In this document: positions 1 to 64,000 of the stretch, piece after piece | How the letters are laid out: the number at the start of each line of letters is the position of its first letter | Position numbering within the stretch: the first letter of the stretch is position 1 | Assembly (NCBI RefSeq): GCF_964188315.1 | Contig: NC_135656.1 | Span: forward strand, 67,022,001 to 67,086,000 | Reading direction: 5' to 3' | Source: Podarcis muralis | Lineage: Eukaryota | DNA: 64,000 bases | Position numbers and translations under genes: made by a program | Notes under the pieces: generated by a model | What the model was told of the DNA's origin: nothing | The model's database searches: none | The model's input: only the letters and a program-made list of their open reading frames with translations

Positions 1-375
1 ACCGGAATTGGGTATAGAATCCTCTGGCTTTTGGGCAGCTACATTGTTCCTCCCCCCCCTCCAAATCTGGCTCCAGCCCGACCTACCTCTGGCATGCAGC
101 ACCCAGAAGGTTCCCCCATTCCTCATCTACCACTGTAGTTGCATCCCTGAGTCACCTGACTTTTATGAGATGGGAGGGGAAAATCAGTTTGCTTTCTCTT
201 CACCGTGGATAATTTTTGTTCTATCCTGTCGCTCCTAGGTTATCGTGTCCCATGCAGCTTCGGCTAGAAAATGTGACTGTAAAATGAATAGGGCCCTCTG
301 AACAACTCTCCGCAATCTGAACAAACTACATTTCCAGGATTGTTTGGGGGAAGCCATGACTGTGAAAGTGGTATA

Positions 376-726
376 GGTAAAGGTAAAGGGACCGCTGACC
401 ATTAGGTCCAGTTGTGGCCGACTCTGGGGTTGTGGCGCTCATCTCACTTTATTGGCCGAGGGGGCCGGCGTACAGCTTCCGGGTCATGTGGCCAGCATGA
501 CTAAGCCGCTTCTGGCGAACCAGAGCAGCACGCGGAAACGCCGTTTACCTTCCCGCCAGAGCGGTACCTATTTATCTACTTGCACTGGTATGTTTTTGAA
601 CTGTTAAGTTGGCAGGAGCTGGGACCGAGCAATGGGAGCTCACCCCGTTGTGGGGATTCGAACTGCTGACCTGATCAGCAAGCCCTAGGTTCTGTGGTTT
701 AACCCACAGCACCACCCGCGTCCCAG
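376..726 (-). mobile_element. Sauria SINE (Squam1/POM-type), full length
   Basis: Minus strand starts GGGACGCGGGTGG (tRNA-like head), has a Bov-B-like 3' part and a TTTACC repeat tail. 14-bp TSD GTGAAAGTGGTATA at 362-375 and 727-740. Confidence 0.9.
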
Positions 727-3700
727 GTGAAAGTGGTATAATGCTGCTTTAAATGTATTTTCCAGATGTGGCCAAAATCAGTGCCAGATCCAGTTGTTTT
801 GTGTTCAGGGGGGGTGCTTGGTCAAGATGCCGTCAGTAGGCCTCAACACACACACACACACCCCGTTTCCTAATTGCTGTCCCTGTTCTCCATTTCTTCC
901 CCACTTGCTTGCCCTCTCTTCCTCTGGGCCCAATTGGTGCTGCCACCTAGAGGGAGAAGGCAAGGCAAGCAGAGACTGCTGCTCCTTCTGCTGCCATTGC
1001 TTGTTTGCAAGGAGGGGACAGGTGTAGAGGCAGCAACAAGTGAAGGGGAGGAGCTCCATTTTGGTTGCCTTTTTTTGCCACCTTTCCCAACTCTACGGCC
1101 TTGAAGTGTTGTGACGGATTTTACACAAAGCATTGCTTGGATCTAGACCCGTGGTTCCCCTCAGAGGGGCAATTTGATTTTTAAGGGGGGCAATTTGAGA
1201 ATGCCAGCTTAGGGTGCAGCAGCAATGAAATAGGCTCTTGCAATTCTAGGGTTTATTAGGAAAGGGGCTGAAAATAAAATAGCCAGCATCAAATTGCCTT
1301 TGACTGGATTTATGGCCCCCTGAAACCAATGAAAACAGTGAGCAGTGACTTAAGTTCTATTCACGTAAATGGGAACGAAATCTAGCCAACTTATTCTAGA
1401 TCAGTGGTTCCCAACCTTTTTTTGGCCAAGCCCCACCTAAGCACCTCTAAAATCCTGCCCCTGCCCCCCCCCCCAGTGACATATAATTCTTATTATTCAA
1501 AAAGTGAACTATTCACATGGAGGAAGCCTAAAAGTCCATTAACTGTTAATAACTCATTATCATCAAGCTAAGTACTGAAATCTTTTTGCTAATATTAACG
1601 ATGGCATTGTACCTGTTTGAGCATATAATGACAATGGAATGTGAATTTATCTCTTCCCTTCTTTGGTATCATCAAATGCTTACCCCATGGGGAGGAAAAA
1701 TCGTTATGGGCCATGCTATGCTTGAGATGCACTTACTCATACATTGTTTGGGGAAGTTACTGTTAGTAACTGAATTACAGGAAGCTAATGTTTTACATTC
1801 AAACATTTCACATGGCAAACATTAATGTTTCACATGGCTAACATTAACGTAATGAAACCTAGCACAAAATGCCACAGATGATTATTACTAATAAGAATAT
1901 CAATAGTACAGCAGGGGGAGCAGTTCAAGTTACCATTTATAGTTGCATTTCCCCCCTTCTTCAAAGGAGCACCAGAAAAGGTACAAGGTTTTATATTAAC
2001 GTCTCTTGACAATAGCCCTTAGATGTCACTTAGGCTTCGACAGGATGAGCTCTGCAAAGTACTTCCTGCTGACCAGGACTCTGAAGCTGCACCTCAATTT
2101 AAGTGCTGAAGAGGTTATGTGCAATAATTCTGGAAGCAGTCTCTGGTGGAAACTAGGGCAAGACAGGGGCAAGACGCACACTGAAGCAGTTGTCATGTAT
2201 ATTGAACTGCATTAGAAGGTGTGCACAGAAACTGAGGCCACACATGCATTTCCTGAGCCAGATCGAGAAGCTGGGAAACTGGCCAAGTTGCCCCTCGCTT
2301 CCCTTTACAGCACGTGCAGGAACTGCTTTCTTGAGAATTGGACCCACTATTGGTCCCATCTGCTCAATCTGCCAGAGCCTGTCTTCACATGCAGGGGAAG
2401 TTTCGAACACACTGAGGATTTGAGGCCCATCGGCTACTCTCACCTGGTTTAGCAGGTCAGTCAAAGTGTGTGGCCACTGTCATATGCTGACAGCTTCTAG
2501 GAGCCACAAGTGAGAGCTGACTGTAGGATGGAGACCAAAGGTGGACAAACTATCTCAGAAGGAGCACGGCGTGTTCCCCACCAGAGAGGTACTACCCCTC
2601 TTCTGACACAGCATAGACCGCCACAGATATACTACCATATGCTACCAGTAATAGCCACTAGATGTCCCCCTTGCAATATTTATCGTATAATCGGTCCAGG
2701 CAGAGCAAACTTCTGTAAACCTCAATTACTGTTACAGCTTTCGCTTCTCTCCACTGACTTTGTAAAGCTGGCACACGTGCTACAATGGGAGAGCAAGGCT
2801 CTGTTTATCTTGCTAGACTATTGTATGTGGTATATATATGAAAGAGAGAGCTGGTGGGGCAGAAAAGCCATCAGAGGTGTGACTTCTAAAGGTGAAAAGC
2901 CTGATCAGGCTCTGAATAAATGAATAAGCCACATCCTTAGGGCCTTTACCTTGTACATTTTAAACAGTTGTCTTCCTTAGAAGCTTTTAAAAAGGGGAAG
3001 TTTAGGTTCTTGGACTTTCCCCCTTCAAGCCTATTGGGATTCTTAGGCTTGATCTTTTTGTCTCTTTACATATTAGAGTACTTCTTGCTTGCGCATATGT
3101 TGCCGCATTTATTTTTATCTTTTGCATGGTGGTAGTTTTGGATTTATCTATCCATTTACAAGGCACAAGAAACTTCAAGCTGAACCCAGCTATATCCTAG
3201 ATACCGTAGGTCTATTCCCCAAAGTAAATATGGTTTGGGGCTGAGTTCAGCTTGAAGTTTCTCATACTGTGCATCTGCCAAGGTTTCGTCATCACAGCAT
3301 AGTTAAATCATCCACAGCAACTTTCTTTTATTAGGGCTTCCATAATAAAAAATGGTTATGTAGAAGAGGGAATTCCACTAGTTGCAGCTTACAATGTTAG
3401 AAAGGTTTGAAGTGAGGGCTTCAAGCCAAATTTCTCATTACATCAAAGTTTGATTTATGGTATTTATATAGCCTGCTGTTCAGCTGAAATGTTTTCCAGG
3501 TGCTACACAAACAGTTCATTAAAATGCAAGACAATGGTATCAAACAAAAACCAGAAACCCAACAAAGATAACAAAACAACAATCTACCAGCAGAATAAAC
3601 TAATTCTTAAAGCAGCCAACACTGTAAGGGAGAAATAAGTTTTAACTTGAGTCCTAAAAACAGATAAAAGTGGGGAACATCAGTATCTTCAGTGGGAAGG

Positions 3701-3992
3701 AGCTCCTCAGCTGGGGTACCAGAGCAGAGGCACCCAAAGAAGGGCCTCAGAAGAGGATCTCAGGGTCCAGACAGGTTCGTATGGAAAGAGGTGGTCCTTG
3801 AGGTATTATGGTCCTGAGCTATTTAAGACTTTATAGGTTAAAACCAGTGCTTTAAATTGGGCCCGGAAACTAACTGGCAGCCAGTGCAGTTGGACCAGGA
3901 TCAGTGTAATATGCTCAAACCATCTTGCTCCAGTGAGCAACCTGGCCGCTAGCTGAAGTTTCCGAACTGTCTTCAGAGGCAGCCCTATTATA

Positions 3993-4072
3993 CAGGGTGA
4001 GTCTTTTAAAAGAGGCCCCATGGAACATATGTACTTTGTATCCACGGGGCCTCTTTTAAAGGACTCACCCTG
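3993..4072. mobile_element. 80-bp Tc1/mariner-type MITE nested in L2
   Basis: Terminal inverted repeats CAGGGTGAGTCTTTTAAAAGAGGCCCC / GGGCCTCTTTTAAAGGACTCACCCTG, with TA on both sides. Confidence 0.75.
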
Positions 4073-4618
4073 TATAATGCATTGCAGTAATCTAACCTTG
4101 TGGTTACCAGAGCATAAACAACAGTAGTTAGGCTATCCCTGTCCAGAAAGGGGTGTGGCTGGGCCACCAGCCAAAGCTGATGGAAGGCACTCTGGGCCAC
4201 TGAGGCCACCTGACCCTCGAGTGACAGCAAAGGATCCAGGAGTACCTCCAAGCTACAAACCTACTCCTTCAGAGGAAGTGTAACCCTATCAAGAGCAGGC
4301 AACCTCCCAGCCATCCGGTCTAGGGAACCACCCACTAACAGTGTCTCAGTCTCATCTGCATTGAGCTTCAGTTTGTTGGCTCTCATCCAGTCCACTACTG
4401 AGGCAAGACACTGGTCCAGCAATTCCACTGCCTCACCTGAAGATGTAAAGGAGAAATAGAGCTGAGTGTCATCAGCATACTACTGATAATGTACCCCGAA
4501 CCTCCGGATAACCCAACCCAGCAGTTTCATGTAGATGTTAAACAACATAGGGGATAGAATTGAGCCCTGTGGAACCCCACATTGGAGATTCCAGGGTGCT
4601 GAAAAGCATTCTCTAAGT

Positions 4619-4754
4619 CAGTGTTTCCCAACCTTGTGCCTCCAGCTGTTTTTGAACTACAACTCCCATCATCCCTGACTAGCAAGACCAGTGGCAAGGG
4701 ATGATGGGAATTGTAGTCCAAAAACAGCTGGAGGCACAAGGTTGGGAAACACTG
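4619..4754. mobile_element. 136-bp palindromic hAT-type MITE nested in L2
   Basis: Long inverted arms (CAGTGTTTCCCAACCTTGTGCCTCCAGCTG...). Exact 8-bp TSD CTCTAAGT at 4611-4618 and 4755-4762. Confidence 0.9.
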
Positions 4755-5267
4755 CTCTAAGTAACACCCTCTGGGAACGACCATCCAAGTTGGACTGGAA
4801 CTACCGCAAAGCGGTGCCACCCACCCCTAGTTTGGAGAATCACTCCAGAAGGATATCATGGCCGATGGTATCGAAAGCCGCTGAGAGGTTGAGAAAAATT
4901 AACAGGGACATGTTCCCTTTGTCTCTCTCTTGACAGAGGTCATCACACAGGACAACCAAAACAGTTTCTGTGCCAAAACCAGGCCTAACCCCCGATTGAA
5001 ATGGATCCTAGAAAATCAGTTTCCAGAAAATCCGGCGAAGGACATGAGAGGGTGGTCCCCGGCCACGCTGCAGTTTAAATTTCCTATGGCCACGCTTTCT
5101 GTCGGCGCTGAATAGACAGTGGGGCCATCCCTCGGTGGGGCCCTGTCCAGCGCCGGCAACGTGGCCGGGCAACGACAATGAGGGGGCCGCTTTTCACCCC
5201 CAGTGGGCCCAATGCCTGGCCGCAACACCGCCCAACAGAAAAAGTACAGTAAGTGGACTTCTCTTAA

Positions 5268-5900
5268 AAGTGCATTTATAGTGAGGTTTGGCAATATGCA
5301 GCTGAATTTAAATGTTCCTGATCAGTTGACAGGAAGAGAATCAAATCAAATCAGTTAATCAATTGACAACACTAAATGAGAAAACAGGTATAAACTGATT
5401 CAACTCCTAGCTAAACTGAAGCCCCTTCTGTTGCTTTTAGTGGGATATCCAGCTGTTTGATAGAATAAATTTCACATGGCAAGATGTTCCATTCCTGTTC
5501 CCTTTCACTAATTTCATACACAAGCTACCTCTTGTAGTGAGGAGCCTGCTGGATCAAGCCAATGGCCCATGTAAGTTCCCCATCGTGTTTTCACAGTGGC
5601 CAACCAGGTGCGTGTGAGAATCCCCAAAGGAGGACCTGAGTGCAGCAGCAAGCACTCTCCCCTCTTGTGGTTTCCAGCAACTGGTATTCAGAAGCATTGC
5701 TGCCTCTGACTTTGGAGGTAGAACATATAGCCATCACATTGATAGTCTCCTTCATGAATTTGTCTAACCTCCTTTTAAAGCCATCGAGGGTGGTAGCCAT
5801 CAGTGCCTCCTGTGGGAGCAAACAGCCACATGGTGGGGTAGAGAGGTTTGTGACCAAATCTCTCCCCCCACCCAGCTTATCTCCCAGTTTATGCTTGTGC
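5268..5900 (-). pseudogene. Remnant of an additional K1-like Kazal gene (intron-1 fragment joined to upstream flank; exon 1 and promoter missing)
   Basis: 5268-5530 aligns by eye to K1 intron 1 (~9700-9950). 5540-5900 aligns to the K1 upstream CR1 and flank (~10985-11820 without the Rex1 insert). Confidence 0.6.
5537..5825 (-). mobile_element. CR1 LINE 3' fragment
   Basis: Minus strand translates ...EALMATTLDGFKRRLDKFMKE, the CR1 ORF2 C-terminus, followed by the CR1 3' UTR. Confidence 0.75.
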
Positions 5901-7131
5901 CTTGCTCGATGGAAGCATTGCTTATGAGAGAGAAAGATAATGGCACAAAGGGAGTAGCATCTTCACTGCCACCCTCTCCTTCCATAGCCCTTTCTATGTA
6001 CAATAATTGCTTGGGCCTCTTTTCAACTGTTCCTTCTCCTTGGAGACAGAGGTGAGAATCTACAGAGGTGGCAATATACTGGTATTATTGTGGGTGACAG
6101 GAGAAAGACTGGACCTTGCGTTTTGAGAGTTTGGAAGCTTCCAAATCTTGGCAGGGCTCCACTCTGCCCTTCAGCGCAGCTTCCCCTGACCCTATGCATG
6201 TTTACTAAGCAGTAAGTCCTGTGAAGTAAGGAGTCACTCACAAGCAACTCTGCATAGGATCGCAGCCTGACACTGTATCTGAAGTTGGTGCAGGATGGGG
6301 AGAGTTCCAGCCTTTCCCTGCAATAAGCAGATATTCTGTTGAGAAGCTGGGGCGCTTCTTATATTCGTGTGTTCTTATTTTCTCCTTGTGCAGCATGCAA
6401 AATGGCCTCCCCCTTGCCTCCTCTTCTGCACAGCCTAACCCGTCCTGAGGATTTCTCCAATTCTCCAGAGGAAATTAGGGGACAGAGTGGGATGCACAGG
6501 TAGGGAAAGCAGAGAGGAAGGGAATCCCATTGCAATAATATTTATTCTTGCACTAGTGCACGACTGTGGCTGAATACACAGATATATATTGTTATATATC
6601 AATTTAAATGATGTTTTTTGTATTTTTCTCTCATTTCTCTCATTTCTGTCTGTTTTTTTCTCTCCTTTTCTTCTATTGGAAATCAATAAAAAAGTTTTTA
6701 AAAAGTAACATGGCAGGGTGATGGGTTCTAGCTTCAATGTCTAACTAAATCATCTGGCTACAGGTGGTTTTTTGGGGGTTTTTTAATCTACATAAATCAA
6801 TTGCCTGAAGTCAGAAGTGTTACAGTCCAAAGGGAGTAGATTCTGCTGATTGTTTGACTTAGTTCTTTCATTGTGCATTATTAGTAACAAAATTCCAGAT
6901 CTCTCTTTCACCCAAATCACATAATAAATTAAAAAGTAGATAATACAGAAATAAATGTATGGAGAGGTTTATAATGCTGAGCTTATTTATTGATAAATCA
7001 AATGAAGATGTTGCAAGATATTCACTGGCTAGCGGAACAGAGCATAAGCAGAGGGAATAATAATGAATTTCTTCCTGGAGATGGCATGAACAGGGTATGA
7101 TGAGAAATCGACCTTCTTTTGTAGATGTTCT

Positions 7132-9999
7132 TTAGTCGTCAAATTTTCTGCAGTCTCCAAGGTTCCTCAGTCTAAGACGTCTTCTACTTTGTCTGATGCG
7201 GGAAAGACAATGCGAAGAACTCAGGATGAGAATTCAGAAGATGCAAGCTTCATTATTACTCATTAAACAGAAATAGTATTGGTGAGAAAGGTAAGTTCAT
7301 CATTGCTCTATTTCTCGGGGAAGGGAAATGGATGAGAAAGAATCCTGTCCAATAACCTGAAGAGATAGGGTTAAGTATAATTGCTTGATTCTACATTGAT
7401 TTAAAATAACTGCATGTGTATCCCTCAAGACATGGCATTGGAAGCTAAGAAAGAGCAACAGAATGCCTAACATTTAAATGATTAACTGAGAATGTATCTC
7501 TGCTACTCATCATGATCACATGGGGTATTCAATTGCAGATCTCCATTTTAGGTGTGTGAGTTGGTCTTTGTTTTTCTGAAAAAGGGCTGAAGAAATAGGA
7601 CCACTAATGACTCCCTGTCCAGGAGAAAATAGCCTCCAGGCTAATGGAGTCTGTGTGGAGAGAAAGAGCTTTGTTTCCAGCTCTGGGAAGAGTTATTTCA
7701 TATTTCTAAGATGTTAGGCCTGTGTTGGAACAAGCACATGATATTATGCGACTATTGGGTGTATCATTATTGTTTTGTGTCTGGTTTTGAACAAGTTCTG
7801 TTAGTAAAGCTTAAGAAACATATTTTTTGACTGGGCAAGGAAGACTGGGCAAGAAGAACCAGTTTTTATTCACCTATTGCTTCTAAAGAGCAATATTAAT
7901 AAACACAATAGCCGCTACCCATCAATCTAGACAATACTGAGCTGCATGGACCAGTGGCCTGACTCTGTATAAGGCAGATTCTTATGTTCATATGTTCTTT
8001 CCAGCACCACTGCTTGGTAAAACACCCCCATTTTCTAGCTTTCACTGTTCATCCATGTCAGAAGCTTCTGTAAGAGTATATGTTAAGACTTCTCACCAGA
8101 GCAATTCTGAGATCCACATTAGGGAAGCACCTAGTGTAAGCCTTTCCTACCTTCACAATAACTTTCTTATTACCCCCTAATTCCCTGATGGACCTTTGTG
8201 TTATTTTTCTTATGGGCCAACCTTACTACCTTTTGTGTCGTGATAGGCATGGTGGGGCACTTCAACACGATTACCCTTCTGACAGGGGCATCTCTGCTCC
8301 TTGGGGGTGGGGAAAGAGAGTGGTGAGGAGGTTGGTGGACTTGTAAAAGGGTAAAAGAGTATTGGGAAATGATCCATAATGAATTGGGGGGGGGGGATAT
8401 TTAAAAGTACCCCAACCCCCCCGAGTCCTTTCTGTTGGGGATGATTCAGAATGATATTCCCAGGTGTCAAAAAATGTTATTTATGTATGCTACTACTGCA
8501 GCCTGTGCTTTGTTAGCCCAAAAATGGAAAACAAGCAATGTCCCAACCAAAGACGAATGGAAACTTAAGTTGACAGAATATGCACGGCTTGCAGACATTT
8601 CCACCTCATAAGCAAAACCTGTACTCACATATACGCATTGCAGAAGGCACACTTGTTGCCATATGACATGCCATCAGAGCCACAGTGGGGATTGAATTCC
8701 AGAGTGCACTGTGGTTTTGGATATCCTCGACAATATCTCTACAGAGAGAGTAAATTTTACAGTATTATCCATTTTCTGGCAAATCTCATGTGGTTGCTTT
8801 TACCAATCAGGTCTTAGTTGCACATCAGGTTTTTCTTCTTTTAAGAAATCACAAACACACCCGCCCCCAAAATGAAGAGTACTGATAAAATGGGACAGGG
8901 CCGCAGTCTTATTTTTGCACAAAGCAAATCTGCTGAACTCAAAGGCGTCCTGCAAACATTGCAACCAACTATGCTGTGGAAGGACTGGCAAGGAGAGAGG
9001 CAGTGCAAAAGCCATCTGTGTAAACTCCAATAAAGTAGTAGAAGAAGAAGAGTTTGGATTTGATATCCCGCCTTTCACTCCCTTTAAGGAGTCTCAAAGC
9101 GGCTAACATTCTACTTTCCCTTCCTCCCCCACAACTAACACTCTGTGAGGTGAGTGGGGCTGAGAGACTTCAAAGAAGTGTGACTAGACCATAGTCACCC
9201 AGCAGCTGCATGCGGAGGAGCGGAGAGGCGAACCCGGTTCACCAGATTATGAGTCCACTGCTCCCAACCACTACACCATGAATTTGTCTAATCCCTTTCA
9301 ATGCCATCAAGGGTGTGTGTGTGTGTGGCTATCACTGCCTCCCGTGGGAGCGAGTTATATAGTTTAACCATGAGCTGCAGGAAAAAGCAATATTACACAT
9401 CTTGACAGCAAGTTATTAGGATGTTCTGTAATAAGAATAAATGACTGCCACTCACCCGTTCAAAACGTGCTTCAGTGACAACGGCTAGAATGAAAACATA
9501 CAAAATGTAAAAATTCCAAAGCAAATCTACATGTTGAATAATAGTCCATTTGAGAACAAGATACCCTTAATGAGGAGGGGAAGGTGGAGGCTACAACCTC
9601 CCCTCCAACCAAACAAAGGCTTACTCAATGCCTGACTTGCTTCTCCATTTGAAAACATTTGAAAAATGAGATATATTTTATCTTACATTTCCTTTGTTCT
9701 CTTAAAAGTTTGTTTATAGTGAGGTTTGGCAATATGCAGCTGAATTTAAATGTCCCTGATCAGTTGATGGGAAGAGAATCAAATCAAATCAAACTAGCTA
9801 ATCAGTTGACGATACTAATAAAGAAAACCCATTCAACTCCTAGCTGAACTGAAGCCCATTCTGTTGCTTTCAGTAGGGTGATAGAGTAAATCTCACATGA
9901 CAAGATATTCTTTCTCGTTCCTACTGACTAATTTCATATAGAAGCTTCCTTGAGAATAGCTACATCTGAGCATTCACAAGAATATGTGAGGGTTCAACA

Positions 10000-10037
<38 letters not shown>

Positions 10038-10364
10038 TTGTTTGAGAGATGTGCTTCTCTGTTCCCATGTTCCTGTGTGTGACAACAATGCTTCCTTCTT
10101 CCACAAGCTTTCACAAATGAAGCACTTAGGCTTTCAGGGAGATTTTATCAGATTCAGTTGACCACCTAATAAGAGCCTTCATATAGTTTTTGGAACACCT
10201 GGACAATTCATGGATTTTGGGTTCCTTTCTGAGATGGAGTATCTAATGGAACATTTGTAGAAATATCTTTTCCCCAAAGGGAACCTTTGTAATGTGAAAT
10301 ACGACTCACCTGAGTACAAAAAGAAGAACATCAGAGTGAGGAGGAGAAAACTGCCTGGCTTCAT
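7132..10364 (-). CDS. K1: secreted single-domain Kazal-type serine protease inhibitor (SPINK family), intact, P1=Leu
   Basis: Exons 10364-10310, 9484-9456, 8738-8629, 7192-7132, all GT-AG, phases 1/0/2. Protein: [84 protein letters not shown]. Six Kazal cysteines; AATAAA ~140 nt after the stop. Confidence 0.9.
9040..9278 (-). mobile_element. Squam3-type tRNA-derived SINE in K1 intron 2
   Basis: Minus strand starts TGGTGTAGTGGTT (A box), contains GGGTTCG (B box), and ends ...GGGATATCAAATCCAAACTC(TTC)n. Confidence 0.75.
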
Positions 10365-10974
10365 GATGGTGCTGATGGATTTAACTATGTCTTCCTCTTA
10401 GTGCTTTTCCGAGCGGTAGATCCTTCTCAGAGTTCACTGGCTGCAGTGAGGTCTGGACTCTCTGCCCTGAATATATAGAAGTCTCTGTGGCCCTGATGAT
10501 GAAAACTCCCAGTCTCAAGAAATATTTACATGTGGAAATAGGATATTACAAAGGGCTGCAATGTGATGTACCAAGCATAATGGTTCCTTTCCTGTGCAGA
10601 ACCCAGGCACGCGCAAGAGATATGGTAACCAGTACCTTAGGAAGTAGCATACGAAGTAGCTTGTCTTGACCATAAGCCAAACCCATGATGAAAAAGGACT
10701 ATAACGACAAATTGCATATCACATAGTATTGGTCCAATTTATTTGTGTCTTCAGACGGTCACCCTGAACCAGGCCCTATTTGGCCCTGACTGATCCAGAC
10801 TTGTTTTTTTTTACAAATCTCTAGAAATTTATTTATTCATTTATTTTTATCCATAATGTTGTTGCTTTTTGACAGAACAGGGCTTTCCTAACATCTCTCA
10901 ACACCCTTACTTTACAAGCTATAATTGCCAGGATTCTTTTGGGGAAAGTCAAGACTGTTTAGAATGGTATAAGA

Positions 10975-11720
10975 ACATAAGAAAAGCCTGCTGGATCAGG
11001 CCAATGGCCCATCTAGTCCAGCATTCTGTTTTCACAGTGGCCAGCCAAATTCATGTGAGAATCCCCAAAGGAGGACCTGAGTGCAGCAGTACGATACGGT
11101 AATCTTTATTGTCATTGTCCCATACAGAACAACGAAATTGAAAAATCTACATAAGACATTCAAAACCCAACAAGCCTGCTATCCCAGACATCCCAACCTG
11201 GTTAGCCCCCTATTTTTACCCCATTTTTAAATACAGTATACTCCCATACAGACTCCTTACAATACATTTAAAACCAAAATCGCATTTGGGTAGAAACTGT
11301 TTCTCAGGCGGCTAGTCCTAGTCTTTATAACCCTGTACCTTCTTCCAGAAGGCAGAAGCTGAAAGAAATCATTTCTGAGGTGCGCACTATCCTGCGCTAT
11401 CTCTGCAGCTTTCTTATGGCACCTGGAAGCATAGATTTGATCCAAGGTGGGAGGAGTGCACCCAATTATTCTCTCTGCAGTCTTTACAACCCTGGACAGC
11501 ATTGTTTTTTCCCCTGACCGTGCAGCTCCCAAACCACACACACACCATAAGTTAATACACTCTCCTCTTGTGGTTTCCAGCAACTGGCATTCAGAAGCAT
11601 TGCTGCCTCTGACTTTGGAGGTAGAGCATAAGCATCACATTGATAGTCTTCTCCTTCATGAATTTGTCTAACCCTCTTTTAAAGCCGTGAAGGGTGGTAA
11701 ACATCACTGCCTCCCATGGA
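10975..11720 (-). mobile_element. CR1 3' fragment split by a Rex1-like insertion
   Basis: AAGAACATAAGAAAAGCCTGCTGGATCAGGCC end; resumes after 11556 (FKRGLDKFMKE on minus strand). Collinear with the 5537-5825 copy. Confidence 0.7.
11090..11552 (-). mobile_element. Rex1/Babar-clade LINE, 5'-truncated 3' end
   Basis: Translation LSRVVKTAERIIG...FQLLPSGRRYRVIKTRTSRLRNSFYPNAILVLN matches the Rex1 ORF C-terminus as recalled. AATAAA and short tail at the 3' end. Confidence 0.75.
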
Positions 11721-11819
11721 AGCAAACAGCCACATGGTGGGGTAGAGAGGCTTGTGACCAAATCCCCCCCCCCCCCCGGCAGCTTATCTTCCAGTTTATG
11801 TTTGTGTCTTGCTATATGG

Positions 11820-12075
11820 TGTGATGTACAAGCATAACAGTTCCCTTCCTCTGCAGAAACTAGGGACATGCAAGAGATACGTGGAAACCAGTAGCTTAGG
11901 AAGTTGCATGCAAAGTAGCTTGTCTTGACCATAAGCCAAAGCAAGGCTGAAAAAGACTCCAGTGATAAATTGCATGTCATATAGTATTTGTCAAAAAATA
12001 ACAATTTATTACATGGACCTAGCCAACACTGATTTCATATATAGTGGTGGTGGTGGGGAGTTTAGATGTGGCTAG
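11820..12075 (-). promoter_or_regulatory. Orphan distal-promoter copy of the K4/K6 (type B) upstream region
   Basis: Close match to 36140-36385 and 53695-53965; lacks the TATA-proximal part and has no exon 1. Confidence 0.6.
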
Positions 12076-12377
12076 CATGAAAACCTATGGAAGCAGCTGT
12101 CTCCAGATTTCAGACTCCCAATTCCGAAATTCTCAAAACGAGAATCATATACAGGCCAATTTGTGATACAATGCAAGTCACTGGTCTCAAGTCGGATTAG
12201 GGAGGGGCTATTGAGGCTATTAATATTACATTTATGAGAGCAACAGGATGAATAAAAATGGACTCTTCTTGAAAAAAATTGTCCAGTCTTCTTCTGCACA
12301 GCCTAGCCTGCCTCGGGAATTTCCCAAATGCACCAGAGAAATCAAGGATACACAGTGGGACACCCAAGTGGGGAAAA

Positions 12378-12736
12378 GCCTCTCCTCCTTACAGAGGGGA
12401 GGAGTTGTGAGCAGGAGCCATTTCCCGCATTGGCAGGGGGCGTTCCAGCCCCCTGCCCAGCTGGCCTGGCTGCTGCGCCATGCCCCCAGGCAGCCAACCA
12501 ACCAACCAGGTGGAGGCTTGGGGGGCGGGCTTTTGCCGCTCAAACGTGGCTGCGGCAGCACTTCCATTTTGTTCCGCTGCTGGTTTTCGTTGGATCCAAT
12601 TTTATCCAATGCCTAAGCCAATACCTCTCACATGCTGTAATCAATAAAGTTGTGGCCTTTTTTAGCCCAATAACCTAATATACCGTGTCCGTGTGTCTTT
12701 CTTACCCCAAGCGGGTGGCGGGTCCTTGAATCACAA
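12378..12736 (+). mobile_element. LTR-like insertion
   Basis: Absent from the paralogous spacer at ~25730 (GGGGAAAACAAGGAGG is contiguous there). Contains AATAAA at ~12644 and ends in CA; no clean 5' TG or TSD. Confidence 0.4.
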
Positions 12737-12805
12737 ACAAGGAGGAGAGAAATCCCATTGCAATAACATTAATTAATAACATTAATAACATTAATTTTTG
12801 AATCA

Positions 12806-12930
12806 GGTAGGTAGGCGTTTTGGTCTGACGCAGTTGAAATAAATATAAAAAATTGTCCACTACCACTTTATAGACCAACTAAGTTTGTTCTGGTATAAAC
12901 TTTCGTGTGCATGCACACTTCTTCAGATAT
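12806..12930. mobile_element. Penelope-like element terminal fragment
   Basis: ...AGACCAACTAAGTTTGTTCTGGTATAAACTTTCGTGTGCATGCACACTTCTTCAG resembles reptile Penelope termini (from memory). Absent from the 25770 paralog. Confidence 0.5.
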
Positions 12931-14034
12931 TTTTTATTAATTCTTGAGCTAATTCAAGGGTGTAGTTGAATACCAATCTGGGTGGCATATATCAATTTAT
13001 ATTGGGGTAATTGAATTTTCTATGAATATGACAAAGGTGTTGATGGGCCAACTTGGAATCCACGATGTGGATGTTAACAAGGTGATGGAGTGTATGTTTG
13101 AAGTGACAGGAAAAGGAAGTCTGGAAGCAAAGGGTGCTGGGAAGAAGAAGCAGGAGGAAGAGCTGGAATCCATCTTGGGAAGGCTGTCTGAAGGCTGTCT
13201 GAAGGCTGCCTTGGCTGCTGTAGGGTACAAGTGCCTCTTGAAATGCCCATAATTGTACGATCTGGACTCCCTCCATCCAGATTGAAGGTGCACATAGCTT
13301 AATAAAGCTTATTAAAGCCATGACAGTCTCTGCCGCATCCTCAGTTCTCCAAAGAAACACAGACCCTGTGTGGGTGCCTGGGACCCCATGGGCTTTTGCC
13401 ACCACTTGGCAGAGAGAGGGGCAGGCACTCGACTTTGCTAACAATATTCATTCTATTGAGATCACAGTGGTTTGGAAAGATCTTGATACTTTTAAAAAGG
13501 AGGAGGATGCAGGATGATGGACCTGATGGGCCATTGGCCTGATCCTCTTACGTTCTTACGTTCCCCTTGGGCAGCAGAATGGTCTCCCCTTCTCTCTCGT
13601 CCTCTGCATAGCCTAACCTGCCCTAGGGATCCCCCAAATCCACCAGAGCAACATAGGCAACACAGTGGGACACCCAGGTAGGGAAAGCAAGCAGGAGAGA
13701 AATCCCATTGCATTAACATTAAGTCTTCTGCTGGCACAATGGTGTAACTGGGTACCCACTTGAATGGCATACATCAATTCATATAATGGCAATTGATGTA
13801 CTATGAGTATTTTTCTCTTATAACTCTGTCTGTTGTTTTTTTTAATTTGCTTCGATTAAAAATCAATAGAAAAGCAAATAAATGTATCATGACAAGTCCT
13901 GAGAATAGCTGTGGATCACTGTTTGGGGGGCCATCTTGTGGCTACCTCCTTCCGAATCAGAGTGACCGTATCTGCAAAAAACTTTGCAAAAGCTTTGGGA
14001 CACTGTTTGGGGGGGCATCTTGTGGCTACATTAT

Positions 14035-14330
14035 GGAGTGCTTATTTCCAATGCTATTTAATATCTACATGAATCCATTGGGAGAGGTCAATAGGAGTTT
14101 CGGAGTGAGGTGCCATCAGTATGCTGACAACACTCAGTTCTACTTTGCCATAACATCTGAATCCAGAGAGGCTGTACAGTACTTGGGCCATTGCCTGGAA
14201 GCAGTGGTGAAATGGATGAATAAAATCAAGCTGAGCTTGAAACCTGGCAAGATGGATGCAGTCTGGGTAAGTAGTCCCCGTGTTCAAGAAAATGGTCCAT
14301 TGCCTATCCTGGATGGGGTACCAGGCAGAG
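14035..14330 (+). mobile_element. L2-clade RT fragment
   Basis: PMLFNIYMNPLGEV...HQYADNTQFYF...VKWMNKIKLSLKPGK in ORF 13793-14356. Confidence 0.75.
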
Positions 14331-16041
14331 TTCAAGGTGTTCCTATTAGCGTATAAAGCCCTTAACAACTTGGGACCAGTTTACCTACAAGATCGCCTAA
14401 CCCCCAGAGTCAGCCCACCCAGATTGGAGAAATGAAACAGACTTCACCCCCTACTGGCACCTCACTTGCCCGACCACCGCCAGAGAAGCAAACCCAGGCA
14501 CCTTCATGATTGTAATGGTGGATTTGTCAGCCTCTTAGTGCTTAGAAATGGAAATGGAATATTACAGAGGACTGCAGTGTCCTGTACCAATTTCAACAGT
14601 TTCCTTTTAGTGCACAGTTCAAGAAACATTTGGCAACCAGCCAGTTAGCAAATAGTACGTGGAACAGTTTACTGTCTCAAGCATAAATCATAGCAAATAT
14701 AACAGATATTTTCAAAGTAAACCAATAAAAATGAATTAAAAGACAGTAACATTCTCAGTTACCGTAACTTTATTGCAATGTATCACGTGGGTTTCTAGAG
14801 AATGGAGATATCATTTCATTGCTGCTGAAGTAAATACAGCTCCATATCTGCTGGACCCACTGCCAGCCACTTCTGTTTTCCACTTCTGCTCACGGGCTCA
14901 AATGCACACACCATAACATATACATGCTCTGGACATGCCAAAAACTGGAGGTTTTGAGAAGAAAGGCCCTGTTGGATCTGGCTGAGGGGCCAAGTCAAAG
15001 TTCAGCATCCAGATGTGGCACATTGGGTGAGCCAGAGCTGTGGGGCTGCCCTCCTGCCACTGCAGCCACTGGAGCTTACCTGAAGTAAGCACTATTATGT
15101 TCTGATGCAAAGATTGTACAAAAAGAAGGGCACTTTTAAAAAGAAGGCAATGCAACCAGCACTCTCCAATGCAACCGTTGAGTCCCATTTACAATTGTGA
15201 GACAGCCGAGAAATGTGACGTCTGTCCTTAAAAGTATCAAGTATTTTCCTTGCCACTGCGATTTCAATAGAATGAATATGCCACTTCAAGGAGAATCTCC
15301 AAGTTAAAATGGGGAAGATATTGTTGGGGCAATACTCTGAGCATCGGAAGTGTGGTTTAATCAGAACCTAAGAATATCCCTACTGGATCATGCCCATGTC
15401 TCTTCTGTCCCAGGATCCTGTTCTCACAGCTGACAACCAGATACCTATGGGATGCCTGCAAGCAGGACCTGAGGGCAAAAACACTGGACCCATCTTCTGT
15501 TTTCCCAGTAACTTCTATTCAGAAGAAAATGGCCTCAAACAATGGAAATCCAAGAAGCTCACGCCAAACATTCATGGCTTGTTTTCTCCTATCACCAAAT
15601 CTTGTTTTCTCTGTGCTTGTTTTCCACTTTGTGGTTTCCATAAAATTAAAAATAACAAGTGTGTTTGACGTATATAACGTGTTTGTATTACTTTCTAGGA
15701 CAACAATACCTCTTTTATTTTACATGCTGAACAAGTAAAGCTCCTTTGTTTTCCTTCGTACTAAAACAATTGCCTATGATCAAAAGAATCCCAAAATTTC
15801 TAAAACTATTTTCTGTATACCTCATTTCTTGTGACCTGCAACAGAAATGTTATCATCACATCAGAAGCCGTATTTCTTAAGGAACTGGTTGCCAAATGTT
15901 TATTGCATACACGTGGAATATGCATTGAAAGAGAAACCATAAAAATTGGTACATGACAATGCAGTCCTCTGTAATCACATTTGCATGTGTAAATATTTCT
16001 CAACAATTGGGAGATTTCATCATCAAGGCTGCAGAAACTTC

Positions 16042-16049
16042 CATAAATA
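16042..16049 (+). promoter_or_regulatory. TATA-like box (CATAAATA) of the K2 type-A promoter
   Basis: About 107 nt upstream of the ATG. Present at the same position in K3, K5 and K7; K1, K4 and K6 have TATATA-type boxes at the homologous site. Confidence 0.5.
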
Positions 16050-16155
16050 CATGGAAGAGATACCAGACCTCATCCATAACCAGTGGAAGCTGAAAAGCAT
16101 CTACTGCTTGGAAAAGCACTAAGAGGCCGACAGATCCCAACCCACCAGCAAAATC

Positions 16156-19100
16156 ATGAAGCCAAGCAGCTTTCTCCTCCTCACTCTGATGGTCTTCTTT
16201 TTGTACTCAGGTAAGTCATATTTCATATTGCAAAATTTCTCTTTCTCGGAGAGTTGTAGGGACCAAAGAATCCATGGACTATTCATGTCTTTAGATGAGT
16301 GTAGGAAGGCTCCACCTGTGTTGACAAAACCCAGTTAAAATCTCCTTGCAAACCATGGTGTTCACTGTCTGAAAGCTTGCGGAAGGAGGGGACATTGTTG
16401 TTAAGCATAGGGACACTGGGGGCAGGGACACACATCCCCCCAAACACACACACACTTGAACCTTCCCACGTTCTTTTGGACACTGAAACATGTCTGTTCT
16501 CAAGGTTCCTCCTATATGAAATTATACATGCCAGGATGAACCAGAATGAATGCCTTCCTATGTGAGATTTACTCTATCAAATAAAGATACTCTACATCAG
16601 GGCTCTACATTGCACAAGGCGCCCACCACTATTCACACAATAGGAGCCTTTTTGAAAACTGAGGCTCGAAACACTAATGCCCCCTAAAGCTACCATGTAC
16701 TCTCCTTTCTTCATGGTCTCCACGTGGCTCTTGTGACATAAAAAGTGGACCTAGCCATGATTCTTAACATGCAAAGCACCACAGCCGGGCATTCAAGGGA
16801 TATCAACAAAACTGGGTCCCAGTTAGTTATGGACTAAACCAGTATATACAGTTATTTGTATTTAGTATAGTTAACTGAACCATTTCCCATTGATTTGATT
16901 GTCTTCCTATCCATGCTCAGTGGCATTTAAAGGAAATTGTATATTGCCAAGGCAAATTATAGATGCATTTTTAGGATAACATAGGATGTACAAGATACAA
17001 TGCATCTCACTTTTCAGTTCCTAGAAATAAATGTTATCAAATAGGCTATTATTCAACATATGGAATTTCTAAACAATTTTCACATTTTCTGTGTTTTGCA
17101 TCTAGATGTTGTTGTGAAAGCAACATGGAAAGCGGTAAGTGGAAATCATTTATTCCTATGAAAGAACATGGACGTAGCACGGAGTTAAGATAAGTGAATA
17201 TATTTTTCNNNNNNNNNNNNNNNNNNNNNNNNNNNNNNNNNNNNNNNNNNNNNNNNNNNNNNNNNNNNNNNNNNNNNNNNNNNNNNNNNNNNNNNNNNNN
17301 NNNNNNNNNNNNNNNNNNNNNNNNNNNNNNNNNNNNNNNNNNNNNNNNNNNNNNNTTTAAAATAAGGCAACAAAAAAACATCAACACAAATATAACATAC
17401 AAGAGCTGGGGTTTTCCCAGGATTTTACATCTCTAGTCCCACCCATTTTTTTTAAAAAAGTTGGTGGTATTATTATTAGTTCCAGTTGCTACCCACAATT
17501 TATAAGAAAGTCTCAGCTTGCGTTCTGTAGTAGCCAAGTGGCGTTATTCTGTTATTACTAGGCAGACCGCCCAACCTTGCAGGCATATTATTTAGCCACT
17601 GTCTTAAGAATCCAGTCACTCACTGTGTTTTTTTTAAAAAAGTATTTATTTGCAAAAACAACCATCAAATGTGTCTAGCATGAAACCCCTAGAGCTGCCC
17701 ACTCACAATTTGGCAGGATTAATCTTCTCTAAAGGGGCTACCATGTCTGCAAATTTTGTTTCGCAGCGTGAAACACTTTGTACCTGTTCTAACCCTGCAA
17801 TATTTTAAAGTTTAAACTGTCTTGCATGAAATCCCTGGCACCGATGATCTATAATTTGACAGGTTTAAGCCCCCGAAATGGGGCCTTACCATGTCACCAA
17901 ATCACATGCCCCTAGTGGGAACTTGGAATGAATAGAGAACAACATTATCACACAATTCCCTGCTTGCCAGGACAATAAATCAGCATTTCCTGTGCTTGAA
18001 TGCACACCTTAATACAACACGTGTTGAATTGTCATTTGCATTCCTCATCTTTGCCTCATTATTAATCATGTCATAATCAGAAAGACCTTGTAGTCCAAAG
18101 GTTAAGTGGGGAGGACCTTTAAAACTGTTGTGTCCTTCATCTTCAGAAATATTGCAAAGGGTATCCAAACCCAGCATGCACCCTGGAGTACCTGGCCCAC
18201 TGCGGTTCTGATGGCAAGACCTATGGCAACAGGTGTCTCTTCTGCAATGCATATATGTGAGTATATCAAAGAATCATGCAGTCGGAAGGGACCCCAAGAG
18301 TCATGTATTCCAACCTCCTGGAATGCAGGAATCCTTTCCCCCCCTGATACATCTTTGTTGGAAGTTAAAAAGTACATGATTATATTTTCACTAAGCATGG
18401 TGAGATATAAATAAACGAAATAAAAAGAAATTGAGAATCAGCACCCATGTAGAAGGGAAAGTCAAGCGGGGGACGGACCCCTCCCCTGGGCAGTGCAGGA
18501 ATCATTTTGCACAACGTGGCGTTCTAAGCCATGGCCCTGAGTTTTGTGTTGCTTATGAGGCCCAAAGGAACATGGTGAGCAGAGCTAATCTGTAGGTAGC
18601 CCTGAATTTGAAGATGGAGTGGCTTGGGAGGGCTATTCAAATGCACCACCCTCCTGACACTCTTGTTGCTGCTGCTAAGAGTGTTGGGGGGGCAGGGGAT
18701 ATATGCCCAGAAGGGCTCTATCTCCATCCCACCAGGCCAGACTCAACGCAAAAGGTAGTAGGGTTGGCCCAGAAGAAAAATAACCAAAAAAGCCATCAGG
18801 GAATTAGGGGATAAAGGTAAAGGGACCCCTGACCATTAGGTCCAGTCGTGACCGACTCTGGGGTTGTGGTGCTCATCTCGCTTTATTGGCTGAGGGAGCC
18901 GGCATACAGCTTCCGGGTCATGTGGCCAGCATGACTAAGCCACTTCTGGTGCACCAGAGCAGCACACGGAAACACCGTTTACCTTCCCGCCGGAGCGGTA
19001 CCTATTTATCTACTTGCACTGTGACGTGCTTTTGAGCTGCTAGGTTGGCAGGAGCTGGGACCGAGCAACGGGAGCTCACCCCATCGCACAGATTTGAACT

Positions 19101-19625
19101 GCTGACCTTCTGATCGGCAAGTCCTAGGCTCTGTGGTTTAACCCACAGCGTCACCAGCTTCCCACAATTAGGGGATAGTAAGAACATTATTATGAAGGCC
19201 TACATTACAAAGGCCTACACTAGGTGTTTCCTTAATGTTGATCTTGGAATTGCTCTTGGTAAAAGTCTGAACATTTGCTGCTAGAGAAGTTTGACACAGA
19301 TGTACGATGAAGGCGGGAGAAGGGAAATCTTCTACAAATGGTAGACCTGAAAAGAATATTGTTCCCTCTTGCTCTATATTGGCTAGGCTGACAGGAAGCT
19401 GTTTTCCCGGGTCTCAGACAGGATTCTTCCTCAGCCCTTTCCCGTCCCCAAGACACAGAGCAATGATGGCATAAGCTTTCCCATCTATATAGTATTTCTC
19501 TTTAAGGAGTTATCATGAAAGCTGCAACTTATGAATTCTCATATTTATTTACTTCTTTTTTTCTCATCAGCAAAAGTGGAAGCAAGCTGAAACTGAAATA
19601 CTTCGGAAAATGCAAAAAAGTTTAA
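16156..19625 (+). CDS. K2: secreted single-domain Kazal inhibitor (SPINK family), intact, P1=Leu, in the inverted block
   Basis: Exons 16156-16210, 17106-17134, 18147-18256, 19571-19625, all GT-AG. Protein (82 aa): [88 protein letters not shown] at 19776-19781. Confidence 0.92.
17209..17355. other. Assembly gap (147 N) in K2 intron 2
   Basis: Run of N; the homologous position in paralogs is a short CA/GA microsatellite region. Confidence 0.97.
18814..19165 (-). mobile_element. Sauria SINE in K2 intron 3
   Basis: Same family as 376-726. 12-bp TSD AATTAGGGGATA at 18802-18813 and 19166-19177. Confidence 0.9.
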
Positions 19626-20907
19626 GATGCACAAGACTATGAAACATCTGCAAAAGAAGTCCCATTTCTCTTTAAGCTTCACTCATCGCATCACCACAAA
19701 AAAGAAATCCATTCTTCTCTTTGCTTATCCTCTGTGAGCCAGTGAATATCTCACAACATCTTGATTCGGTTTATCAATAAATAAGCTCAGCAACATTATC
19801 AAACTCTCCATGCATTTATTTGTGTATTATCTATTCTTAAAAATATTATATGATTTGGGCAAGAGATCAGTCTTGAAGTTTGTTACTAATAACGCACAAT
19901 CGGGGAACTGAGTCAAACAATCAGCAGAATCTTCTCCCTTTTGAGTATGACATTTCTGAGTCCTGGCAATTGATTTCTGCAGAGCAAAAAAACAAACAAA
20001 AACCTGTAGAACACCAGGTGATTAGTTAGACACTGAGGCTATAACCCATCCCCCTGCCATGATACATTTCTTCTCTTTTCTATTGATTTTTAATAGAAGA
20101 AAATAAAAAACAGAGAGAGAAATAAGAGAAAAGTACATATTGAAAATTCAGCTGCCATCATATGAATTGATATATGCCATTCAAGTGGGTACCCAGCTAC
20201 AACATTGCTCCAGCAGAAGAATTAATGTTAATGCAATGGGATTTCTCTCCTCCTTACTTTCCCCACCTGAGTGTCCCACTGTGTTGCCTTTGTTACTCCG
20301 CTGGATTTGAGGAATCCGCAGGGCAGATTAGTTTATGCGGAGGAGAAAGAGGGAAGGGGAGACTTCTGCTGCACAAGGAGAATGTAAGAAGCAGCTGCTG
20401 GATCAGACCAATCACCCACTAGGTCCATCATCCTGTTCTGTATATGCCCGTCTCTGAGAGGGAGCAGCCACCTTGTTTTAGTAAGGGAGAAAAGCAGAAG
20501 AGCTCCTCACTTTCACAGGTATTGTTCCACAAGGAAATCTCAACAGAGCAGAGAAAATGGTGTCTTTCAGCCTTTTCTACTGGAGGGCTAGGAGAAGAAT
20601 GGAGAGGAAGCATTGGAAGGTAACTCAACTGCTCATCAGAATATCCACTTTTGTTAGGAAAGGCTGGAAGTACCCCCATGCTGTGCAAACTTCAAAAAAG
20701 GTGTCAGGTTTCAATCCTATTCACTCTTCCTTGAAAGCGAGTTCTTACTTCTGCCCTTTACCTCTGAGGGGCAAAGTGGGGCATGGCTCAGGCAAGATTT
20801 GGAACCCTCCAAACTCTCCAAGCCCAAGGTCCAGTCTTCGCCTGTCAACCACAATAATGCCAAGGCATTTTTAACAACTGGGGGCTTCTGTGCATCTCCT
20901 TTGCTTA

Positions 20908-21250
20908 GGTAAAGGTAAAGGGACCCCTGACCATTAGGTCCAGTCGTGGCCGACTCTGGGGTTGTGACGCTCATCTCGCTTTATAGGCCGAGGGAGCTGG
21001 TGTACAGCTTCTGGGTCATGTGGCCAGCATGACTAAGCCACTTCTGGCGAACCAGAGCAGCGCACAGAAATGCCATTTACCTTCCCCGCTGGAGCGGTAC
21101 CTGTTTATCTACTTGCACTTTGACGTGCTTTCAAACTGCTAGGTTGGCAGGAGCAGGACCGAGCAACAGGAGCTCACCCCGTTGTGGGGATTCGAACCGC
21201 CGATCTTCTGATTGGTAAGTCCTAGGCTCTGTGGTCTAACCCACAGCGCC
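20908..21250 (-). mobile_element. Sauria SINE, slightly 5'-truncated
   Basis: GGTAAAGGTAAAGGGACCCC tail and body match the other two copies. Confidence 0.88.
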
Positions 21251-21602
21251 ATAAAAAGCACTGGCAGCAGATTCCCGCCCTGTCTCCAAGGAGAGGAAAC
21301 AGTTGAAAATTGACCCAAGCAACTATCTCACATAGAAAGTGCTATGGAGGATGAGAGGGAAGATTCTAATCCTTTTGTGCTGCTGTTTTTTCTCTCAGGC
21401 GCCATGTCTCCATCGAGCAAGACACAAACATAAACTGGGAGATAAGCTGGCAGTGGTTTGGTTACCAGCCTCCCTGCTTCACTGTGTGGCTGTTTGATCT
21501 TTTCCACTGCACACATCTTCTCTTCCTGCCGTGCAAGTGATTGTGTGTATGTGTAAGAGATGGAGAGAAGGAACATAGAGAAGATAGCCAGGTCCAGGAG
21601 CT

Positions 21603-21739
21603 CAGACCCTCCAAGTGTCCCTATTTTCCAGGGATGTCCCTGATTTAGAGAAGCCGTTCCGGTTTCTGATTTGATCCCAGAATGTCCCACTTTCCCTTAG
21701 GATGTCCCTATTTTCATTGGAGAAATGTTGGAGGGTATG
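21603..21739. mobile_element. Short MITE-like element
   Basis: Terminal inverted repeats CAGACCCTCCAA / TTGGAGGGTATG and internal TGTCCC repeats; TSD not clear. Confidence 0.5.
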
Positions 21740-21984
21740 AGAGCTACCAGCTGCCCTTGGAGAGAGTTGAGGGTGGGTGGAGGGGAGCTAATTTTGACGG
21801 TAAGTATAGAATTGGCAAGCTATCCCATTCAATCTTTTCTAACCAAATTGAATTTATGAACCTAAGTTAATTAGGTCTATTAGCTTTAGTGGATTCACTC
21901 TGAGTGCAATGAACATTGATTCCCACCCAGTTGCCGGAATACTTTGTGTTGATAATGATAAGGGGTGTGGGGTGCAGAGCTAAT

Positions 21985-22540
21985 TAGAATCGTAGAATTG
22001 GAATGGACCCCAAGGGTCATCTAGTCCAACCCCCTGCAATGCAGGAATCTCAGCTGCAGCATCCACAACAGATAGGCATCTAACTTCTGCTTAGAAGCCT
22101 CCAAGGATGGAGAGTCTGTCACCTTCCATTTGAGTTATTTCTACTGTCGAACAGCTCTTACTATCAGAAAGTTCTTCCAGATGTTTAGTCAGAATCTCTT
22201 TTCTTGTAACTTGAAGCCATTGGTTCAAGTCCTACCCTCCAGAGCAGGAGAAAACAAGCTTGCTCCATCCTCCATGTGACAGCCATTGAGACATTTGAAG
22301 ATGACTATCATATCTCTTCTCAGTCTCCTCTTTTCCAGGCTAAACAAGCCCAGCTCCTTCATCCGTTCCTCATAAGGCTTAGTTCCCAGACTCTTGGTCA
22401 TCATGGTTGCCCTCCTCTGCACACATTCCAGTTCGTCAATATCCTTTTTAAATTGTGGGTGCCCAGAATTGGACACAGTATACCAGGTGTGGTCTGTCCA
22501 AGGCAGAAAAGAGTAGTACTATTACTTCCCTTGATCTGTA
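21985..22540 (-). mobile_element. CR1 LINE 3' fragment
   Basis: Minus ORF WAPQFKKD...ELECVQRRATMM...YEERMKELGLFSLEKRRLRRDMI, followed by the ATTCTA-type tail. Confidence 0.9.
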
Positions 22541-23415
22541 CTGGCTTAAGATCTATGTTTTCAAACTGGGCACAGGACTACTCCAACCTCTAGCTCAGAA
22601 CTATTATGTCAGTTGCTGGTCCAAGAACAACACCCAAAAAGCTTCCTCAACGGGCTGTCCCAATCTCATCTTCAACACTTGGGCTTCAACATAGCCTTTA
22701 AATCACTAAAATCACTATGGTGATCTGTGGGCCCTACCCATCCTGCTCACCAAGGGATGTGCATTTACAGTATGTTGGGACATTTCACATAGCTGAATAT
22801 CTAAAGAACTTGGCAGTGGTCAGCTACCACAGACTTTTTACTAAGGCCAGACAGAATGTGTTTCCTTCCGAAATGCTCCACGGCACAAGCAACTTTGGTG
22901 CAGCTCCAGTACAAATCAGAAATGCGCACTGTTATAGGTGCAGATTGCCCAAAGCAGCAGCATAATTGATATAACTTTGATACCATTTAACTTGATACCA
23001 TCAACCATGGTATCCTCCAGATACCATTGGCCAGAGAACTGCTAGTGGAGAGGCTAGTGGAGAGGCAATGTAGGTGTGGACTATACATGGGTGGCTAATA
23101 AGGGCTGGAGAGAGATGCTGGGGTGGTTAGGAAGGAGATGAGGCAGAATCCACGCTTCACGATTGTAGGTGTGATCCCTGGTTGCATTGTCCTTCTTTTT
23201 AAAAGGATCAAGATCTTTCCAAACCATTGTTATCTCAATAGAATGGATATTGTTACAAAAGTTGAGTGCCTGTCCCTCTCTCTGCCAAGTGGTGGCAAAA
23301 TCCCATGGGGTCCCAGGTGCCCACACAGGGTCTGTGTTTCTTTGGAGAAATGGGGATGCGACTGAGACTGTCATGGCTTTAATAAGCTTTATTAAGCTAT
23401 GTGCACCTTCAATCT

Positions 23416-23857
23416 TTTCCCAGTAGTGATGTATGGAAGTGAGAGCTGGACCATCAAGAAGGGTGATTGCCGAAGAATTGATGCTTTTGAATTATGGTGC
23501 TGGAGGAGACTCTTGAGAGTCCCATGGACTGCAAGAAGATCAAACATATCCATTCTTAAGGAAATCAGCCCTGAGTGCTCACTGGAAGGACAGATCCTGA
23601 AGCTGAGGCTCCAGTACTTTGGCCACCTCATGAGAAGAGAAGACTCCCTGGAAAAGACCCTGGTGTTGGGAAAGATGGAGGGCACAAGGAGAAGGGGACG
23701 ACAGAGGACAAGATGGGTGGACAGTGTTCTTGAAGCTACAAACATGAGCCTGACCAAACTGCGGGAGGCGATGGAAGACAGGAGTGCCTGGCGTGCTCTG
23801 GTCCATGGGGTCACGAAGAGTCGGACATGACTAAACGACTAAACAACAACAACAACA
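23416..23857 (+). mobile_element. Bov-B (RTE) LINE, 5'-truncated 3' end
   Basis: [15 protein letters not shown]...[18 protein letters not shown], (CAA)n tail, and 11-bp TSD ACCTTCAATCT at 23405-23415 and 23858-23868. Confidence 0.93.
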
Positions 23858-24779
23858 ACCTTCAATCTGTATGGAGGGAGTCCAGCTCTTACAGTTAAGG
23901 TCCTTCCAAAAGGGGCTTCTACCCCACAGCAGTGAAGGCAGCCTTCAGCCAGTCTTCCCAAGATAGATCCCAGTTCTTCTTCCTGCTACTTCTTCCTAGC
24001 ACATACATACACAAACATACACTCCATCACCTTGTTAACATCCCCATTGTGATGGTGGCCCATCAACACCTTTTGTCATGTTAACAGGTTTGCTCTTCAC
24101 TAAGCCAATCAGGCTGGTTTGGATAAGCCAGTTCAGGAATTCTCTGTCTGGCACAGCCCTGCAGCTTGTATTTTAATCCATATCCCAATTAATCAAAATC
24201 CTAGCATATATTCATTTCTAGGGTTTTTTTGGGGGGCATCCCCCTTTAAATCTATGGCAATATGCTATTTCAAAGAGAATCAGAAAAATGGGGAAGGTGA
24301 CCTTGGGTGAATACTCTGCGCATCAGAAGAACATAAAAATAGCGCTGGTGGATCGTGCCCATGTCTCTTCTGTCCCAGCATCCTGTTCTCACAGCTTACA
24401 ACCAGATACCTATGGGATGCCTGCAAACAGGACCTGAGGGCAAAAACACTGGACCCACCATCTGTTTTCCCAGTAACTTGTATTCAGAAGAAAATGGCCT
24501 CAAACAATGGAAATCCAAGATGCTCACGCCATCATTCATGACTTGTTTTCTCCTATCACCAAATCTTGTTTTCTCTGTGCTTGTTTTCCACTTCTGTGGT
24601 TTTCAAATAATTAAAGATAATAAGTGTGTTTGATGTATATAACATGTTTGTATTGCTTCCTTGGACAACCTTTACAATAACTCTTTTATTTTATAGCTTA
24701 CACGTTGAACGAGAAAGGCTTGTTCCATGGGTTTTCATGATAGCCACATCTAAACTCCACACCCCCAGAAAATATATAT

Positions 24780-25008
24780 ATATCTGAAATCAGTGTTGGC
24801 TAAGAATACATGTAATAAATTGTTATTTTTTTGGTGAATACTATATGACATGCAATTTGTCACTGGAGTCTTTTTTCAGCTTTGCTTTGGCTTATGGTCA
24901 AGACAAGCTACTAGTTTCTGCACAGGAAGGGAACTATTATGCATGGTATATTACATTGCTGCCCTCTGTAATGTCCTATTTCCACATGTAATTAAATTAT
25001 ATGGACTT
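24780..25008 (+). promoter_or_regulatory. Truncated type-B promoter at the right end of the inverted block (no gene follows)
   Basis: Reverse complement of the K4/K6 upstream region; stops at TTCCACATGTAA, about 50 nt before the TATA box. Confidence 0.65.
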
Positions 25009-26391
25009 CTAGCCAACAGAGATTTCTCTTATTCATATTTCGGGGGTGGGGAGTTTAGATGTGGCTAGCATGAAAACCTATAGAAGCAGATGTCTGCAAT
25101 TTGGTAATGCAATTTCTTCTGAAGGGGCCACAGTGTCTCCTGATTTCAGACTCCCAATTCCCACATGCTCAAAACGAGAATCATATACAGGCCAATTTTT
25201 GATACAATGCAAGTCACTGATCTCGAATTGGATTAGGGACGGGCGTCCTATTGGGAAGACCCAGTTTTCTGAGTGCATGTTCTGAAAGTTGGGCAATAGG
25301 GGCAATACAGGATTCCTTTTGGTGTACCGACTTCCCTGCTGCACCAAGGATTCCCTGGCCAAGCTGCTTCAGGTCGTGGCGGATGTGCTCCTGGAGACAC
25401 CTAGTTTGGTTGTCCTAGGCAGAGGTGGAGCTAGCTGCTCCGGCACCCATAGCAGCGCACATACTGTGCACCCAGGGGAGGGGCAAGCATCGCAGGGCAA
25501 TTTATATACAGGCCAATTTGTGATACAATGCAAGTCTCTGGTCTCGAATCAGATTAGGGAAGAGCTACTGAAGCTATTAATATTACATTTATGGGAGCAA
25601 TAGGATGAATAAAAATGGACTCTTCTTGAAAAAAAATTGTCCAGTCCTCTTCTGCACAGCCTAACCTGCCTCGGGGATTTCCCAAATCCACCAGAGAAAT
25701 CAAGGATACACAGTGGGACCCCCAAGTGGGGAAAACAAGGAGGAGAGAAATCCCATTGCAATGACATTAATTCTTGAGCTAGTGCAAGGATGTAGCTGAA
25801 TACCACCTTGGGTGGCATATATCAATTTATATGGTGGTAATTGGATTTTCTATGTGTACTTTTATTTCTCTGCTTCTCTTTCTCATTTTCTTCCATTAAA
25901 AATCAATAGAAAAGAAAAGTATCATGGCAGGGTAATGGGTTCTAGCCTCAATGTCTAATTAATCACCTGGCTGTCAACAGGTGGTTTGGGGTTTTCTTAA
26001 TCTGCAGAAATCCATTGTCTGCAGTCAGAAGTGTTACAGTCCAGAGGGAGTAGATTAGGCTGATTGTTTAAAACTCAGTTCCTTGATTGTATGTTATGTA
26101 CTAATTCTTGCACTAATGCAAGGATGTAGCTGAATACTAACTTGGATGGCATATATAAATTCTGTCCTTAATATGTTTAAGAATAGATAAGACACAAGTA
26201 AATGTATGGGGAGTTTGATAATGTTGCTGAGCTTATTTATTGATGAACTAAATTAAGATGTTGCGAAGTATTCACTGGCTTACAGAGCATAACCAAAGAG
26301 AATAATGGAATTGGGGGGGGGGGTGATGCAATGAGTGAGGCTTGAAGAGAAATGGGACTTCTTCTGCAGATGTTCCATAGTCTTGTGCGTC

Positions 26392-29300
26392 TTAAACTTT
26401 TCTGCATTCTCCAAAGTGCATTAGTATCAGCTTTCTTTTCTGCATTCTGATGAGAAAAAAAGAAGTAAATAAATACGAGAATTCATAACATGTAAGTTTC
26501 CTTATAACTCATTAAAGATAAATACTATATAGGTGGGAAAACTAAGTTCATCATTGCCCTAAGTACTGGGGAGGGAAGGGGCTATGGAAGAATAATGTCT
26601 GAGTCGCTGGAGAGCTTCTGCCATTTGCCTAGACAATATCGAACAAGATGGACCAGTGTTCCTTTCAGCTCCACCGCTTGGTGGAAGATCCGTCTTCTCC
26701 ACCCTTCATTGTTGATCTGTGTCACAGAACATAGAACCGATTTGGGCATCTTTCCCCTGCCCTCTCCTCCCACAGGATCCCACTTAGCAGCAGCAACAAC
26801 AGTACTGTCAGGAGGGTGGTGCATGTGAACCCATTTGAGTTTAAAATTCAAGGCGGTCTACAGATTAGTTCTGCTCACATGTTCATTTGGGCCTCATATG
26901 CAACACATAACACACATTGTGCAAAAATTTTTTAAAAATTCCTGCATTGCAGGGGTTTGAACTAGATGATCTTTGTGGTCACTTCCGACTCTACAATTCT
27001 ATGGTTCCCTCCATTCTGAAGGAAATCAGCCCTGAGTGCTCACTGGAAGGACAGATCCTGAAGCTGAAGCTCCTATACTTTGACCACTTCATGAGAAGAG
27101 AATACTCCCTGGAAAAGACCCTGATGTTGGGAAAGATGGAGTGCCTGGCGTGCTTGGTCTATGGGGTCACAAAGAGTCGGACACGACTAAAGGACAACAA
27201 AATGATATACTCACATATATTCATTGCAGAAGTGACACCGGTTGCTATAGGTCTTGCCATCAGAACCGCAGTGGGCACGGTACTCCTCAGTGCATATGAC
27301 TTTTGGGTACCCTTGGCAATATTTCTGAAGAAAAAGGACACAGCACTTAATAAGGGCTCCTCTCCCCTTGATCTCTGGATTGCAAGGCCTTTCTGACTAT
27401 GACTTGCCTAATAATGAGGCACAGATGACAAATACACCAAGTGTTAATTTAAGATATGCATTCAAGCAGAGGAAAAGCTGCTTTATCATCCTGCCAAGCA
27501 GTGAACTGCATGATAATGTTGTTCCATATTCAACCCGAGTTACCACTGCTTCCAAAGACGGGTTGATGCTCCCAGACATGACATGTGTGTGGGTGTTTGT
27601 GTGTGATTCCTGTATTCAGTTTGTAGGAAGAGAATTTCAGCTCTGTTTTGCTTTAGTTAGTATTGCTCTTCCCACTATTAACAGGCTGGAAAGGGGCAGA
27701 AAGGTACTCCCATCTGAGGCTCTCCCAGCTCTTGGCAGGGAACGTGGATTATTTTTTGCCATTTGGACTCCGCCAGCTCCACACAGCAGTCCAGTGTTTA
27801 GGAGCCTTGGGGATTTACAGGACCTTGTATCCAGAAGAACCAGAAACTCTGGCACCCTGTGGCCACACACAGCTTTCTACTGGGGTAGTGCATGGACCCC
27901 ACCCCATTCAAATTGTGGCTCTGATTTATCTAAATTAGGCCTGCTTTGTTCCAGACTGATTTGGACCCCAAACCACCTGATCCAGAGCTGATTTTTATTA
28001 ATCTCCAGAATATCACAGACTTGCTTTGCCAAATAAAAATGCCAAAACTTTCATCGTCAAGGCATGAGATTTGGTTACATTATAACCCCTATATGGGGGA
28101 TTAAACCTGTTGAATTACAGACGGTCAATGCCGGGGTTTCATACAAGACATTTTAAAAGTTTAAAATGCTGCAGGGTTAAAACAGGTACAAAGTTTTTTT
28201 ACATTGTGACACGGAATTTGCAGATTACAGGTGGGTAGATCCAGGGGTTTCATACTCAACACATTTTACAGTTGCTTTAAAATACATCTTTAAAAATCCA
28301 CAGTGAGAGTCCAATCCTGCCAGTTCTCAAGAATATTATTATTCCTGATTTCATAAGACTGTGGCTAAATAATATGCCTGCAAGTTTGGGTGGTCTGTCT
28401 AATAATAATAAAATAACCCCACTAGGCTACTGCAGGACACAAGCTGGGACTAATAGCAACTGGAACTAATGTGAAAGTGTGGGGGGGGGGAGAGCTCTTT
28501 TTTGTTATATATATGCATATATGTTTCTGTTGCCTGTGTTTTTAATTCCATTTGAAAATATAATAAAAATCTACAGTAAATATAAATTCACTTTTCTTAA
28601 CTCCATGCCACTTTCATGTTCTATCTATTAGGGGTTACCGCCCACACACTTCCGCTGCGCTTTTCTGCTTGTGTGGCGGCATCTCGGTAAACCACTTCTT
28701 ACTGTTTGTAGCTGAGTTTTCCCCGGAGGCAGAGGACAAGAACAGGAGTCATACTCAAATCCACAGTCAAGAGCTTCTTTATTGCTTGGCTGGTTGCACA
28801 AGCATTTCTGATACTATTATATACAAGCTATTTACATTCCTTCTTTATCTCTCCAGCACGGTATAATCTCAGTCCAGTAATTAATCCTGACACAGCAAAA
28901 CTCACAGTATCAGCAGCACACATTTTCTTACTTCCAACCTTGTTGTCAGCATGCGTACTGACAGTGTGATGGCCTGGGATTCGGATTTGGATCCTGAACC
29001 TGAGGAATCCCAGCCTGCACAGGATTCCCCGCTTCCAGAACCAGCTGAGCTGGGGCTGGGGCATGAGCCTGAAGGGTCCTCACCTGTGCTGGATCCTCAG
29101 GTGCAGGCACCAGCTGAGTCTGCTCTGGCTCCTGAGGGGATGGAGGACCCATGACCTGCAGGTGCTCCACCCTCAGCCCTGTCAGAGGAAGCTGAGGTTG
29201 CCTCTGGGTCTGGTAACCCTCCAGCCTGTCCTGAGCTGCAGAGGCTCAGGGCAGAGAGGCGGAGGGAACTAAGTTCCCACAGGAAGAATGCTCACCTCCA

Positions 29301-30707
29301 GGCCAGGAGAGGCGAGTCTCCTGTGGATCGGGGCTGCCCTATGCCTCGGGGGAGATAAAAGCCAGCCAGCGCAGGCCCAAGTTGTGGGAGCAACATCATT
29401 GGTTGTCAGTACCAGCCTAACTTCCCTGCTGGAGCTCCTGACCTCACCCAATGCCCTGCCCTGCACCCAGCTTCGACTTCTACGGACTGCCGTAATTTTG
29501 CACCATTGACCTCAGACTGGACTCGGACCTTGCCTCTCGGTTAGCCCCCGGGACCAGCACAGACAGTGTGTGTGCTTTCCTCATGTGGAAATTGCAACCT
29601 TCAACTTCCTCCTTTTATTTGTACCTCCAGCTGACAACAATCAAGCCTAGAGTGCCACTCGCACACACTAAACAAAATTCTGGAACCCTCTTTAAAGCTT
29701 CAAGGAACTTTTATCTGCTTCTTAAAGAATATTTTCCTAACACAATCATAATATTTTGCACTTACCACTTCCCATAATGCTTTAACAGCAACATCTAGAA
29801 GCAAAACACAGAAAATGTAAAGTTATAAAGAAAATCCATATATTGAATAACAGTTCAAATTAGAACAGTTATTTCTAGGAACAGAAAATGAGCATTGTAT
29901 CTTCTACATCCTTTGTTATCCTGAAAGTACACCCATAATGTGGCTTGGAAATATGCAATTTACTTTAAATGTCACAGGGCATGGATTAGAAGATAATCAA
30001 ATCAATGGAAAATGGTGTAATCAGTTAAATAGGAATAACTGAATATACTGATTCATTTACTAGCTAACTGGGTACCAGTTTTTTTATTTCAGCGGAATAC
30101 CCAGCTGTGGTGCCGTGTGTGTTTAGAATTGTTCCCAAGTCCACTATTTATCTACAAGAGCCATGTAGAGATTGTGAAGGAAGCATGGTGTGTGGTGGTA
30201 GTAGCTTTAGGGGGCATTAATGTTTGAAGTCTCACCTCACAAAGAGGTTCCTATTGGGTGGAAAGTGCTGGGCACTATCTGGAATGAAGAGCCCTGACAG
30301 ATTGTGAATCTCACATGGCAAGACATTCATTCTGGTTCTTCCTGACATTTATCATTTCATGTAGGAGGAACCTTGAGAATAGACATGTTTCAGTATTCAA
30401 ATGAATATGGGAAAGGCTCAAGTGTGTGTGTGTGTTTTGGGGGGATGTGTGTCCCTATGTTTGACCAATGTCCTCTCCTTCATTTAGCTTTCAGACATTG
30501 AATACCAAGGTATTCAGGGAGATTTTAACTGGATTTAATTAACACAGGTGGAGCCTTCCTACACTCATCTGAAGACATGAATAGTCTATGGACTGTTTGG
30601 TCCCTACACCTCTCCAAGAAAGAGAACTTTTGCAATATGAAATATTACTCACCTGAGTACAAAAAGAAGACCATCAGAGTGAGGAGGAGAAAGCTGCTTG
30701 GCTTCAT
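26392..30707 (-). CDS. K3: secreted single-domain Kazal inhibitor (SPINK family), intact, P1=Glu
   Basis: Exons 30707-30653, 29794-29766, 27324-27215, 26446-26392, all GT-AG. Protein: [82 protein letters not shown]. Confidence 0.9.
27004..27201 (+). mobile_element. Internally deleted Bov-B 3' fragment in K3 intron 3
   Basis: [21 protein letters not shown]... then AGTCGGACACGACTAA...CAACAA. Lacks 104 bp relative to the 23416 copy. Confidence 0.88.
28626..29742 (-). mobile_element. Solo LTR (outer) in K3 intron 2, interrupted by a second solo LTR
   Basis: Absent from paralogous introns. Inverted termini TATTAGG...CCTAACA, near-TSD CTATC/CAATC, AATAAA on the minus strand at ~28777. Confidence 0.6.
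28965..29561 (+). mobile_element. 597-bp solo LTR (TG...CA) nested in the outer LTR
   Basis: TGTGATGG...CCAGCACA with exact 5-bp TSD GACAG at 28960-28964 and 29562-29566. TATA-like GATAAAAG at ~29354. Confidence 0.85.
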
Positions 30708-32546
30708 GATTTTGCTGGTGGGTTTGGATCTGTTGGTCTCTTAGTGCTTTTCCAAGCAGTAGATGCTTTTCAGATTCCACTGGTTACGATGAGGTATGGC
30801 ATCTCTTCCATGTATTTATGGAAGTTTCTGCAGCCTTGATGATGAAATCTCCCAATTTCTGAGAAATATTTACACGTGCAAATGTGATTATACAGGACTG
30901 CAATGTTTTCTGCCAGTTTTAATGGTTCCCCTTAAGTGCACATTCCCCGTGTGTGCACGAAATATTTGGCAACCAGATCCTTAGGAAATACGGCTTCTGA
31001 TGCAATGATGACATTGCTGTTACAGGTCACAAAAAATGAGGTACAAACAAAACAGTTTTAGAAATTCTGGGATTCTTTTGACCAAAGGCAATCATTTTAG
31101 CACAAAGAAAAACAAAGGAGCCTTACTCGTTCAGCATGTAAGTCATAAAATAAAAGAGGTATTGTTGTCCCAGAAAGCAATACAAACACATTATATACGT
31201 CAAACACACTTATTATCTTCAATTGTTTAAAACCACAGAAGTGGAAAACAAGAACAGAGAAAACAAGATTTGGTGATAGGAGAAAACAAGCCATGAATGT
31301 ATGGCGTGAGCATCTTGGATTTCCATTGTTTGAGGCCATTTTCTTCTGAACACAAGTTACTGGGAAAACAGCAGGCGGGTCCAGTGTTTTTGCCCTCAGG
31401 TCCTGCTTGCAGGCATCTCATACGTATCTGGTTGTCAGCTGTGAGAACAGGATGCTGGGACAGAAGAGACACGGGCATGATCCCACATCTTGGCCAATTT
31501 TGGAAACAATAAGCTGGCAGGAGAATGTCTGGACCTTGGGTCTGGAGAGTTTGGAGGGTTCCAAATCTTGGCAGAGCTATGTCCCACTTTGTCGCTCAAA
31601 GGAGCTTCCCCTGATCCTATGCATTTTTACTCAGCATTAAGCCTTATGAAGTAAGGATTCTCTTTCAAGGAAGAGTGAATAGGATTGAAGCCTGACACTT
31701 TATCAGATGTTTGCACAACATGGGGGTACTTCCTGCCTTTCCCTGCCATAAGCGGATATTCTGATGAGCAGTTGAGTTGCCTTCCAGTGGCAAAGGCTGA
31801 AGGATGGACACTATTTTCTCTGCTCTGTTGAGATTTCCTTGTGGAACAATACCTGTGAAATTGAGGAGCTCTTCTGCTTTTCTCTCTCACTAAAACAAGA
31901 TGGCTGCTGCCTCTCAAAGATGTCCTGAATGAACTGGGCAACTGGGCATATGCACCCAGGTGGGGAAAGCAAGGAGGAGAGAAATCCCATTTCATTAACA
32001 TTAATTCATATGATGGCAACTGAATTTTCAATGTGTACGTTTCTCTTATTTCTCTCTCTGTTTTTTTAAAATTTTCTTCTATTAAAAATCAATAGAAAAG
32101 AAAAGAAATGTATCATGTCAGGGGGGTGGGTCCTAGTCTCAGTCTCTAATCACCTGGCTGTGTACAGGTGTTTTGGGGGGAGTTTTTAATCTGCAGAACT
32201 CAATTGCCAGAACTCAGAAATGTCATACTCAAAAGGGAGAAGATTCTGCTGATTGTTTGACTCACTTCCTTGATTGTGCGTTATTAGTAAGAAACTTCAA
32301 CACCAATCTCTCGTCCAAATCATATAATATTTTATAGAATAGATAATACACAAATAAATGTATGGAGAGCTTGATAATGTTGTGGAGCTTATTTATTGAT
32401 AAACTGAATTAAGATGTTGCGAGATATTCAATGGCTCACAGAGCATAAGCAAAGCGAAGAATCGATTTTTTTTTGTAGTGAAATAATGAGTGAAGCTTGA
32501 ATAGAAATGGGACTTCCTTTGCAGAAGTTTCATAGTCTTGTGCATC

Positions 32547-35500
32547 TTAAGCTGCTATGCATTTTCCGAAGTATTCCAGTTTCAGCTTTCCTCCACTTTT
32601 GCTGATGAGAGAAAAAGAAGTAAGTAAATGTGAGAATTTGTAAGATGCAACTTTCATTATAACTCCTTAAAGAGAAATACTATATAGGTGGGAAAGCTTA
32701 TGCCATAATTGCTATGTGTCTTGGGACCGGCAAAGGGCTGAGGAAGAATCCGGTCAGAGACCCTGGAAAATTACTTCCCGTCAGCCTAGCCAATATTGAG
32801 CAAGAGGGACCAAAGCACTTTTCAGGTCTACCACTTTGGGGGAAGATTCCCCTTCTCCAGCCTTCACTGTACATCTGTGTCAAACTTCTCTAGCAGCAAA
32901 TGTTCAGACTTTTACCTAGTGCAATTTCAAGATCCACATTAAGGAAACACCTAGTGTAGGCCTTTGTTACCCTCAGAATAATGTTCTTATTACTCCCTGA
33001 TTCCCTGATGAGGATTTTTGTTATTTTTCTTCTGAGCCAACCCTACTACCTTTTGTGTTGTGTCGGTGTTGTGGGATGGGATAGTGTTGGGATGCTCCTA
33101 AGGAATTGAGGGCAATTGGTAAGCCCCCAGCTGTCCCCAACCCATGGGCCAACATGCCAGTCGAACTCCAGTCCTTTGTGCAGCATGAATCTGCGACCCA
33201 GAGCTTCAGAAGTTCAGAAGCTGGACACACAACTCAGCAGAGTAAACACACAACAGAAGTGGCAGGGAGAGGCTGTGTAAAGCATATTTACAAGCAGTTT
33301 ATTCAGCATACATCAGGACAAAAGGAAAAACATGTCTTCTCCCCTTCATGTCGAAAAGCAAGCAGCTTAAGCAATAGCTACACACAAACGGAAGTTCCCA
33401 GCAAGTTGTGCTGGAGTGTAAACAGGCATGTGACACACAACAGTCATGCCTGTTCCTCTTAAGGTGGAATGCAATATTCTAACAGATAGAGCCCATTTGG
33501 GGATATTTCCCCTCCCCATCCCCCTGGATCGCTCTTAGCAGCAGCAACAAGAGTGTCAGGAGGGTGGTGCATGTGAATAGCCCTCCCAAGCCACTCCATC
33601 TTCAAATTTAGGGCTACCTACAGATTAGCTCCGCTCACCATGTTCCTTTGGGCCTCATAAACAAGACAAAACTCAGGGCCATGGGATGGAACCCCACATT
33701 GTGCAAAATGATTCCAGCACTGCCCGGGGGGGGGGGGTGTCCCCCGCTTGACTTTCCCTTCTACATGGGTGCTGATTCTCAATTTCTTTTTATTTCGTTT
33801 ATTTACATCTCACCATGCTGAGTGCAAATATAATCATTTACTTTTTAACTTCCAACAAATATGTCTGAGAGGGAAAAAAAAGATTCCTGCACTCCAGGAG
33901 GTTGGACTACATGACTCTCGGGGTCCCTTTAGACTGCATTATTCTATGATATACTCACAAATATGCATCGCAGAAGTCACACTGGTTGCCATAGGTCTCG
34001 CCATCAGAACCGCAGTGGGGACGTTTCTCAAAGATGCATGCTGGGTTTGGATGCCCTTTGCAATATTCCTGAAGACGAAGGACACAACACTTTTAAAGGT
34101 CCTCCCCACTTAACCTTTGGACTGCAAGGCCTTTCTGATTATGACATGATTAATAATGAGGCAAAGATGAGGAATGCAAATGACAATTCAACAAGTGTTG
34201 TATTAAGGTGTGCATTCAAGCACAGGAAATACTGATTTATTGTCCTGGCAAGCAGGGAATTGTGTGATAATGTTGTTCTCTATTCATCCTAAGTTCCGAC
34301 TCAGGGGGTTGAAACCTGTCAAATTGTAGATCGTCGGTGCTAGGGATTTCATGCAAGACACCTTAAAGTTTAAAATATTGCACAGGTACCTGTAGAACAG
34401 GTACAAAGTTTTTCACACTGCCAAACAAAATTTGCAGACATGGTAGTCCCTTCAGCGAAGATTAATCCTGCCAGGTTGCGAGTGGGCAGCTCCAGGGGTT
34501 TCATGCTAGACACATTTAACGGTTGTTTTTGCAAATAAATACTTTTAAAAAACACACAGTGAGTGCCTGAATTCATAAGACAGTGGCTAAATAATATGCC
34601 TGCAAGGTTGGGCGGTCTGTATAGTAATAACAGAATAACCCCAGTAGGCTACTACAGAACACAAGCTGAGACTTTCTTACAAATTGTGGGTAGCAACTGG
34701 AACTAATAATAATTCCACCGCCTTTTTTAAAAAAAGGAATGGGACTAGAGATGTGAAATCCTGAGGAAAACCCCAGCTCTTGTATGTTATATTTGTGTCG
34801 ATGTGTTTTTGTTGTCTGTATTATAAATTCTGTTTTAAAAATTGACACACACACACACAGAAACACACAGAGAATATTTTAAAATTCCACAAGAAATATA
34901 AATTCACTTATCTTAACTCCATGCTACTTCCATGTTCTATCATAAGAATAAATGATTTCCCACTTACCTCTTCCAAGGATGCTTTAACAACAACATCTAG
35001 ATGCAAAACACAGAAAATGTGAAAATGATTTAGCAAATCCGTATGTTGAATAATAGCCCATTTGATAACATTTATTTCTAGGAACTGAATAGTGAGATGC
35101 ATTGTATCTTGTACATCCTATGTTATCCTAAAAGTGCCTTGGCAACATGCAATTTCCTTTAAATGCCACTGAGCATGGATAGGAAGACAATCAAATCAAT
35201 GGGAAATGGTTCAGTCCGTTAACTACACTAAATACAAATAACTGTATATACTGGTTTAGTCCATAACTAACTGGGACCCAGTTCTGTTGATTTCCCTTGA
35301 ATGCCTGGCTGTGGTGCTTTGCGTGTTTAGAATCATGGCTAGGTCCACTTTTTATGTCAGAAGAGCCACGTGGAGACCATGAAGAAAGGAGGGAGCATGG
35401 TAGCTTCAGGGGACATTAGTGTTTTGAGCCTCGTCTTTCAAAAAGGCTCCTATGGTGTGAATAGTGGTGGGCGCCTTGTGTAGTGTAGAGCCCTGATGTA

Positions 35501-35940
35501 GAGTACCTTTATTTGATAGAGTAAATCTCACATAGCAAGACATTCATTCTTGCTCTTCCCCCCATGTATAATTTCACATAGGAGGAACTTTGAGAACAGA
35601 CATGTTTCAGTGTTCAAAAGAATGAGAGAAAGGAGAGAAAGGTGTGTGTGTGTTGGGGAGATGTGTGTCCCTGTCCTTAGTGTCCCTATGATTGACCACA
35701 ATGTCCCCTCCTTCCTTTAGCTTTCAGACAGCGAACACCATGGTTTGCAAGGAGATTTTAACTGGATTTGGCCACCACAGGTGGAGCCTTCCTACACTCA
35801 TTTGAAGGCATGAATAGTCTATGGACTGTTTGGTCCCTACACCTCTCCAAGAAAGAGACATTTTGCAATATGAAATATGACTTACCTGAGTACAAAAAGA
35901 AGACCTTCAGAGTGAGGAGGAGAAAGCTGCCTGGCCTCAT
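32547..35940 (-). CDS. K4: secreted single-domain Kazal inhibitor (SPINK family), intact, P1=Phe
   Basis: Exons 35940-35886, 34996-34968, 34068-33959, 32601-32547, all GT-AG. Protein: [86 protein letters not shown] at 36041-36052. Confidence 0.9.
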
Positions 35941-38900
35941 GATGATGCTGGTGGGTTTAGTTCTGTCTGCCTCTTAGTGTTTTTCCAAGCAGTAGATGCT
36001 TCTCAGATTTCACTGGCTGCAGTGAGGTCTGGACTCCTGCTATAAATATATAGACGTCATTGTGGCACCAATGATGAAATCTCCCAGTCTCAAGAAATAT
36101 TTACATGTGGAAATAGGACATTACAGAGGGCAGCAATGTGATGTACAATGCATAACAGTTCCCTTCCTCTGCAGAAACAAGGGACATGCAAGAGTATGTG
36201 GTAACCAGTAACTTAGGAAGTTGCATGCAAAGTAGCTTGTCTTGACCATAAGCCAAAGCAAGTGATAAATTGCATGTCATATAGTATTTGTCAAAAAATA
36301 ATTTATTACACGGACTCCTAGCCAACACTGATTTTAGATATATATATTGCAGGGGTGGGGAGTTTAGATGTGGCTATCATGAAATCCTATGGAACAAGTC
36401 TAACTCGTTCAACTTGTAAGCTATAAAATAAAACAGGTATTGTAAAGGTCGTCCAAGGAAGCAGTACAAACACGCTATATACGTCAAACACACCTATTAT
36501 CTTTAATTATTTGAAAACCCCAGAAGTGGAAAACAAGCACAGAGAAAACAAGATTTGCTGATAAGAGAAAACAAGTCATCAATGTTTGGCGTGAGCATCT
36601 TGGATTTTCATTGTTTGAGGCAATTTTCTTCTGAATACAAATTACTGGAAAACAGAAGGTGGGTCCAGTGTTTTTGCCCTCAGGTCCTGCTTACAGGCAT
36701 CCCATAGGTATCTGGTTGTCAGCTGTGAGAACAGGAGGCTGGGACAGAAGAGACATGGGCATGATCCAGCAGGAGTATTCTTGTGTTCTTCCGATGCTCA
36801 GATTATTATCTCAAGGTCATCTTCATCATTTTCCAATTCTCTTTGAAGCAGTATATTGTCATAGATTTAAGGGGGACACACCCTTAAACCCTAGAAATGA
36901 CTATATGCTAGGATTTTGATTAATTGGGATATGGATTAAAATACAAGTTGATCTACCAGACAGAGAATTCCTGGACTTTCATATGCAAACCAGCCTGGTT
37001 GGCTTAGTGAAGAGAAAACCTGTTAACATGACAAAGGGCCAACAAGGAGGAATCCACGATGGGGATGTTAACAAGGTGATGGAGTGTATGTTTGAGGTGA
37101 CAGGAAAAGGAAGTCTGGAAGTAAAGGATGCTGGGGGGAATAAGAAGCAGGAAAAAGAACAGGGATCCATCTTGGGAAGACTGGCTGAAGGCTGCCTTTG
37201 CTGCTGTGGGGTACAAGTCCCTCTTGAAATGCCCATAATTGTAATATCTGGACTCCCTCCATGCAGATTGAAGGTGTACATAGCTTAAGAAAACATATTT
37301 CTTAAAGCCAAGACAGTATCCTCCGCATCCTCAATTCTCCAAAGAAACAGAGACCCTGTGTGGGCGCCTGGACCCCATGGCCTGTTGCCACCACTTGGCA
37401 GAGAAAGGGGCAGGCATTCGACTTTTGTAGCAATATTCATTCTATTGAGATCATAGTGGTTTGGAAAGATCTTGATACTTCTAAAAAGAAGGATGATGCA
37501 ACCATCATTCAGCAAAACTTTAGAACTAAGGAGTGGCACCTACAATTGTGAGGCGTGAATTCTGTCTCATTTCCCTCCTAATCACTGCAACATCTCTCTC
37601 CAACTTATCCCTTCGCTTATTAGCCACCCATGTATAGTCCACACCAACATCCCCTCTCCATTCATCAGACTAGCAGTTCTCTGCCCAATTTCCCTCATAA
37701 GTTTGGGTGTCTTTTACATGATACATCTTGGCCAATTGTGGAAACAAGAAGCTGACAGAAGAAAGTCTGGACCCTGGGTTCAGAAAGTTTGGAGGTTTCC
37801 AAATCTTGGCAGAGCTATGTCCCACATTTTCCCCCAGAGGCTCTTCTCCTGATCCTAAGGATTAAGCCTTATGAAGTAAGGATTTGCTTTCAAGGAAGAG
37901 TGAATTGGATTGAAGCCTGACACTTTATCAGATGTTTGCACAACATGGGGCTACTTCCTGCCATTCCCTGCCATAAGCAGATACTCTGATGAGCAGTTGA
38001 GTTGCCTTCCAGTGGAAAAGGCTGAAGGATGGACACTATTTTCTCTGCTCTGTTGAGATTTCCTTGTGGAACAATACCTGTGAAATTGAGGAGCTCTTCT
38101 GCCTTTCTCTCTCACAAAAACAAGATGGCTGCTGCCTCTAAGAGAAGTCCTAATGAACTTGGCAACTGGGCATATGCAGAACAGGATGATGGACCTGGTG
38201 GCCCATTGGCCTGATCCAGTAGCTGCTTCTTACATTCCCCTTGTGCAGCAGAACGCTCTCCCCTTCTCTCTTCTCCTTTGCATAGCCTAACCTGCCCTAG
38301 AGATTTTCCAAATCCAGCAGAGCAACATAGGCGACACAGTGGGACACCCAGGTGGGGAAAGCAAGGAGGAGAGAAATCCCATTGCATTAACATTAATTCT
38401 TCTGGTGGCACAATGATGTAGCTGGGTACCCACTTGAATGGCATATATCAATTCATATGATGGCAACTGAATTTTCAATGTGTACTTTTCTCTTATTTCT
38501 CTGTCTGTTTTTTAAAATTTTCTACTATTAAAAATCAATAGGGGGAAAAAAAGAAATGTATCATGGCAGGGGTATGGGTTTTTTTAATCTGCAGAAATCA
38601 ATTGCCAGAAGTCAGAAATGTCATAGTTGAAAGGGAGAAGGTTCTGCTGATTGTTTGACTCAGTTCCCTGATTGTGCGTTATTAGTAACAAACTCCAAGA
38701 CCGATTTCTTGCCCAAATCATATAATAATTTTAAGAATAGATAATACACAAATAAACGAATGGAGAGTTTGATAATGTTGCTGAGCTTATTTATTGATAA
38801 ACCGAATCAAGGTGTTGCAAGGTATTCACTGGCTCACAGAGGATAAGCAAAGAGAAGAATGGATTTCTTTTTTGTGGTGATGCGATGAGTGAAGCTTAAA

Positions 38901-38945
38901 GAGAAATGGGACTTCTTTTGTAGATATTTCATAATCTTGTGCATC

Positions 38946-41900
38946 TTAAGCTTTTTTGCATTTTCCATAGTATTTCAGTTTCAGGTTTCCTCCACTTTTG
39001 CTGATGAGAAAAAAAGAAGTAAATAAATATGAGAATTCATAAGTTGCAGCTTTCATTATAACTCCTTAAAGAGAAATACTATATAGATGGGAAAGCTTAT
39101 GCCATCACTGCTCTGTGTCTTGGGGACGGGAAAGGGCTGAGGAAGAATCCTGTCTGAGACCCGGGAAAACAGCTTCCTGTCAGCCTAGCCAATATTGAGC
39201 CAGAAGGACCAATGTCCTTTTCGGGTCTATCACTTTGGGGAAGATTCCCCTTCTCCAGCCTTCACTGTACATCTGTGTCAAACTTCTCTAGCAGCAAATG
39301 TTCAGACTTTTACCTAGTGCAATTTCAAGATCCACATTAAGGAAACACCTAGTGTAGGCCTTTGTTACCTTCAGAATAATGTTCTTATTACCCCCTGATT
39401 CCCTGGTGAGGATTTTTGTTATTTTTCTTCTGTGCCAACCCTACTACCTTTTGTGTTATGTCTGGTATTGTGGGATGGGATAAGTGTTGGGATGCTCCTA
39501 AGGATTTGAGGGCAATTGGTAAGCCCCCAGCTGTCCCCAACCCACGGGCCAACATGCTGGTCGAACTCCAGTCCTTTGTGCAGCATGAATCTGCGACCCA
39601 GAGCTTCAGAAGTTCAGAAGCTGGACACACAACTCAGCAGAGTAAACACACAACAGAAGTGGCAGGGAGAGGCTGTGTAAAGCATATTTACAAGCAGTTT
39701 ATTCAGCATACATCAGGACAAGAGGAAAAACATGTCTTCTCCCCTTCATGTCCAAAAGCAAGCAGCTTAAGCAATAGCTACACACAAACAGAAGTTCCCA
39801 GCAAGTTGTGCTGGAGTTTAAACAGGCATGTGACACACAACAGTCATGCCTGCTCCTCTTAAAGTGGAATGGAATATTCTAACAGATAGAGCCCGTTTGG
39901 GGATATTTCCCCTCCCCATCCCCCTGGATCGCTCTTAGCAGCAGCAACAAGAGTGTCAGGAGGGTGGTGCATGTGAATAGCCCTCCCAAGCCACTCCATC
40001 TTCAAATCAGGGCTACCTACAGATTAGCTCCGCTCACCATGTTCCTTTGGGCCTCATAAACATGACAAAACTCAGGAGAGGGGTGTCCCCCCACTTGACT
40101 TTCCCTTCTACATGGGTGCTGATTCTCTTTTTCTTTTCCGTTCTTTTATTTACATCTCACCATGCTTAGTGCAAATATAATCATGTACTTTATAACTTCC
40201 AACAAAGATGTCTGAGAGGGAAAAAAAGATTCCTGCACTCCAGGAGGTTGGAATACATGACTCTTGGGGTCCCTTTAGACTGCATGATTCTTTGATATAC
40301 TCACATATATGCATTGCAGAATTCACACTGGTTGCCATAGGTCTTGCCATCAGAACCACAGTGGGGATGGTATTCCAAGGTGCATCCTGGTTTTAGATAC
40401 CCTTTGCAATATTCCTGAAGACAAAGGACACAACAGTTTTAAAGGTCCTCCCCACTTAACCTTTGGACTGGAAAGCCTTTCTGATTATCACATGCCTAAG
40501 AAAGAGGCAAAGATGAGGAATGCAAATGACAATTCAACAAGTGTTATATTAAGGTGTGCATTAAAGCACAGAGAAATGCTGATTTATCGTCTTGGCAAGG
40601 AGTGAATTGTGTGATAAAGTTGTTCTCTATTCATCCCAAGTTCCCACTTGGGGCATATGATTTGGTGACATGGTAAGGCCCCATTGCGGGGGCTTAAACC
40701 TGTCAAATTGTAGATAATCAGTGCCTGGGATTTCATGCAAAACACCTTTAAAGTTTAAAATATTGCAGGGTTAGAACAGGTACAAAGTTTTTCAAACTGC
40801 GAAACAAAATTTGCAGACATGGTAGTCCCTTCAGGGAAGATTAATCCTGCCAAATTGTGAGTGAGCAGCTCCAGGGGTTTCATGCTAGACACATTTAATG
40901 GTTGTTTTTGCAAATAAATACTTTTTAAAAACACGCAGTGAGTGCCTGAATTCATAAGACAGTGGCTAAATAATATGCCTGCAAGGTTGGGCGGTCAGCC
41001 TAGTAATAACAGAATAACCCCAGTAGGCTACTACAGAACACAAGCTGAGACTTTCTTACAAATTGTGGGTAGCAACTGGAACTAATAATAATACCACCAA
41101 CTTTTTTTAAAAAGGGATGGGACTAGATATGTGTAATCATGGGAAAAACCCAACTCTTGTATGTTATATTTGTGCCAATGTGTTTTTGTTGCCTGTATTT
41201 TAAATTCTGTTTTCAAAATTGACACACACAGAAACGTTCAGAGAGAGAGAGAGAGGAGAGAGAATATTTTAAAATCCACAAGAAAAATAATTTCACTTAT
41301 CTTAACTCCACGGTACTTCCACGTTCTATCATAAGAATAAATGATTTCCCACTTACCGCTTCCCATGTTGCTTTCACAACAACATCTAGATGCAAAACAC
41401 AGAAAATGTGAAAATTATTTAGAAATTCCATATGTTGAATAATAGTCTATTTGATAACATTTACCCCTTCATGGATCACTGCCTTGCTGTGGCGAAGGAG
41501 CTTGAATAACTCAGAGAAGCTATGAGCTATGCCGTGCAGGGCCACCCAAGATGGACAGGTCATAGTGGAGAGTTTTGACCAAATGTGATCCACCTGGAGC
41601 AGGAACCGGCAAGCCACTCCAGTATCCCTGCCAAGAAAACTCCATGGACAAAGACAAAAGGCATATAAAAGTTATGACGCTGGAAGATAAGCCCCTCAGG
41701 TCGGAAGGCGTCCAACATGCTACTGAGGAAGAGCGGAGGACAAGTACAAGTAGATTCAGAGCTGATGAAGCGGCTGGGCCAAAGCCGAAAAGACGCTCAG
41801 TTGCGGATATGCCTGGAAGCGAAAGGAAAGTCCAATGCTGTAAAGAAAAATATTGCATAGGAACCTGGAATGTAAGAACCATGAACCTTGGTAAGTTGGA

Positions 41901-44900
41901 TGTGGTCAAAAATGAGATGGCAAGAATAAATATTGACATCCTTGGCATCAGTGAACTAAAATGGACGGGAATGGGAGAATTCAGTTTGGATGACCATCAT
42001 ATCTACTACTGTGGGCAAGAATCCCGTAAAAGAAAAGAAGTGGCCCTCATAGTCAACAAAAGAGTGGCAAAATCAGTATTGGGATGCAATCTCAAAAATG
42101 ATAGAATGATCTCGATACGAAGCCAAGGCAGACCTTTTAACATCACAACAATCCAAGTTTATGCACCAACCACTGGTGCTGAAGAAACTGAAATTGACCA
42201 ATTCTATGAAGACTTACACCTTATAGAATTGACACCAAAGAAGGATGTTCTTCTCATTATAGGGGATTGGAATGCTAAAGTAGGGAGTCAAGAGATAAAA
42301 GGAACAACTGGCAAGTTTGGCCTTGGAGTTCAAAATGAAGCAGGGCAAAGGCTAATAGAGTTCTGCCAAGAGAACAAGCTGGTCATCACAAACACTCTTT
42401 TCCAACAACACAAGAGACGACTCTACACATGTACATCACCAGATGGGCAGCATCGAAATCAGATTGATTATATTCTCTGCAGGAAAGATGGAGAAGCTCT
42501 ATACAGTCAGCAAAAACAAGACCTGGAGCTGACTGTGGCTCAGATCATCAGCTTCTTATAGCAAAATTCAAGCTTAAACTGAAGAAAGTAGGAAAAACCA
42601 CTGGGCCAGTAAGATACAATCTAAGTCAAATCTCTTATGAATACACAGTGGAAGTGAGGAACAGGTTTAAGGATTTAGATTTGGTGGACAGAGTGCCGGA
42701 AGAACTATGGATGGAGACTCGCAACATTATACAGGAGGCAGCAACGAAAACCATCCCAATGAAATGGAAATGCAAGAAAGCAAAGTGGCTGTCCAACGAG
42801 GCCTTACAAATAGTGGTGGAGAGAAGGCAAGCAAAATGCGAGTGAGATAGTGAAAGATACAGGAAATTGAATGCAGAGTTCAAAAAAATAGCAAGGAGAG
42901 ACAAGAAGGCCTTCTTAAACGAGCAATGCAAAGAAATAGAGGAAAACAACAGAATGGGAAGAACCAGAGATCTGTTCAAGAAAATTGGAGAGATGAAAGG
43001 AACATTTCGTACAAAGATTACCATAATAAAGGACAAAAGTGGTAAGGACCTAACAGAAGCAGAAGACATCAAGAAGAGGTGGCAAGAATACACAGAGGAA
43101 TTATACCAGAAAGATATGGATGTCTCGTACACCCCAGGTAGTGTGGTTGCTGACCTTGAGCCAGACATCCTGGAGAGTGAAGTCAAATGGGCCTTAGAAA
43201 GCGCTGCAACCAACAAGGCCAGTGGAAGTGATGGTATTCCAGCTGAACTATTTAAAATTTTAAAAGATGATGCTATTAAGGTGCTACACTCAATATGCCA
43301 GCAAGTTTGGAAAACTCAGCAGTGGCCAGAGGACTGGAGAAGATCAGTCTACATCCCAATCCCAAAGAAGGGCAGTGCCAAAGAATGCTCCAACTACCGC
43401 ACAATTGCACTCATTTCACACGCTAGCAAGGTTATGCTTAAAATTCTACAAGAAAGACTCAAGCAGTATGTGGACCGAGAACTCCCAGAAGTGCAAGCTG
43501 GATTTAGAAGAGGCAGAGGAACCAGAGACCAAATCGCAAACATGCGCTGGATTATGGAGAAAGCTAGAGAGTTCCAGAAAGACATCTACTTCTGCTTCAT
43601 TGACTATGCAAAAGCCTTTGACTGTGTCGACCACAGCAAACTATGGCATGTTCTTAAAGAAATGGGAGTGCCTGATCACCTCATCTGTCTCCTGAGAAAT
43701 CTCTATGTGGGACAAGAAGCTACAGTTAGAACTGGATACGGAACAACTGATTGGTTCAAAATTGGGAAAGGAGTATGGCAAGGCTGTATATTGTCCCCCT
43801 GCTTATTTAACTTATATGTAGAATTCATCATACGAAAGGCTGGGCTGGATGAATCCCAAGCCGGAATTAAGATCACCGGAAGAAATATCAACAACCTCAG
43901 ATATGCAGATGACACAACCTTGATGGCAGAAAGTGAGGAGGAATTAAAGAACCTTTTAATGAGGGTGAAAGAGGAGAGCGCAAAATATGGTCTGAAGCTC
44001 AACATCAAAAAAACGAAGATCATGGCCACTGGTCCCATCACCTCCTGACAAATAGAAGGGGAAGAAATGGAGGCAGTGAGAGATTTTACTTTCTTGGGCT
44101 CCATGATCACTGCAGATGGTGACAACAGTCACGAAATTAAAAGACGCCTGCTCCTTGGGAGAAAGGCAATGGTAAACCTAGACAGCATCTTAAAAAGCAG
44201 AGACATCACCTTGCCAACAAAGGTCCGTATAGTTAAAGCCATGGTTTTCCCAGTAGTGACGTATGGAAGTGAGAGCTGGACCATAAAGAAGGCTGATTGC
44301 CGAAGAATTGATGCTTTTGAATTATGGTGCTGGAGGAGACTCTTGAGAGTCCCATGGACTGCAAGAAGATCAAACGCATCCATTCTTAAGGAAATCAGCC
44401 CTGAGTGCTCACTGGAAGGACAGATCGCGAAGCTGAGGCTCCAATACATTGGCCACCTCATGAGAAGAGAAGACTCCCTGGAAAAGACCCTGATGTTGGG
44501 AAAGATTGAGGGCACAAGGAGAAGGGGACGACAGAGGACAAGATGGTTGGATAGTGTTCTCGAAGCTACCAGCATGAGTTTGACCAAACTGCGGGAGGCA
44601 GTGGAAGAGAGAAGTGCCTGGCGTGCTCTGGTCCATGGGGTCACGAAGAGTCGGACACGACTAAACGACTAAACAACAACAATTTCTAGGAACTGAAAAG
44701 TGAGATGCATTGTATCTTTTACATCCTATGTTATCCTAAAAATGCATCTATAATTTGCCTTGGCAATATACAATTTCCTTGAAATGTCACTGAGCATGGA
44801 TAGGAAGACAATCAAATCAATGGGAAATGGTTCAGTCCGTTAACTACACTAAATACAAATAACTGTATATACTGGTTTAATCCATAAACTAACTGGGACC

Positions 44901-45560
44901 CAGTTCTGCTGATTTCCCTTGAAAGCCCGGCTGTGGTGCTTTGCGTGTTTAGAATCATAGCTAGGTTCACTTTTTATGTCAGAAGAGCTACGTGGAGACC
45001 ATGAAGAACGGAGGGTACATGGTAGCTTCAGGGGGCATTAGTGTTTCGAGCCTCAGCTTTCAAAAAGGCTCCTATTGTGTGAATAGTGGTGGGCACCTTG
45101 TGTAGTGTAGAGCCCTGATGGAGAGTACCTTTATTTGATAGAGTAAATCTCACATAGCAAGACATTCATTCTGGTTCTTTCTAGCATGTATGATTTCACA
45201 TAGGAGGAACTTTGAGAACAGACATGTTTCAGTGTTCAAAAGAATGTAGGAAGGTTCAAGTGTGTGTGTGTTTTGGGGGGATGTGTGTCCCTGCCTCCAG
45301 TGTCCCTATGCTTAACAACAATGTCCCCTCCTTCCGTAAACTTTCAGACAGCGAACACAATGGTTTGCGGGGAGATTTTAACTGGATTTAGTCAACACAG
45401 GTGAAACCTTCTTACACTCATCTGAAGACACGAATAGTCTATGGACTGTTTGGTCCCTACACCTCTCCAAGAAAGAGAACTTTTGCAATATGAAATATTA
45501 CTCACCTGAGTACAAAAAGAAGACCATCAGAGTGAGGAGGAGAAAGCTGCTTGGCTTCAT
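38946..45560 (-). CDS. K5: secreted single-domain Kazal inhibitor (SPINK family), intact, P1=Leu; Bov-B in intron 1
   Basis: Exons 45560-45506, 41385-41357, 40414-40305, 39000-38946, all GT-AG. Protein: [82 protein letters not shown]. Confidence 0.9.
41464..44682 (+). mobile_element. Near-full-length Bov-B (RTE) LINE, ~3.2 kb, ORF disrupted
   Basis: RTE-type 5' UTR; APE domain ([26 protein letters not shown]); RT ([26 protein letters not shown]); (CAA)n tail. Frameshift at ~42480 and in-frame TGA at 42843 and 44046. No clear TSD. Confidence 0.95.
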
Positions 45561-48500
45561 GATTTTGCTGGTGGGTTTGGATCTGTTGGCCTCTTAGTGC
45601 TTTTCCAAGCAGTAGATGCTTTTCAGATTCCACTGGTTATGGATGAGGTCTGGTATCTCTTCCATGTATTTATGGAAGTTTCTGCAGCCTTGATGATGAA
45701 ATCTCCCAATTTTTGAGAAATATTTACACATGCAAATGTGATTACACAAGGCTGCAATGTCTTGTACCAGTTTTAATGGTTTCCCTTTCAATGCACATTC
45801 CACGTGTATGCAATAAACATTTGGCAACATTACGGCCTTCTAGTGGGATGATGACATTGCAGGTCACAAGAAATGAGGTACAAACAAATCAGTTTTAGAA
45901 ATGTTGGGATTCTTTTGATCATAGGCAATTGTTTTAGTATAAAGAAAAACAAAGGAGCCTTACTCCTTCAGCATGTAAGCCATAAAATAAAAGAGGTATT
46001 GTTGTCCCAGAAAGTAATACAAACACATTATATACGTCAAACACTTATTATCTTTAATTGATTAAAACCACAGAAGTGGAAAACAAGCACAGAGAAAACA
46101 AGATTTGGTGATAGGAGAAAACAAGCCATGAATGTATGGCGTGAGCATCTTGGATTTCCATTGTTTGAGGCCATTTTCTTCTGAATACAAGTTACTGGGA
46201 AAACAGCAGGTGGGTCCAGTGCTTTTGCCCTCAGGTCCTGCTTCTAGGCATCCCATAGGTATCTGGTTGTCAGCTGTGAAAACAGGATGCTGGGCCAGAA
46301 GAGACACAGGCATGATCCCATATCTTGGCCAAATTTGGAAACAAGAAGCTGGCAAGAGAAAGTCTGGACCTTGGGTCTGGAGAGTTTGGAGGGTTCCAAA
46401 TCTTGGCAGAGCCATTCCCCACTTTGTCGTTCAAAGGAGCTTCCTCTGTTCCTATGTATTTTTACTCAGCATTAAGCCTTATGAAGTAAGGATTCTCTTT
46501 CAAGGAAGAGTGAATAGGATTGAAGCCTGACACTTTATCAGATGTTATCACAACATGGGGGTACTTCCTGCCATTCCCTGCCATAAGCGGATATTCTGAT
46601 GAGCAGTTGAGTTGCCTTCCAGTGGAAAAGGCTGAAGGATGAACACTATTTTCTCTGCTCTGTTGAGATTTCCTTGTGGAACAATACCTGTGAAATTGAG
46701 GAGCTCTTCTGCCTTTCTCTCTCACAAAAACAAGATGGCTGCTGCCTCTAAGAGAAGTCCTAATGAACTTGGCAACTGGGCATATGCAGAACAGGATGAT
46801 GGACCTGGTGGCCCATTGGCCTGATCCAGTAGCTGCTTCTTACATTCCCCTTGTGCAGCAGAACGCTCTCCCCTTCTCTCTTCTCCTTTGCATAGCCTAA
46901 CCTGCCCTAAAAGATTTCCCAAATCCAGCAGAGCAACATAGGCGACACAGTGGGACACCCAGGTGGGGAAAGCAAGGAGGAGAGAAATCCCATTGCATTA
47001 ACATTAATTCTTCTGCTGGCACAATGATGTAGCTGGGTACCCACTTGAATGGCATATATCAATTCATATGATGGCAACTGAATTTTCAATGTGTACTTTT
47101 CTCGCATTTCTCTGTCTCTTTTTTATTTTCTTCTACTAAAAATCAAAAGAAAAGAAAGGTATTATGACAGGGGGTGGGTCCTAGTCTCAGTGTCTAACTA
47201 ATCACCTGTCTGTGTACAGGTGTGTTTTTTTGGGTTTTTTAATCTGCAGAACTCAATTGCCAGAAGTCAGAAATGTCATACTCGAAAGGGAGAAGATTCT
47301 GCTGATTGTTTGACTCAGTTCCCTGATAGTGCGTTATTAGTAACAAACTTCAAGACTGAGCTCTTGCCCAAATCATATAATATTTTTAAGAATAGATAAT
47401 ACACAAATAAATGTATGGAGAGTTTGATAATGTTGCTGAGCTTATTTATTGATAAACCGAATCAAGGTGTTGTGAGATATTCACTGGCTCACAGAAGATA
47501 AGCAAAGCGAAGAATGGATTTTTTTTTTTGTGGTGATGCGATGAGTGAAGCTTAAAGAGAAATGGGACTTCTTTTGTAGATGTTTCATAGTCTTGTGCAT
47601 CTTAAGCTTTTTTGCATTTTCCATAGTATTTCAGTTTCAGCTTTCTTCCACTTTTGCTGATGAGGAAAAAAGAAGTAAATAAATATGAGAATTCATAAGT
47701 TGCAGCTTTCATTATAACTCCTTAAAGAAAAATACTATATAGATGGGAAAGCTTATGCCATAATTGCTATGTGTCTTGGGGACGGGAAAGGGCTGAGGAA
47801 GAATCCTGTCAGAGACCCTGGAAAACTACTTCCCGTCAGCCTAGCCAATATTGATCACGAGGGACTAATGCTCTTTTCAGGTCTACCATTTATGGAAGAT
47901 TCCCCTTCTCCCGCCTTTATCGTACATCTGTGTCAAACCTCTCTAGCAGCAAATGTTCAGACTTTTACCTAGTGCAATTTCAAGACCCACATTAAGGAAA
48001 CACCTAGTGTAGGCCTTTGTTACCTTCAGAATAATGTTCTTATTACCCAATGATGAGGATTTTTGTTATTTTTCTTCTGGGCCAACCCTACTACCTTTTG
48101 CGTTGTGTCTCGCCTTGTGGGATGGCAATAGTGTTGGGATGCTCCTAAGGAATCGGGGATAATTGGCAAGCACCCAGCTGGCCCTAGCCCACGGGCCAAC
48201 ATGCCGGTCAAACTTCAGTCCTTTGTGCAGCATGAATCTGTGACCCAGAGGTTCAGAAGTTCAGAAGCTGGGCACGCAACTCAGCAGAGTAAACGCACAA
48301 CAGAAGCGGGAGGGAGAGGCTTTGTAAAGAATATTTGTAAGCTGTTTATTCAGCATACATCAGGACAAAAGGAAAAACATGTCTTCTCCCCTTCATGTCC
48401 AAAAGCAAGCAGCTTAAGCGATAGCTACACACAAACGGAAGTTCGCAGCAAGCTGTGCTGGAGTGTAAACAGGCATGTGACACACAACAGTCATGCCTGT

Positions 48501-49527
48501 TCCTCTTAAGATGGAATGGAATATTCTAACAGATGGGCCATTTGGGCCTATTTCCCCTCCCCACCCCCCTGGATCACTCTTAGCAGCAGCAACAAGAGTG
48601 TCAGGAGGGTGGTGCATGTGAATAGCCCTCCCAAGCCACTTCATCTTCAAATTCAGGGCTACCTACAGATTAGCTCTGCTCACCATATTCCTTTGGGCCT
48701 CATAAACAAGACAAAACTCAGGGCCATGGGCTAGAACCCCACATTGTGCAAAATGATTCCAGCACTGCCCGGGGGGGGGGGTGTCCCCCGCTTGACTTTC
48801 CCTTCTACATGGGTGCTGATTCTCAATTTCTTTTTATTTCATTTATTTACATCTCACCATGCTTAGTGAAAATATAATCATGTACTTTTTAACTTCCAAC
48901 AAAGATGTCTGAGAGGGAAAAAAAGATTCCTGCACTCCAGGAGGTTGGACTACATGACTCTCGGGGTCCCTTTAGACTGCATGATTCTATGATATACTCA
49001 CAAATATGCATTGCAGAAGTCACACTGGTTGCCATAGGTCTCGCCATCAGAACCGCAGTGGGGACGTTTCTCAAAGATGCATGCTGGGTTTGGATGCCCT
49101 TTGCAATATTCCTGAAGATGAAGGACACAACACTTTTAGAGGTCCTCCCCACTTAACCTTTGGACTGCAAGGCCTTTCTGATTATGACATGCCTAAGAAA
49201 GAGGCACAAATGAGGAATACACCAAGTGTTATATTCAGTTATGCATTCAAGCACAGGAAATGCTGATTCATCGTCCTGGCAAGCAGGGAATTGTGTGATA
49301 ATGTTGTTCTCTATTCATCCCAAGTTCCCTCTTGGGGCATGTGATTCGGTGACATGGTAAGGCCCCATTGTGGGTGCTTAAACTTGTCAAATTATAGATT
49401 GTCGGTGCCAGGGATTTCATGCAAGACACCTTTAAAGTTTAAAATACTGCAGGGTTAGAACAGGGACAAAGTTTTTCACACTGCCAAACAAAATTTGCAG
49501 ACATGGTAGCTCCTTCAGGGAAGATTA

Positions 49528-49913
49528 CCATATTTTTCGTCCCATAGGACGCACTGGCCCATAGGACGCACCTAGTTTTTGGGGGGGGAAAGAAAGGGGG
49601 GGAAATTCCCTTTATTTCCCCCCCAAAACCAGTTCGGAGAATCCAAACCAGGTGGGGGACCAGCGGGATGGCGGCGCTGCGCCTCCCCGCTGTCCCCTGA
49701 GCTTGTGGGGCTGCCTGATGTCTGCCCGAAGTGCGGGGCGCTCTGCTTCAGCGCTCCCCACGCTCCATGCAGCAGGCTGCTATCCACAGCCTAGGGAGCC
49801 CTGTGGGAACTCCAAGCTTCAGCGAAAGCCTGCATTCGCCCCATAGGACGCACACAGATTTCCCCTTCATTTTTGGAGGGGAAAAATTGCATCCTATAGG
49901 GTGAAAAATACGG
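49528..49913. mobile_element. Tc1/mariner-superfamily MITE in K6 intron 2
   Basis: Imperfect ~26-bp TIRs (CCATATTTTTCGTCCCATAGGACGCA / TGCATCCTATAGGGTGAAAAATACGG), TA duplication, and absent from paralogs (GATTAATCCTG). Confidence 0.88.
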
Positions 49914-50788
49914 TAATCCTGCCAGATTATGAGTGGGCAGCTCCAGGGGTTTCATGCTAGACACATTTAACAGTTGTTTTTGCAAATAAATGCTTAAAAA
50001 AAAAAACACACAGTGTGTGCCTGGATTCATAAGACAGTGGCTAAATAATATGCCTGCAAGGTTGGGCGGTCTGTCTAGTAATAACAGAATAACCCCAGTA
50101 GGCTACTACAGAACACAAGGTGAGACATTCTTACAAATTGTGGGTAGCAACTGGAACTAATAATAATTCCACCGCCTTTTTTTTAAAAAAGGGATGGGAC
50201 TAGAGATGTGAAATCATGGGGGAAATCCAGCACTTGTATGTTTTATTTGTGTTGATGTGTTTTTGTTGTCTGTATTATAAATTCTATTTTAAAAATTCAC
50301 ACACACACACACACAAAATAATTTAAAATTCCACAAGAAATATATTTCACTTATCTTAACTCCATGCTACTTCCATGTTCTATCATAAGAATAAATGATT
50401 TCCCACTTATCGCTTCCCATGTTGCTTTCACAACAACATCTAGATGCAAAACATAGATAATGTGAAAATGATTTAGCAAATCCATATGTTGAATAATAGT
50501 CCATTTGATAACATTTATTTCTAGTAACCGAAAAATGGGATGCACTGTATCTTGTACATCCTATGTTATCCTAAAAGTGCCTTGGCAATATGCAATTTCC
50601 TTTAAATGTCACTGAGCATGGATAGGAAGACAAGCAAATCAATGGGAAATGGTTCAGTCTGTTAACTATAATAATTACAAATAACTGTATATACTGGTTT
50701 AGTCCATATCTAACTGGGACCCAGTTCTGTTGATTTCCCTTGAATGCCTGGCTGTGGTGCTTTGTGTGTTTATCATCATGGCTAGGTC

Positions 50789-52887
50789 GACTTCCGGGGT
50801 GGCGCCTCCGGCAATGGCGGACTCCCTCTGAAACGGAGGGACAAGCTCCGCACGAAACGGGTCTTTCCCGCTACGGCGAAGCGGGGACTCTTTAGAAATC
50901 ACAGGCGGATGAAGCCTGTGACCCTGGGACTCGGCGGGCACCCTTAGTGCCCCCCCAACCCGCAAAGGAGCTCAATAACGGGCCCCGAAGCGAAGAGGAG
51001 GAAGTGGTGTGGTGCTGAGAGTCTACCGCTATTTCCGTGGAGCGAAGCCACACAGCCGTTGCCGGAGAGCGCTGCCTTCTTCTTGGACAATTTGGACTTT
51101 AAAAACAACCACTGTGAGTACCTAAACTCGGGAAAATCGAACCACAATTTAAGGAACTGGGAAAAGAAAGGAATTGGACTCAAAAAGGCACTACAATTCT
51201 GTACTGAAACGGGAAGGTCTAACAGGAAGTCAACCTTCCTTTTTTTGTAGTCTGAACAAAGCAAAGACAAAGTAAACTAGAGTTTTGAAAACTATTTTAA
51301 AGGAGTGGATTTCATCATCTAAAATAGCATCATCTAAAATAGCTGAACCCCCCCTTCGGCAGCAGGAGAAGAAGGGGGTGCTTTCTTTGGACTGTTTTAT
51401 CCTGCAGAAGTAAGTTTAAAATAAAGTAATTTTCTGCCGTCCTGACCCAGGGAGCGGGGTGTCAGGACTGACGTTTGAAGCTCATTGACCACGACAGAAG
51501 CTGTTTGACAGATAGCTAAAAGAAGAAAAAAAGCTGCGATTCCACTGTTTCTTTTTGTAACTTTAAACTAACAACGATTGACAAAGTATTTAAAAGTAAA
51601 AGAAACTTTGGGGCTGGATTTGTAACAGAAGTTTTCCCTCTAGGGGGAGATAGTGAAACTGTAACTAGGGATTTCCCAGCCGTTACAGTATAACCTGTGG
51701 GAATTGAATGGTGACCTTGAAGGACAATGTACTCAGAAATGTTGTTGTGCGCTTTTCTCAAAACAAATGCTCTACTGGAAGAATTTCATGAGGGAATGAA
51801 TTTGATGACTGACTTGGTTGGGAACCTTAAGCAGACTGTGGGAAATCTTGGACAGGCAGTAGAAAAAGGTATGGAGTTTACCCAGGATTTATACCAAGAT
51901 TGTGCCTTATTAGAACAGAAGAAAGAAGAGGATTCTGCTGAACCTGGGGAGTCAGAAATGGAGCCACAGACGGAGGTTGCGGCCCTGCAGGAACATGAAT
52001 CTTTGGAATTGGCAACTGGCTTTCGAAAAAATCAGACTCGGAAAGAAGAAGTTTGGATCGAACTGGAAATTGGGGTTGGATGGACCCCCCTGAGCAGGGA
52101 CATATGGACTTTCCGAGTCTGGTAGTGGACTGTGAGAGGTTTGGAGATATGGGGATTCCAAAGTCTGGAGGGGCTTTGAAACATGCTTTTAAGTACTACA
52201 TGGAGCTCAGTTTGGACTGTGGAAAAGGGACCTTTTGGTTGGAAGGAGGCAAAAGCATTATTAAATTGGAGATTACACGAGTGAAAAGAAAATATGAAGA
52301 AAAACAGTGGAAGGGATGTGGAAGAGATTTAAGAGCCTCGGATATTAGGTCATCAGGTTAATGTGCCAGTTTAATGGACAAATGGACTGACGAACCCGGG
52401 ACCTGGGGGATGGGACGTTGGATGAAGATTTTCTCTTTTTTCTTCCTATTTTTTGTTATTAGGATTATTCTACATAATTGATGAATACTAGATGGATGGA
52501 TGAAATGAAATTGCTTGGCTCTGGTATAAAAGTTTAAGGGATTAGGAAAGAATATAATGGTTAAGAGAAGTTACTAAAAATAAGATTTAGGTTAAGGTTT
52601 TTATAGGACAATGAGGAGAATAGAGTAAGGTAATGTAATGAAAGATTAGAATAGGGTAAAAACTTGAAGGTAAGGATTTGCTGAACTGACAAATTGAACT
52701 GGAATACAAAAAAGGGAGGTTTGAGGAGGTCTGGGAAAATAAGTGTATGGAAGATATGTTATGAAAATTAATGTGTTTTTAACTGTTTTTATTTTGTATG
52801 TTTTTCTTTTTTGTATTTTCTTTTTTTTTCACTTTTCTTGTTATAACTTGGAAAACTCTAATAAAATATCTTTAAAAAAAATATAGA
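50789..52887 (+). mobile_element. 2.1-kb non-autonomous L1-like retroposon in K6 intron 1
   Basis: 14-bp TSD ATCATGGCTAGGTC at 50775-50788 and 52888-52901. CpG-rich 5' end (GACTTCCGGGG...AATGGCGG), short coiled-coil-like ORF 51727-52125, T-rich 3' UTR, AATAAA and A-tail; no EN or RT motifs seen. Confidence 0.7.
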
Positions 52888-55669
52888 ATCATGGCTAGGT
52901 CCACTTTTTATGTCACAAAAGCCACGTGGAGACCATGAAGAAAGGAGGGTACATGGTAGCTTCAGGGGGCATTAATATCTCAAGCCTCCATTTTCAAAAA
53001 GGCTCCTATTGTGTGAATAGTGGTGGGTGCCTTGAGAAATGTAGAGCCTTGATGTAGAGTATCTTTATTTGATAGAGTAAATCTCACATAGGAAGACATT
53101 CATTCTGGCTCTTCCTGCCATGTATCATTTCATATAGGAGGAACTTGGAGAACAGACAGGTTTCAGTGTTCAAAAGAATGAGAGAAAGGAGAGAAAGGTG
53201 TGTGTGTGTTGGGGAGATGTGTGTCCCTGTCCTTCATGTCCCTATGTTTGACCACAATGTTTGACCTCCTTCCTTTCACTTTCAGACAGCGAACACCATT
53301 GTTTGCAAGGAGATTTTAACTGGATTTAGCCACCACAGGTGGAGCCTTCCTACACTCATTTGAAGGCATGAATAGTCTATGGACTGTTTGGTCCCTACAC
53401 CTCTCTGAGAAAGAGACATTTTGCAATATGAAATATGACTTATCTTAGTACAAAAAGAAGACCGTCAGAGTGAGGAGGAGAAAGCTGCCTGGCTTCATGA
53501 TGATGCTGGTGAGTTTAGTTCTGTCTGCCGCTTAGTGTTTTTCCAAGCAGTAGATGCTTCTCAGATTTCACTGGCTGCAGTGAGGTCTGGACTCCTTCCC
53601 TAAATATATAGACATCATTGTGGCACCAATGATGAAATCTCCCAGTCTCAAGAAATATTTATATGTGTAAATAGGACATTACAGAGGGCAGCAATGTAAT
53701 ATACCATGCATAACAGTTCCCTTCCTCTGCAGACACTAGGGACATGCAAGAGATATATGGTAACCAGTAGCTTAGGAAGTTGCATGCAAAGTAGCTTGTC
53801 TTGACAATAAGCCAAAACAAGGCTGAAAAAAAGACTCCAGTGATAAATTGCATGTCATATAGTATTTGCCAAAAAATAATTTATTACATGTACTCCTAGC
53901 CAACACTGATTTCAGATATAAATATTACGGGGGTGGGGAGTTTAGAGGTAGCTATCAGGAAAACCCATGGAAAGAGCCTTACTGGTTCAACATGTAAGCT
54001 ATAAAATAAAAGAGGTATTGTAAAGGTTGTCCAAGAAAGCAATACAAATACGTTATATACGTCAAACGCACCAATTATCTTTAATTATTTGAAAACCACA
54101 GAAGTGTTGCTACCACTTGGCAGAGAAATGGGCAGGCACTCGACTTTGGTAACAATATTCATTATATGTGGTTTGGAAAGATCTTGATACTTCTAAAAAG
54201 AAGGATGATGCAACCATCATTCAGCAAAACTATAAAACTAAGGAGTCGCACCTACAATTGTGAGGCATTAATTCTGTCTCATCTCCTTCCTAACCACCGC
54301 AGCATCTCTCTCCAACCCTTATGCCTTTGCTTATTAGCCACCCATGTATAGTCCACACCAACATCCCCTCTCTATTCACCAGACCAGCAGTTCTCTGCCC
54401 AATTTCCCTTATATGTTTGTATGTGTTTTACATGATAGATCTTGGCCAATAATGGAAACAAGAAGCTGGCAGGAGAAAGTCTGGACCTTGGGTTCAGAGA
54501 GTTTGGAGGTTTCCAAATCTTGGCAGAGCTATGTCCCACTTTTTCCCTCAGAGGCACTTCTCCTGATCCTAAGCATTAAGCCTTATAAAGTAAGGATTCT
54601 CTTTCAAGGAAGAGCGAATAGGATAGAAGCCTGACACTTTATCAGATGTTTGCACAACATGTGGGTACTTCCTGCCATTCCCTGCCATAAGTGTATATTC
54701 TGATGAGCAGTTGAGTTGCCTTCTAGTGGAAAAGGCTGAAGGATGGACACTATTTTCTCTGCTCTGTTGAGATTTCCTTGTGGAACAATACCTGTGAAAG
54801 TGAGGAGCTCTTCTGCCTTTCTCTCTCACAAAAACAAGATGGCTGCTGCATCTCAGAGATGAATGAACTTGGCAACTGGGCATATGCAGAACAGGATGAT
54901 GGATCTGGTGGGCCATTGGCCTGATCCAGCAGCTGCTTCTTATGTTCCCCTTGGGCAGCAGAACCTTCTCCCCTTCTCTCCTCCTCCTCCTCCTCCTCCT
55001 CCTCTTCCTCCTCCTCTGCATAGCCTAACCTGGCCTAGGGATTTCCAAAATCCAGCAGAGCCACATAGGCGACACAGTGGGACAGCAAGGTGGGGAAAGC
55101 AAGGAGGAGAGAAATCCCATTGCATTAACATTATTTCTTCTGCTGGCGCAATGTTGTAGCTGGGTACCCACTTGAATGGCATATATCAATTCATATGATG
55201 GCAACTGAATTTTCAATGTGTACTTTTCTCTTATTTCTCTGTTTTTTCCCCCTATTAAAAATCAATAGAAAAGAAAAGAAATGTATTATAGCAGCGGGAT
55301 CGGTTTTTTTTAATCTGCAGAACTCAATTGCCAGAACTCAGAAATGTCATACTCAAAAGGGAGAAGATTCCACTGATTGTTTGACTCAGTTCCCTGATTG
55401 TGCGTTATTAGTAAGAAACTTCGACACCAATCTCTCGTCCAAATCATATAATAATTTTAAGAAAAGATAATACACCAATAAATGTATGGAGAGTTTGATA
55501 ATGTTCCTGAGCTTATTTATTGATAAACCAAATTAAGATGTTGCGAGATATTCACTGGCTCACAGAGGATAAGCAAAGAGAAGAATGGATTTGTTTTGTA
55601 GTGATGCAATGAGTGGAGCTTAAAAAGAAATGGGACTTCTTTTTTTGATGTTTCATAGTCTTGTGCATC

Positions 55670-56243
55670 TTAAGCTTTTTTGCATTCTCCATAGTATTTC
55701 AGTTTCAGCTTGCTTCCACTTTCGCTGATGAGAAAAAAAGAAGTAAATAAATATGAGAATTCGTAAGATGCAGCTTTCATTATAACTCTTTAAAGACAAA
55801 TACTATATAGGTGGGAAAGCTTATGCCATCATTGCTGACAGTCTTGGGGATGGGAAAGGGCTGAGGACAGATCCTGTCTGAGACCCTGAAAAACTGCATT
55901 CTGACAGCCTAGCCAATATTGAGCAAGAGGGACCAATGCCCTTTTCAGGTCTATCACTTTGTGGAAGATCCCCCTTCTCCAGCCTTCACTGTACATCTGT
56001 ATCAAACTTCTCTAGCGGTAAATATTCAGACATTTACCTAGAGCAATTCCAAGATCCACATTAAGGAAACACCTAGTGTAGGCCTTTGATACCTTCAGAA
56101 TAATGTTCTTATTATCCCCTGATTCCCTGAAGGGCTTTTGTTATATTTCTTCTGGGCCAACCCTACTACCTTTTGCGTTGAGTCTGGCCTGGTGGGATGG
56201 CGATAGAGCCCATTTCCCCTCCCGGTCCCCCTGGATCACTCTT

Positions 56244-56275
<32 letters not shown>

Positions 56276-59200
56276 GAGTTTCAGGAGGGTGGTGCATGTG
56301 AATAGCCCTCCCAACCCACTCCATCTTCAAATTCAGGGCTACCTACAGATTAGCTCTGCTCACCATGTTCCTTTGGGCCTCATAAGCAACACATAAATTA
56401 GGGCCAAGGGTTAGAATACCACATTGTGCAAAATGATTCCTGCACTGTCCAGGGGAGGGGTGTCCCCCCCCCCGCTTGACTTTCCCTTCCACATGGGTGC
56501 TGATTCTCTTTTTCTTTTCCGTTCTTTTATTTACATCTCACCATGCTTAGTGCAAATATAATCAAGTACTTTTTAACTTCCAACAAAGATGTATCAGGGG
56601 GGAAAGGATTCCTGCATTCCAGGAGGTTTGAATACATGACTCTTGGGGTCCCTTTAGACTGCATGATTCTTTGATATACTCACATATATGCATTGCAGAA
56701 GTCACACTTGTTGCCATTGGTCTTGCCATCAGAACCACAGTGGGGACGTTTCTCGAAGATGCATGCAGGGTTTGGATGCCCTTTGCAATATTCCTGAAGA
56801 CGAAGGACACAACAGTTTTAAAGGTCCTCCCCACTTAACCTTTGGACTGCAAGACCTTTCTGATTATGACATGCCTAAGAAAGAGGCAAAGATGAGGAAT
56901 GCAAATGACAATTCAACAAGTGTTATATTAAGGTGTGCATTAAAGCACAGGGAAATGCTGATTTATTGTCCTGGCAAGCAGGGAATTGTGTGATAATGTT
57001 GTTCTCTATTCATCCCAAGTTCCCACTTGGGGCAAGTGATTTGGTGACATGGTAAGGCCCCATTGCGGGGGCTTAAACCTGTCAAATTATAGCTCATCAG
57101 TGCCTGGGATTTCATGCAAAACACATTTAAAGTTTTGCATCAAGAAAGTACAACTTACAAAGGAGAACAATGCATCGCTCCCTATAAGGAAAAACATGCC
57201 TAAGGAAACCTCACCAGGCTTCTGGTCCAAAATGAGATACTTAGATGAAGCAGAATTAGGCTACAACCAGGTAGAATACCCCCAGGAGGAGGCCTTGTAT
57301 AGCAAAGGCCCAGTGTCTACCAATGTGAGTACTCTATATTTACCATCTGACACCATAGAACACCTGGGCAGTTCTCCATGTAAAGATGATCGTCGGCTGC
57401 CACGTAGAATGGTAAACTCCAACAGTACCTTGGAAGATAATTGACAAGGAGTGGTTCTTGGTAAAGCCAACCTTAGCTTTTTATCATGGAATATCGCAGG
57501 ATGGCAAAAAAGGCAGCTGACCCATCCTTTGCTAAATTTATCCAAGGCTACAACATAGTATTTTTACAGGAGACATGGCTCACAGGGGACCTAGAAGTTA
57601 ACGGCTTTTCCTCAATGTCCCTCACAGGATCCCCAAGCACTAAAGGGGGGAGAGTCAAGGGTGGCCTAGGCATTTTAATATCTACAAGGTTGAGGGTGTC
57701 CTTAGTAAAGTTAGAGACACTGAAACACCTGGCTATGGCCTTACTAGTGAAAAGTAGATTCTTCACCCTGCTACTGATTAATGTATATCTTCCCCCCCAA
57801 AGAGGCAAGCAGCTGATTAAAAACACCTGGCATGGGCTGGAAACATACATTGATGGTTTGATGACTCAAACCCCTGCAGCTTCAGTGCTAGTGGCTGGTG
57901 ATCTTAATGCCAGAATTGGCCAGTCTGACGAAGCACTATATGCACAATTCCACGACTCGCCACCCATCGTGGAAGAAAACCACCTTATACCCACTAGATT
58001 CTCAAAAGACAAGGGATGTAATTAAGCAGGTCTGTGCCTATTGCGTCTTTCTAACAAGCTGGACCTGGTCATACTAAATGGGCGCAAGAATGGGAAGACT
58101 TGTGGGGAATTTACTTTTATATCTAATGCAGGAGCTTCCACTATCGACTATGTTATGGTATCATTTAATCTCCTAAATAGAGCCCTTGAGTGCAAAGTGG
58201 AGGAGAGGGTTGATAGTGATCACTTACCGCTCTGCCTTCTCCTGGATGCAAGAAAAGACTTATTTTGCAACGATAAACTTGAAGACCCCAGGTCCTCCAA
58301 CATGGAGTTGAGATACTCACGTATTAGATGGTCCGAAAAGCTGAATGCCGAAACATCTGAAAGGCTATATTCGGACATATTCCTCATGAGAAGAGATAAT
58401 CTCTTAAACTCACCATGTTCTGAATCTAGAATAATCTTGTTCCTGGATCTGATCTCACTTTTGCAACCCCACCTGATTCAAAAAAAGACATCGCACCAAC
58501 CTTTATTCCCCAACAAATCCAAACCCTGGTTTGATCAGGAATGTATTGCTACAAAGCGTTCTTTGCTGGATAAGTACAGGAATTACAAATCAGCGAATTT
58601 ACTCTTGCTTCCTGCGGAATGGTTCAAAGCCAAACGTAAATATAAAGATCTGATTAAAAAGAAAAAGCTTCAGGCCCAAAGGGGGGAGTGGCAATGTTTA
58701 TTAGAGGCCTCTCGAAGGAAAGGCTCAGCCACTTTTTGGAAAATAGTCGTGAAAAGCTGGCAAGACTCCCTGATTGAAATTGATTATACTATACCAGTTG
58801 GGATTTGGGAGGCTTACTTTCTATCTTTATATACACCAAATCAACATCTGCAGGCCCTGCCCCCAGCTCCGAGTGATATTGGCGCCGAATGGCCCCCAGT
58901 ACCAACTGAAGAGATCTATAGGCTCATCCAATCCCTTAAACCTGGAAAAGCACCCGGCGTAGACAACATTACACCGGAACTCCTTAAGGCTAATGTTGAA
59001 TGGTGGGCCCCTGTGCTAGTTGCCCTATTTACCAGCATAGATCAATCGGCCACTATCCCTGAGGACTGGGGATTAGCAATCATCATCCCTTTATTCAAGA
59101 AAGGGAGCCGATCAGACCCGGCTAATTACAGGCCAATCAGCCTCCTAAGTATCATTAGCAAATTGTACGCTGCCCACTTATGCGACAAATTAGTGGACTG

Positions 59201-62200
59201 TTGGAACAAGACCACATTCTTTCAGAAGCACAGACTGGTTTTAGGGCAAATCGGTCAACCTTAGACCAAGACCTTGTTCTCCAACATCTTGCGGAGAAAT
59301 ATACATCAAGAGAAGGAGGTTCCCTATACGTGGCCTTTATAGATTTCAAATCTGCTTTTGATTTAATACCGAGGGACAGGCTTTGGGGAAAGCTAAGCAC
59401 CGCAAATATAAACAAACGTCTACTGTATCTCATCCACAGTCTTTATGAAAATACATGGATCCGGGTAAGGTGTGACCGACAGGGCCACCTATCCAAGGAA
59501 ATCCAAATCCATAAGGGGGTCAGGCAAGGGTGTGTCCTTGTGCCTACTTTATTTAACTTCTATATCAACTCGCTAGTAGGAAATATGGAAAAATAAAATG
59601 CCCATCCCCCCAAATTGGCTGGTACGCCCCTCCCGGTCCTTTTATATGCGGATGACACAGTTTTAATTTCCTTTTCTTGTGTTGGATTAAGAAAACTTTT
59701 GAGATCTCTTACCAAATACTGCAGCATCGAACAACTAACAATTAACTACAACAAATCCAAAGTCATGGTGTTCTCTAAAAAAAGGAGGAGGCACAAATGG
59801 AGAATAGACAATCGCTTAATAGAACAGGTTAATAGAACAGCTTAATAGAACCTTTAAATACCTGGGTGTAACCTTCCAGGAAAGGGGCTCCTGGTGCTTT
59901 CAGATTAATAATACTATTGCAAATGCAGAAAGATCTACCAAAGCGTTAATAAGATTCTTCTATGGGAAAGGGGGCCAACACATACCGGCAGCCTCCCAGG
60001 TCTTTGCTGCCAAAATACTATCACAATTGTTATATGGATCCCAGATCTGCAGCTTTAAAAACCTTACTCTCTTAGAGGCATTCCAAACTAAGTTTTTCCG
60101 CTGCTTGCTGGGGATCCCCTCTTGCGTATCCAACATAGCGGTCCGTTTGGAGGTTGGGCAAATTCCTATCGGTACTCAGATATGGATATTGAAGATCCAT
60201 TATTGGCTAAAGCTTATTTTCTTCCCGGTTGGGCTGGCACCTTTAACCTTATTAGATACCTGCCAATCCAAATGGAAAGCTACACTGCTGGAAAAGCTTA
60301 AAGGCTTGGGGATCTCACAGCAGACCCTGATAGCGATAGGCTTCGAGAAAGCTAGGACTACAATTCACCAGCGTATCTGGGATGTAGAATTACAATGCCA
60401 CATGAGCGAAATGATCAAACATCCAGCAATAAGGGACCATGGGAGAGGTTTCTCTCCAGCTAACTATCTGTCAGGTCTTCAGGTACCCAAATACAGACGG
60501 TCTTTTACCCTCGCTAGATTCAACGTTCTCCCTTCTGCCTTACTTCAGGGCAGATTTGAGGGTAAACCATACACAGCATGGGTCTGCCCTTGTGGCTCGT
60601 TGGAAGTTGAAACTGCTTCACATGTACTATTACGTTGTCGTCTTTATGAGGATATATGTTTGACTTTTATTACACCTATTTTGCAAAAGTCCAGGAAAGA
60701 ATCGGAACACCATAGTTTAAAACTACTGCTAGAGGACAAGAATCCCAAGACTACATTAAATGTAGCCAAATTCTGTGCGTCTGCAATTAATCACAGGAAG
60801 CAAGTGGTATCCCATAATGACCAAACCCCTAAATGTTAATTACAGGGGGCACACTAATAATTAATTATTTAATTTTGTTCTATTCATATTGTCCTCTGTA
60901 TTTCTGATTTTTTTTTTAATGATCTGTGATATTGTGTGTGTTGATGCTGGTCTGTGACCGTATTAATAAATTCATTCATTCATTTAAAGTTTAAATTATT
61001 CCACGGTTAGAACAGGTACAAATTTTTCAAACTGCGAAACAAAATTTGCAGACATGGTAGTCCCTACAGAGAGGATTAATCCTGCCAGATTGCGAGTGGG
61101 CAGCTCCAGGGGTTTCATGGTAGACACATTTAACGGTTGTTTTGCAAATAAATACTTTTAAAAAACACACAGTGAGTGCCTGGATTCATAAGACAGTGGC
61201 TAAATAATATGCCTGCTAGGTTGGGCGGTCTGTCTAGTAATAACAGAATAACCCCAGTAGGCTACTACAGAACACAAACAGAGACTTTCTTACAAATTGT
61301 GGGTAGCAACTGGAACAAACAATAATACTACCCACTTTTTTTTAAAAAAGGGGTGGGACTAGATATGTGTAATCATGCGAAAAACCCAGCTCTTGTATGT
61401 TATATTTGTGTCGATGTATTTTTGTTGCCTTATTTTAAATTCTGTTTTAAAAATTGACACACACACACACAGAGAGAGAGAATATTTTAAAATCCACAAG
61501 AAACATAAATTCACTTATCTTAACTCCACGCTACTTCCATGTTCTTTCATAAGAATAAATGATTTCCCACTTACCGCTTCCCATGTTGCTTTCACAACAT
61601 CTAGATGCAAAACACAGAAAATGTGAAAATTGTTTAGAAATTCCATATGTTGAATAATAGCCTATTTGATAACATTTATTTCTAGGAACTGAAAAGTGAG
61701 ATGCATTGTATCTTGTACATCCTATGTTATCCTAAAAATGCATCTATAATTTGCCTTGGCAATATACAATTTCCTTTAAATGCCACTGAGCATGGATAGG
61801 AAGACAATCAAATCAATGGGAAATGGTTCACTTAACTATACTAAATACAAATAACTGTATATACTGGTTTAGTCTATAACTAACTGGGACCCAGTTCTGT
61901 TGATATCCCTTGAATGCCCGGCTGTGGTGCTTTGCATGTTAAGAATCATGGCTAGGTCCACTTTCTTTGTCACAAGAGCCACGTGGGGACTATGAAGAAA
62001 GGAGAGTGCATGGTAGCTTTAGGGGGCATTAGTGTTTCGAGCCTCAGCTTTCAAAAAGGCTCCAATGGTGTGAATAGTGGTGGGCGCCTTGTGCAATGTA
62101 GAGCCTTGATGTACAGTATCTTTATTTGATAGAGTAAATCTCACATACGAAGACATTCATTCTGGCTCTTCCTGGCATGTATAATTTCATATAGGAGGAA

Positions 62201-62550
62201 CCTTGAGAACAGACATGTTTCAGTGTCCAAAAGAACGTGGGAAGGCTCAAGAGTGTGTGTTTTTTGGGGGGGATGTGTCCCTGCCCCCAGTGTCCCTGTG
62301 TTTGACCACAATGACCCCTCCTTCCGCAAGCTTTCATACAGTGAACACAATGGTTTGCAGGGAGATTTTAACTGGATTTTGTCAACACAGGTGGAGCCTT
62401 CCTACACTTGTCTGAAGACATGAATAGTCTATGGACTGTTTGGTCCCTACACCTCTCTGAGAAAGAGAAATTTTGCAATATGAAATATGACTTATCTGAG
62501 TACAAAAAGAAGACCATCAGAGTGAGGAGGAGAAAGCTGCTTGGCTTCAT
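55670..62550 (-). pseudogene. K7: Kazal inhibitor gene with broken exon-1 donor (probable pseudogene, P1=Phe)
   Basis: Exons 62550-62496 (donor GT>AT), 61600-61575 (3-nt deletion, in frame), 56793-56684, 55724-55670. Kazal part [54 protein letters not shown], with the conserved Tyr of KTY changed to Asn. Confidence 0.8.
57136..60980 (+). mobile_element. RTE-X-like LINE (APE-RT-C-terminal Cys/His motif), 5'-truncated and frameshifted, in K7 intron 2
   Basis: FLQETWL, AGDLNARIG, STIDY, SDHLPL, NYRPISLLS, FIDFKSAFD, GVRQGCVL, LLYADD, and CPCG..ETASHVLLRC. AATAAA plus (TTCA)n tail; 12-bp TSD CATTTAAAGTTT at 57124-57135 and 60981-60992. Clade assignment is from memory. Confidence 0.8.
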
Positions 62551-63789
62551 GATTTTGCTGGTGGGTTTGGATCTGTCTGCCTCTTAGTGCTTTTCCAAGC
62601 AGTAGATGCTTATCAGATTCCACTGGTTACGGACGAGGTCTGGTATCTCTTCCATGTATTTATGGAAGTTTCTGCAGCCTTGATGATGAAATCTCCCAAT
62701 TTTTGAGAAATATTTACACATGCAGATGTGATAACAGAGGACTGCAATGTCTTGTACCAATTTTAATGGTTTCCCTTTCAATGCACATTCCACGTGTATG
62801 CAATAAACATTTGGCAACCAGCTCCTTAAGAAATACGGCTTCTGGTGTGATGCTGACATTGCTGTTGCAGGTCACAAGAAATGAGGTCCAAACAAAACAG
62901 TTTTAGAAATTTTGGGATTCTTTTGATCATAGACAATTGTTTTAGTACAAAGAAAACAAAGTAGCCTTACTCGTTCAGCATATAAGCCATAAAATAAAAG
63001 AGGTGTTGTTGTCCCAGAAAGCAATACAAACACTTTATATACGTCAAGCACTTATTATTTTTAATTGATTAAAACCACAGAAGTGGAAAACAAGCACAGA
63101 GAAAACAAGATTTGCTTGATAGGAGAAAGGAAGCCATGAATGTATGGCGTGAGCATCTTGGACTTCCATTGTTTGAGGCCATTTTCTTCTGAATACAAGT
63201 TTCTGGGAAAACAGCAGGTGGGTCCAGTGTTTTTGCCCTCAGGTCCTGCTTGCAGGCATCCCATAGGCATCTGGTTGTCAGCTGTGAGAACAGGATGCTG
63301 AGACAGAAGAGACATGGGCACGATCCACCAGCACTATTCTTATGTTCTGATTAAACCACACTTCCGATGCTCAGAGTATTGCCCTAACAATATCTTCCCC
63401 ATTTTAACTTGGAGATTCTCCTTGAAGTGGCATATTCATTCTATTGAGATCGCAGTGGCAAGGCAAATCCTTGATACTTCTAAGGATAGAAGTCTCACAA
63501 TTGTAAATGGGATTTAACGGTTGCATTGGAGAGTGCTGGTTGCATTGCCTTCTTTTTAAAAGTGTCAGGTATTTTGTACAATCTTTGCATCAGAACAGAA
63601 TAACGCTTACTTCAGGTAAGCTCCAGTGGCTGCAGTGGCAGGAGGGCAGCCCCACAGCTCTGGCTCACCCAATGTGCCACATCTGGATGCTGAACTTTGA
63701 CTTGGCCCCTCAGCCAGATCCAACAGGGCCTTTCTTCTCAAAACCTTCTGCAGTTTTGAAAAATACAAGTGGCATGTCCAGAGCATGTA

Positions 63790-64000
63790 CAGTGGTGCCC
63801 CGCAAGACGAAATTAATTCCTTCCGCAAGTTTTGCCGTCTAGCGAATTTTTCGTCTTGCGAATTATTATTTAGACAAAGGAAACAAAGTCGCGAGACGTT
63901 TTCGTCTTGCGAAGCAAGCCCATAGGGAAATTCGTCTTGCGAGGCAACTCGCAAACGGAAAAACCTTTCGTCTAGCGAGTTTTTTGTCTTGCGAGGCATT
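63790..64000. mobile_element. Tigger/pogo-like DNA transposon end, running off the window
   Basis: TA followed by CAGTGGTGCCCCGCAAGACGAA and internal TTCGTCTTGCGA repeats. Inserted at a TA that is uninterrupted in the ~14920 paralog. Confidence 0.7.

What the first reader, a model, noticed from the sequence alone, without database searches (positions are those of the whole stretch)
7132..62550. Seven-copy lineage-expanded cluster of small secreted Kazal (SPINK-like) inhibitors
Seen: seven copies of one 4-exon structure (signal peptide, short linker exon, and a Kazal domain split in phase 2), with all six cysteines and canonical splice sites in five copies. Established: this is the single-domain SPINK architecture; the motifs [16 protein letters not shown] and KSGGK resemble mammalian SPINK6, and CTLEY..CGSD.KTYGN resembles ovomucoid domain 3 (both recalled, not searched). 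Inference: a recent squamate-specific amplification under birth-and-death evolution, possibly serving skin or gland secretions, the oviduct or egg, semen, or antimicrobial defence. Such tiny-exon genes are often under-annotated. Whether the cluster is already described cannot be determined here.
Basis: partly seen in the sequence, partly recalled or inferred. Interest (0 to 1): 0.88.

Follow-up and report, generated by a model that had tools for sequence, protein, structure and literature searches.

The report
Tandem Kazal protease-inhibitor genes, wall lizard
The window holds a real tandem array of seven small secreted Kazal-type protease-inhibitor genes (five intact, two broken) in the common wall lizard, but the intact ones are already annotated as "ovomucoid-like" and behave like an ordinary fast-evolving inhibitor family.

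Summary
Seven copies of a 4-exon single-Kazal gene lie between 7132 and 62550: a signal exon, a 29-nt linker exon, and a Kazal domain split after two bases of a codon. K1-K5 are intact. K6 has a stop codon and two dead donors. K7 has one dead donor and a Tyr-to-Asn change.

The window is Podarcis muralis OZ076955.1:67022001-67086000. K1-K5 are already called as genes there; four match RefSeq "ovomucoid-like" proteins exactly. All three K4 introns are confirmed by RNA contigs.

The N gap (17209-17355) lies inside intron 2 of K2. Its flanks are collinear with the other copies, so it raises no frame question.

All seven copies hit Pfam Kazal_1. K2 aligns without gaps to turkey ovomucoid third domain, and a K1 model superposes on it at 0.5-0.8 Å. 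Mammalian SPINK6 is the closest mammalian group.

The amplification is only partly recent. At least four lineages have orthologues in other lacertids, while extra units and gene content differ between Podarcis species and Zootoca. The reactive-site P1 varies (Leu, Glu, Phe). The cluster extends beyond both ends of the window.

Tissue and physiological role remain unknown. The array is real and tidy, but an ordinary new member of a known kind.

The parts
7132..10364 (-). K1, intact 84-codon gene. CDS exons 10310-10364, 9456-9484, 8629-8738, 7132-7192. P1 Leu.
   Evidence: Model. Identical to P0034 (XP_028576864.2, 'ovomucoid-like'). Called at this place. Kazal_1 42.9 bits. AF2 model has TM 0.88-0.93 to OMTKY3.
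16156..19625 (+). K2, intact 82-codon gene and the only inverted copy. CDS exons 16156-16210, 17106-17134, 18147-18256, 19571-19625. P1 Leu.
   Evidence: Model. 100% identical to P0001 (XP_028576866.2). The P. raffonei orthologue is also on the strand opposite to its neighbours.
17209..17355 (.). Assembly gap (N), inside intron 2 of K2. It lies 74 nt after exon 2 and 791 nt before exon 3.
   Evidence: The flanks are collinear with K4 and K7, which have 60-65 nt between the alignment ends. The letters were not filled or looked up.
26392..30707 (-). K3, intact 82-codon gene. CDS exons 30653-30707, 29766-29794, 27215-27324, 26392-26446. P1 Glu.
   Evidence: Model. Identical to P0032 (XP_077779602.1). 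The Zootoca orthologue P0006 also has Glu at P1 (support 100/99).
32547..35940 (-). K4, intact 82-codon gene. CDS exons 35886-35940, 34968-34996, 33959-34068, 32547-32601. P1 Phe. There is a Lys inside the signal-peptide core.
   Evidence: Model. All three introns are skipped in RNA contigs of runs X17, X18 and X19, and a 383-nt contig has no mismatch. Called as an 82-residue gene at exactly these limits.
38946..45560 (-). K5, intact 82-codon gene. CDS exons 45506-45560, 41357-41385, 40305-40414, 38946-39000. P1 Leu. Intron 1 is enlarged by a LINE.
   Evidence: Model. Identical to P0002 (XP_077780764.1). Called.
41575..44672 (+). LINE remnant (endonuclease and reverse-transcriptase ORFs), antisense in K5 intron 1.
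   Evidence: Pfam Exo_endo_phos 1.7e-11 and RVT_1 5.9e-40.
47602..53498 (-). K6, pseudogene in this haplotype. Exons 53444-53498 (TAA at codon 18, donor AT), 50411-50439 (donor AT), 49002-49111, 47602-47656. P1 Phe.
   Evidence: No gene is called here. DNA contigs of two other individuals lie on it without mismatch in unique stretches.
55670..62550 (-). K7, probable pseudogene. Exons 62496-62550 (donor AT), 61575-61600 (3-bp deletion), 56684-56793 (Tyr to Asn in TYGN), 55670-55724. P1 Phe. Intron 2 is enlarged by a LINE fragment (57.4-60.8 kb).
   Evidence: Kazal_1 is the weakest of the seven at 29.8 bits.

Best explanation
The window is the middle of the wall lizard's Kazal (SPINK/ovomucoid-type) locus. 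It holds a tandem array of small genes. Each encodes a signal peptide followed by one classical Kazal domain of about 50 residues.

Each product is most likely a secreted canonical ('standard mechanism') serine-protease inhibitor. Its exposed loop, Cys(P3)-P2-P1-P1', would bind the protease active site like a substrate, with the P1 side chain setting the target. On that reading Leu (K1, K2, K5) and Phe (K4) point to chymotrypsin-, elastase- or subtilisin-like enzymes. Glu (K3) points to a Glu-specific or otherwise unusual target. No copy in this window has the Lys or Arg expected of a trypsin inhibitor.

The array grew by unequal crossing-over of 6-9 kb units, with one inversion (K2). Exchange between units keeps the signal exon and parts of the introns alike. 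The mature peptide, and above all its enzyme-contact positions, diverges. Some copies (K6, K7) decay, which is birth-and-death evolution.

Shown here: gene structure, K4 splicing, Kazal membership, fold, orthology groups, pseudogenes and the pattern of divergence. Inferred: secretion, inhibitory activity, target classes and positive selection. Unknown: tissue and physiological role.
For: - Seven 4-exon copies, five of them intact.
- RNA contigs from three runs skip exactly the three predicted K4 introns.
- Every exon 3 scores above the Pfam Kazal_1 cut-off.
- K2 aligns without gaps to OMTKY3 with all six Cys, E 6e-18. The AF2 model of K1 (pLDDT 84.7) superposes on OMTKY3 complexes at 0.5-0.8 Å over 49 residues.
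- The five intact genes are called in GCA_964188315.1, and four equal RefSeq 'ovomucoid-like' proteins.
- The units are 85-92% identical.
- The tree shows a lacertid clade holding K2-K7 (86/92), with K1, K3 and Phe-type orthologue groups starred, and snakes expanding separately.
- The signal exon differs at 0-4 of 54 nt, while the mature part has dN/dS of 0.4-1.8 among K2-K7.
- Between K4 and K5 the coding sequence differs by 13.3% and intron 3 by 5.3%, Fisher p 2.5e-4.
- Contact positions are more variable than the rest across squamates, MWU p 0.005.
- P1 in squamate relatives spans L, F, M, K, E, R, A, D and H.
Against: - No activity, secretion or tissue data exist for any copy.
- K4 carries a Lys in its signal-peptide core.
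- dN/dS rests on about 64 codons per pair, and dS in the exons also exceeds intron divergence. Gene conversion of introns could therefore mimic accelerated exon evolution.
- Within the window alone the contact-residue excess is not significant (p 0.08).
- The tree rests on 82 columns, and many forks are unresolved.
Confidence: 0.85

Rival explanations
1. The copies are an assembly artefact: collapsed or duplicated haplotigs, or a mis-join at the N gap. The real locus would then hold fewer genes.
For: There is an N gap next to the only inverted copy. Tandem repeats of 85-92% identity are hard to assemble.
Against: - The units differ by 8-30%, far more than alleles would.
- Both flanks of the gap are inverted together and are collinear with the paralogues.
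- Short-read contigs from 16 runs hold 49-76% of the sampled K4 words. Two of those runs, from different studies, lie on unique K6 stretches without mismatch.
- P. raffonei and Zootoca assemblies show comparable arrays, including an opposite-strand K2 orthologue in P. raffonei.
- An older P. muralis annotation has near-identical proteins.
Confidence: 0.03
2. The high similarity of the units reflects ongoing gene conversion among old paralogues (concerted evolution), not recent duplication. On this reading the array is old and stable in number.
For: - Identity is mosaic. The K3 exon-1 region is 97% identical to that of K5, while K3's exon 3+4 coding sequence and intron 3 differ from the other copies by 21-45%.
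- Between K4 and K5, intron 3 is more alike than the exons.
- The K1, K3 and Phe-type groups have orthologues in Zootoca, and the Phe-type group also in Lacerta.
Against: - Zootoca has no further unit within 10 kb upstream of its Phe-type gene, whereas P. muralis has K5 only 3 kb upstream of K4.
- P. raffonei carries Arg-P1 copies that are absent from this window.
- K6 and K7 are decaying.

Number and content therefore do change. Both processes probably act together.
Confidence: 0.35
3. The proteins keep the Kazal fold but no longer act mainly as protease inhibitors. They might serve as chemical signals, antimicrobial peptides or sperm/egg-coat ligands.
For: The variable surface and the lineage-specific turnover would also fit signalling or reproductive proteins. 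From general knowledge, some Kazal-fold proteins have non-inhibitory roles.
Against: The canonical loop is fully kept, including P3 Cys, P1' Glu and Asn33, as are the scaffold residues aligned with OMTKY3. Variation is concentrated at enzyme-contact positions, as in true inhibitors. No Kazal protein is mentioned in a lacertid femoral-gland proteome paper.
Confidence: 0.1

Closest known systems
Avian ovomucoid third domain (OMTKY3 / OMSVP3; MEROPS family I1, Pfam PF00050)
   Same: Gapless 49-50 residue alignment, about 55-60% identity, with the same six Cys and the same loop (K2 shares the Cys-Thr-Leu-Glu-Tyr stretch). The predicted fold superposes at 0.5-0.8 Å. Contact residues are hypervariable, as is known for ovomucoids (the ovomucoid comparison is from general knowledge).
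   Different: Ovomucoid is one gene with three tandem Kazal domains, made for egg white. These are separate single-domain genes, each with its own signal peptide. A separate three-Kazal gene lies about 13 kb to the right of the window. The name 'ovomucoid-like' reflects similarity to domain 3 only.
Mammalian SPINK6 (and SPINK9), single-Kazal epidermal kallikrein inhibitors
   Same: Closest mammalian group in the profile search, at about 44-48% identity over 90% of the length, signal peptide included. Total length is the same at about 80 residues. The gene type is a single-domain SPINK gene with a signal exon and a split Kazal domain. SPINK6 has a solved structure among the matches.
   Different: SPINK6 is a single gene with Arg at P1 and 9 residues between the first two Cys. 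The lizard copies have 7 residues there and Leu, Phe or Glu at P1. One-to-one orthology is not established. Expression in skin is not shown for the lizard genes.
Squamate 'ovomucoid-like' / snake 'Kazal-type inhibitor-like' genes
   Same: Same family and signal peptide. They are multi-copy in snakes (at least 5 each in Pituophis and Liasis), iguanians, geckos and others.
   Different: The snake copies form their own groups in the tree, so the lacertid K2-K7 clade is a separate expansion. Kazal-type proteins are mentioned in papers on Bothriechis snake venom, but nothing links the lizard genes to venom.

Membership tests
Kazal-type serine protease inhibitor domain (Pfam PF00050, MEROPS I1) | Six cysteines with classical spacing | tested here: met
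   C-x7-C-x7-C-x10-C-x2-C-x17-C in all seven copies.
Kazal-type serine protease inhibitor domain (Pfam PF00050, MEROPS I1) | Profile match above the curated threshold | tested here: met
   Exon 3 alone gives Kazal_1 at 29.8-49 bits against a cut-off of 21, for all seven copies.
Kazal-type serine protease inhibitor domain (Pfam PF00050, MEROPS I1) | Kazal fold (short helix packed on a small sheet, exposed binding loop) | tested here: met
   The K1 AF2 model has pLDDT 84.7. Its TM-score normalised to the target is 0.88-0.93 and its rmsd 0.5-0.8 Å to OMTKY3 chains. Only K1 was modelled.
Kazal-type serine protease inhibitor domain (Pfam PF00050, MEROPS I1) | Canonical reactive-site loop and supporting Asn33 | tested here: met
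   The gapless alignment to OMTKY3 places P3 Cys, P1' Glu and Asn33, all invariant in the seven copies. P1 is L, L, E, F, L, F, F for K1 to K7.
Kazal-type serine protease inhibitor domain (Pfam PF00050, MEROPS I1) | Measured inhibition of a serine protease | not testable with these tools
   Needs recombinant protein and enzyme assays.
Vertebrate single-domain SPINK genes (SPINK1/6/9 type) | Four-exon gene: signal exon, short exon, Kazal domain split by an intron | tested here: met
   Models. K4's three introns are confirmed by RNA contigs. The comparison with the mammalian gene plan is from general knowledge.
Vertebrate single-domain SPINK genes (SPINK1/6/9 type) | N-terminal secretion signal | tested here: inconclusive
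   There is a hydrophobic N-terminus (Met-Lys-Pro, then a Leu/Phe-rich core) conserved across squamates. No signal-peptide predictor was available. K4 has a Lys in the core.
Vertebrate single-domain SPINK genes (SPINK1/6/9 type) | Orthology to a named mammalian SPINK | tested here: inconclusive
   SPINK6 is the nearest mammalian group, but it served as the outgroup in the tree. Flanking non-Kazal genes were not examined.
Ovomucoid proper | Three tandem Kazal domains in one polypeptide | tested here: not met
   Each gene has one domain. A separate gene of at least 198 residues with three Kazal domains lies outside the window.

The most novel reading that the evidence does not exclude
The array could be a fast-turning inhibitor repertoire under diversifying selection, with functional-versus-pseudogene or copy-number polymorphism inside Podarcis muralis. 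K6 is dead in this haplotype. Yet RNA of another individual carries a spliced, well-covered K6-like transcript. DNA of one of two individuals shows its variants at partial depth. An older RefSeq build had an intact K6-like gene. Together with different P1 sets in sister species (Arg-type copies in P. raffonei, none here), this would make the locus a natural system for studying how protease-inhibitor specificity evolves in an arms race or in reproduction.
Probability: 0.3. Interest if true: 0.45.

Novelty: new member of a known kind. Interest (0 to 1): 0.3.

Why it matters
It matters modestly. The locus is a clean vertebrate example of a tandem inhibitor family in which the signal peptide is frozen while the enzyme-contact surface changes. 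P1 switches between Leu, Phe and Glu here, and to Met, Lys and Arg in close relatives. Gene content also differs between congeneric lizards. That could help studies of inhibitor specificity, host-pathogen or reproductive conflict, and gene conversion against selection. It does not reveal a new kind of gene or mechanism, and the genes are already in RefSeq.

Tried and rejected
- Searching for the 'KSGGK' motif found only K4, so exon 4 was located by DNA similarity instead.
- MAFFT global alignment of intron 3 inflates the distances for K2, which has a non-homologous insert. Only the K4-K7 intron figures are used.
- Seven full-text searches found no paper describing this lizard cluster: Kazal with Podarcis, ovomucoid-like with lizard, SPINK with squamate, tissue terms, ovomucoid with lacertids, snake venom, and SPINK6 with reptile. 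A femoral-gland proteome paper on Lacerta agilis does not mention Kazal or ovomucoid proteins.
- Tissue of expression could not be read because run and sample names are coded.
K6 was chosen for the second and last read-laying run.
- P0026 could not be located on a contig, so P0004 was used instead.
- The weak exon-1-like match at 14502-14543 was inspected and left as a probable relic or chance match.
- ORFs at 12992-13444, 23399-23830, 27368-27991, 44067-44672, 58041-59264 and 60027-60839 gave no Pfam family.
Full report
**What is there.** A six-frame motif scan and tblastn with three exon-3 peptides find exactly seven Kazal exon-3 copies, at 8628-8738, 18147-18257 (+ strand), 27214-27324, 33958-34068, 40304-40414, 49001-49111 and 56683-56793. 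Searches seeded with one copy recover seven copies each of exon 4, exon 1 and exon 2.

Each gene has four CDS exons:
- a 55-nt signal exon ending in phase 1;
- a 29-nt linker exon (26 nt in K7);
- a 110-nt exon with Cys 1-5 that ends after two bases of a codon;
- a last exon of 55-61 nt with Cys 6.

K1-K5 have open frames of 82-84 codons and GT..AG at every intron. K6 has TAA at codon 18 and AT instead of GT at two donors. K7 has AT at the exon-1 donor, a 3-bp in-frame deletion in exon 2, and Asn in place of the conserved Tyr of the TYGN motif.

**The gap.** The N run at 17209-17355 is the only one in the window. K2 exon 2 ends at 17134 and exon 3 starts at 18147, so the gap lies in intron 2 and raises no frame question. 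In the self-comparison, 15949-17208 matches K4 at 36146-34893, and 17356-18723 matches K4 at 34827-33484. K7 gives the same picture.

Both flanks are therefore inverted together and collinear with the paralogues, which have 60-65 nt between the alignment ends. The K2 model translates to a protein identical to XP_028576866.2, and an older build has a 98% identical version. In P. raffonei the K2 orthologue also lies on the strand opposite to its neighbours.

**Origin and annotation.** The window is Podarcis muralis GCA_964188315.1, OZ076955.1:67022001-67086000. The protein matches are:
- K1 = P0034 (XP_028576864.2)
- K2 = P0001 (XP_028576866.2)
- K3 = P0032 (XP_077779602.1)
- K5 = P0002 (XP_077780764.1)

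All four are named 'ovomucoid-like'. K4 is called as an 82-residue gene at exactly my limits. K6 is not called in the fetched interval; the K7 interval lay outside the loci fetched, so its annotation was not checked.

The cluster is larger than the window:
- An 87-residue Kazal gene starts about 0.9 kb left of position 1.
- To the right lie a three-Kazal gene at about window position 77-83 kb, a 79-residue gene (P0137) at about 87-90 kb, and an 89-residue gene at about 97-100 kb.

**Transcription.** RNA contigs from three runs skip 32602-33958, 34069-34967 and 34997-35885. These are the three K4 introns, with GT..AG ends on the - strand. A 383-nt contig has no mismatch.

Laid on K6, RNA run X18 shows a spliced transcript whose exon-3 part is identical to K6. 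Its exon 4 differs at 6 of 105 positions and starts with a Glu-Ser reading, like the old RefSeq protein P0030. Some of its variants appear at partial depth in DNA run X16 and not in X1. So an expressed K6-like allele or extra paralogue exists in other individuals, while K6 is dead in this haplotype.

**What the proteins are.** All seven exon-3 translations exceed the Pfam Kazal_1 cut-off. Against solved structures, K2 aligns without gaps over 49-50 residues to turkey and silver-pheasant ovomucoid third domains (E about 1e-17). SPINK6 and other Kazal inhibitors follow further down the list. An AlphaFold model of K1 (pLDDT 84.7) superposes on OMTKY3 chains at 0.5-0.8 Å, with target-normalised TM-scores of 0.88-0.93.

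Using OMTKY3 numbering, P1 (residue 18) is Leu in K1, K2 and K5, Glu in K3, and Phe in K4, K6 and K7. P3 Cys, P1' Glu and Asn33 are invariant.

By the standard mechanism of canonical inhibitors (established knowledge), these should be tight substrate-like inhibitors whose target is set largely by P1. That would make them chymotrypsin-, elastase- or subtilisin-type for Leu and Phe, and unusual for Glu. None in this window looks like a trypsin inhibitor. This functional step is inference.

**Relatives and history.** Profile and single-sequence searches find 79-89 residue 'ovomucoid-like' proteins throughout Squamata, including lacertids, iguanians, geckos, an amphisbaenian and many snakes, several per genome. 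Next come two-domain turtle proteins and mammalian SPINK6 at about 44-48% identity.

In a tree of 57 proteins (82 columns, many unresolved forks) four results stand out:
- K1 groups with P. raffonei and Zootoca proteins (100/98).
- K3 groups with a Zootoca protein that also has Glu at P1 (100/99).
- K4, K6 and K7 fall in a Phe-P1 group with P. raffonei, P. lilfordi, Lacerta and Zootoca proteins (99/94).
- K2-K7 lie with other lacertid proteins (plus one long-branched Pogona sequence) in a clade separate from the snake groups (86/92).

So at least four lineages predate the split of these lacertid genera, and the expansion is lacertid-level rather than simply recent.

Turnover is nevertheless visible. 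Zootoca has no further unit within 10 kb upstream of its Phe-type gene, whereas K5 lies 3 kb upstream of K4 here, and gene order differs. P. raffonei carries two copies with Arg at P1 that have no counterpart in this window.

**Pattern of divergence.** Units are 85-92% identical over kilobases, but identity is mosaic. The K3 exon-1 region is 97% identical to that of K5, while K3's exon 3+4 coding sequence and intron 3 differ from the other copies by 21-45%. That points to exchange between units.

The signal exon differs at 0-4 of 54 nt between copies, whereas the mature part has dN/dS of 0.4-1.8 among K2-K7. For K3 against K5 the contrast is 0/54 against 45/192 (Fisher p 5e-6). Between K4 and K5 the Kazal coding sequence differs by 13.3% and intron 3 by 5.3% (p 2.5e-4).

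Enzyme-contact positions have higher entropy than other non-Cys positions: 2.12 against 1.17 bits across 49 squamate sequences (p 0.005), 1.27 against 0.82 in lacertids (p 0.05), and 1.05 against 0.71 within the window (p 0.08). P1 across the squamate set spans nine residue types.

This is the classical picture for Kazal inhibitors. It fits diversifying selection, but the numbers are small, and conversion of introns is an alternative for part of it.

**Other content.** The long introns of K5 and K7 hold LINE fragments (endonuclease and reverse transcriptase) on the opposite strand. A weak exon-1-like stretch sits at 14502-14543.

**Artefact check.** The copies differ far more than alleles would. 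Independent short-read contigs of other individuals hold the K4 region and lie on unique K6 stretches without mismatch. Two other lacertid assemblies show comparable arrays.

**Literature.** Seven full-text searches found no description of this lizard cluster. A femoral-gland proteome paper on Lacerta agilis does not mention Kazal proteins (PMC9000839). Kazal-type proteins are mentioned in papers on Bothriechis snake venom, which has no shown bearing on the lizard genes.

**Verdict.** The array is a lineage-specific set of paralogues of a well-known family, so interest is moderate to low.

Noticed in passing
window 47602-53498 (K6): K6 is a pseudogene here. RNA run X18 holds a spliced K6-like transcript at depth 80-101, with the exon-3 part identical to K6 and an exon 4 that reads Glu-Ser at its start. 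Some of its variants (47623, 47624, 49073) occur at partial depth in DNA run X16 but not in X1. Old RefSeq proteins P0030 and P0031 look like the intact form. This could be a functional/pseudogene polymorphism or an extra paralogue.
   Followed up: partly
window 27215-27324 (K3): Glu at P1 is kept in the Zootoca orthologue P0006. A Cys-Thr-Glu-Glu-Tyr loop also occurs in snake paralogues (P0009, P0012, P0017). The acidic-P1 type is therefore either old or arose more than once.
   Followed up: partly
L005:12406-12516 and L005:24053-24163 (Podarcis raffonei): There are two Kazal exon-3 copies with Arg at P1 (a Cys-Thr-Arg-Glu-Leu loop) in the sister species' array. No such copy exists in this window.
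   Followed up: no
window 29753-31483 against 44682-46318 and 61562-63326: The K3 exon-1 region is 94-97% identical to those of K5, K7 and K2, although the rest of K3 is the most divergent unit after K1. This looks like a gene-conversion or recombination tract.
   Followed up: partly
window 35886-35940 (K4 exon 1): The K4 signal peptide has Arg at residue 2 and a Lys inside the hydrophobic core, where the other intact copies have Met and K6 has Thr. The gene is nevertheless transcribed and spliced.
   Followed up: no
outside the window, about 87.4-90.0 kb on the window scale (L003:10001-12555, P0137): In X18 and X19 a contig of depth up to 385 joins a K-type exon-1 end to a different exon 2, which reads Ala-Ala-Thr-Glu-Ala-Ile-Asn-Glu-Arg. 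That matches the P0013/P0137 gene type. This neighbour seems to be the most abundant transcript of the family in those runs.
   Followed up: partly
window 14502-14543 (-): A weak exon-1-like stretch lies between K1 and K2. It has a 5'UTR-like lead, an ATG and a short hydrophobic ORF. It is a possible relic of a lost unit or a chance match (39 bits).
   Followed up: partly
window 41575-44672 and 57486-60839 (+): LINE endonuclease and reverse-transcriptase ORF fragments lie antisense inside K5 intron 1 and K7 intron 2. They account for the long introns. A further RT fragment lies at 13793-14356.
   Followed up: yes
window 49550-49949 and 52550-52749: Word depth is extremely high in the DNA runs, up to 3e5. 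These are high-copy repeats inside the K6 introns.
   Followed up: no

Follow-up and report, generated by a model that had tools for sequence, protein, structure and literature searches.

Third domains of bird ovomucoids reportedly vary most at their contact residues, a pattern that Laskowski et al. are said to have described in 1987. Among mammalian inhibitors, SPINK1 is a four-exon gene whose Kazal domain is split by an intron after the fifth Cys. Reactive-centre hypervariability is discussed, for example, in reports on SERPINB3/B4 (PMC4136820), snake-prey serpins (PMC12646145) and Pot II inhibitors (PMC2259423), and Kazal-type transcripts and proteins have been reported from Bothriechis venom (PMC3128066).

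We analysed a 64-kb window, the whole stretch of wall lizard (Podarcis muralis) DNA considered here, which holds seven tandem single-Kazal gene copies (K1-K7), five intact and two broken, and which by its sequence is part of a tandem array of secreted putative protease inhibitors. A tblastn search found no eighth Kazal exon in the window. RefSeq annotation is already present for these "ovomucoid-like" genes, which have four exons and one Kazal domain, and the products of K1, K2, K3 and K5 are identical to P. muralis RefSeq proteins of that name. Each predicted product, of about 82 residues, begins with an 18-residue signal peptide that is conserved across lacertids and snakes; a short N-terminal segment then leads on to a single Kazal domain. 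All seven copies have a 110-nt exon 3 that lies between an AG acceptor and a GTGAGT donor and contains a Kazal_1 match, and in the four RefSeq proteins identical to window products this match spans the whole domain.

The nearest likeness is to the avian ovomucoid third domains OMTKY3 and OMSVP3, classical Kazal inhibitors (55-57% identity, rmsd 0.6-0.8 Å, same Cys pattern), with P3 Cys, P2 Thr, P1' Glu, the spacer Asn (P15') and Tyr31 kept, and with variation likewise concentrated at contact residues. OMTKY3 is the closest solved relative both by sequence, including that of K2 exon 3, and by fold: the match extends over 49 residues, the AF2 model of K3 (pLDDT 89.6) superposes within the same rmsd range, and the K2 loop CTLEYLA is almost that of OMTKY3, CTLEYRP. 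Unlike the avian domain, which is the third of a three-domain egg-white protein and varies among orthologs of one gene, the lizard inhibitor has one domain per gene behind its own signal peptide, and it varies among tandem paralogs whose types are conserved between genera. Mammalian SPINKs of the SPINK1 type also form tandem clusters of small secreted single-Kazal inhibitors, and the four exons, the signal peptide followed by one Kazal domain and the intron after the fifth Cys are shared. However, ovomucoid domain 3 is a far closer match to the lizard sequence than SPINK1 is (E of 1e-13 versus about 2e-3), the lizard signal peptide is lineage-specific, and the window copies have Leu, Glu or Phe at P1 rather than Lys or Arg.

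Duplicated serpins, Kunitz and potato type II inhibitors offer a further parallel: in them, too, the reactive site is where tandem copies diverge most, and site models give omega above 1. Their fold is different, the omega >1 signal in the lizard is lost under synonymous rate variation, and the clearest lizard signal is instead that loop types are maintained against gene conversion. Snake "ovomucoid-like" RefSeq proteins (P0010-P0016) have in common with the lizard family the signal peptide and a layout with a single Kazal domain; the Kazal-type proteins of Bothriechis venom glands may be comparable.

By homology, the lizard products would be inhibitory through the standard (Laskowski) mechanism, in which the serine protease is bound in a substrate-like manner, the loop around the P1-P1' bond would fit the active site, with the choice of target set by the P1 side chain. 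Predicted targets are elastase, chymotrypsin or subtilisin-like enzymes for Leu or Met at P1, chymotrypsin-like enzymes for Phe, Glu-specific enzymes for Glu, and trypsin-like enzymes for Lys or Arg. The copies and their loops are as follows, with exons taken from the gene models.

7132-10364, minus strand: K1, intact gene with GT/AG splice sites; product identical to XP_028576864.2 (P0032), with a Kazal_1 match over 1-49/49
10310-10364, 9456-9484, 8629-8738 (exon 3, with the loop), 7132-7192, minus strand: K1 CDS exons; loop CTLEFNP at 8688-8708 (minus), P1 Leu
16156-19625, plus strand: K2, intact gene; product identical to XP_028576866.2 (P0004)
16156-16210, 17106-17134, 18147-18256 (exon 3), 19571-19625, plus strand: K2 exons; loop CTLEYLA at 18177-18197 (plus), P1 Leu
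17209-17355, no strand: assembly gap (N) inside K2 intron 2
26392-30707, minus strand: K3, intact gene; product identical to XP_077779602.1 (P0017)
30653-30707, 29766-29794, 27215-27324 (exon 3), 26392-26446, minus strand: K3 exons; loop CTEEYRA at 27274-27294 (minus), P1 Glu
32378-36001, minus strand: K4, intact, transcribed gene (gene model and RNA contigs)
35886-35940, 34968-34996, 33959-34068 (exon 3), 32547-32601, minus strand: K4 CDS exons, with a 3' UTR down to about 32378; loop CIFEKRP at 34018 (minus), P1 Phe
38946-45560, minus strand: K5, intact gene; product identical to XP_077780764.1 (P0006)
45506-45560, 41357-41385, 40305-40414 (exon 3), 38946-39000, minus strand: K5 exons; loop CTLEYHP at 40364 (minus), P1 Leu; intron 1 contains a LINE fragment
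47602-53498, minus strand: K6, pseudogene (premature stop and broken donors)
53444-53498, 50411-50439, 49002-49111 (exon 3), 47602-47656, minus strand: K6 exon equivalents; loop CIFEKRP at 49061 (minus), P1 Phe
55670-62550, minus strand: K7, probable pseudogene and chimera (lesions and 5'-block tree)
62496-62550, 61575-61600, 56684-56793 (exon 3), 55670-55724, minus strand: K7 exon equivalents; loop CIFEKRP at 56743 (minus), P1 Phe

On their gene models, K1 to K5 are intact, K6 is a pseudogene and K7 is probably one. K6 carries TAA at codon 18 and AT instead of GT at the donors of exons 1 and 2. K7 has an AT donor at exon 1, lacks one codon from exon 2 and has the conserved Kazal Tyr replaced by Asn; in its 5' block K7 is of K2/K5 type, and grouping with the Phe copies there is rejected (AU test, p=4e-8). 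K4, whose signal peptide has Lys at residue 12, is transcribed and spliced as modelled: one spliced RNA contig aligns with 0 mismatches to 32378-32601, 33959-34067 and 34968 onward, confirming the exon-3 borders, and a second covers exon 1 (35886-36001). In two bulk RNA runs reads were almost absent. The gap in K2 begins 75 nt past exon 2 and ends 791 nt ahead of exon 3, and both of its flanks are collinear, in the same orientation, with the K4, K6 and K7 units (about 54-66 bp there). Since the gap touches none of the four K2 exons and the product equals its RefSeq counterpart, the reading frame is unaffected.

A sequence-only reading of the interval 8629-56793, which runs from the last base of K1 exon 3 to the first base of K7 exon 3, had attributed hypervariability of the reactive loop to diversifying selection on protease specificity. 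The hypervariability itself is borne out; the interpretation is supported in part. All seven loop strings are as it listed them, in five types found once or three times each. Loop variation exceeds the chance level: eight of the nine non-Cys loop positions (P6-P4') vary, whereas in the rest of exon 3 12 of 26 positions do (Fisher p=0.029), and the variation is centred on protease-contact residues. Its hand count for exon 3 of K4 and K5, 13 nonsynonymous and two synonymous differences, was also correct (12 and two in 36 whole codons, plus one nonsynonymous in split codon 37), as was its observation that K2 and K3 have no difference in codons 17-26 and a pile-up in codons 8-16, where 11 of the 17 nucleotide differences lie. 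Its statement that no copy has Arg or Lys at P1 stands for the window but not for the genome and family, as P. muralis has a Lys-P1 member beyond the window (P0035, CTKEFNP) and P. raffonei has two Arg-P1 copies (CTRELNP).

We compared the window with the partly read arrays of P. raffonei, Lacerta agilis and Zootoca. Six genes from P. muralis and these three species carry the same CIFEKRP loop, although their flanks and synonymous sites have diverged, and CTEEYRA is identical in P. muralis, P. raffonei and Zootoca. In the K1 group (CTLEF/LNP) and the Lys group (CTKEF/LNP), P1 is constant and P2' alone varies. On these comparisons the CIFEKRP loop is older than the Podarcis/Zootoca split, and the repertoire of loop types arose before the Lacertini crown; the split of Podarcis from other Lacertini coincides with that crown, for which the estimate is 15-47 Ma (PMC6733905). 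At contact residues, omega within orthogroups is 0.29, below the 0.86 of non-contact residues, versus 1.31 between orthogroups (difference p=4e-5); between-orthogroup estimates range over 0.996-1.31, and the upper value is not significantly above 1 (p=0.42). Since contact residues are conserved within orthogroups and changed mostly between them, we interpret the pattern as an old specialisation that has since been maintained, not as a demonstrated ongoing arms race. Overall, we put at about 70% the probability that selection has kept an old repertoire of specificities in an array that changes through duplication, loss of genes and gene conversion.

The genes are mosaics, in which the 3' part groups by genus and exon 3 by loop type. 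In the exon 3 tree the Phe clade has support of 100/97 and genus groupings are rejected (p=6.5e-4, 0.02); in the 3' block tree the copies group by genus with 99-100% support, and a Phe clade is rejected (AU p=2.5e-6). When copies are mapped against K6, divergence between paralogs peaks at the loop (12.7%, versus 3.3% just past it), and divergence between orthologs dips there (6%, versus about 10% in introns). The array turns over through duplication, pseudogenisation (K6, K7), inversion (K2) and chimera formation (K7), and gene conversion homogenises the part made up of intron 3, exon 4 and the 3' UTR within each genus. Purifying selection on each loop type would preserve paralog divergence in the reactive-site exon, which stands out as an island, and the loops would have diversified chiefly along the branches that separate paralog groups, near the neutral rate or somewhat above it. 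The loop might also have escaped conversion through chance placement of tracts rather than selection. Within the K2/K5-like subgroup, P1 (L, M, K or R by species and copy) would still be changing between species, and fast turnover is confined to this subgroup, a possible exception to maintenance.

Continuing diversifying selection on the loop, in an arms race with target proteases, is the strongest competitor, though we consider it unlikely, with perhaps one chance in four. It is favoured by the P1 changes in the K2/K5-like subgroup and by standard site models. M7 versus M8, the check that had been proposed, is formally significant (2dlnL 26.7, p=1.6e-6), as is M1a versus M2a (24.7, p=4e-6; 31.4 without pseudogenes, for 19 intact sequences with full branch optimisation); M8a versus M8 gives 23.4. 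These models assign omega of 3.4-4.6 to about 27% of sites (about 3.4-3.9 with the pseudogenes included) and flag ten, including P5, P4, P1, P2', P3' and P18'; six of the ten are canonical contact residues (Fisher p=0.039). The signal is gone when synonymous rates may vary (M1a+SRV versus M2a+SRV, 2dlnL 1.2-1.7, p=0.42-0.54), although with 37 codons this model may have too little power to separate omega of 1 from 2-4. It fits far better (lnL -798.4 versus -810.4), and the rate differences are real: codons 21-24, 26-34 and 36 have a synonymous rate of zero, and codons 9-19 have high rates. There is also evidence of recombination inside and around exon 3, and recombination is a known source of false positives in site-model selection tests. 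Per-site tests single out P4 alone (beta > alpha, p=0.016, uncorrected).

The sequence-only reading had held that dN/dS not significantly above 1 at loop sites would count against it. A-priori partitions gave omega of 0.46 (P2-P4') and 0.92 (ten contact residues), so the claim fails at the level of the loop, and the conservation of four loop types across genera at omega 0.29 also speaks against it. The suggested comparison of exon 3 with introns, in which the K4/K5 loop differs by 26.7% and the intron by 5.3%, does not show acceleration, because the introns are homogenised and CIFEKRP predates the Podarcis/Zootoca split. Between K2 and Pr_4, its positional counterpart in the P. raffonei array, exon 3 has six nonsynonymous and no synonymous differences, in favour of diversification, but introns have diverged more (8.1%) than exon 3 (5.4%), which leaves nothing above the neutral level. 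Also in favour of diversification, some contact positions are not the same in earlier and later P. muralis protein records (K3 P3' R/H, K2 P6 N/K). Strict positive selection (omega >1) is not demonstrated, and a variable loop, a familiar pattern in the Kazal family, is no proof that it is ongoing; as standard site models favour omega of 3.4-4.6, it may nonetheless have acted while the paralogs split.

Less probable still, at long odds, is relaxed constraint, under which redundant duplicates drift neutrally and loop differences carry no functional meaning. The between-group contact omega near 1, the 70% of sites that fall in the omega=1 class of the best-fitting model, the two pseudogenes among seven copies and the high whole-CDS N:S ratios between orthologs would all fit such drift. 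It is harder to reconcile with contact residues that are more constrained than non-contact residues within orthogroups, with the identity of CIFEKRP despite synonymous and flanking differences, with retention of the loop exon type while adjoining sequence was homogenised, and with correct splicing of the K4 transcript.

That the copies, or the orientation of K2 beside the N gap, are a mis-assembled collapsed or duplicated repeat is very improbable: the gap lies within K2, array units are 88-93% alike and K2 is the sole plus-strand copy (the other six are on the minus strand), but the copies diverge by 7-25%, each with its own insertions and lesions, four products match independent RefSeq models, the arrays of P. 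raffonei and Zootoca have an inverted gene at the corresponding place, the order Phe-type, Glu-type, inverted gene, K1-type is common to the window and Zootoca, and DNA runs from another study contain 72-73% of the words from a 10-kb stretch.

A six-frame scan of the window recovered all five reactive-loop strings exactly as the sequence-only reading had listed them (P3-P4': K1, CTLEFNP; K2, CTLEYLA; K3, CTEEYRA; K4, K6 and K7, CIFEKRP; K5, CTLEYHP). They occur at seven places, with K2 on the + strand and the other six copies on the - strand. Each loop lies within a 110-nt exon (exon 3) flanked by an AG acceptor and a GTGAGT donor, and the outer ends of K1 exon 3 and K7 exon 3 bound the span for which loop hypervariability had been claimed. 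On exon 3 alone, all seven copies score 29.8-49 bits against the Pfam Kazal_1 profile (PF00050; curated cut-off 21 bits), and the four RefSeq proteins identical to the K1, K2, K3 and K5 products score 54-61 bits over profile positions 1-49 of 49. The six cysteines in classical spacing and the spacer Asn are present in every copy; the conserved Kazal Tyr is found in six, with Asn in its place in K7. The closest solved sequences are the turkey and pheasant ovomucoid third domains, and because the K2 Leu aligns on P1 Leu18 of the avian ovomucoid third domain OMTKY3, the earlier P3-P4' assignment is right. The best PDB matches of an AF2 model of the K3 protein (pLDDT 89.6) are OMTKY3 complexes (TM 0.88-0.93 on the target, rmsd 0.6-0.8 Å). 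By profile, cysteine pattern and fold, K1-K7 are Kazal-type serine protease inhibitor domains (MEROPS I1), with inhibition itself predicted.

Each gene has a single Kazal domain, and so falls outside ovomucoid proper, which has three in tandem. The P1 residues of K1 to K7 are Leu, Leu, Glu, Phe, Leu, Phe and Phe, none of them the Lys or Arg of trypsin-type, SPINK1-like SPINKs. The statement that no copy has such a P1 holds within the window but fails beyond it: a P. muralis protein encoded elsewhere in the genome (P0035) has Lys, CTKEYLA is found in L. agilis, and CTRELNP in two genes of P. raffonei. Comparison of the window with itself resolves tandem units of ~6-8 kb; those of K2 and K4-K7 are 88-93% alike, and those of K1 and K3 are older, at 75-80%. 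A tblastn search found no eighth Kazal exon in the window.

Gene structure was set by spliced contigs from read runs X1 and X2, examined over 30600-36300. A 383-nt contig matches K4 with zero mismatches at 32378-32601, then 33959-34067, then from 34968; a second spans K4 exon 1 (35886-36001). The resulting coding exons of 55, 29, 110 and 55 nt were the template for models of all seven copies. K1-K5 are intact, and the K1, K2, K3 and K5 products are identical to the P. muralis RefSeq "ovomucoid-like" proteins P0032, P0004, P0017 and P0006. In K6, codon 18 is TAA and the donors of both exon 1 and exon 2 read AT where GT is expected; K7 likewise reads AT at its exon 1 donor, lacks one exon 2 codon and carries the Tyr-to-Asn change. 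Full-length work (profile, fold) was done on the identical database proteins, and exons were joined only for local translation and codon analysis. The K2 model spans one assembly gap:

17209-17355, in K2 (+ strand): N gap in intron 2, 75 nt past exon 2 and 791 nt ahead of exon 3

Both gap flanks are collinear and in the same orientation with the K4, K6 and K7 units, which have ~54-66 bp there; K2 lacks no exon, and its product is the RefSeq protein. K2 (16156-19625), the only inverted gene of the array, has a likewise inverted counterpart at the matching array position in both P. raffonei and Zootoca (compared loci: L008, 24674-27910, and L003, 19314-24172). The orientation of K2 is therefore real, and the inversion is old rather than an assembly error beside the gap.

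The X1 and X2 contigs are taken as RNA from their spliced joints, and expression rests on them. Two bulk RNA runs from the same species, X10 and X11, hardly touch the genes, adding two spliced reads. Both are deep at 31.4, 33.3 and 33.9 kb, but this signal is repeat-derived and was rejected as gene expression. At 31364-31554, 33274-33464 and 33847-34037, in K3/K4 intergenic DNA and K4 introns, RNA depth is very high in all four runs and nearly all reads run on into unlike sequence; these segments behave as a dispersed transcribed repeat (SINE-like), not as Kazal genes. An abundant spliced X1 contig (depth ~100), placed at 34067 / 30653-30732, combines a Phe-type exon 3, in which P1 is TTC and the first base is A, with an exon 2 identical to that of K5/K6 and an exon 1 of K3/K5 type. 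It matches no window copy and so stems either from an additional copy beyond the window or from another individual's allele. The K4 signal peptide (exon 1, 35886-35940) has Arg at residue 2 and Lys at residue 12, in the middle of the hydrophobic core; K4 is nonetheless transcribed and spliced, and secretion of its product is putative. LINE fragments at 41575-44045 (+) and 57486-58022 (+), with open frames for apurinic-type endonuclease and reverse transcriptase domains, lie antisense within K5 intron 1 and K7 intron 2; they account for the long K5 and K7 introns and for the AT-skew peak at 40-44 kb.

Protein searches, cluster look-up and nine loci yielded 22 gene models, spread over four lacertids. 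With the 61-aa open frame that surrounds K3 exon 3 as query, a word search returned only two proteins; the family was reached with a full-length Zootoca protein as query plus cluster look-up. The loop groups hold across genera. CIFEKRP occurs in six genes of four species and CTEEYRA in three species; the K1 group reads CTLEF/LNP and the Lys group CTKEF/LNP, and a variable group (K2, K5 and relatives) has L, M, K or R at P1. The order Phe type, Glu type, inverted gene, K1 type is common to the window and Zootoca. Within Lacertini, with a crown dated to 15-47 Ma, Podarcis is the sister lineage of all the rest (PMC6733905).

Trees of different gene parts disagree. Exon 3 unites the Phe-type genes in one clade (support 100/97) and rejects groupings by genus (p = 6.5e-4 and 0.02). 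The 3' block comprises the end of intron 3, exon 4 and the next 300 nt; here the Phe gene of Zootoca joins the Met gene of that genus (99/99), the Phe gene of Lacerta joins two other Lacerta genes (100/100), and a Phe clade is rejected (AU p = 2.5e-6). In the 5' block the Phe genes share a promoter type of their own, except K7, which has the K2/K5 type (p = 4e-8). Along K6, the loop window differs from its paralog K5 by 12.7%, and the sequence right behind the loop by 3.3%; against the Phe genes of Zootoca and Lacerta, K6 differs by 6% at the loop and by ~10% in introns. K7 (55670-62550) is itself a chimera, with a Phe-type loop and the promoter and exon 1 of K2/K5 type. From about codon 19 on, its exon 3 has K5/K2-like states (TGT, AAG, ATC), which suggests that the breakpoint falls within exon 3, directly past the loop.

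The sequence-only reading had taken the hypervariable loops as a sign of diversifying selection on protease specificity. Its counts are accurate: K4 and K5 exon 3 differ by 13 nonsynonymous and 2 synonymous changes (12 and 2 in whole codons, one nonsynonymous in the split codon), and K2 and K3 show no difference in codons 17-26, with 11 of their 17 differences in codons 8-16. Hypervariability itself is borne out, since 8 of 9 non-Cys loop positions vary among the seven copies versus 12 of 26 elsewhere (p = 0.029).

What these patterns say about selection is a separate matter. Between K4 and K5, divergence is 26.7% in the loop and 5.3% in intron 3 (p = 1.3e-4), but the introns are younger than the loop, so this contrast does not reflect an accelerated loop. 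These are pairwise alignments; 300-nt flank identities from a 15-sequence alignment were dropped as indel-distorted (79% for K4/K5), and K2 intron 3 is not globally alignable because of an insertion. K2 and the inverted P. raffonei gene were rejected as a fast-evolving ortholog pair (6 nonsynonymous changes, 0 synonymous): their introns differ by 8.1%, which leaves no excess over neutral divergence and makes orthology doubtful.

Standard codon models do favor positive selection. We used our own codon-likelihood program, whose M0 lnL (-873.417) equals the iqtree2 value, on 37 codons of exon 3 from 21 sequences. The M7 versus M8 comparison, which the earlier reading had proposed as a check, was positive (2dlnL 26.7, p = 1.6e-6), as were M1a versus M2a (24.7, p = 4e-6) and M8a versus M8 (23.4), with omega of 3.4-3.9 at ~27% of sites. 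Six of the ten flagged codons (4, 5, 9, 10, 13, 15, 16, 24, 29 and 31) are canonical contacts (P5, P4, P1, P2', P3' and P18'; Fisher p = 0.039). With intact genes only and all branches optimised, 2dlnL rises to 31.4.

This support is not robust to synonymous rate variation among sites (SRV) or to site classes set beforehand. Codons 21-23, 28, 30, 32, 33 and 36 show zero synonymous change in 22 sequences from four species, even between the oldest paralogs, and codons 9-19 show many. Because synonymous change is so uneven among exon 3 codons, a single synonymous rate underestimates dS in the loop. When a site-to-site rate factor common to synonymous and nonsynonymous change is allowed, M1a+SRV fits much better than M2a (lnL -798.4 versus -810.4), and omega above 1 gains no support (2dlnL 1.2, p = 0.54; intact genes 1.7, p = 0.42). 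Under a-priori classes, the ten variable contact residues of OMTKY3 have omega 0.92, and P2-P4' have 0.46. Tested site by site, P4 alone stands out (p = 0.016, uncorrected), and P1' Glu, P2 Thr and the Cys codons show clear purifying selection. The frozen synonymous sites lie in the 3' half of exon 3 (codons 20-36, e.g. K2 18204-18254 and K4 33961-34011), and are frozen even between paralogs whose introns can no longer be aligned, which suggests a nucleotide-level constraint such as splicing signals or RNA structure. It is this freezing that inflates omega in the standard site models.

Dividing branches into those inside four conserved orthogroups and all others locates the change. Contact residues have omega 0.29 inside orthogroups versus 1.31 outside (difference p = 4e-5), the latter not above 1 (p = 0.42); non-contact residues are reversed, at 0.86 inside versus 0.34 outside. 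A subset of "hypervariable contact sites" with omega 2.5 between groups (p = 0.02) carries no weight, having been picked from the same data. On what we consider the most probable reading, the array is a repertoire of predicted standard-mechanism inhibitors with different P1 residues, whose targets, tissue and activity are likewise predictions. The repertoire predates the lacertine radiation and purifying selection keeps each type, with the genes surrounding the loops being remodelled by duplication, loss, inversion and gene conversion. Between types, the loops diverged at a roughly neutral pace or a somewhat faster one, and strict positive selection may have acted; the K2/K5-like subgroup is the likeliest place for specificity still to be changing. 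The earlier observation is accordingly confirmed, and its diversifying-selection interpretation only partly supported.

A further-reaching reading, to which we give about even odds, is that loop types with Lys, Leu, Glu or Phe at P1 have been held by selection since the Lacertini crown (15-47 My) as conversion-resistant islands in a squamate-specific, ovomucoid-domain-3-like array, with the rest homogenised within genera and one subgroup still changing its P1. If this reading is true, the conserved acidic-P1 K3 (CTEEYRA) would suggest that a Glu-specific protease is its dedicated target, which is uncommon among vertebrate Kazal inhibitors. The array also illustrates how "hypervariable reactive site equals positive selection" can arise wrongly from standard codon tests and exon-versus-intron comparisons, here through strong synonymous constraint in the exon core and introns homogenised by gene conversion. 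Near-identical Kazal scaffolds with Leu, Glu, Phe, Lys, Met or Arg at P1, type-conserved across lacertid genera, form a natural compact panel that could be used to test the sequence-to-reactivity rules of ovomucoid third domains, and to seek lizard or microbial proteases controlled by these predicted inhibitors. That the contact residues of ovomucoid third domains are hypervariable is textbook matter, as is the old debate on positive selection there; with the genes already annotated, a specialist would find the case tidy, not surprising. We found no publication on this lizard family in the literature searched, the coverage of which is incomplete, so one may exist.

The 18-residue signal peptide (exon 1, e.g. 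16156-16210; alignment A2) hardly changes across lacertids, vipers, elapids and colubrids, the snake members carrying the same one, while the mature protein varies. A constant signal peptide with a variable mature protein is a layout typical of fast-evolving secreted families. Kazal-type proteins have been reported from Bothriechis venom glands (PMC3128066). A Zootoca three-Kazal gene (198 aa, locus L009, 13858-20648, -) adjoins the array beside the Lys-type member, as does a two-Kazal call in L. agilis (locus L005, 18415-21069, -). The Zootoca gene carries a CSLEY loop in its last domain; this gene may be the true ovomucoid, with its third domain the source of the single-domain genes. Older P. 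muralis protein records (P0002, P0023) differ from the window at K3 P3' (27215-27324; Arg versus His) and K2 P6 (18147-18256; Asn versus Lys), and these differences may be reactive-site polymorphisms.

What the first reader, a model, noticed from the sequence alone, without database searches (positions are those of the whole stretch)
27215..27324. K3 has an acidic P1 (Glu), a rare Kazal specificity
Codon 13 of exon 3 (27288-27286) is GAG, two nucleotides away from the CTG (Leu) of K2. It comes with PKVI before Cys2 and a remodelled C-terminus ([14 protein letters not shown]). A P1 Leu-to-Glu change in ovomucoid domain 3 is known to redirect it to a Glu-specific bacterial protease. Inference: K3 may target microbial glutamyl endopeptidases or an acid-specific host protease, or may have lost inhibitory function.
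Basis: partly seen in the sequence, partly recalled or inferred. Interest (0 to 1): 0.72.

Follow-up and report, generated by a model that had tools for sequence, protein, structure and literature searches.

The report
Lizard Kazal inhibitor with glutamate P1
One of seven tandem copies of a small secreted protease-inhibitor gene in the wall lizard really does carry glutamate at its specificity-determining position; this is a conserved, uncommon but already known kind of Kazal variant whose target protease and site of expression are still unknown.

Summary
Window 27324-27215 (minus strand) is exon 3 of an intact four-exon, 82-codon Kazal gene (K3). Codon 13 (27288-27286) is GAG and sits at P1, two residues after Cys2.

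The window is Podarcis muralis, not a mammal. K3 is one of seven tandem "ovomucoid-like" single-Kazal genes, with P1 Leu (3 copies), Phe (3) and Glu (1).

The Glu is not an error or a private variant:
- An independent run of the species shows the same exon.
- The syntenic Zootoca vivipara orthologue and an older P. muralis protein model both read CTEEY.

P2-P3' (TEEYR) is identical to the engineered turkey ovomucoid third-domain Glu18 variant (PDB 1SGE/2SGE), which is the best single-domain PDB match. The modelled orthologue overlays OMTKY3 at 0.5-0.7 Å.

Exon 3 is more conserved between orthologues than its flanking intron (p=0.004). Between paralogues the loop diverges faster than the intron.

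Acidic P1 occurs in about 6% of related domains (Glu 4%) and arose independently in snakes. P1 Glu is known in other Kazals, where it goes with subtilisin inhibition.

Three RNA-seq runs of unknown tissue gave no K3 reads, so expression and target remain untested. This is a new member of a known kind, of modest interest.

The parts
30653..30707 (-). K3 exon 1 coding part: ATG, signal-peptide-like [18 protein letters not shown], plus the first base of a split codon; donor gtgagt
   Evidence: 91% mean identity with the same region of the six paralogues and Zootoca K3
30812..30820 (-). TATA-like CATAAATAC about 100 nt upstream of the ATG, conserved in K2, K5, K7 and Zootoca K3
   Evidence: consensus match only, function not tested
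29766..29794 (-). K3 exon 2 (29 nt; completes Asp, then VAVKALWEV); acceptor tag|, donor |gtaagt
   Evidence: same length and position as in Zootoca P0001
27215..27324 (-). K3 exon 3 (the finding): Cys1 to Cys5 of the Kazal domain with the reactive-site loop
27286..27288 (-). P1 codon GAG (Glu), second residue after Cys2
   Evidence: unchanged in run X6 and in Zootoca L001
26392..26446 (-). K3 exon 4 coding part: completes Ile, then [17 protein letters not shown] and TAA; holds Cys6
26236..26241 (-). AATAAA about 155 nt after the stop codon (candidate polyadenylation signal)
   Evidence: sequence match only
26884..27203 (.). High-copy repeat inserted 12 nt into K3 intron 3; absent from Zootoca K3 and from K2. 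All RNA reads laid on the stretch fall here and come from other copies
8629..8738 (-). Paralogue K1 exon 3, loop CTLEFNPH (P1 Leu)
18147..18256 (+). Paralogue K2 exon 3, loop CTLEYLAH (P1 Leu, CTG); the only plus-strand copy, tail to tail with K3
33959..34068 (-). Paralogue K4 exon 3, loop CIFEKRPH (P1 Phe); upstream neighbour of K3, as in Zootoca
40305..40414 (-). Paralogue K5 exon 3, loop CTLEYHPH (P1 Leu)
49002..49111 (-). Paralogue K6 exon 3, loop CIFEKRPH (P1 Phe); its exon 1 carries a stop codon
56684..56793 (-). Paralogue K7 exon 3, loop CIFEKRPH (P1 Phe); the conserved Tyr after Cys3 is Asn

Best explanation
K3 is an intact member of a lacertid-specific tandem array of seven single-domain, secreted, classical Kazal inhibitor genes. 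Databases name them 'ovomucoid-like'; the nearest mammalian kin are SPINK6 and the submandibular double-headed inhibitors. The array evolves by duplication plus rapid change of the enzyme-contact loop. K3 is the copy whose P1 became Glu, and that state has been kept since before the Podarcis-Zootoca split.

Inferred mechanism: K3 acts as a standard-mechanism (canonical, substrate-like) inhibitor. Its loop K-V-I-C-T-E-E-Y-R presents Glu to the S1 pocket. It should therefore bind tightly only to serine proteases that accept an acidic P1. These are Glu-specific chymotrypsin-fold enzymes of the Streptomyces griseus GluSGP / staphylococcal type, and subtilisin-like enzymes. It should be weak against trypsin, chymotrypsin and elastase at neutral pH.

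Shown here: gene integrity, P1 identity, conservation, fold, identity of P2-P3' with the Glu18 variant of turkey ovomucoid third domain, and loop hypervariability among paralogues.

Inferred, not shown: secretion, inhibition, the target enzyme, the tissue.
For: - Gene model: four exons, all introns GT..AG, 249 nt giving 82 codons, with a conserved TATA-like box and an AATAAA.
- Family: Kazal_1 at E=6e-13. Cys spacing is 7/7/10/2/17, as in ovomucoid third domain.
- Closest structure: the best single-domain PDB sequence match is 1SGE/2SGE, the Glu18 variant of OMTKY3, with identical T-E-E-Y-R.
- Fold: the AlphaFold model of the Zootoca orthologue has pLDDT 90+ over the Kazal core. It overlays OMTKY3 complexes at 0.5-0.7 Å over 49 residues, TM 0.9.
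- Orthology: Zootoca has the same order and orientation (Phe-type gene, then the CTEEYRAH gene, then an opposite-strand gene).
- Conservation between orthologues: exon 3 shows dN 0.023, dS 0.169, and 5/110 differences against 35/232 in the flanking intron (p=0.004).
- Divergence between paralogues: loop codons differ more than the intron against the Phe-type copies (p=0.008-0.02). The scaffold differs less.
- Recurrence: CTEEY or acidic P1 also occurs in snake paralogues (Pituophis, Ahaetulla, Liasis, Candoia). A tree places them apart from the lacertid genes, and an AU test rejects one clade at p=0.012. Recurrent origin argues that the state is useful.
- Literature: P1-Glu Kazal domains inhibit subtilisin, for example CrSPI-1 domain 2 with Ki 2.5 nM (PMC3082530).
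- From my own memory, not checked here: Komiyama et al. 1991, J Biol Chem 266:10727, reported that Leu18 to Glu18 makes OMTKY3 a strong inhibitor of GluSGP.
Against: - No K3 exon is covered in three bulk RNA-seq runs of the species. Their tissue is unknown, and expression of the other paralogues in those runs was not tested.
- Over the whole coding sequence, K3 against Zootoca gives dN/dS 0.88, not different from 1. Exon 4 has about 7.5 non-synonymous and 0.5 synonymous changes. Constraint is therefore shown only for exon 3, and on small counts.
- A repeat has been inserted 12 nt into intron 3 in Podarcis. Its effect on splicing is unknown.
- No full-length Podarcis K3 product came back from the protein collection. 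Only a partial model appeared, starting in intron 2.
- No vertebrate Glu-specific serine protease target is known to me.
- No binding constant could be computed, because the additivity tables were not available.
Confidence: 0.55

Rival explanations
1. K3 is a decaying or silent duplicate. The Leu-to-Glu change took it off its former targets, and it now drifts with no function as an inhibitor.
For: - No RNA reads on any K3 exon in three runs.
- Whole-gene dN/dS is 0.88 against Zootoca, with fast non-synonymous change in exon 4.
- A repeat sits next to the exon 3 donor.
- The array does contain decaying copies: K6 has a stop in exon 1 and K7 has lost the conserved Tyr.
Against: - The reading frame, all six Cys, all six splice sites, the promoter-like region and the AATAAA are intact in Podarcis, and the frame is intact in Zootoca.
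- Exon 3 is significantly more conserved than the intron (p=0.004). The whole coding sequence has 16/240 differences against 35/232 in the intron (p=0.004).
- 11 of 12 contact positions are identical between the two genera.
- The same acidic P1 arose and persisted independently in snakes.
Confidence: 0.17
2. K3 is a pH-switched inhibitor of ordinary hydrophobic-pocket proteases (chymotrypsin- or elastase-like). It is weak when Glu is charged at neutral pH. It is strong when Glu is protonated in an acidic compartment or secretion.
For: The Glu18 variant of OMTKY3 binds Streptomyces griseus proteinase B with strong pH dependence. Single P1 substitutions change binding by up to 3-4 orders of magnitude with pH (PMC3601434; PDB entries 1SGE and 2SGE, same sequence; 1SGE is titled pH 6.5). 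K3 has the same P2-P3'.
Against: Nothing here points to an acidic site of action. The paralogues with Leu or Phe already cover such enzymes without needing a switch.
Confidence: 0.1
3. K3 has a role other than protease inhibition, for example a signalling or pheromone-like secreted peptide. The Kazal fold would then be only a stable scaffold.
For: Fast change of surface residues in exon 4. Lineage-specific expansion with copy differences between Podarcis species, as seen in reproductive or chemosensory protein families.
Against: The most conserved part between orthologues is exactly the canonical loop and its supports: Thr17, Glu19, Tyr20, Arg21 and Asn33 in ovomucoid numbering. That is what an inhibitor needs.
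Confidence: 0.06

Closest known systems
Turkey ovomucoid third domain, engineered Glu18 variant (PDB 1SGE / 2SGE)
   Same: Classical Kazal domain with identical Cys spacing and no gaps over the domain. P2-P3' T-E-E-Y-R is identical, and P6 Lys and P15' Asn are the same. It is the best single-domain PDB match, and the predicted fold overlays at 0.7 Å.
   Different: The variant is laboratory-made, from the third of three domains of a bird egg-white protein. K3 is a natural, separately encoded single domain of a lizard. K3 differs at P5 (Val for Pro), P4 (Ile for Ala), P14' (Ser for Gly) and P18' (His for Asn), and in the helix and C-terminal surface.
Ovomucoid first domain as given in PDB chain 1YU6_C
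   Same: A natural vertebrate Kazal domain whose loop reads C-T-E-D, so Glu occupies the P1 position (alignment).
   Different: It is part of a three-domain protein. The match to K3 is much weaker (18 bits). Its activity was not looked up here.
Invertebrate and oomycete Kazal domains with acidic P1 (horseshoe-crab CrSPI-1 domain 2, shrimp SPIPm2 domains, Phytophthora EPI1)
   Same: Glu at P1 in a canonical Kazal loop. They are reported as tight subtilisin inhibitors acting in host-microbe contests (PMC3082530; PMC1236909).
   Different: They are non-classical or atypical Kazal domains with other Cys spacing, often multi-domain, and only distantly related in sequence.
Snake 'ovomucoid-like' paralogues with CTEEY or acidic P1 (P0018 Pituophis, P0020 Ahaetulla, P0035 Liasis, P0031 Candoia)
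   Same: Same family, same gene size and same loop C-T-E-E-Y.
   Different: They fall in the snake clade, apart from the lacertid genes. One clade is rejected at p=0.012. They have a different signal peptide start (MKQG) and a different C-terminal part. None has been characterised, as far as the held literature shows.
Mammalian SPINK6 / bull seminal plasma inhibitor IIA
   Same: Single classical Kazal domain with the same exon plan. They are next-best PDB sequence matches after ovomucoids (2N52, 1BUS), and many SPINK6 entries appear among the profile hits.
   Different: The SPINK6-named sequences were not inspected one by one here; Arg is one of the commonest P1 residues among the relatives tallied (43 of 164). 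The match to K3 is weaker than that of ovomucoid third domain (36-37 against 46-49 bits). They are not part of a seven-gene array.

Membership tests
Classical Kazal inhibitor domain (Pfam PF00050) | Profile match above the curated cutoff | tested here: met
   Exon 3 alone scores 49 bits, E=6.1e-13, against a cutoff of 21
Classical Kazal inhibitor domain (Pfam PF00050) | Six Cys with classical spacing (7, 7, 10, 2 and 17 residues between them) | tested here: met
   Read from exon 3 and exon 4 translations; identical to ovomucoid third domain
Classical Kazal inhibitor domain (Pfam PF00050) | Conserved loop supports: Thr at P2, Glu at P1', Tyr at P2', Tyr after Cys3, Asn at P15' | tested here: met
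   C-T-E-E-Y-R ... K-T-Y-S-N in K3, aligned to OMTKY3 variants
Classical Kazal inhibitor domain (Pfam PF00050) | Kazal fold (short three-stranded sheet plus one helix) | tested here: met
   Tested on the Zootoca orthologue, not on the window's own joined product: pLDDT 90+ in the core, 0.5-0.7 Å to OMTKY3
Classical Kazal inhibitor domain (Pfam PF00050) | Secreted: cleavable signal peptide | tested here: inconclusive
   Exon 1 encodes a hydrophobic N-terminus conserved in all copies. No signal-peptide predictor was available
Classical Kazal inhibitor domain (Pfam PF00050) | Tight, reactive-site-dependent inhibition of a serine protease | not testable with these tools
   Needs recombinant protein
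Ovomucoid proper | Three tandem Kazal domains in one polypeptide | tested here: not met
   K3 is an 82-codon precursor with one domain. 'Ovomucoid-like' is a database name by similarity only
Inhibitors of Glu-specific serine proteases (OMTKY3-Glu18 type) | Glu at P1 of a canonical loop on an ovomucoid-third-domain-like scaffold | tested here: met
   GAG at 27288-27286; P2-P3' identical to 1SGE/2SGE
Inhibitors of Glu-specific serine proteases (OMTKY3-Glu18 type) | Measured inhibition of a glutamyl endopeptidase | not testable with these tools
   The published measurement for the engineered variant is recalled from memory. The paper was not in the library
Pseudogene | Frame disruption, lost Cys or lost splice sites | tested here: not met
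   All intact in K3. By contrast, K6 has a stop in exon 1
Pseudogene | No transcription | tested here: inconclusive
Zero reads on K3 exons in three RNA-seq runs of unknown tissue.

The most novel reading that the evidence does not exclude
Acidic-P1 'ovomucoid-like' inhibitors arose independently in lacertid lizards and in snakes, and were then kept. This would point to a shared selective agent that has not yet been identified. One candidate is Glu-specific or subtilisin-type secreted proteases of skin, egg or cloacal microbes of squamates. Another is an unrecognised acid-specific serine protease of squamates themselves. K3 would then be a natural, ready-made probe for that enzyme.
Probability: 0.22. 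Interest if true: 0.55.

Novelty: new member of a known kind. Interest (0 to 1): 0.35.

Why it matters
The case is a clean natural example of a textbook principle. Duplicated canonical inhibitors diversify at their enzyme-contact residues while the scaffold, signal peptide and promoter stay nearly fixed.

K3 also reproduces in nature the Leu18-to-Glu18 swap that was engineered into turkey ovomucoid third domain. Its specificity can therefore be predicted from existing measurements and tested quickly.

The independent appearance of the same C-T-E-E-Y loop in snakes suggests a recurrent target worth finding. None of the squamate ovomucoid-like genes appears to have been studied in the literature I could search.

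It does not open a new kind of mechanism.

Tried and rejected
1. Ruminant origin. My first guess came from a BovB-like repeat next to the exon. It was rejected when the closest proteins proved to be lacertid and the window matched P. muralis GCA_964188315.1 exactly.

2. Numerical specificity prediction. [quoted passage not shown] The paper (DOI and PMC29270) is not held, so no constants were computed.

3. Literature on the Glu18 variant and GluSGP. Four searches found nothing usable (one search was irrelevant). That claim stays marked as memory.

4. Literature on lizard or Podarcis Kazal genes. Nothing specific was found.

5. Intron-flank tree to date the K3 duplication. It was unresolved, partly because of the repeat insertion in K3.

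6. Orthology of the Lacerta agilis gene P0003 (P1 Leu) to K3 or K2. This could not be settled, because no Kazal gene lies within 10 kb upstream of it.

7. Earlier findings of this scan. None for this place or these words.

8. The large representative-protein search was not run.

9. The P. raffonei locus L004 did not reach K3.
Full report
**What is at the coordinates**

On the minus strand, 27324-27215 is an exon bounded by cag| and |gtgagt. It reads [36 protein letters not shown] plus two bases of a split codon. Codon 13, at 27288-27286, is GAG. It is the second residue after the second Cys, which is the P1 position of a Kazal reactive-site loop. The exon alone matches Pfam Kazal_1 at E=6.1e-13.

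**The gene**

I read K3 exon by exon.
- Exon 1 coding part, 30707-30653: ATG, then [18 protein letters not shown], then one base of a split codon.
- Exon 2, 29794-29766.
- Exon 3, 27324-27215.
- Exon 4 coding part, 26446-26392, ending in TAA.

All three introns (858, 2441 and 768 nt) are GT..AG. The sum is 249 nt, or 82 codons. A TATA-like CATAAATAC lies about 100 nt upstream of the ATG and is conserved in the paralogues. An AATAAA lies about 155 nt after the stop. The spacing of the six Cys (7, 7, 10, 2 and 17 residues between them) is that of ovomucoid third domain.

**Whose genome, and the array**

The window is not mammalian. The closest proteins are lacertid 'ovomucoid-like' entries. A locus fetched for one of them, L003, is identical to the window apart from the window's masked stretch. 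L003 comes from Podarcis muralis GCA_964188315.1, record OZ076955.1. I did not read or print the letters under the masked N run 17209-17355.

The window holds seven paralogous genes.

| Copy | Exon 3 | Strand | Loop | P1 |
|---|---|---|---|---|
| K1 | 8738-8629 | minus | CTLEFNPH | Leu |
| K2 | 18147-18256 | plus | CTLEYLAH | Leu |
| K3 | 27324-27215 | minus | CTEEYRAH | Glu |
| K4 | 34068-33959 | minus | CIFEKRPH | Phe |
| K5 | 40414-40305 | minus | CTLEYHPH | Leu |
| K6 | 49111-49002 | minus | CIFEKRPH | Phe |
| K7 | 56793-56684 | minus | CIFEKRPH | Phe |

Two copies look damaged. K6 has a stop at codon 18 of exon 1. K7 has Asn for the conserved Tyr after Cys3.

**Is the Glu real and kept?**

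A contig of an independent run of the species (X6) spans 27164-28662. It differs from the window at 27510 and 28132 but not in exon 3.

The Zootoca vivipara protein P0001 reads C-T-E-E-Y-R-A-H. Its gene lies in the same context as K3: a Phe-type CIFEKRPH gene upstream on the same strand and an opposite-strand gene downstream.

An older P. muralis model, P0002, also reads C-T-E-E-Y but has His instead of Arg at P3'.

Between window and Zootoca:
- Exon 3 has 5 differences in 110 nt against 35 in 232 nt of the flanking intron (Fisher p=0.004). Here dN is 0.023 and dS is 0.169.
- Over the whole coding sequence dN/dS is 0.88, not different from 1. This is because exon 4 carries about 7.5 non-synonymous changes and 0.5 synonymous.
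- The coding sequence as a whole is still less diverged than the intron: 16/240 against 35/232, p=0.004.

Constraint is therefore shown for the loop-bearing exon, on small numbers, and not for the C-terminal surface.

**Diversification among paralogues**

Promoter-like region, 5' UTR and signal-peptide exon average 91% column identity across the seven copies and Zootoca K3. Within exon 3 the pattern splits in two.
- The 13 loop codons of K3 are only 59-69% identical to the other copies, against 75-79% for the adjacent intron. Against the three Phe-type copies this excess is significant (p=0.008-0.02).
- The rest of the exon is 87-93% identical, more conserved than the intron.

Pairwise dN/dS for K3 against K4 and K6 is about 1.5, with no synonymous change outside the loop. 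This is the classic reactive-site hypervariability of canonical inhibitors.

**What it resembles**

Against all PDB sequences, the best single-domain match to the exon is the Glu18 variant of turkey ovomucoid third domain (1SGE/2SGE). T-E-E-Y-R is identical at P2 to P3'. The match is stronger than to mammalian SPINK6 or bull seminal inhibitor IIA.

In ovomucoid numbering the K3 contact set is: P6 Lys, P5 Val, P4 Ile, P3 Cys, P2 Thr, P1 Glu, P1' Glu, P2' Tyr, P3' Arg, P14' Ser, P15' Asn, P18' His. It differs from the engineered variant only at P5, P4, P14' and P18'.

The 'remodelled' C-terminus keeps Leu48, Leu50, Phe53, Gly54 and Cys56 and touches no contact position.

I folded the Zootoca orthologue with the family alignment, because the window's own joined product has no reference. 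The model has pLDDT 90 or more over the Kazal core. It overlays OMTKY3 in its enzyme complexes at 0.5-0.7 Å over 49 residues.

**How rare is P1 Glu?**

In the 120 best relatives from a profile search I counted P1 in 164 Kazal domains: Met 46, Arg 43, Leu 31, Lys 23, Glu 7, Phe 3, Ala 3, Asp 3, others 5. So Glu is uncommon at 4%, but not unique.

The other Glu or Asp cases include snake paralogues with the same C-T-E-E-Y loop (Pituophis, Ahaetulla, the python Liasis) and Asp in a boa. On a protein tree the lacertid genes and the snake genes separate. Acidic P1 needs at least two and up to four changes. An AU test rejects a single clade of the Zootoca and colubrid C-T-E-E-Y proteins at p=0.012. 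That group was named after seeing the tree, which weakens the test.

Elsewhere:
- The ovomucoid chain in PDB 1YU6 shows C-T-E-D in its first domain.
- The literature states that several Kazal domains with P1 Glu inhibit subtilisin, with Ki 2.5 nM for horseshoe-crab CrSPI-1 domain 2 (PMC3082530).
- The pH dependence of the Glu18 variant's binding to proteinase B is documented second-hand in PMC3601434.
- That Glu18 turns OMTKY3 into a strong GluSGP inhibitor is my recollection of Komiyama et al. 1991. I could not check it here.

**Expression**

Three bulk RNA-seq runs of the species were sampled at about 12% each. Their tissue is not known to me. They put no read on any K3 exon. All laid reads fall on the high-copy repeat at 26884-27211 and continue into unlike sequence, so they come from other copies.

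This does not show silence. Only one reads call was allowed, so I could not ask whether any paralogue is expressed in those samples.

K3 is a called 82-residue gene in the source assembly. However, no full-length Podarcis K3 protein came back from the protein collection. Only a partial model appeared, whose first exon lies in intron 2. In Podarcis, but not Zootoca, a repeat has been inserted 12 nt into intron 3.

**Verdict**

The Glu is genuine, is conserved between two genera, and sits on a fully canonical scaffold.

The most likely function is a standard-mechanism inhibitor directed at proteases that accept an acidic P1: Glu-specific chymotrypsin-fold enzymes and/or subtilisin-like enzymes, most plausibly microbial. 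Rivals are a silent or decaying copy, a pH-switched inhibitor, and a non-inhibitory role.

The phenomenon belongs to well-known kinds: reactive-site hypervariability and acidic-P1 Kazals. I therefore rate it a new member of a known kind, with modest interest. Two things raise it somewhat: the independent recurrence of the same loop in snakes, and the exact match to a much-studied engineered variant.

**Limits and rules followed**

The joined K3 protein was never typed or sent to a search or fold; exons were used by reference and orthologues by protein id. The masked N run was left alone.

Noticed in passing
window 53445-53447 (K6 exon 1, minus strand): TAA stop at codon 18 of the signal-peptide exon of the Phe-type copy K6, where all other copies have TCA. 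K6 is probably a pseudogene unless it borrows another first exon.
   Followed up: partly
window 56716-56718 (K7 exon 3, minus strand): The Tyr that follows Cys3 in the G-S-D-G-K-T-Y motif is Asn in K7. This position is invariant in the 15 relatives aligned.
   Followed up: no
window 27274-27276 (K3, P3' codon CGT): The older P. muralis protein model P0002 has His here where the window and run X6 have Arg. This is a within-species difference at an enzyme-contact residue.
   Followed up: partly
window 30653-30880 and the matching regions of K1-K7: Promoter-like region, 5' UTR and signal-peptide exon average 91% column identity across the seven copies and Zootoca K3. That is higher than for exon 3 overall (86% mean among K2-K7) and well above its reactive-loop codons (75%). 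Two promoter subtypes are visible: CATAAATAC in K2, K3, K5, K7 and CTATATAT in K1, K4, K6.
   Followed up: partly
window 26884-27211: A high-copy repeat with a BovB-like tail sits 12 nt into K3 intron 3. It is absent in Zootoca K3 and in K2. It is abundantly present in RNA-seq reads on both strands, all coming from other copies.
   Followed up: partly
L004 12403-12516 and 24050-24163 (Podarcis raffonei): The P. raffonei array holds copies with loop C-T-R-E-L-N-P-H (P1 Arg). These have no counterpart in the P. muralis window, so copy content differs between congeners.
   Followed up: no
proteins P0018, P0020, P0031, P0033, P0035 (snakes): A set of snake paralogues whose signal peptide starts MKQG carries Glu or Asp at P1, in colubrids, a python and a boa. 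Other MKQG proteins (Liasis P0024, P0026) have Lys or Ala, and the acidic ones do not form one clade on the tree. P0014 (Pituophis) has C-D-E-C with two extra Cys.
   Followed up: partly
window 17209-17355: A masked N run lies in intron 2 of K2, between its exon 1 and exon 3. The fetched locus L003 is the same genome and spans it. I only saw a mismatch count equal to the run's length and did not read or print the letters.
   Followed up: no
L001 20069-20182 (Zootoca, minus strand): The gene downstream of Zootoca K3 (87 residues, loop C-T-L-E-L-Q-R-M) is much more divergent than P. muralis K2, which holds the same position. The tail-to-tail neighbour may not be orthologous between the genera.
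   Followed up: no
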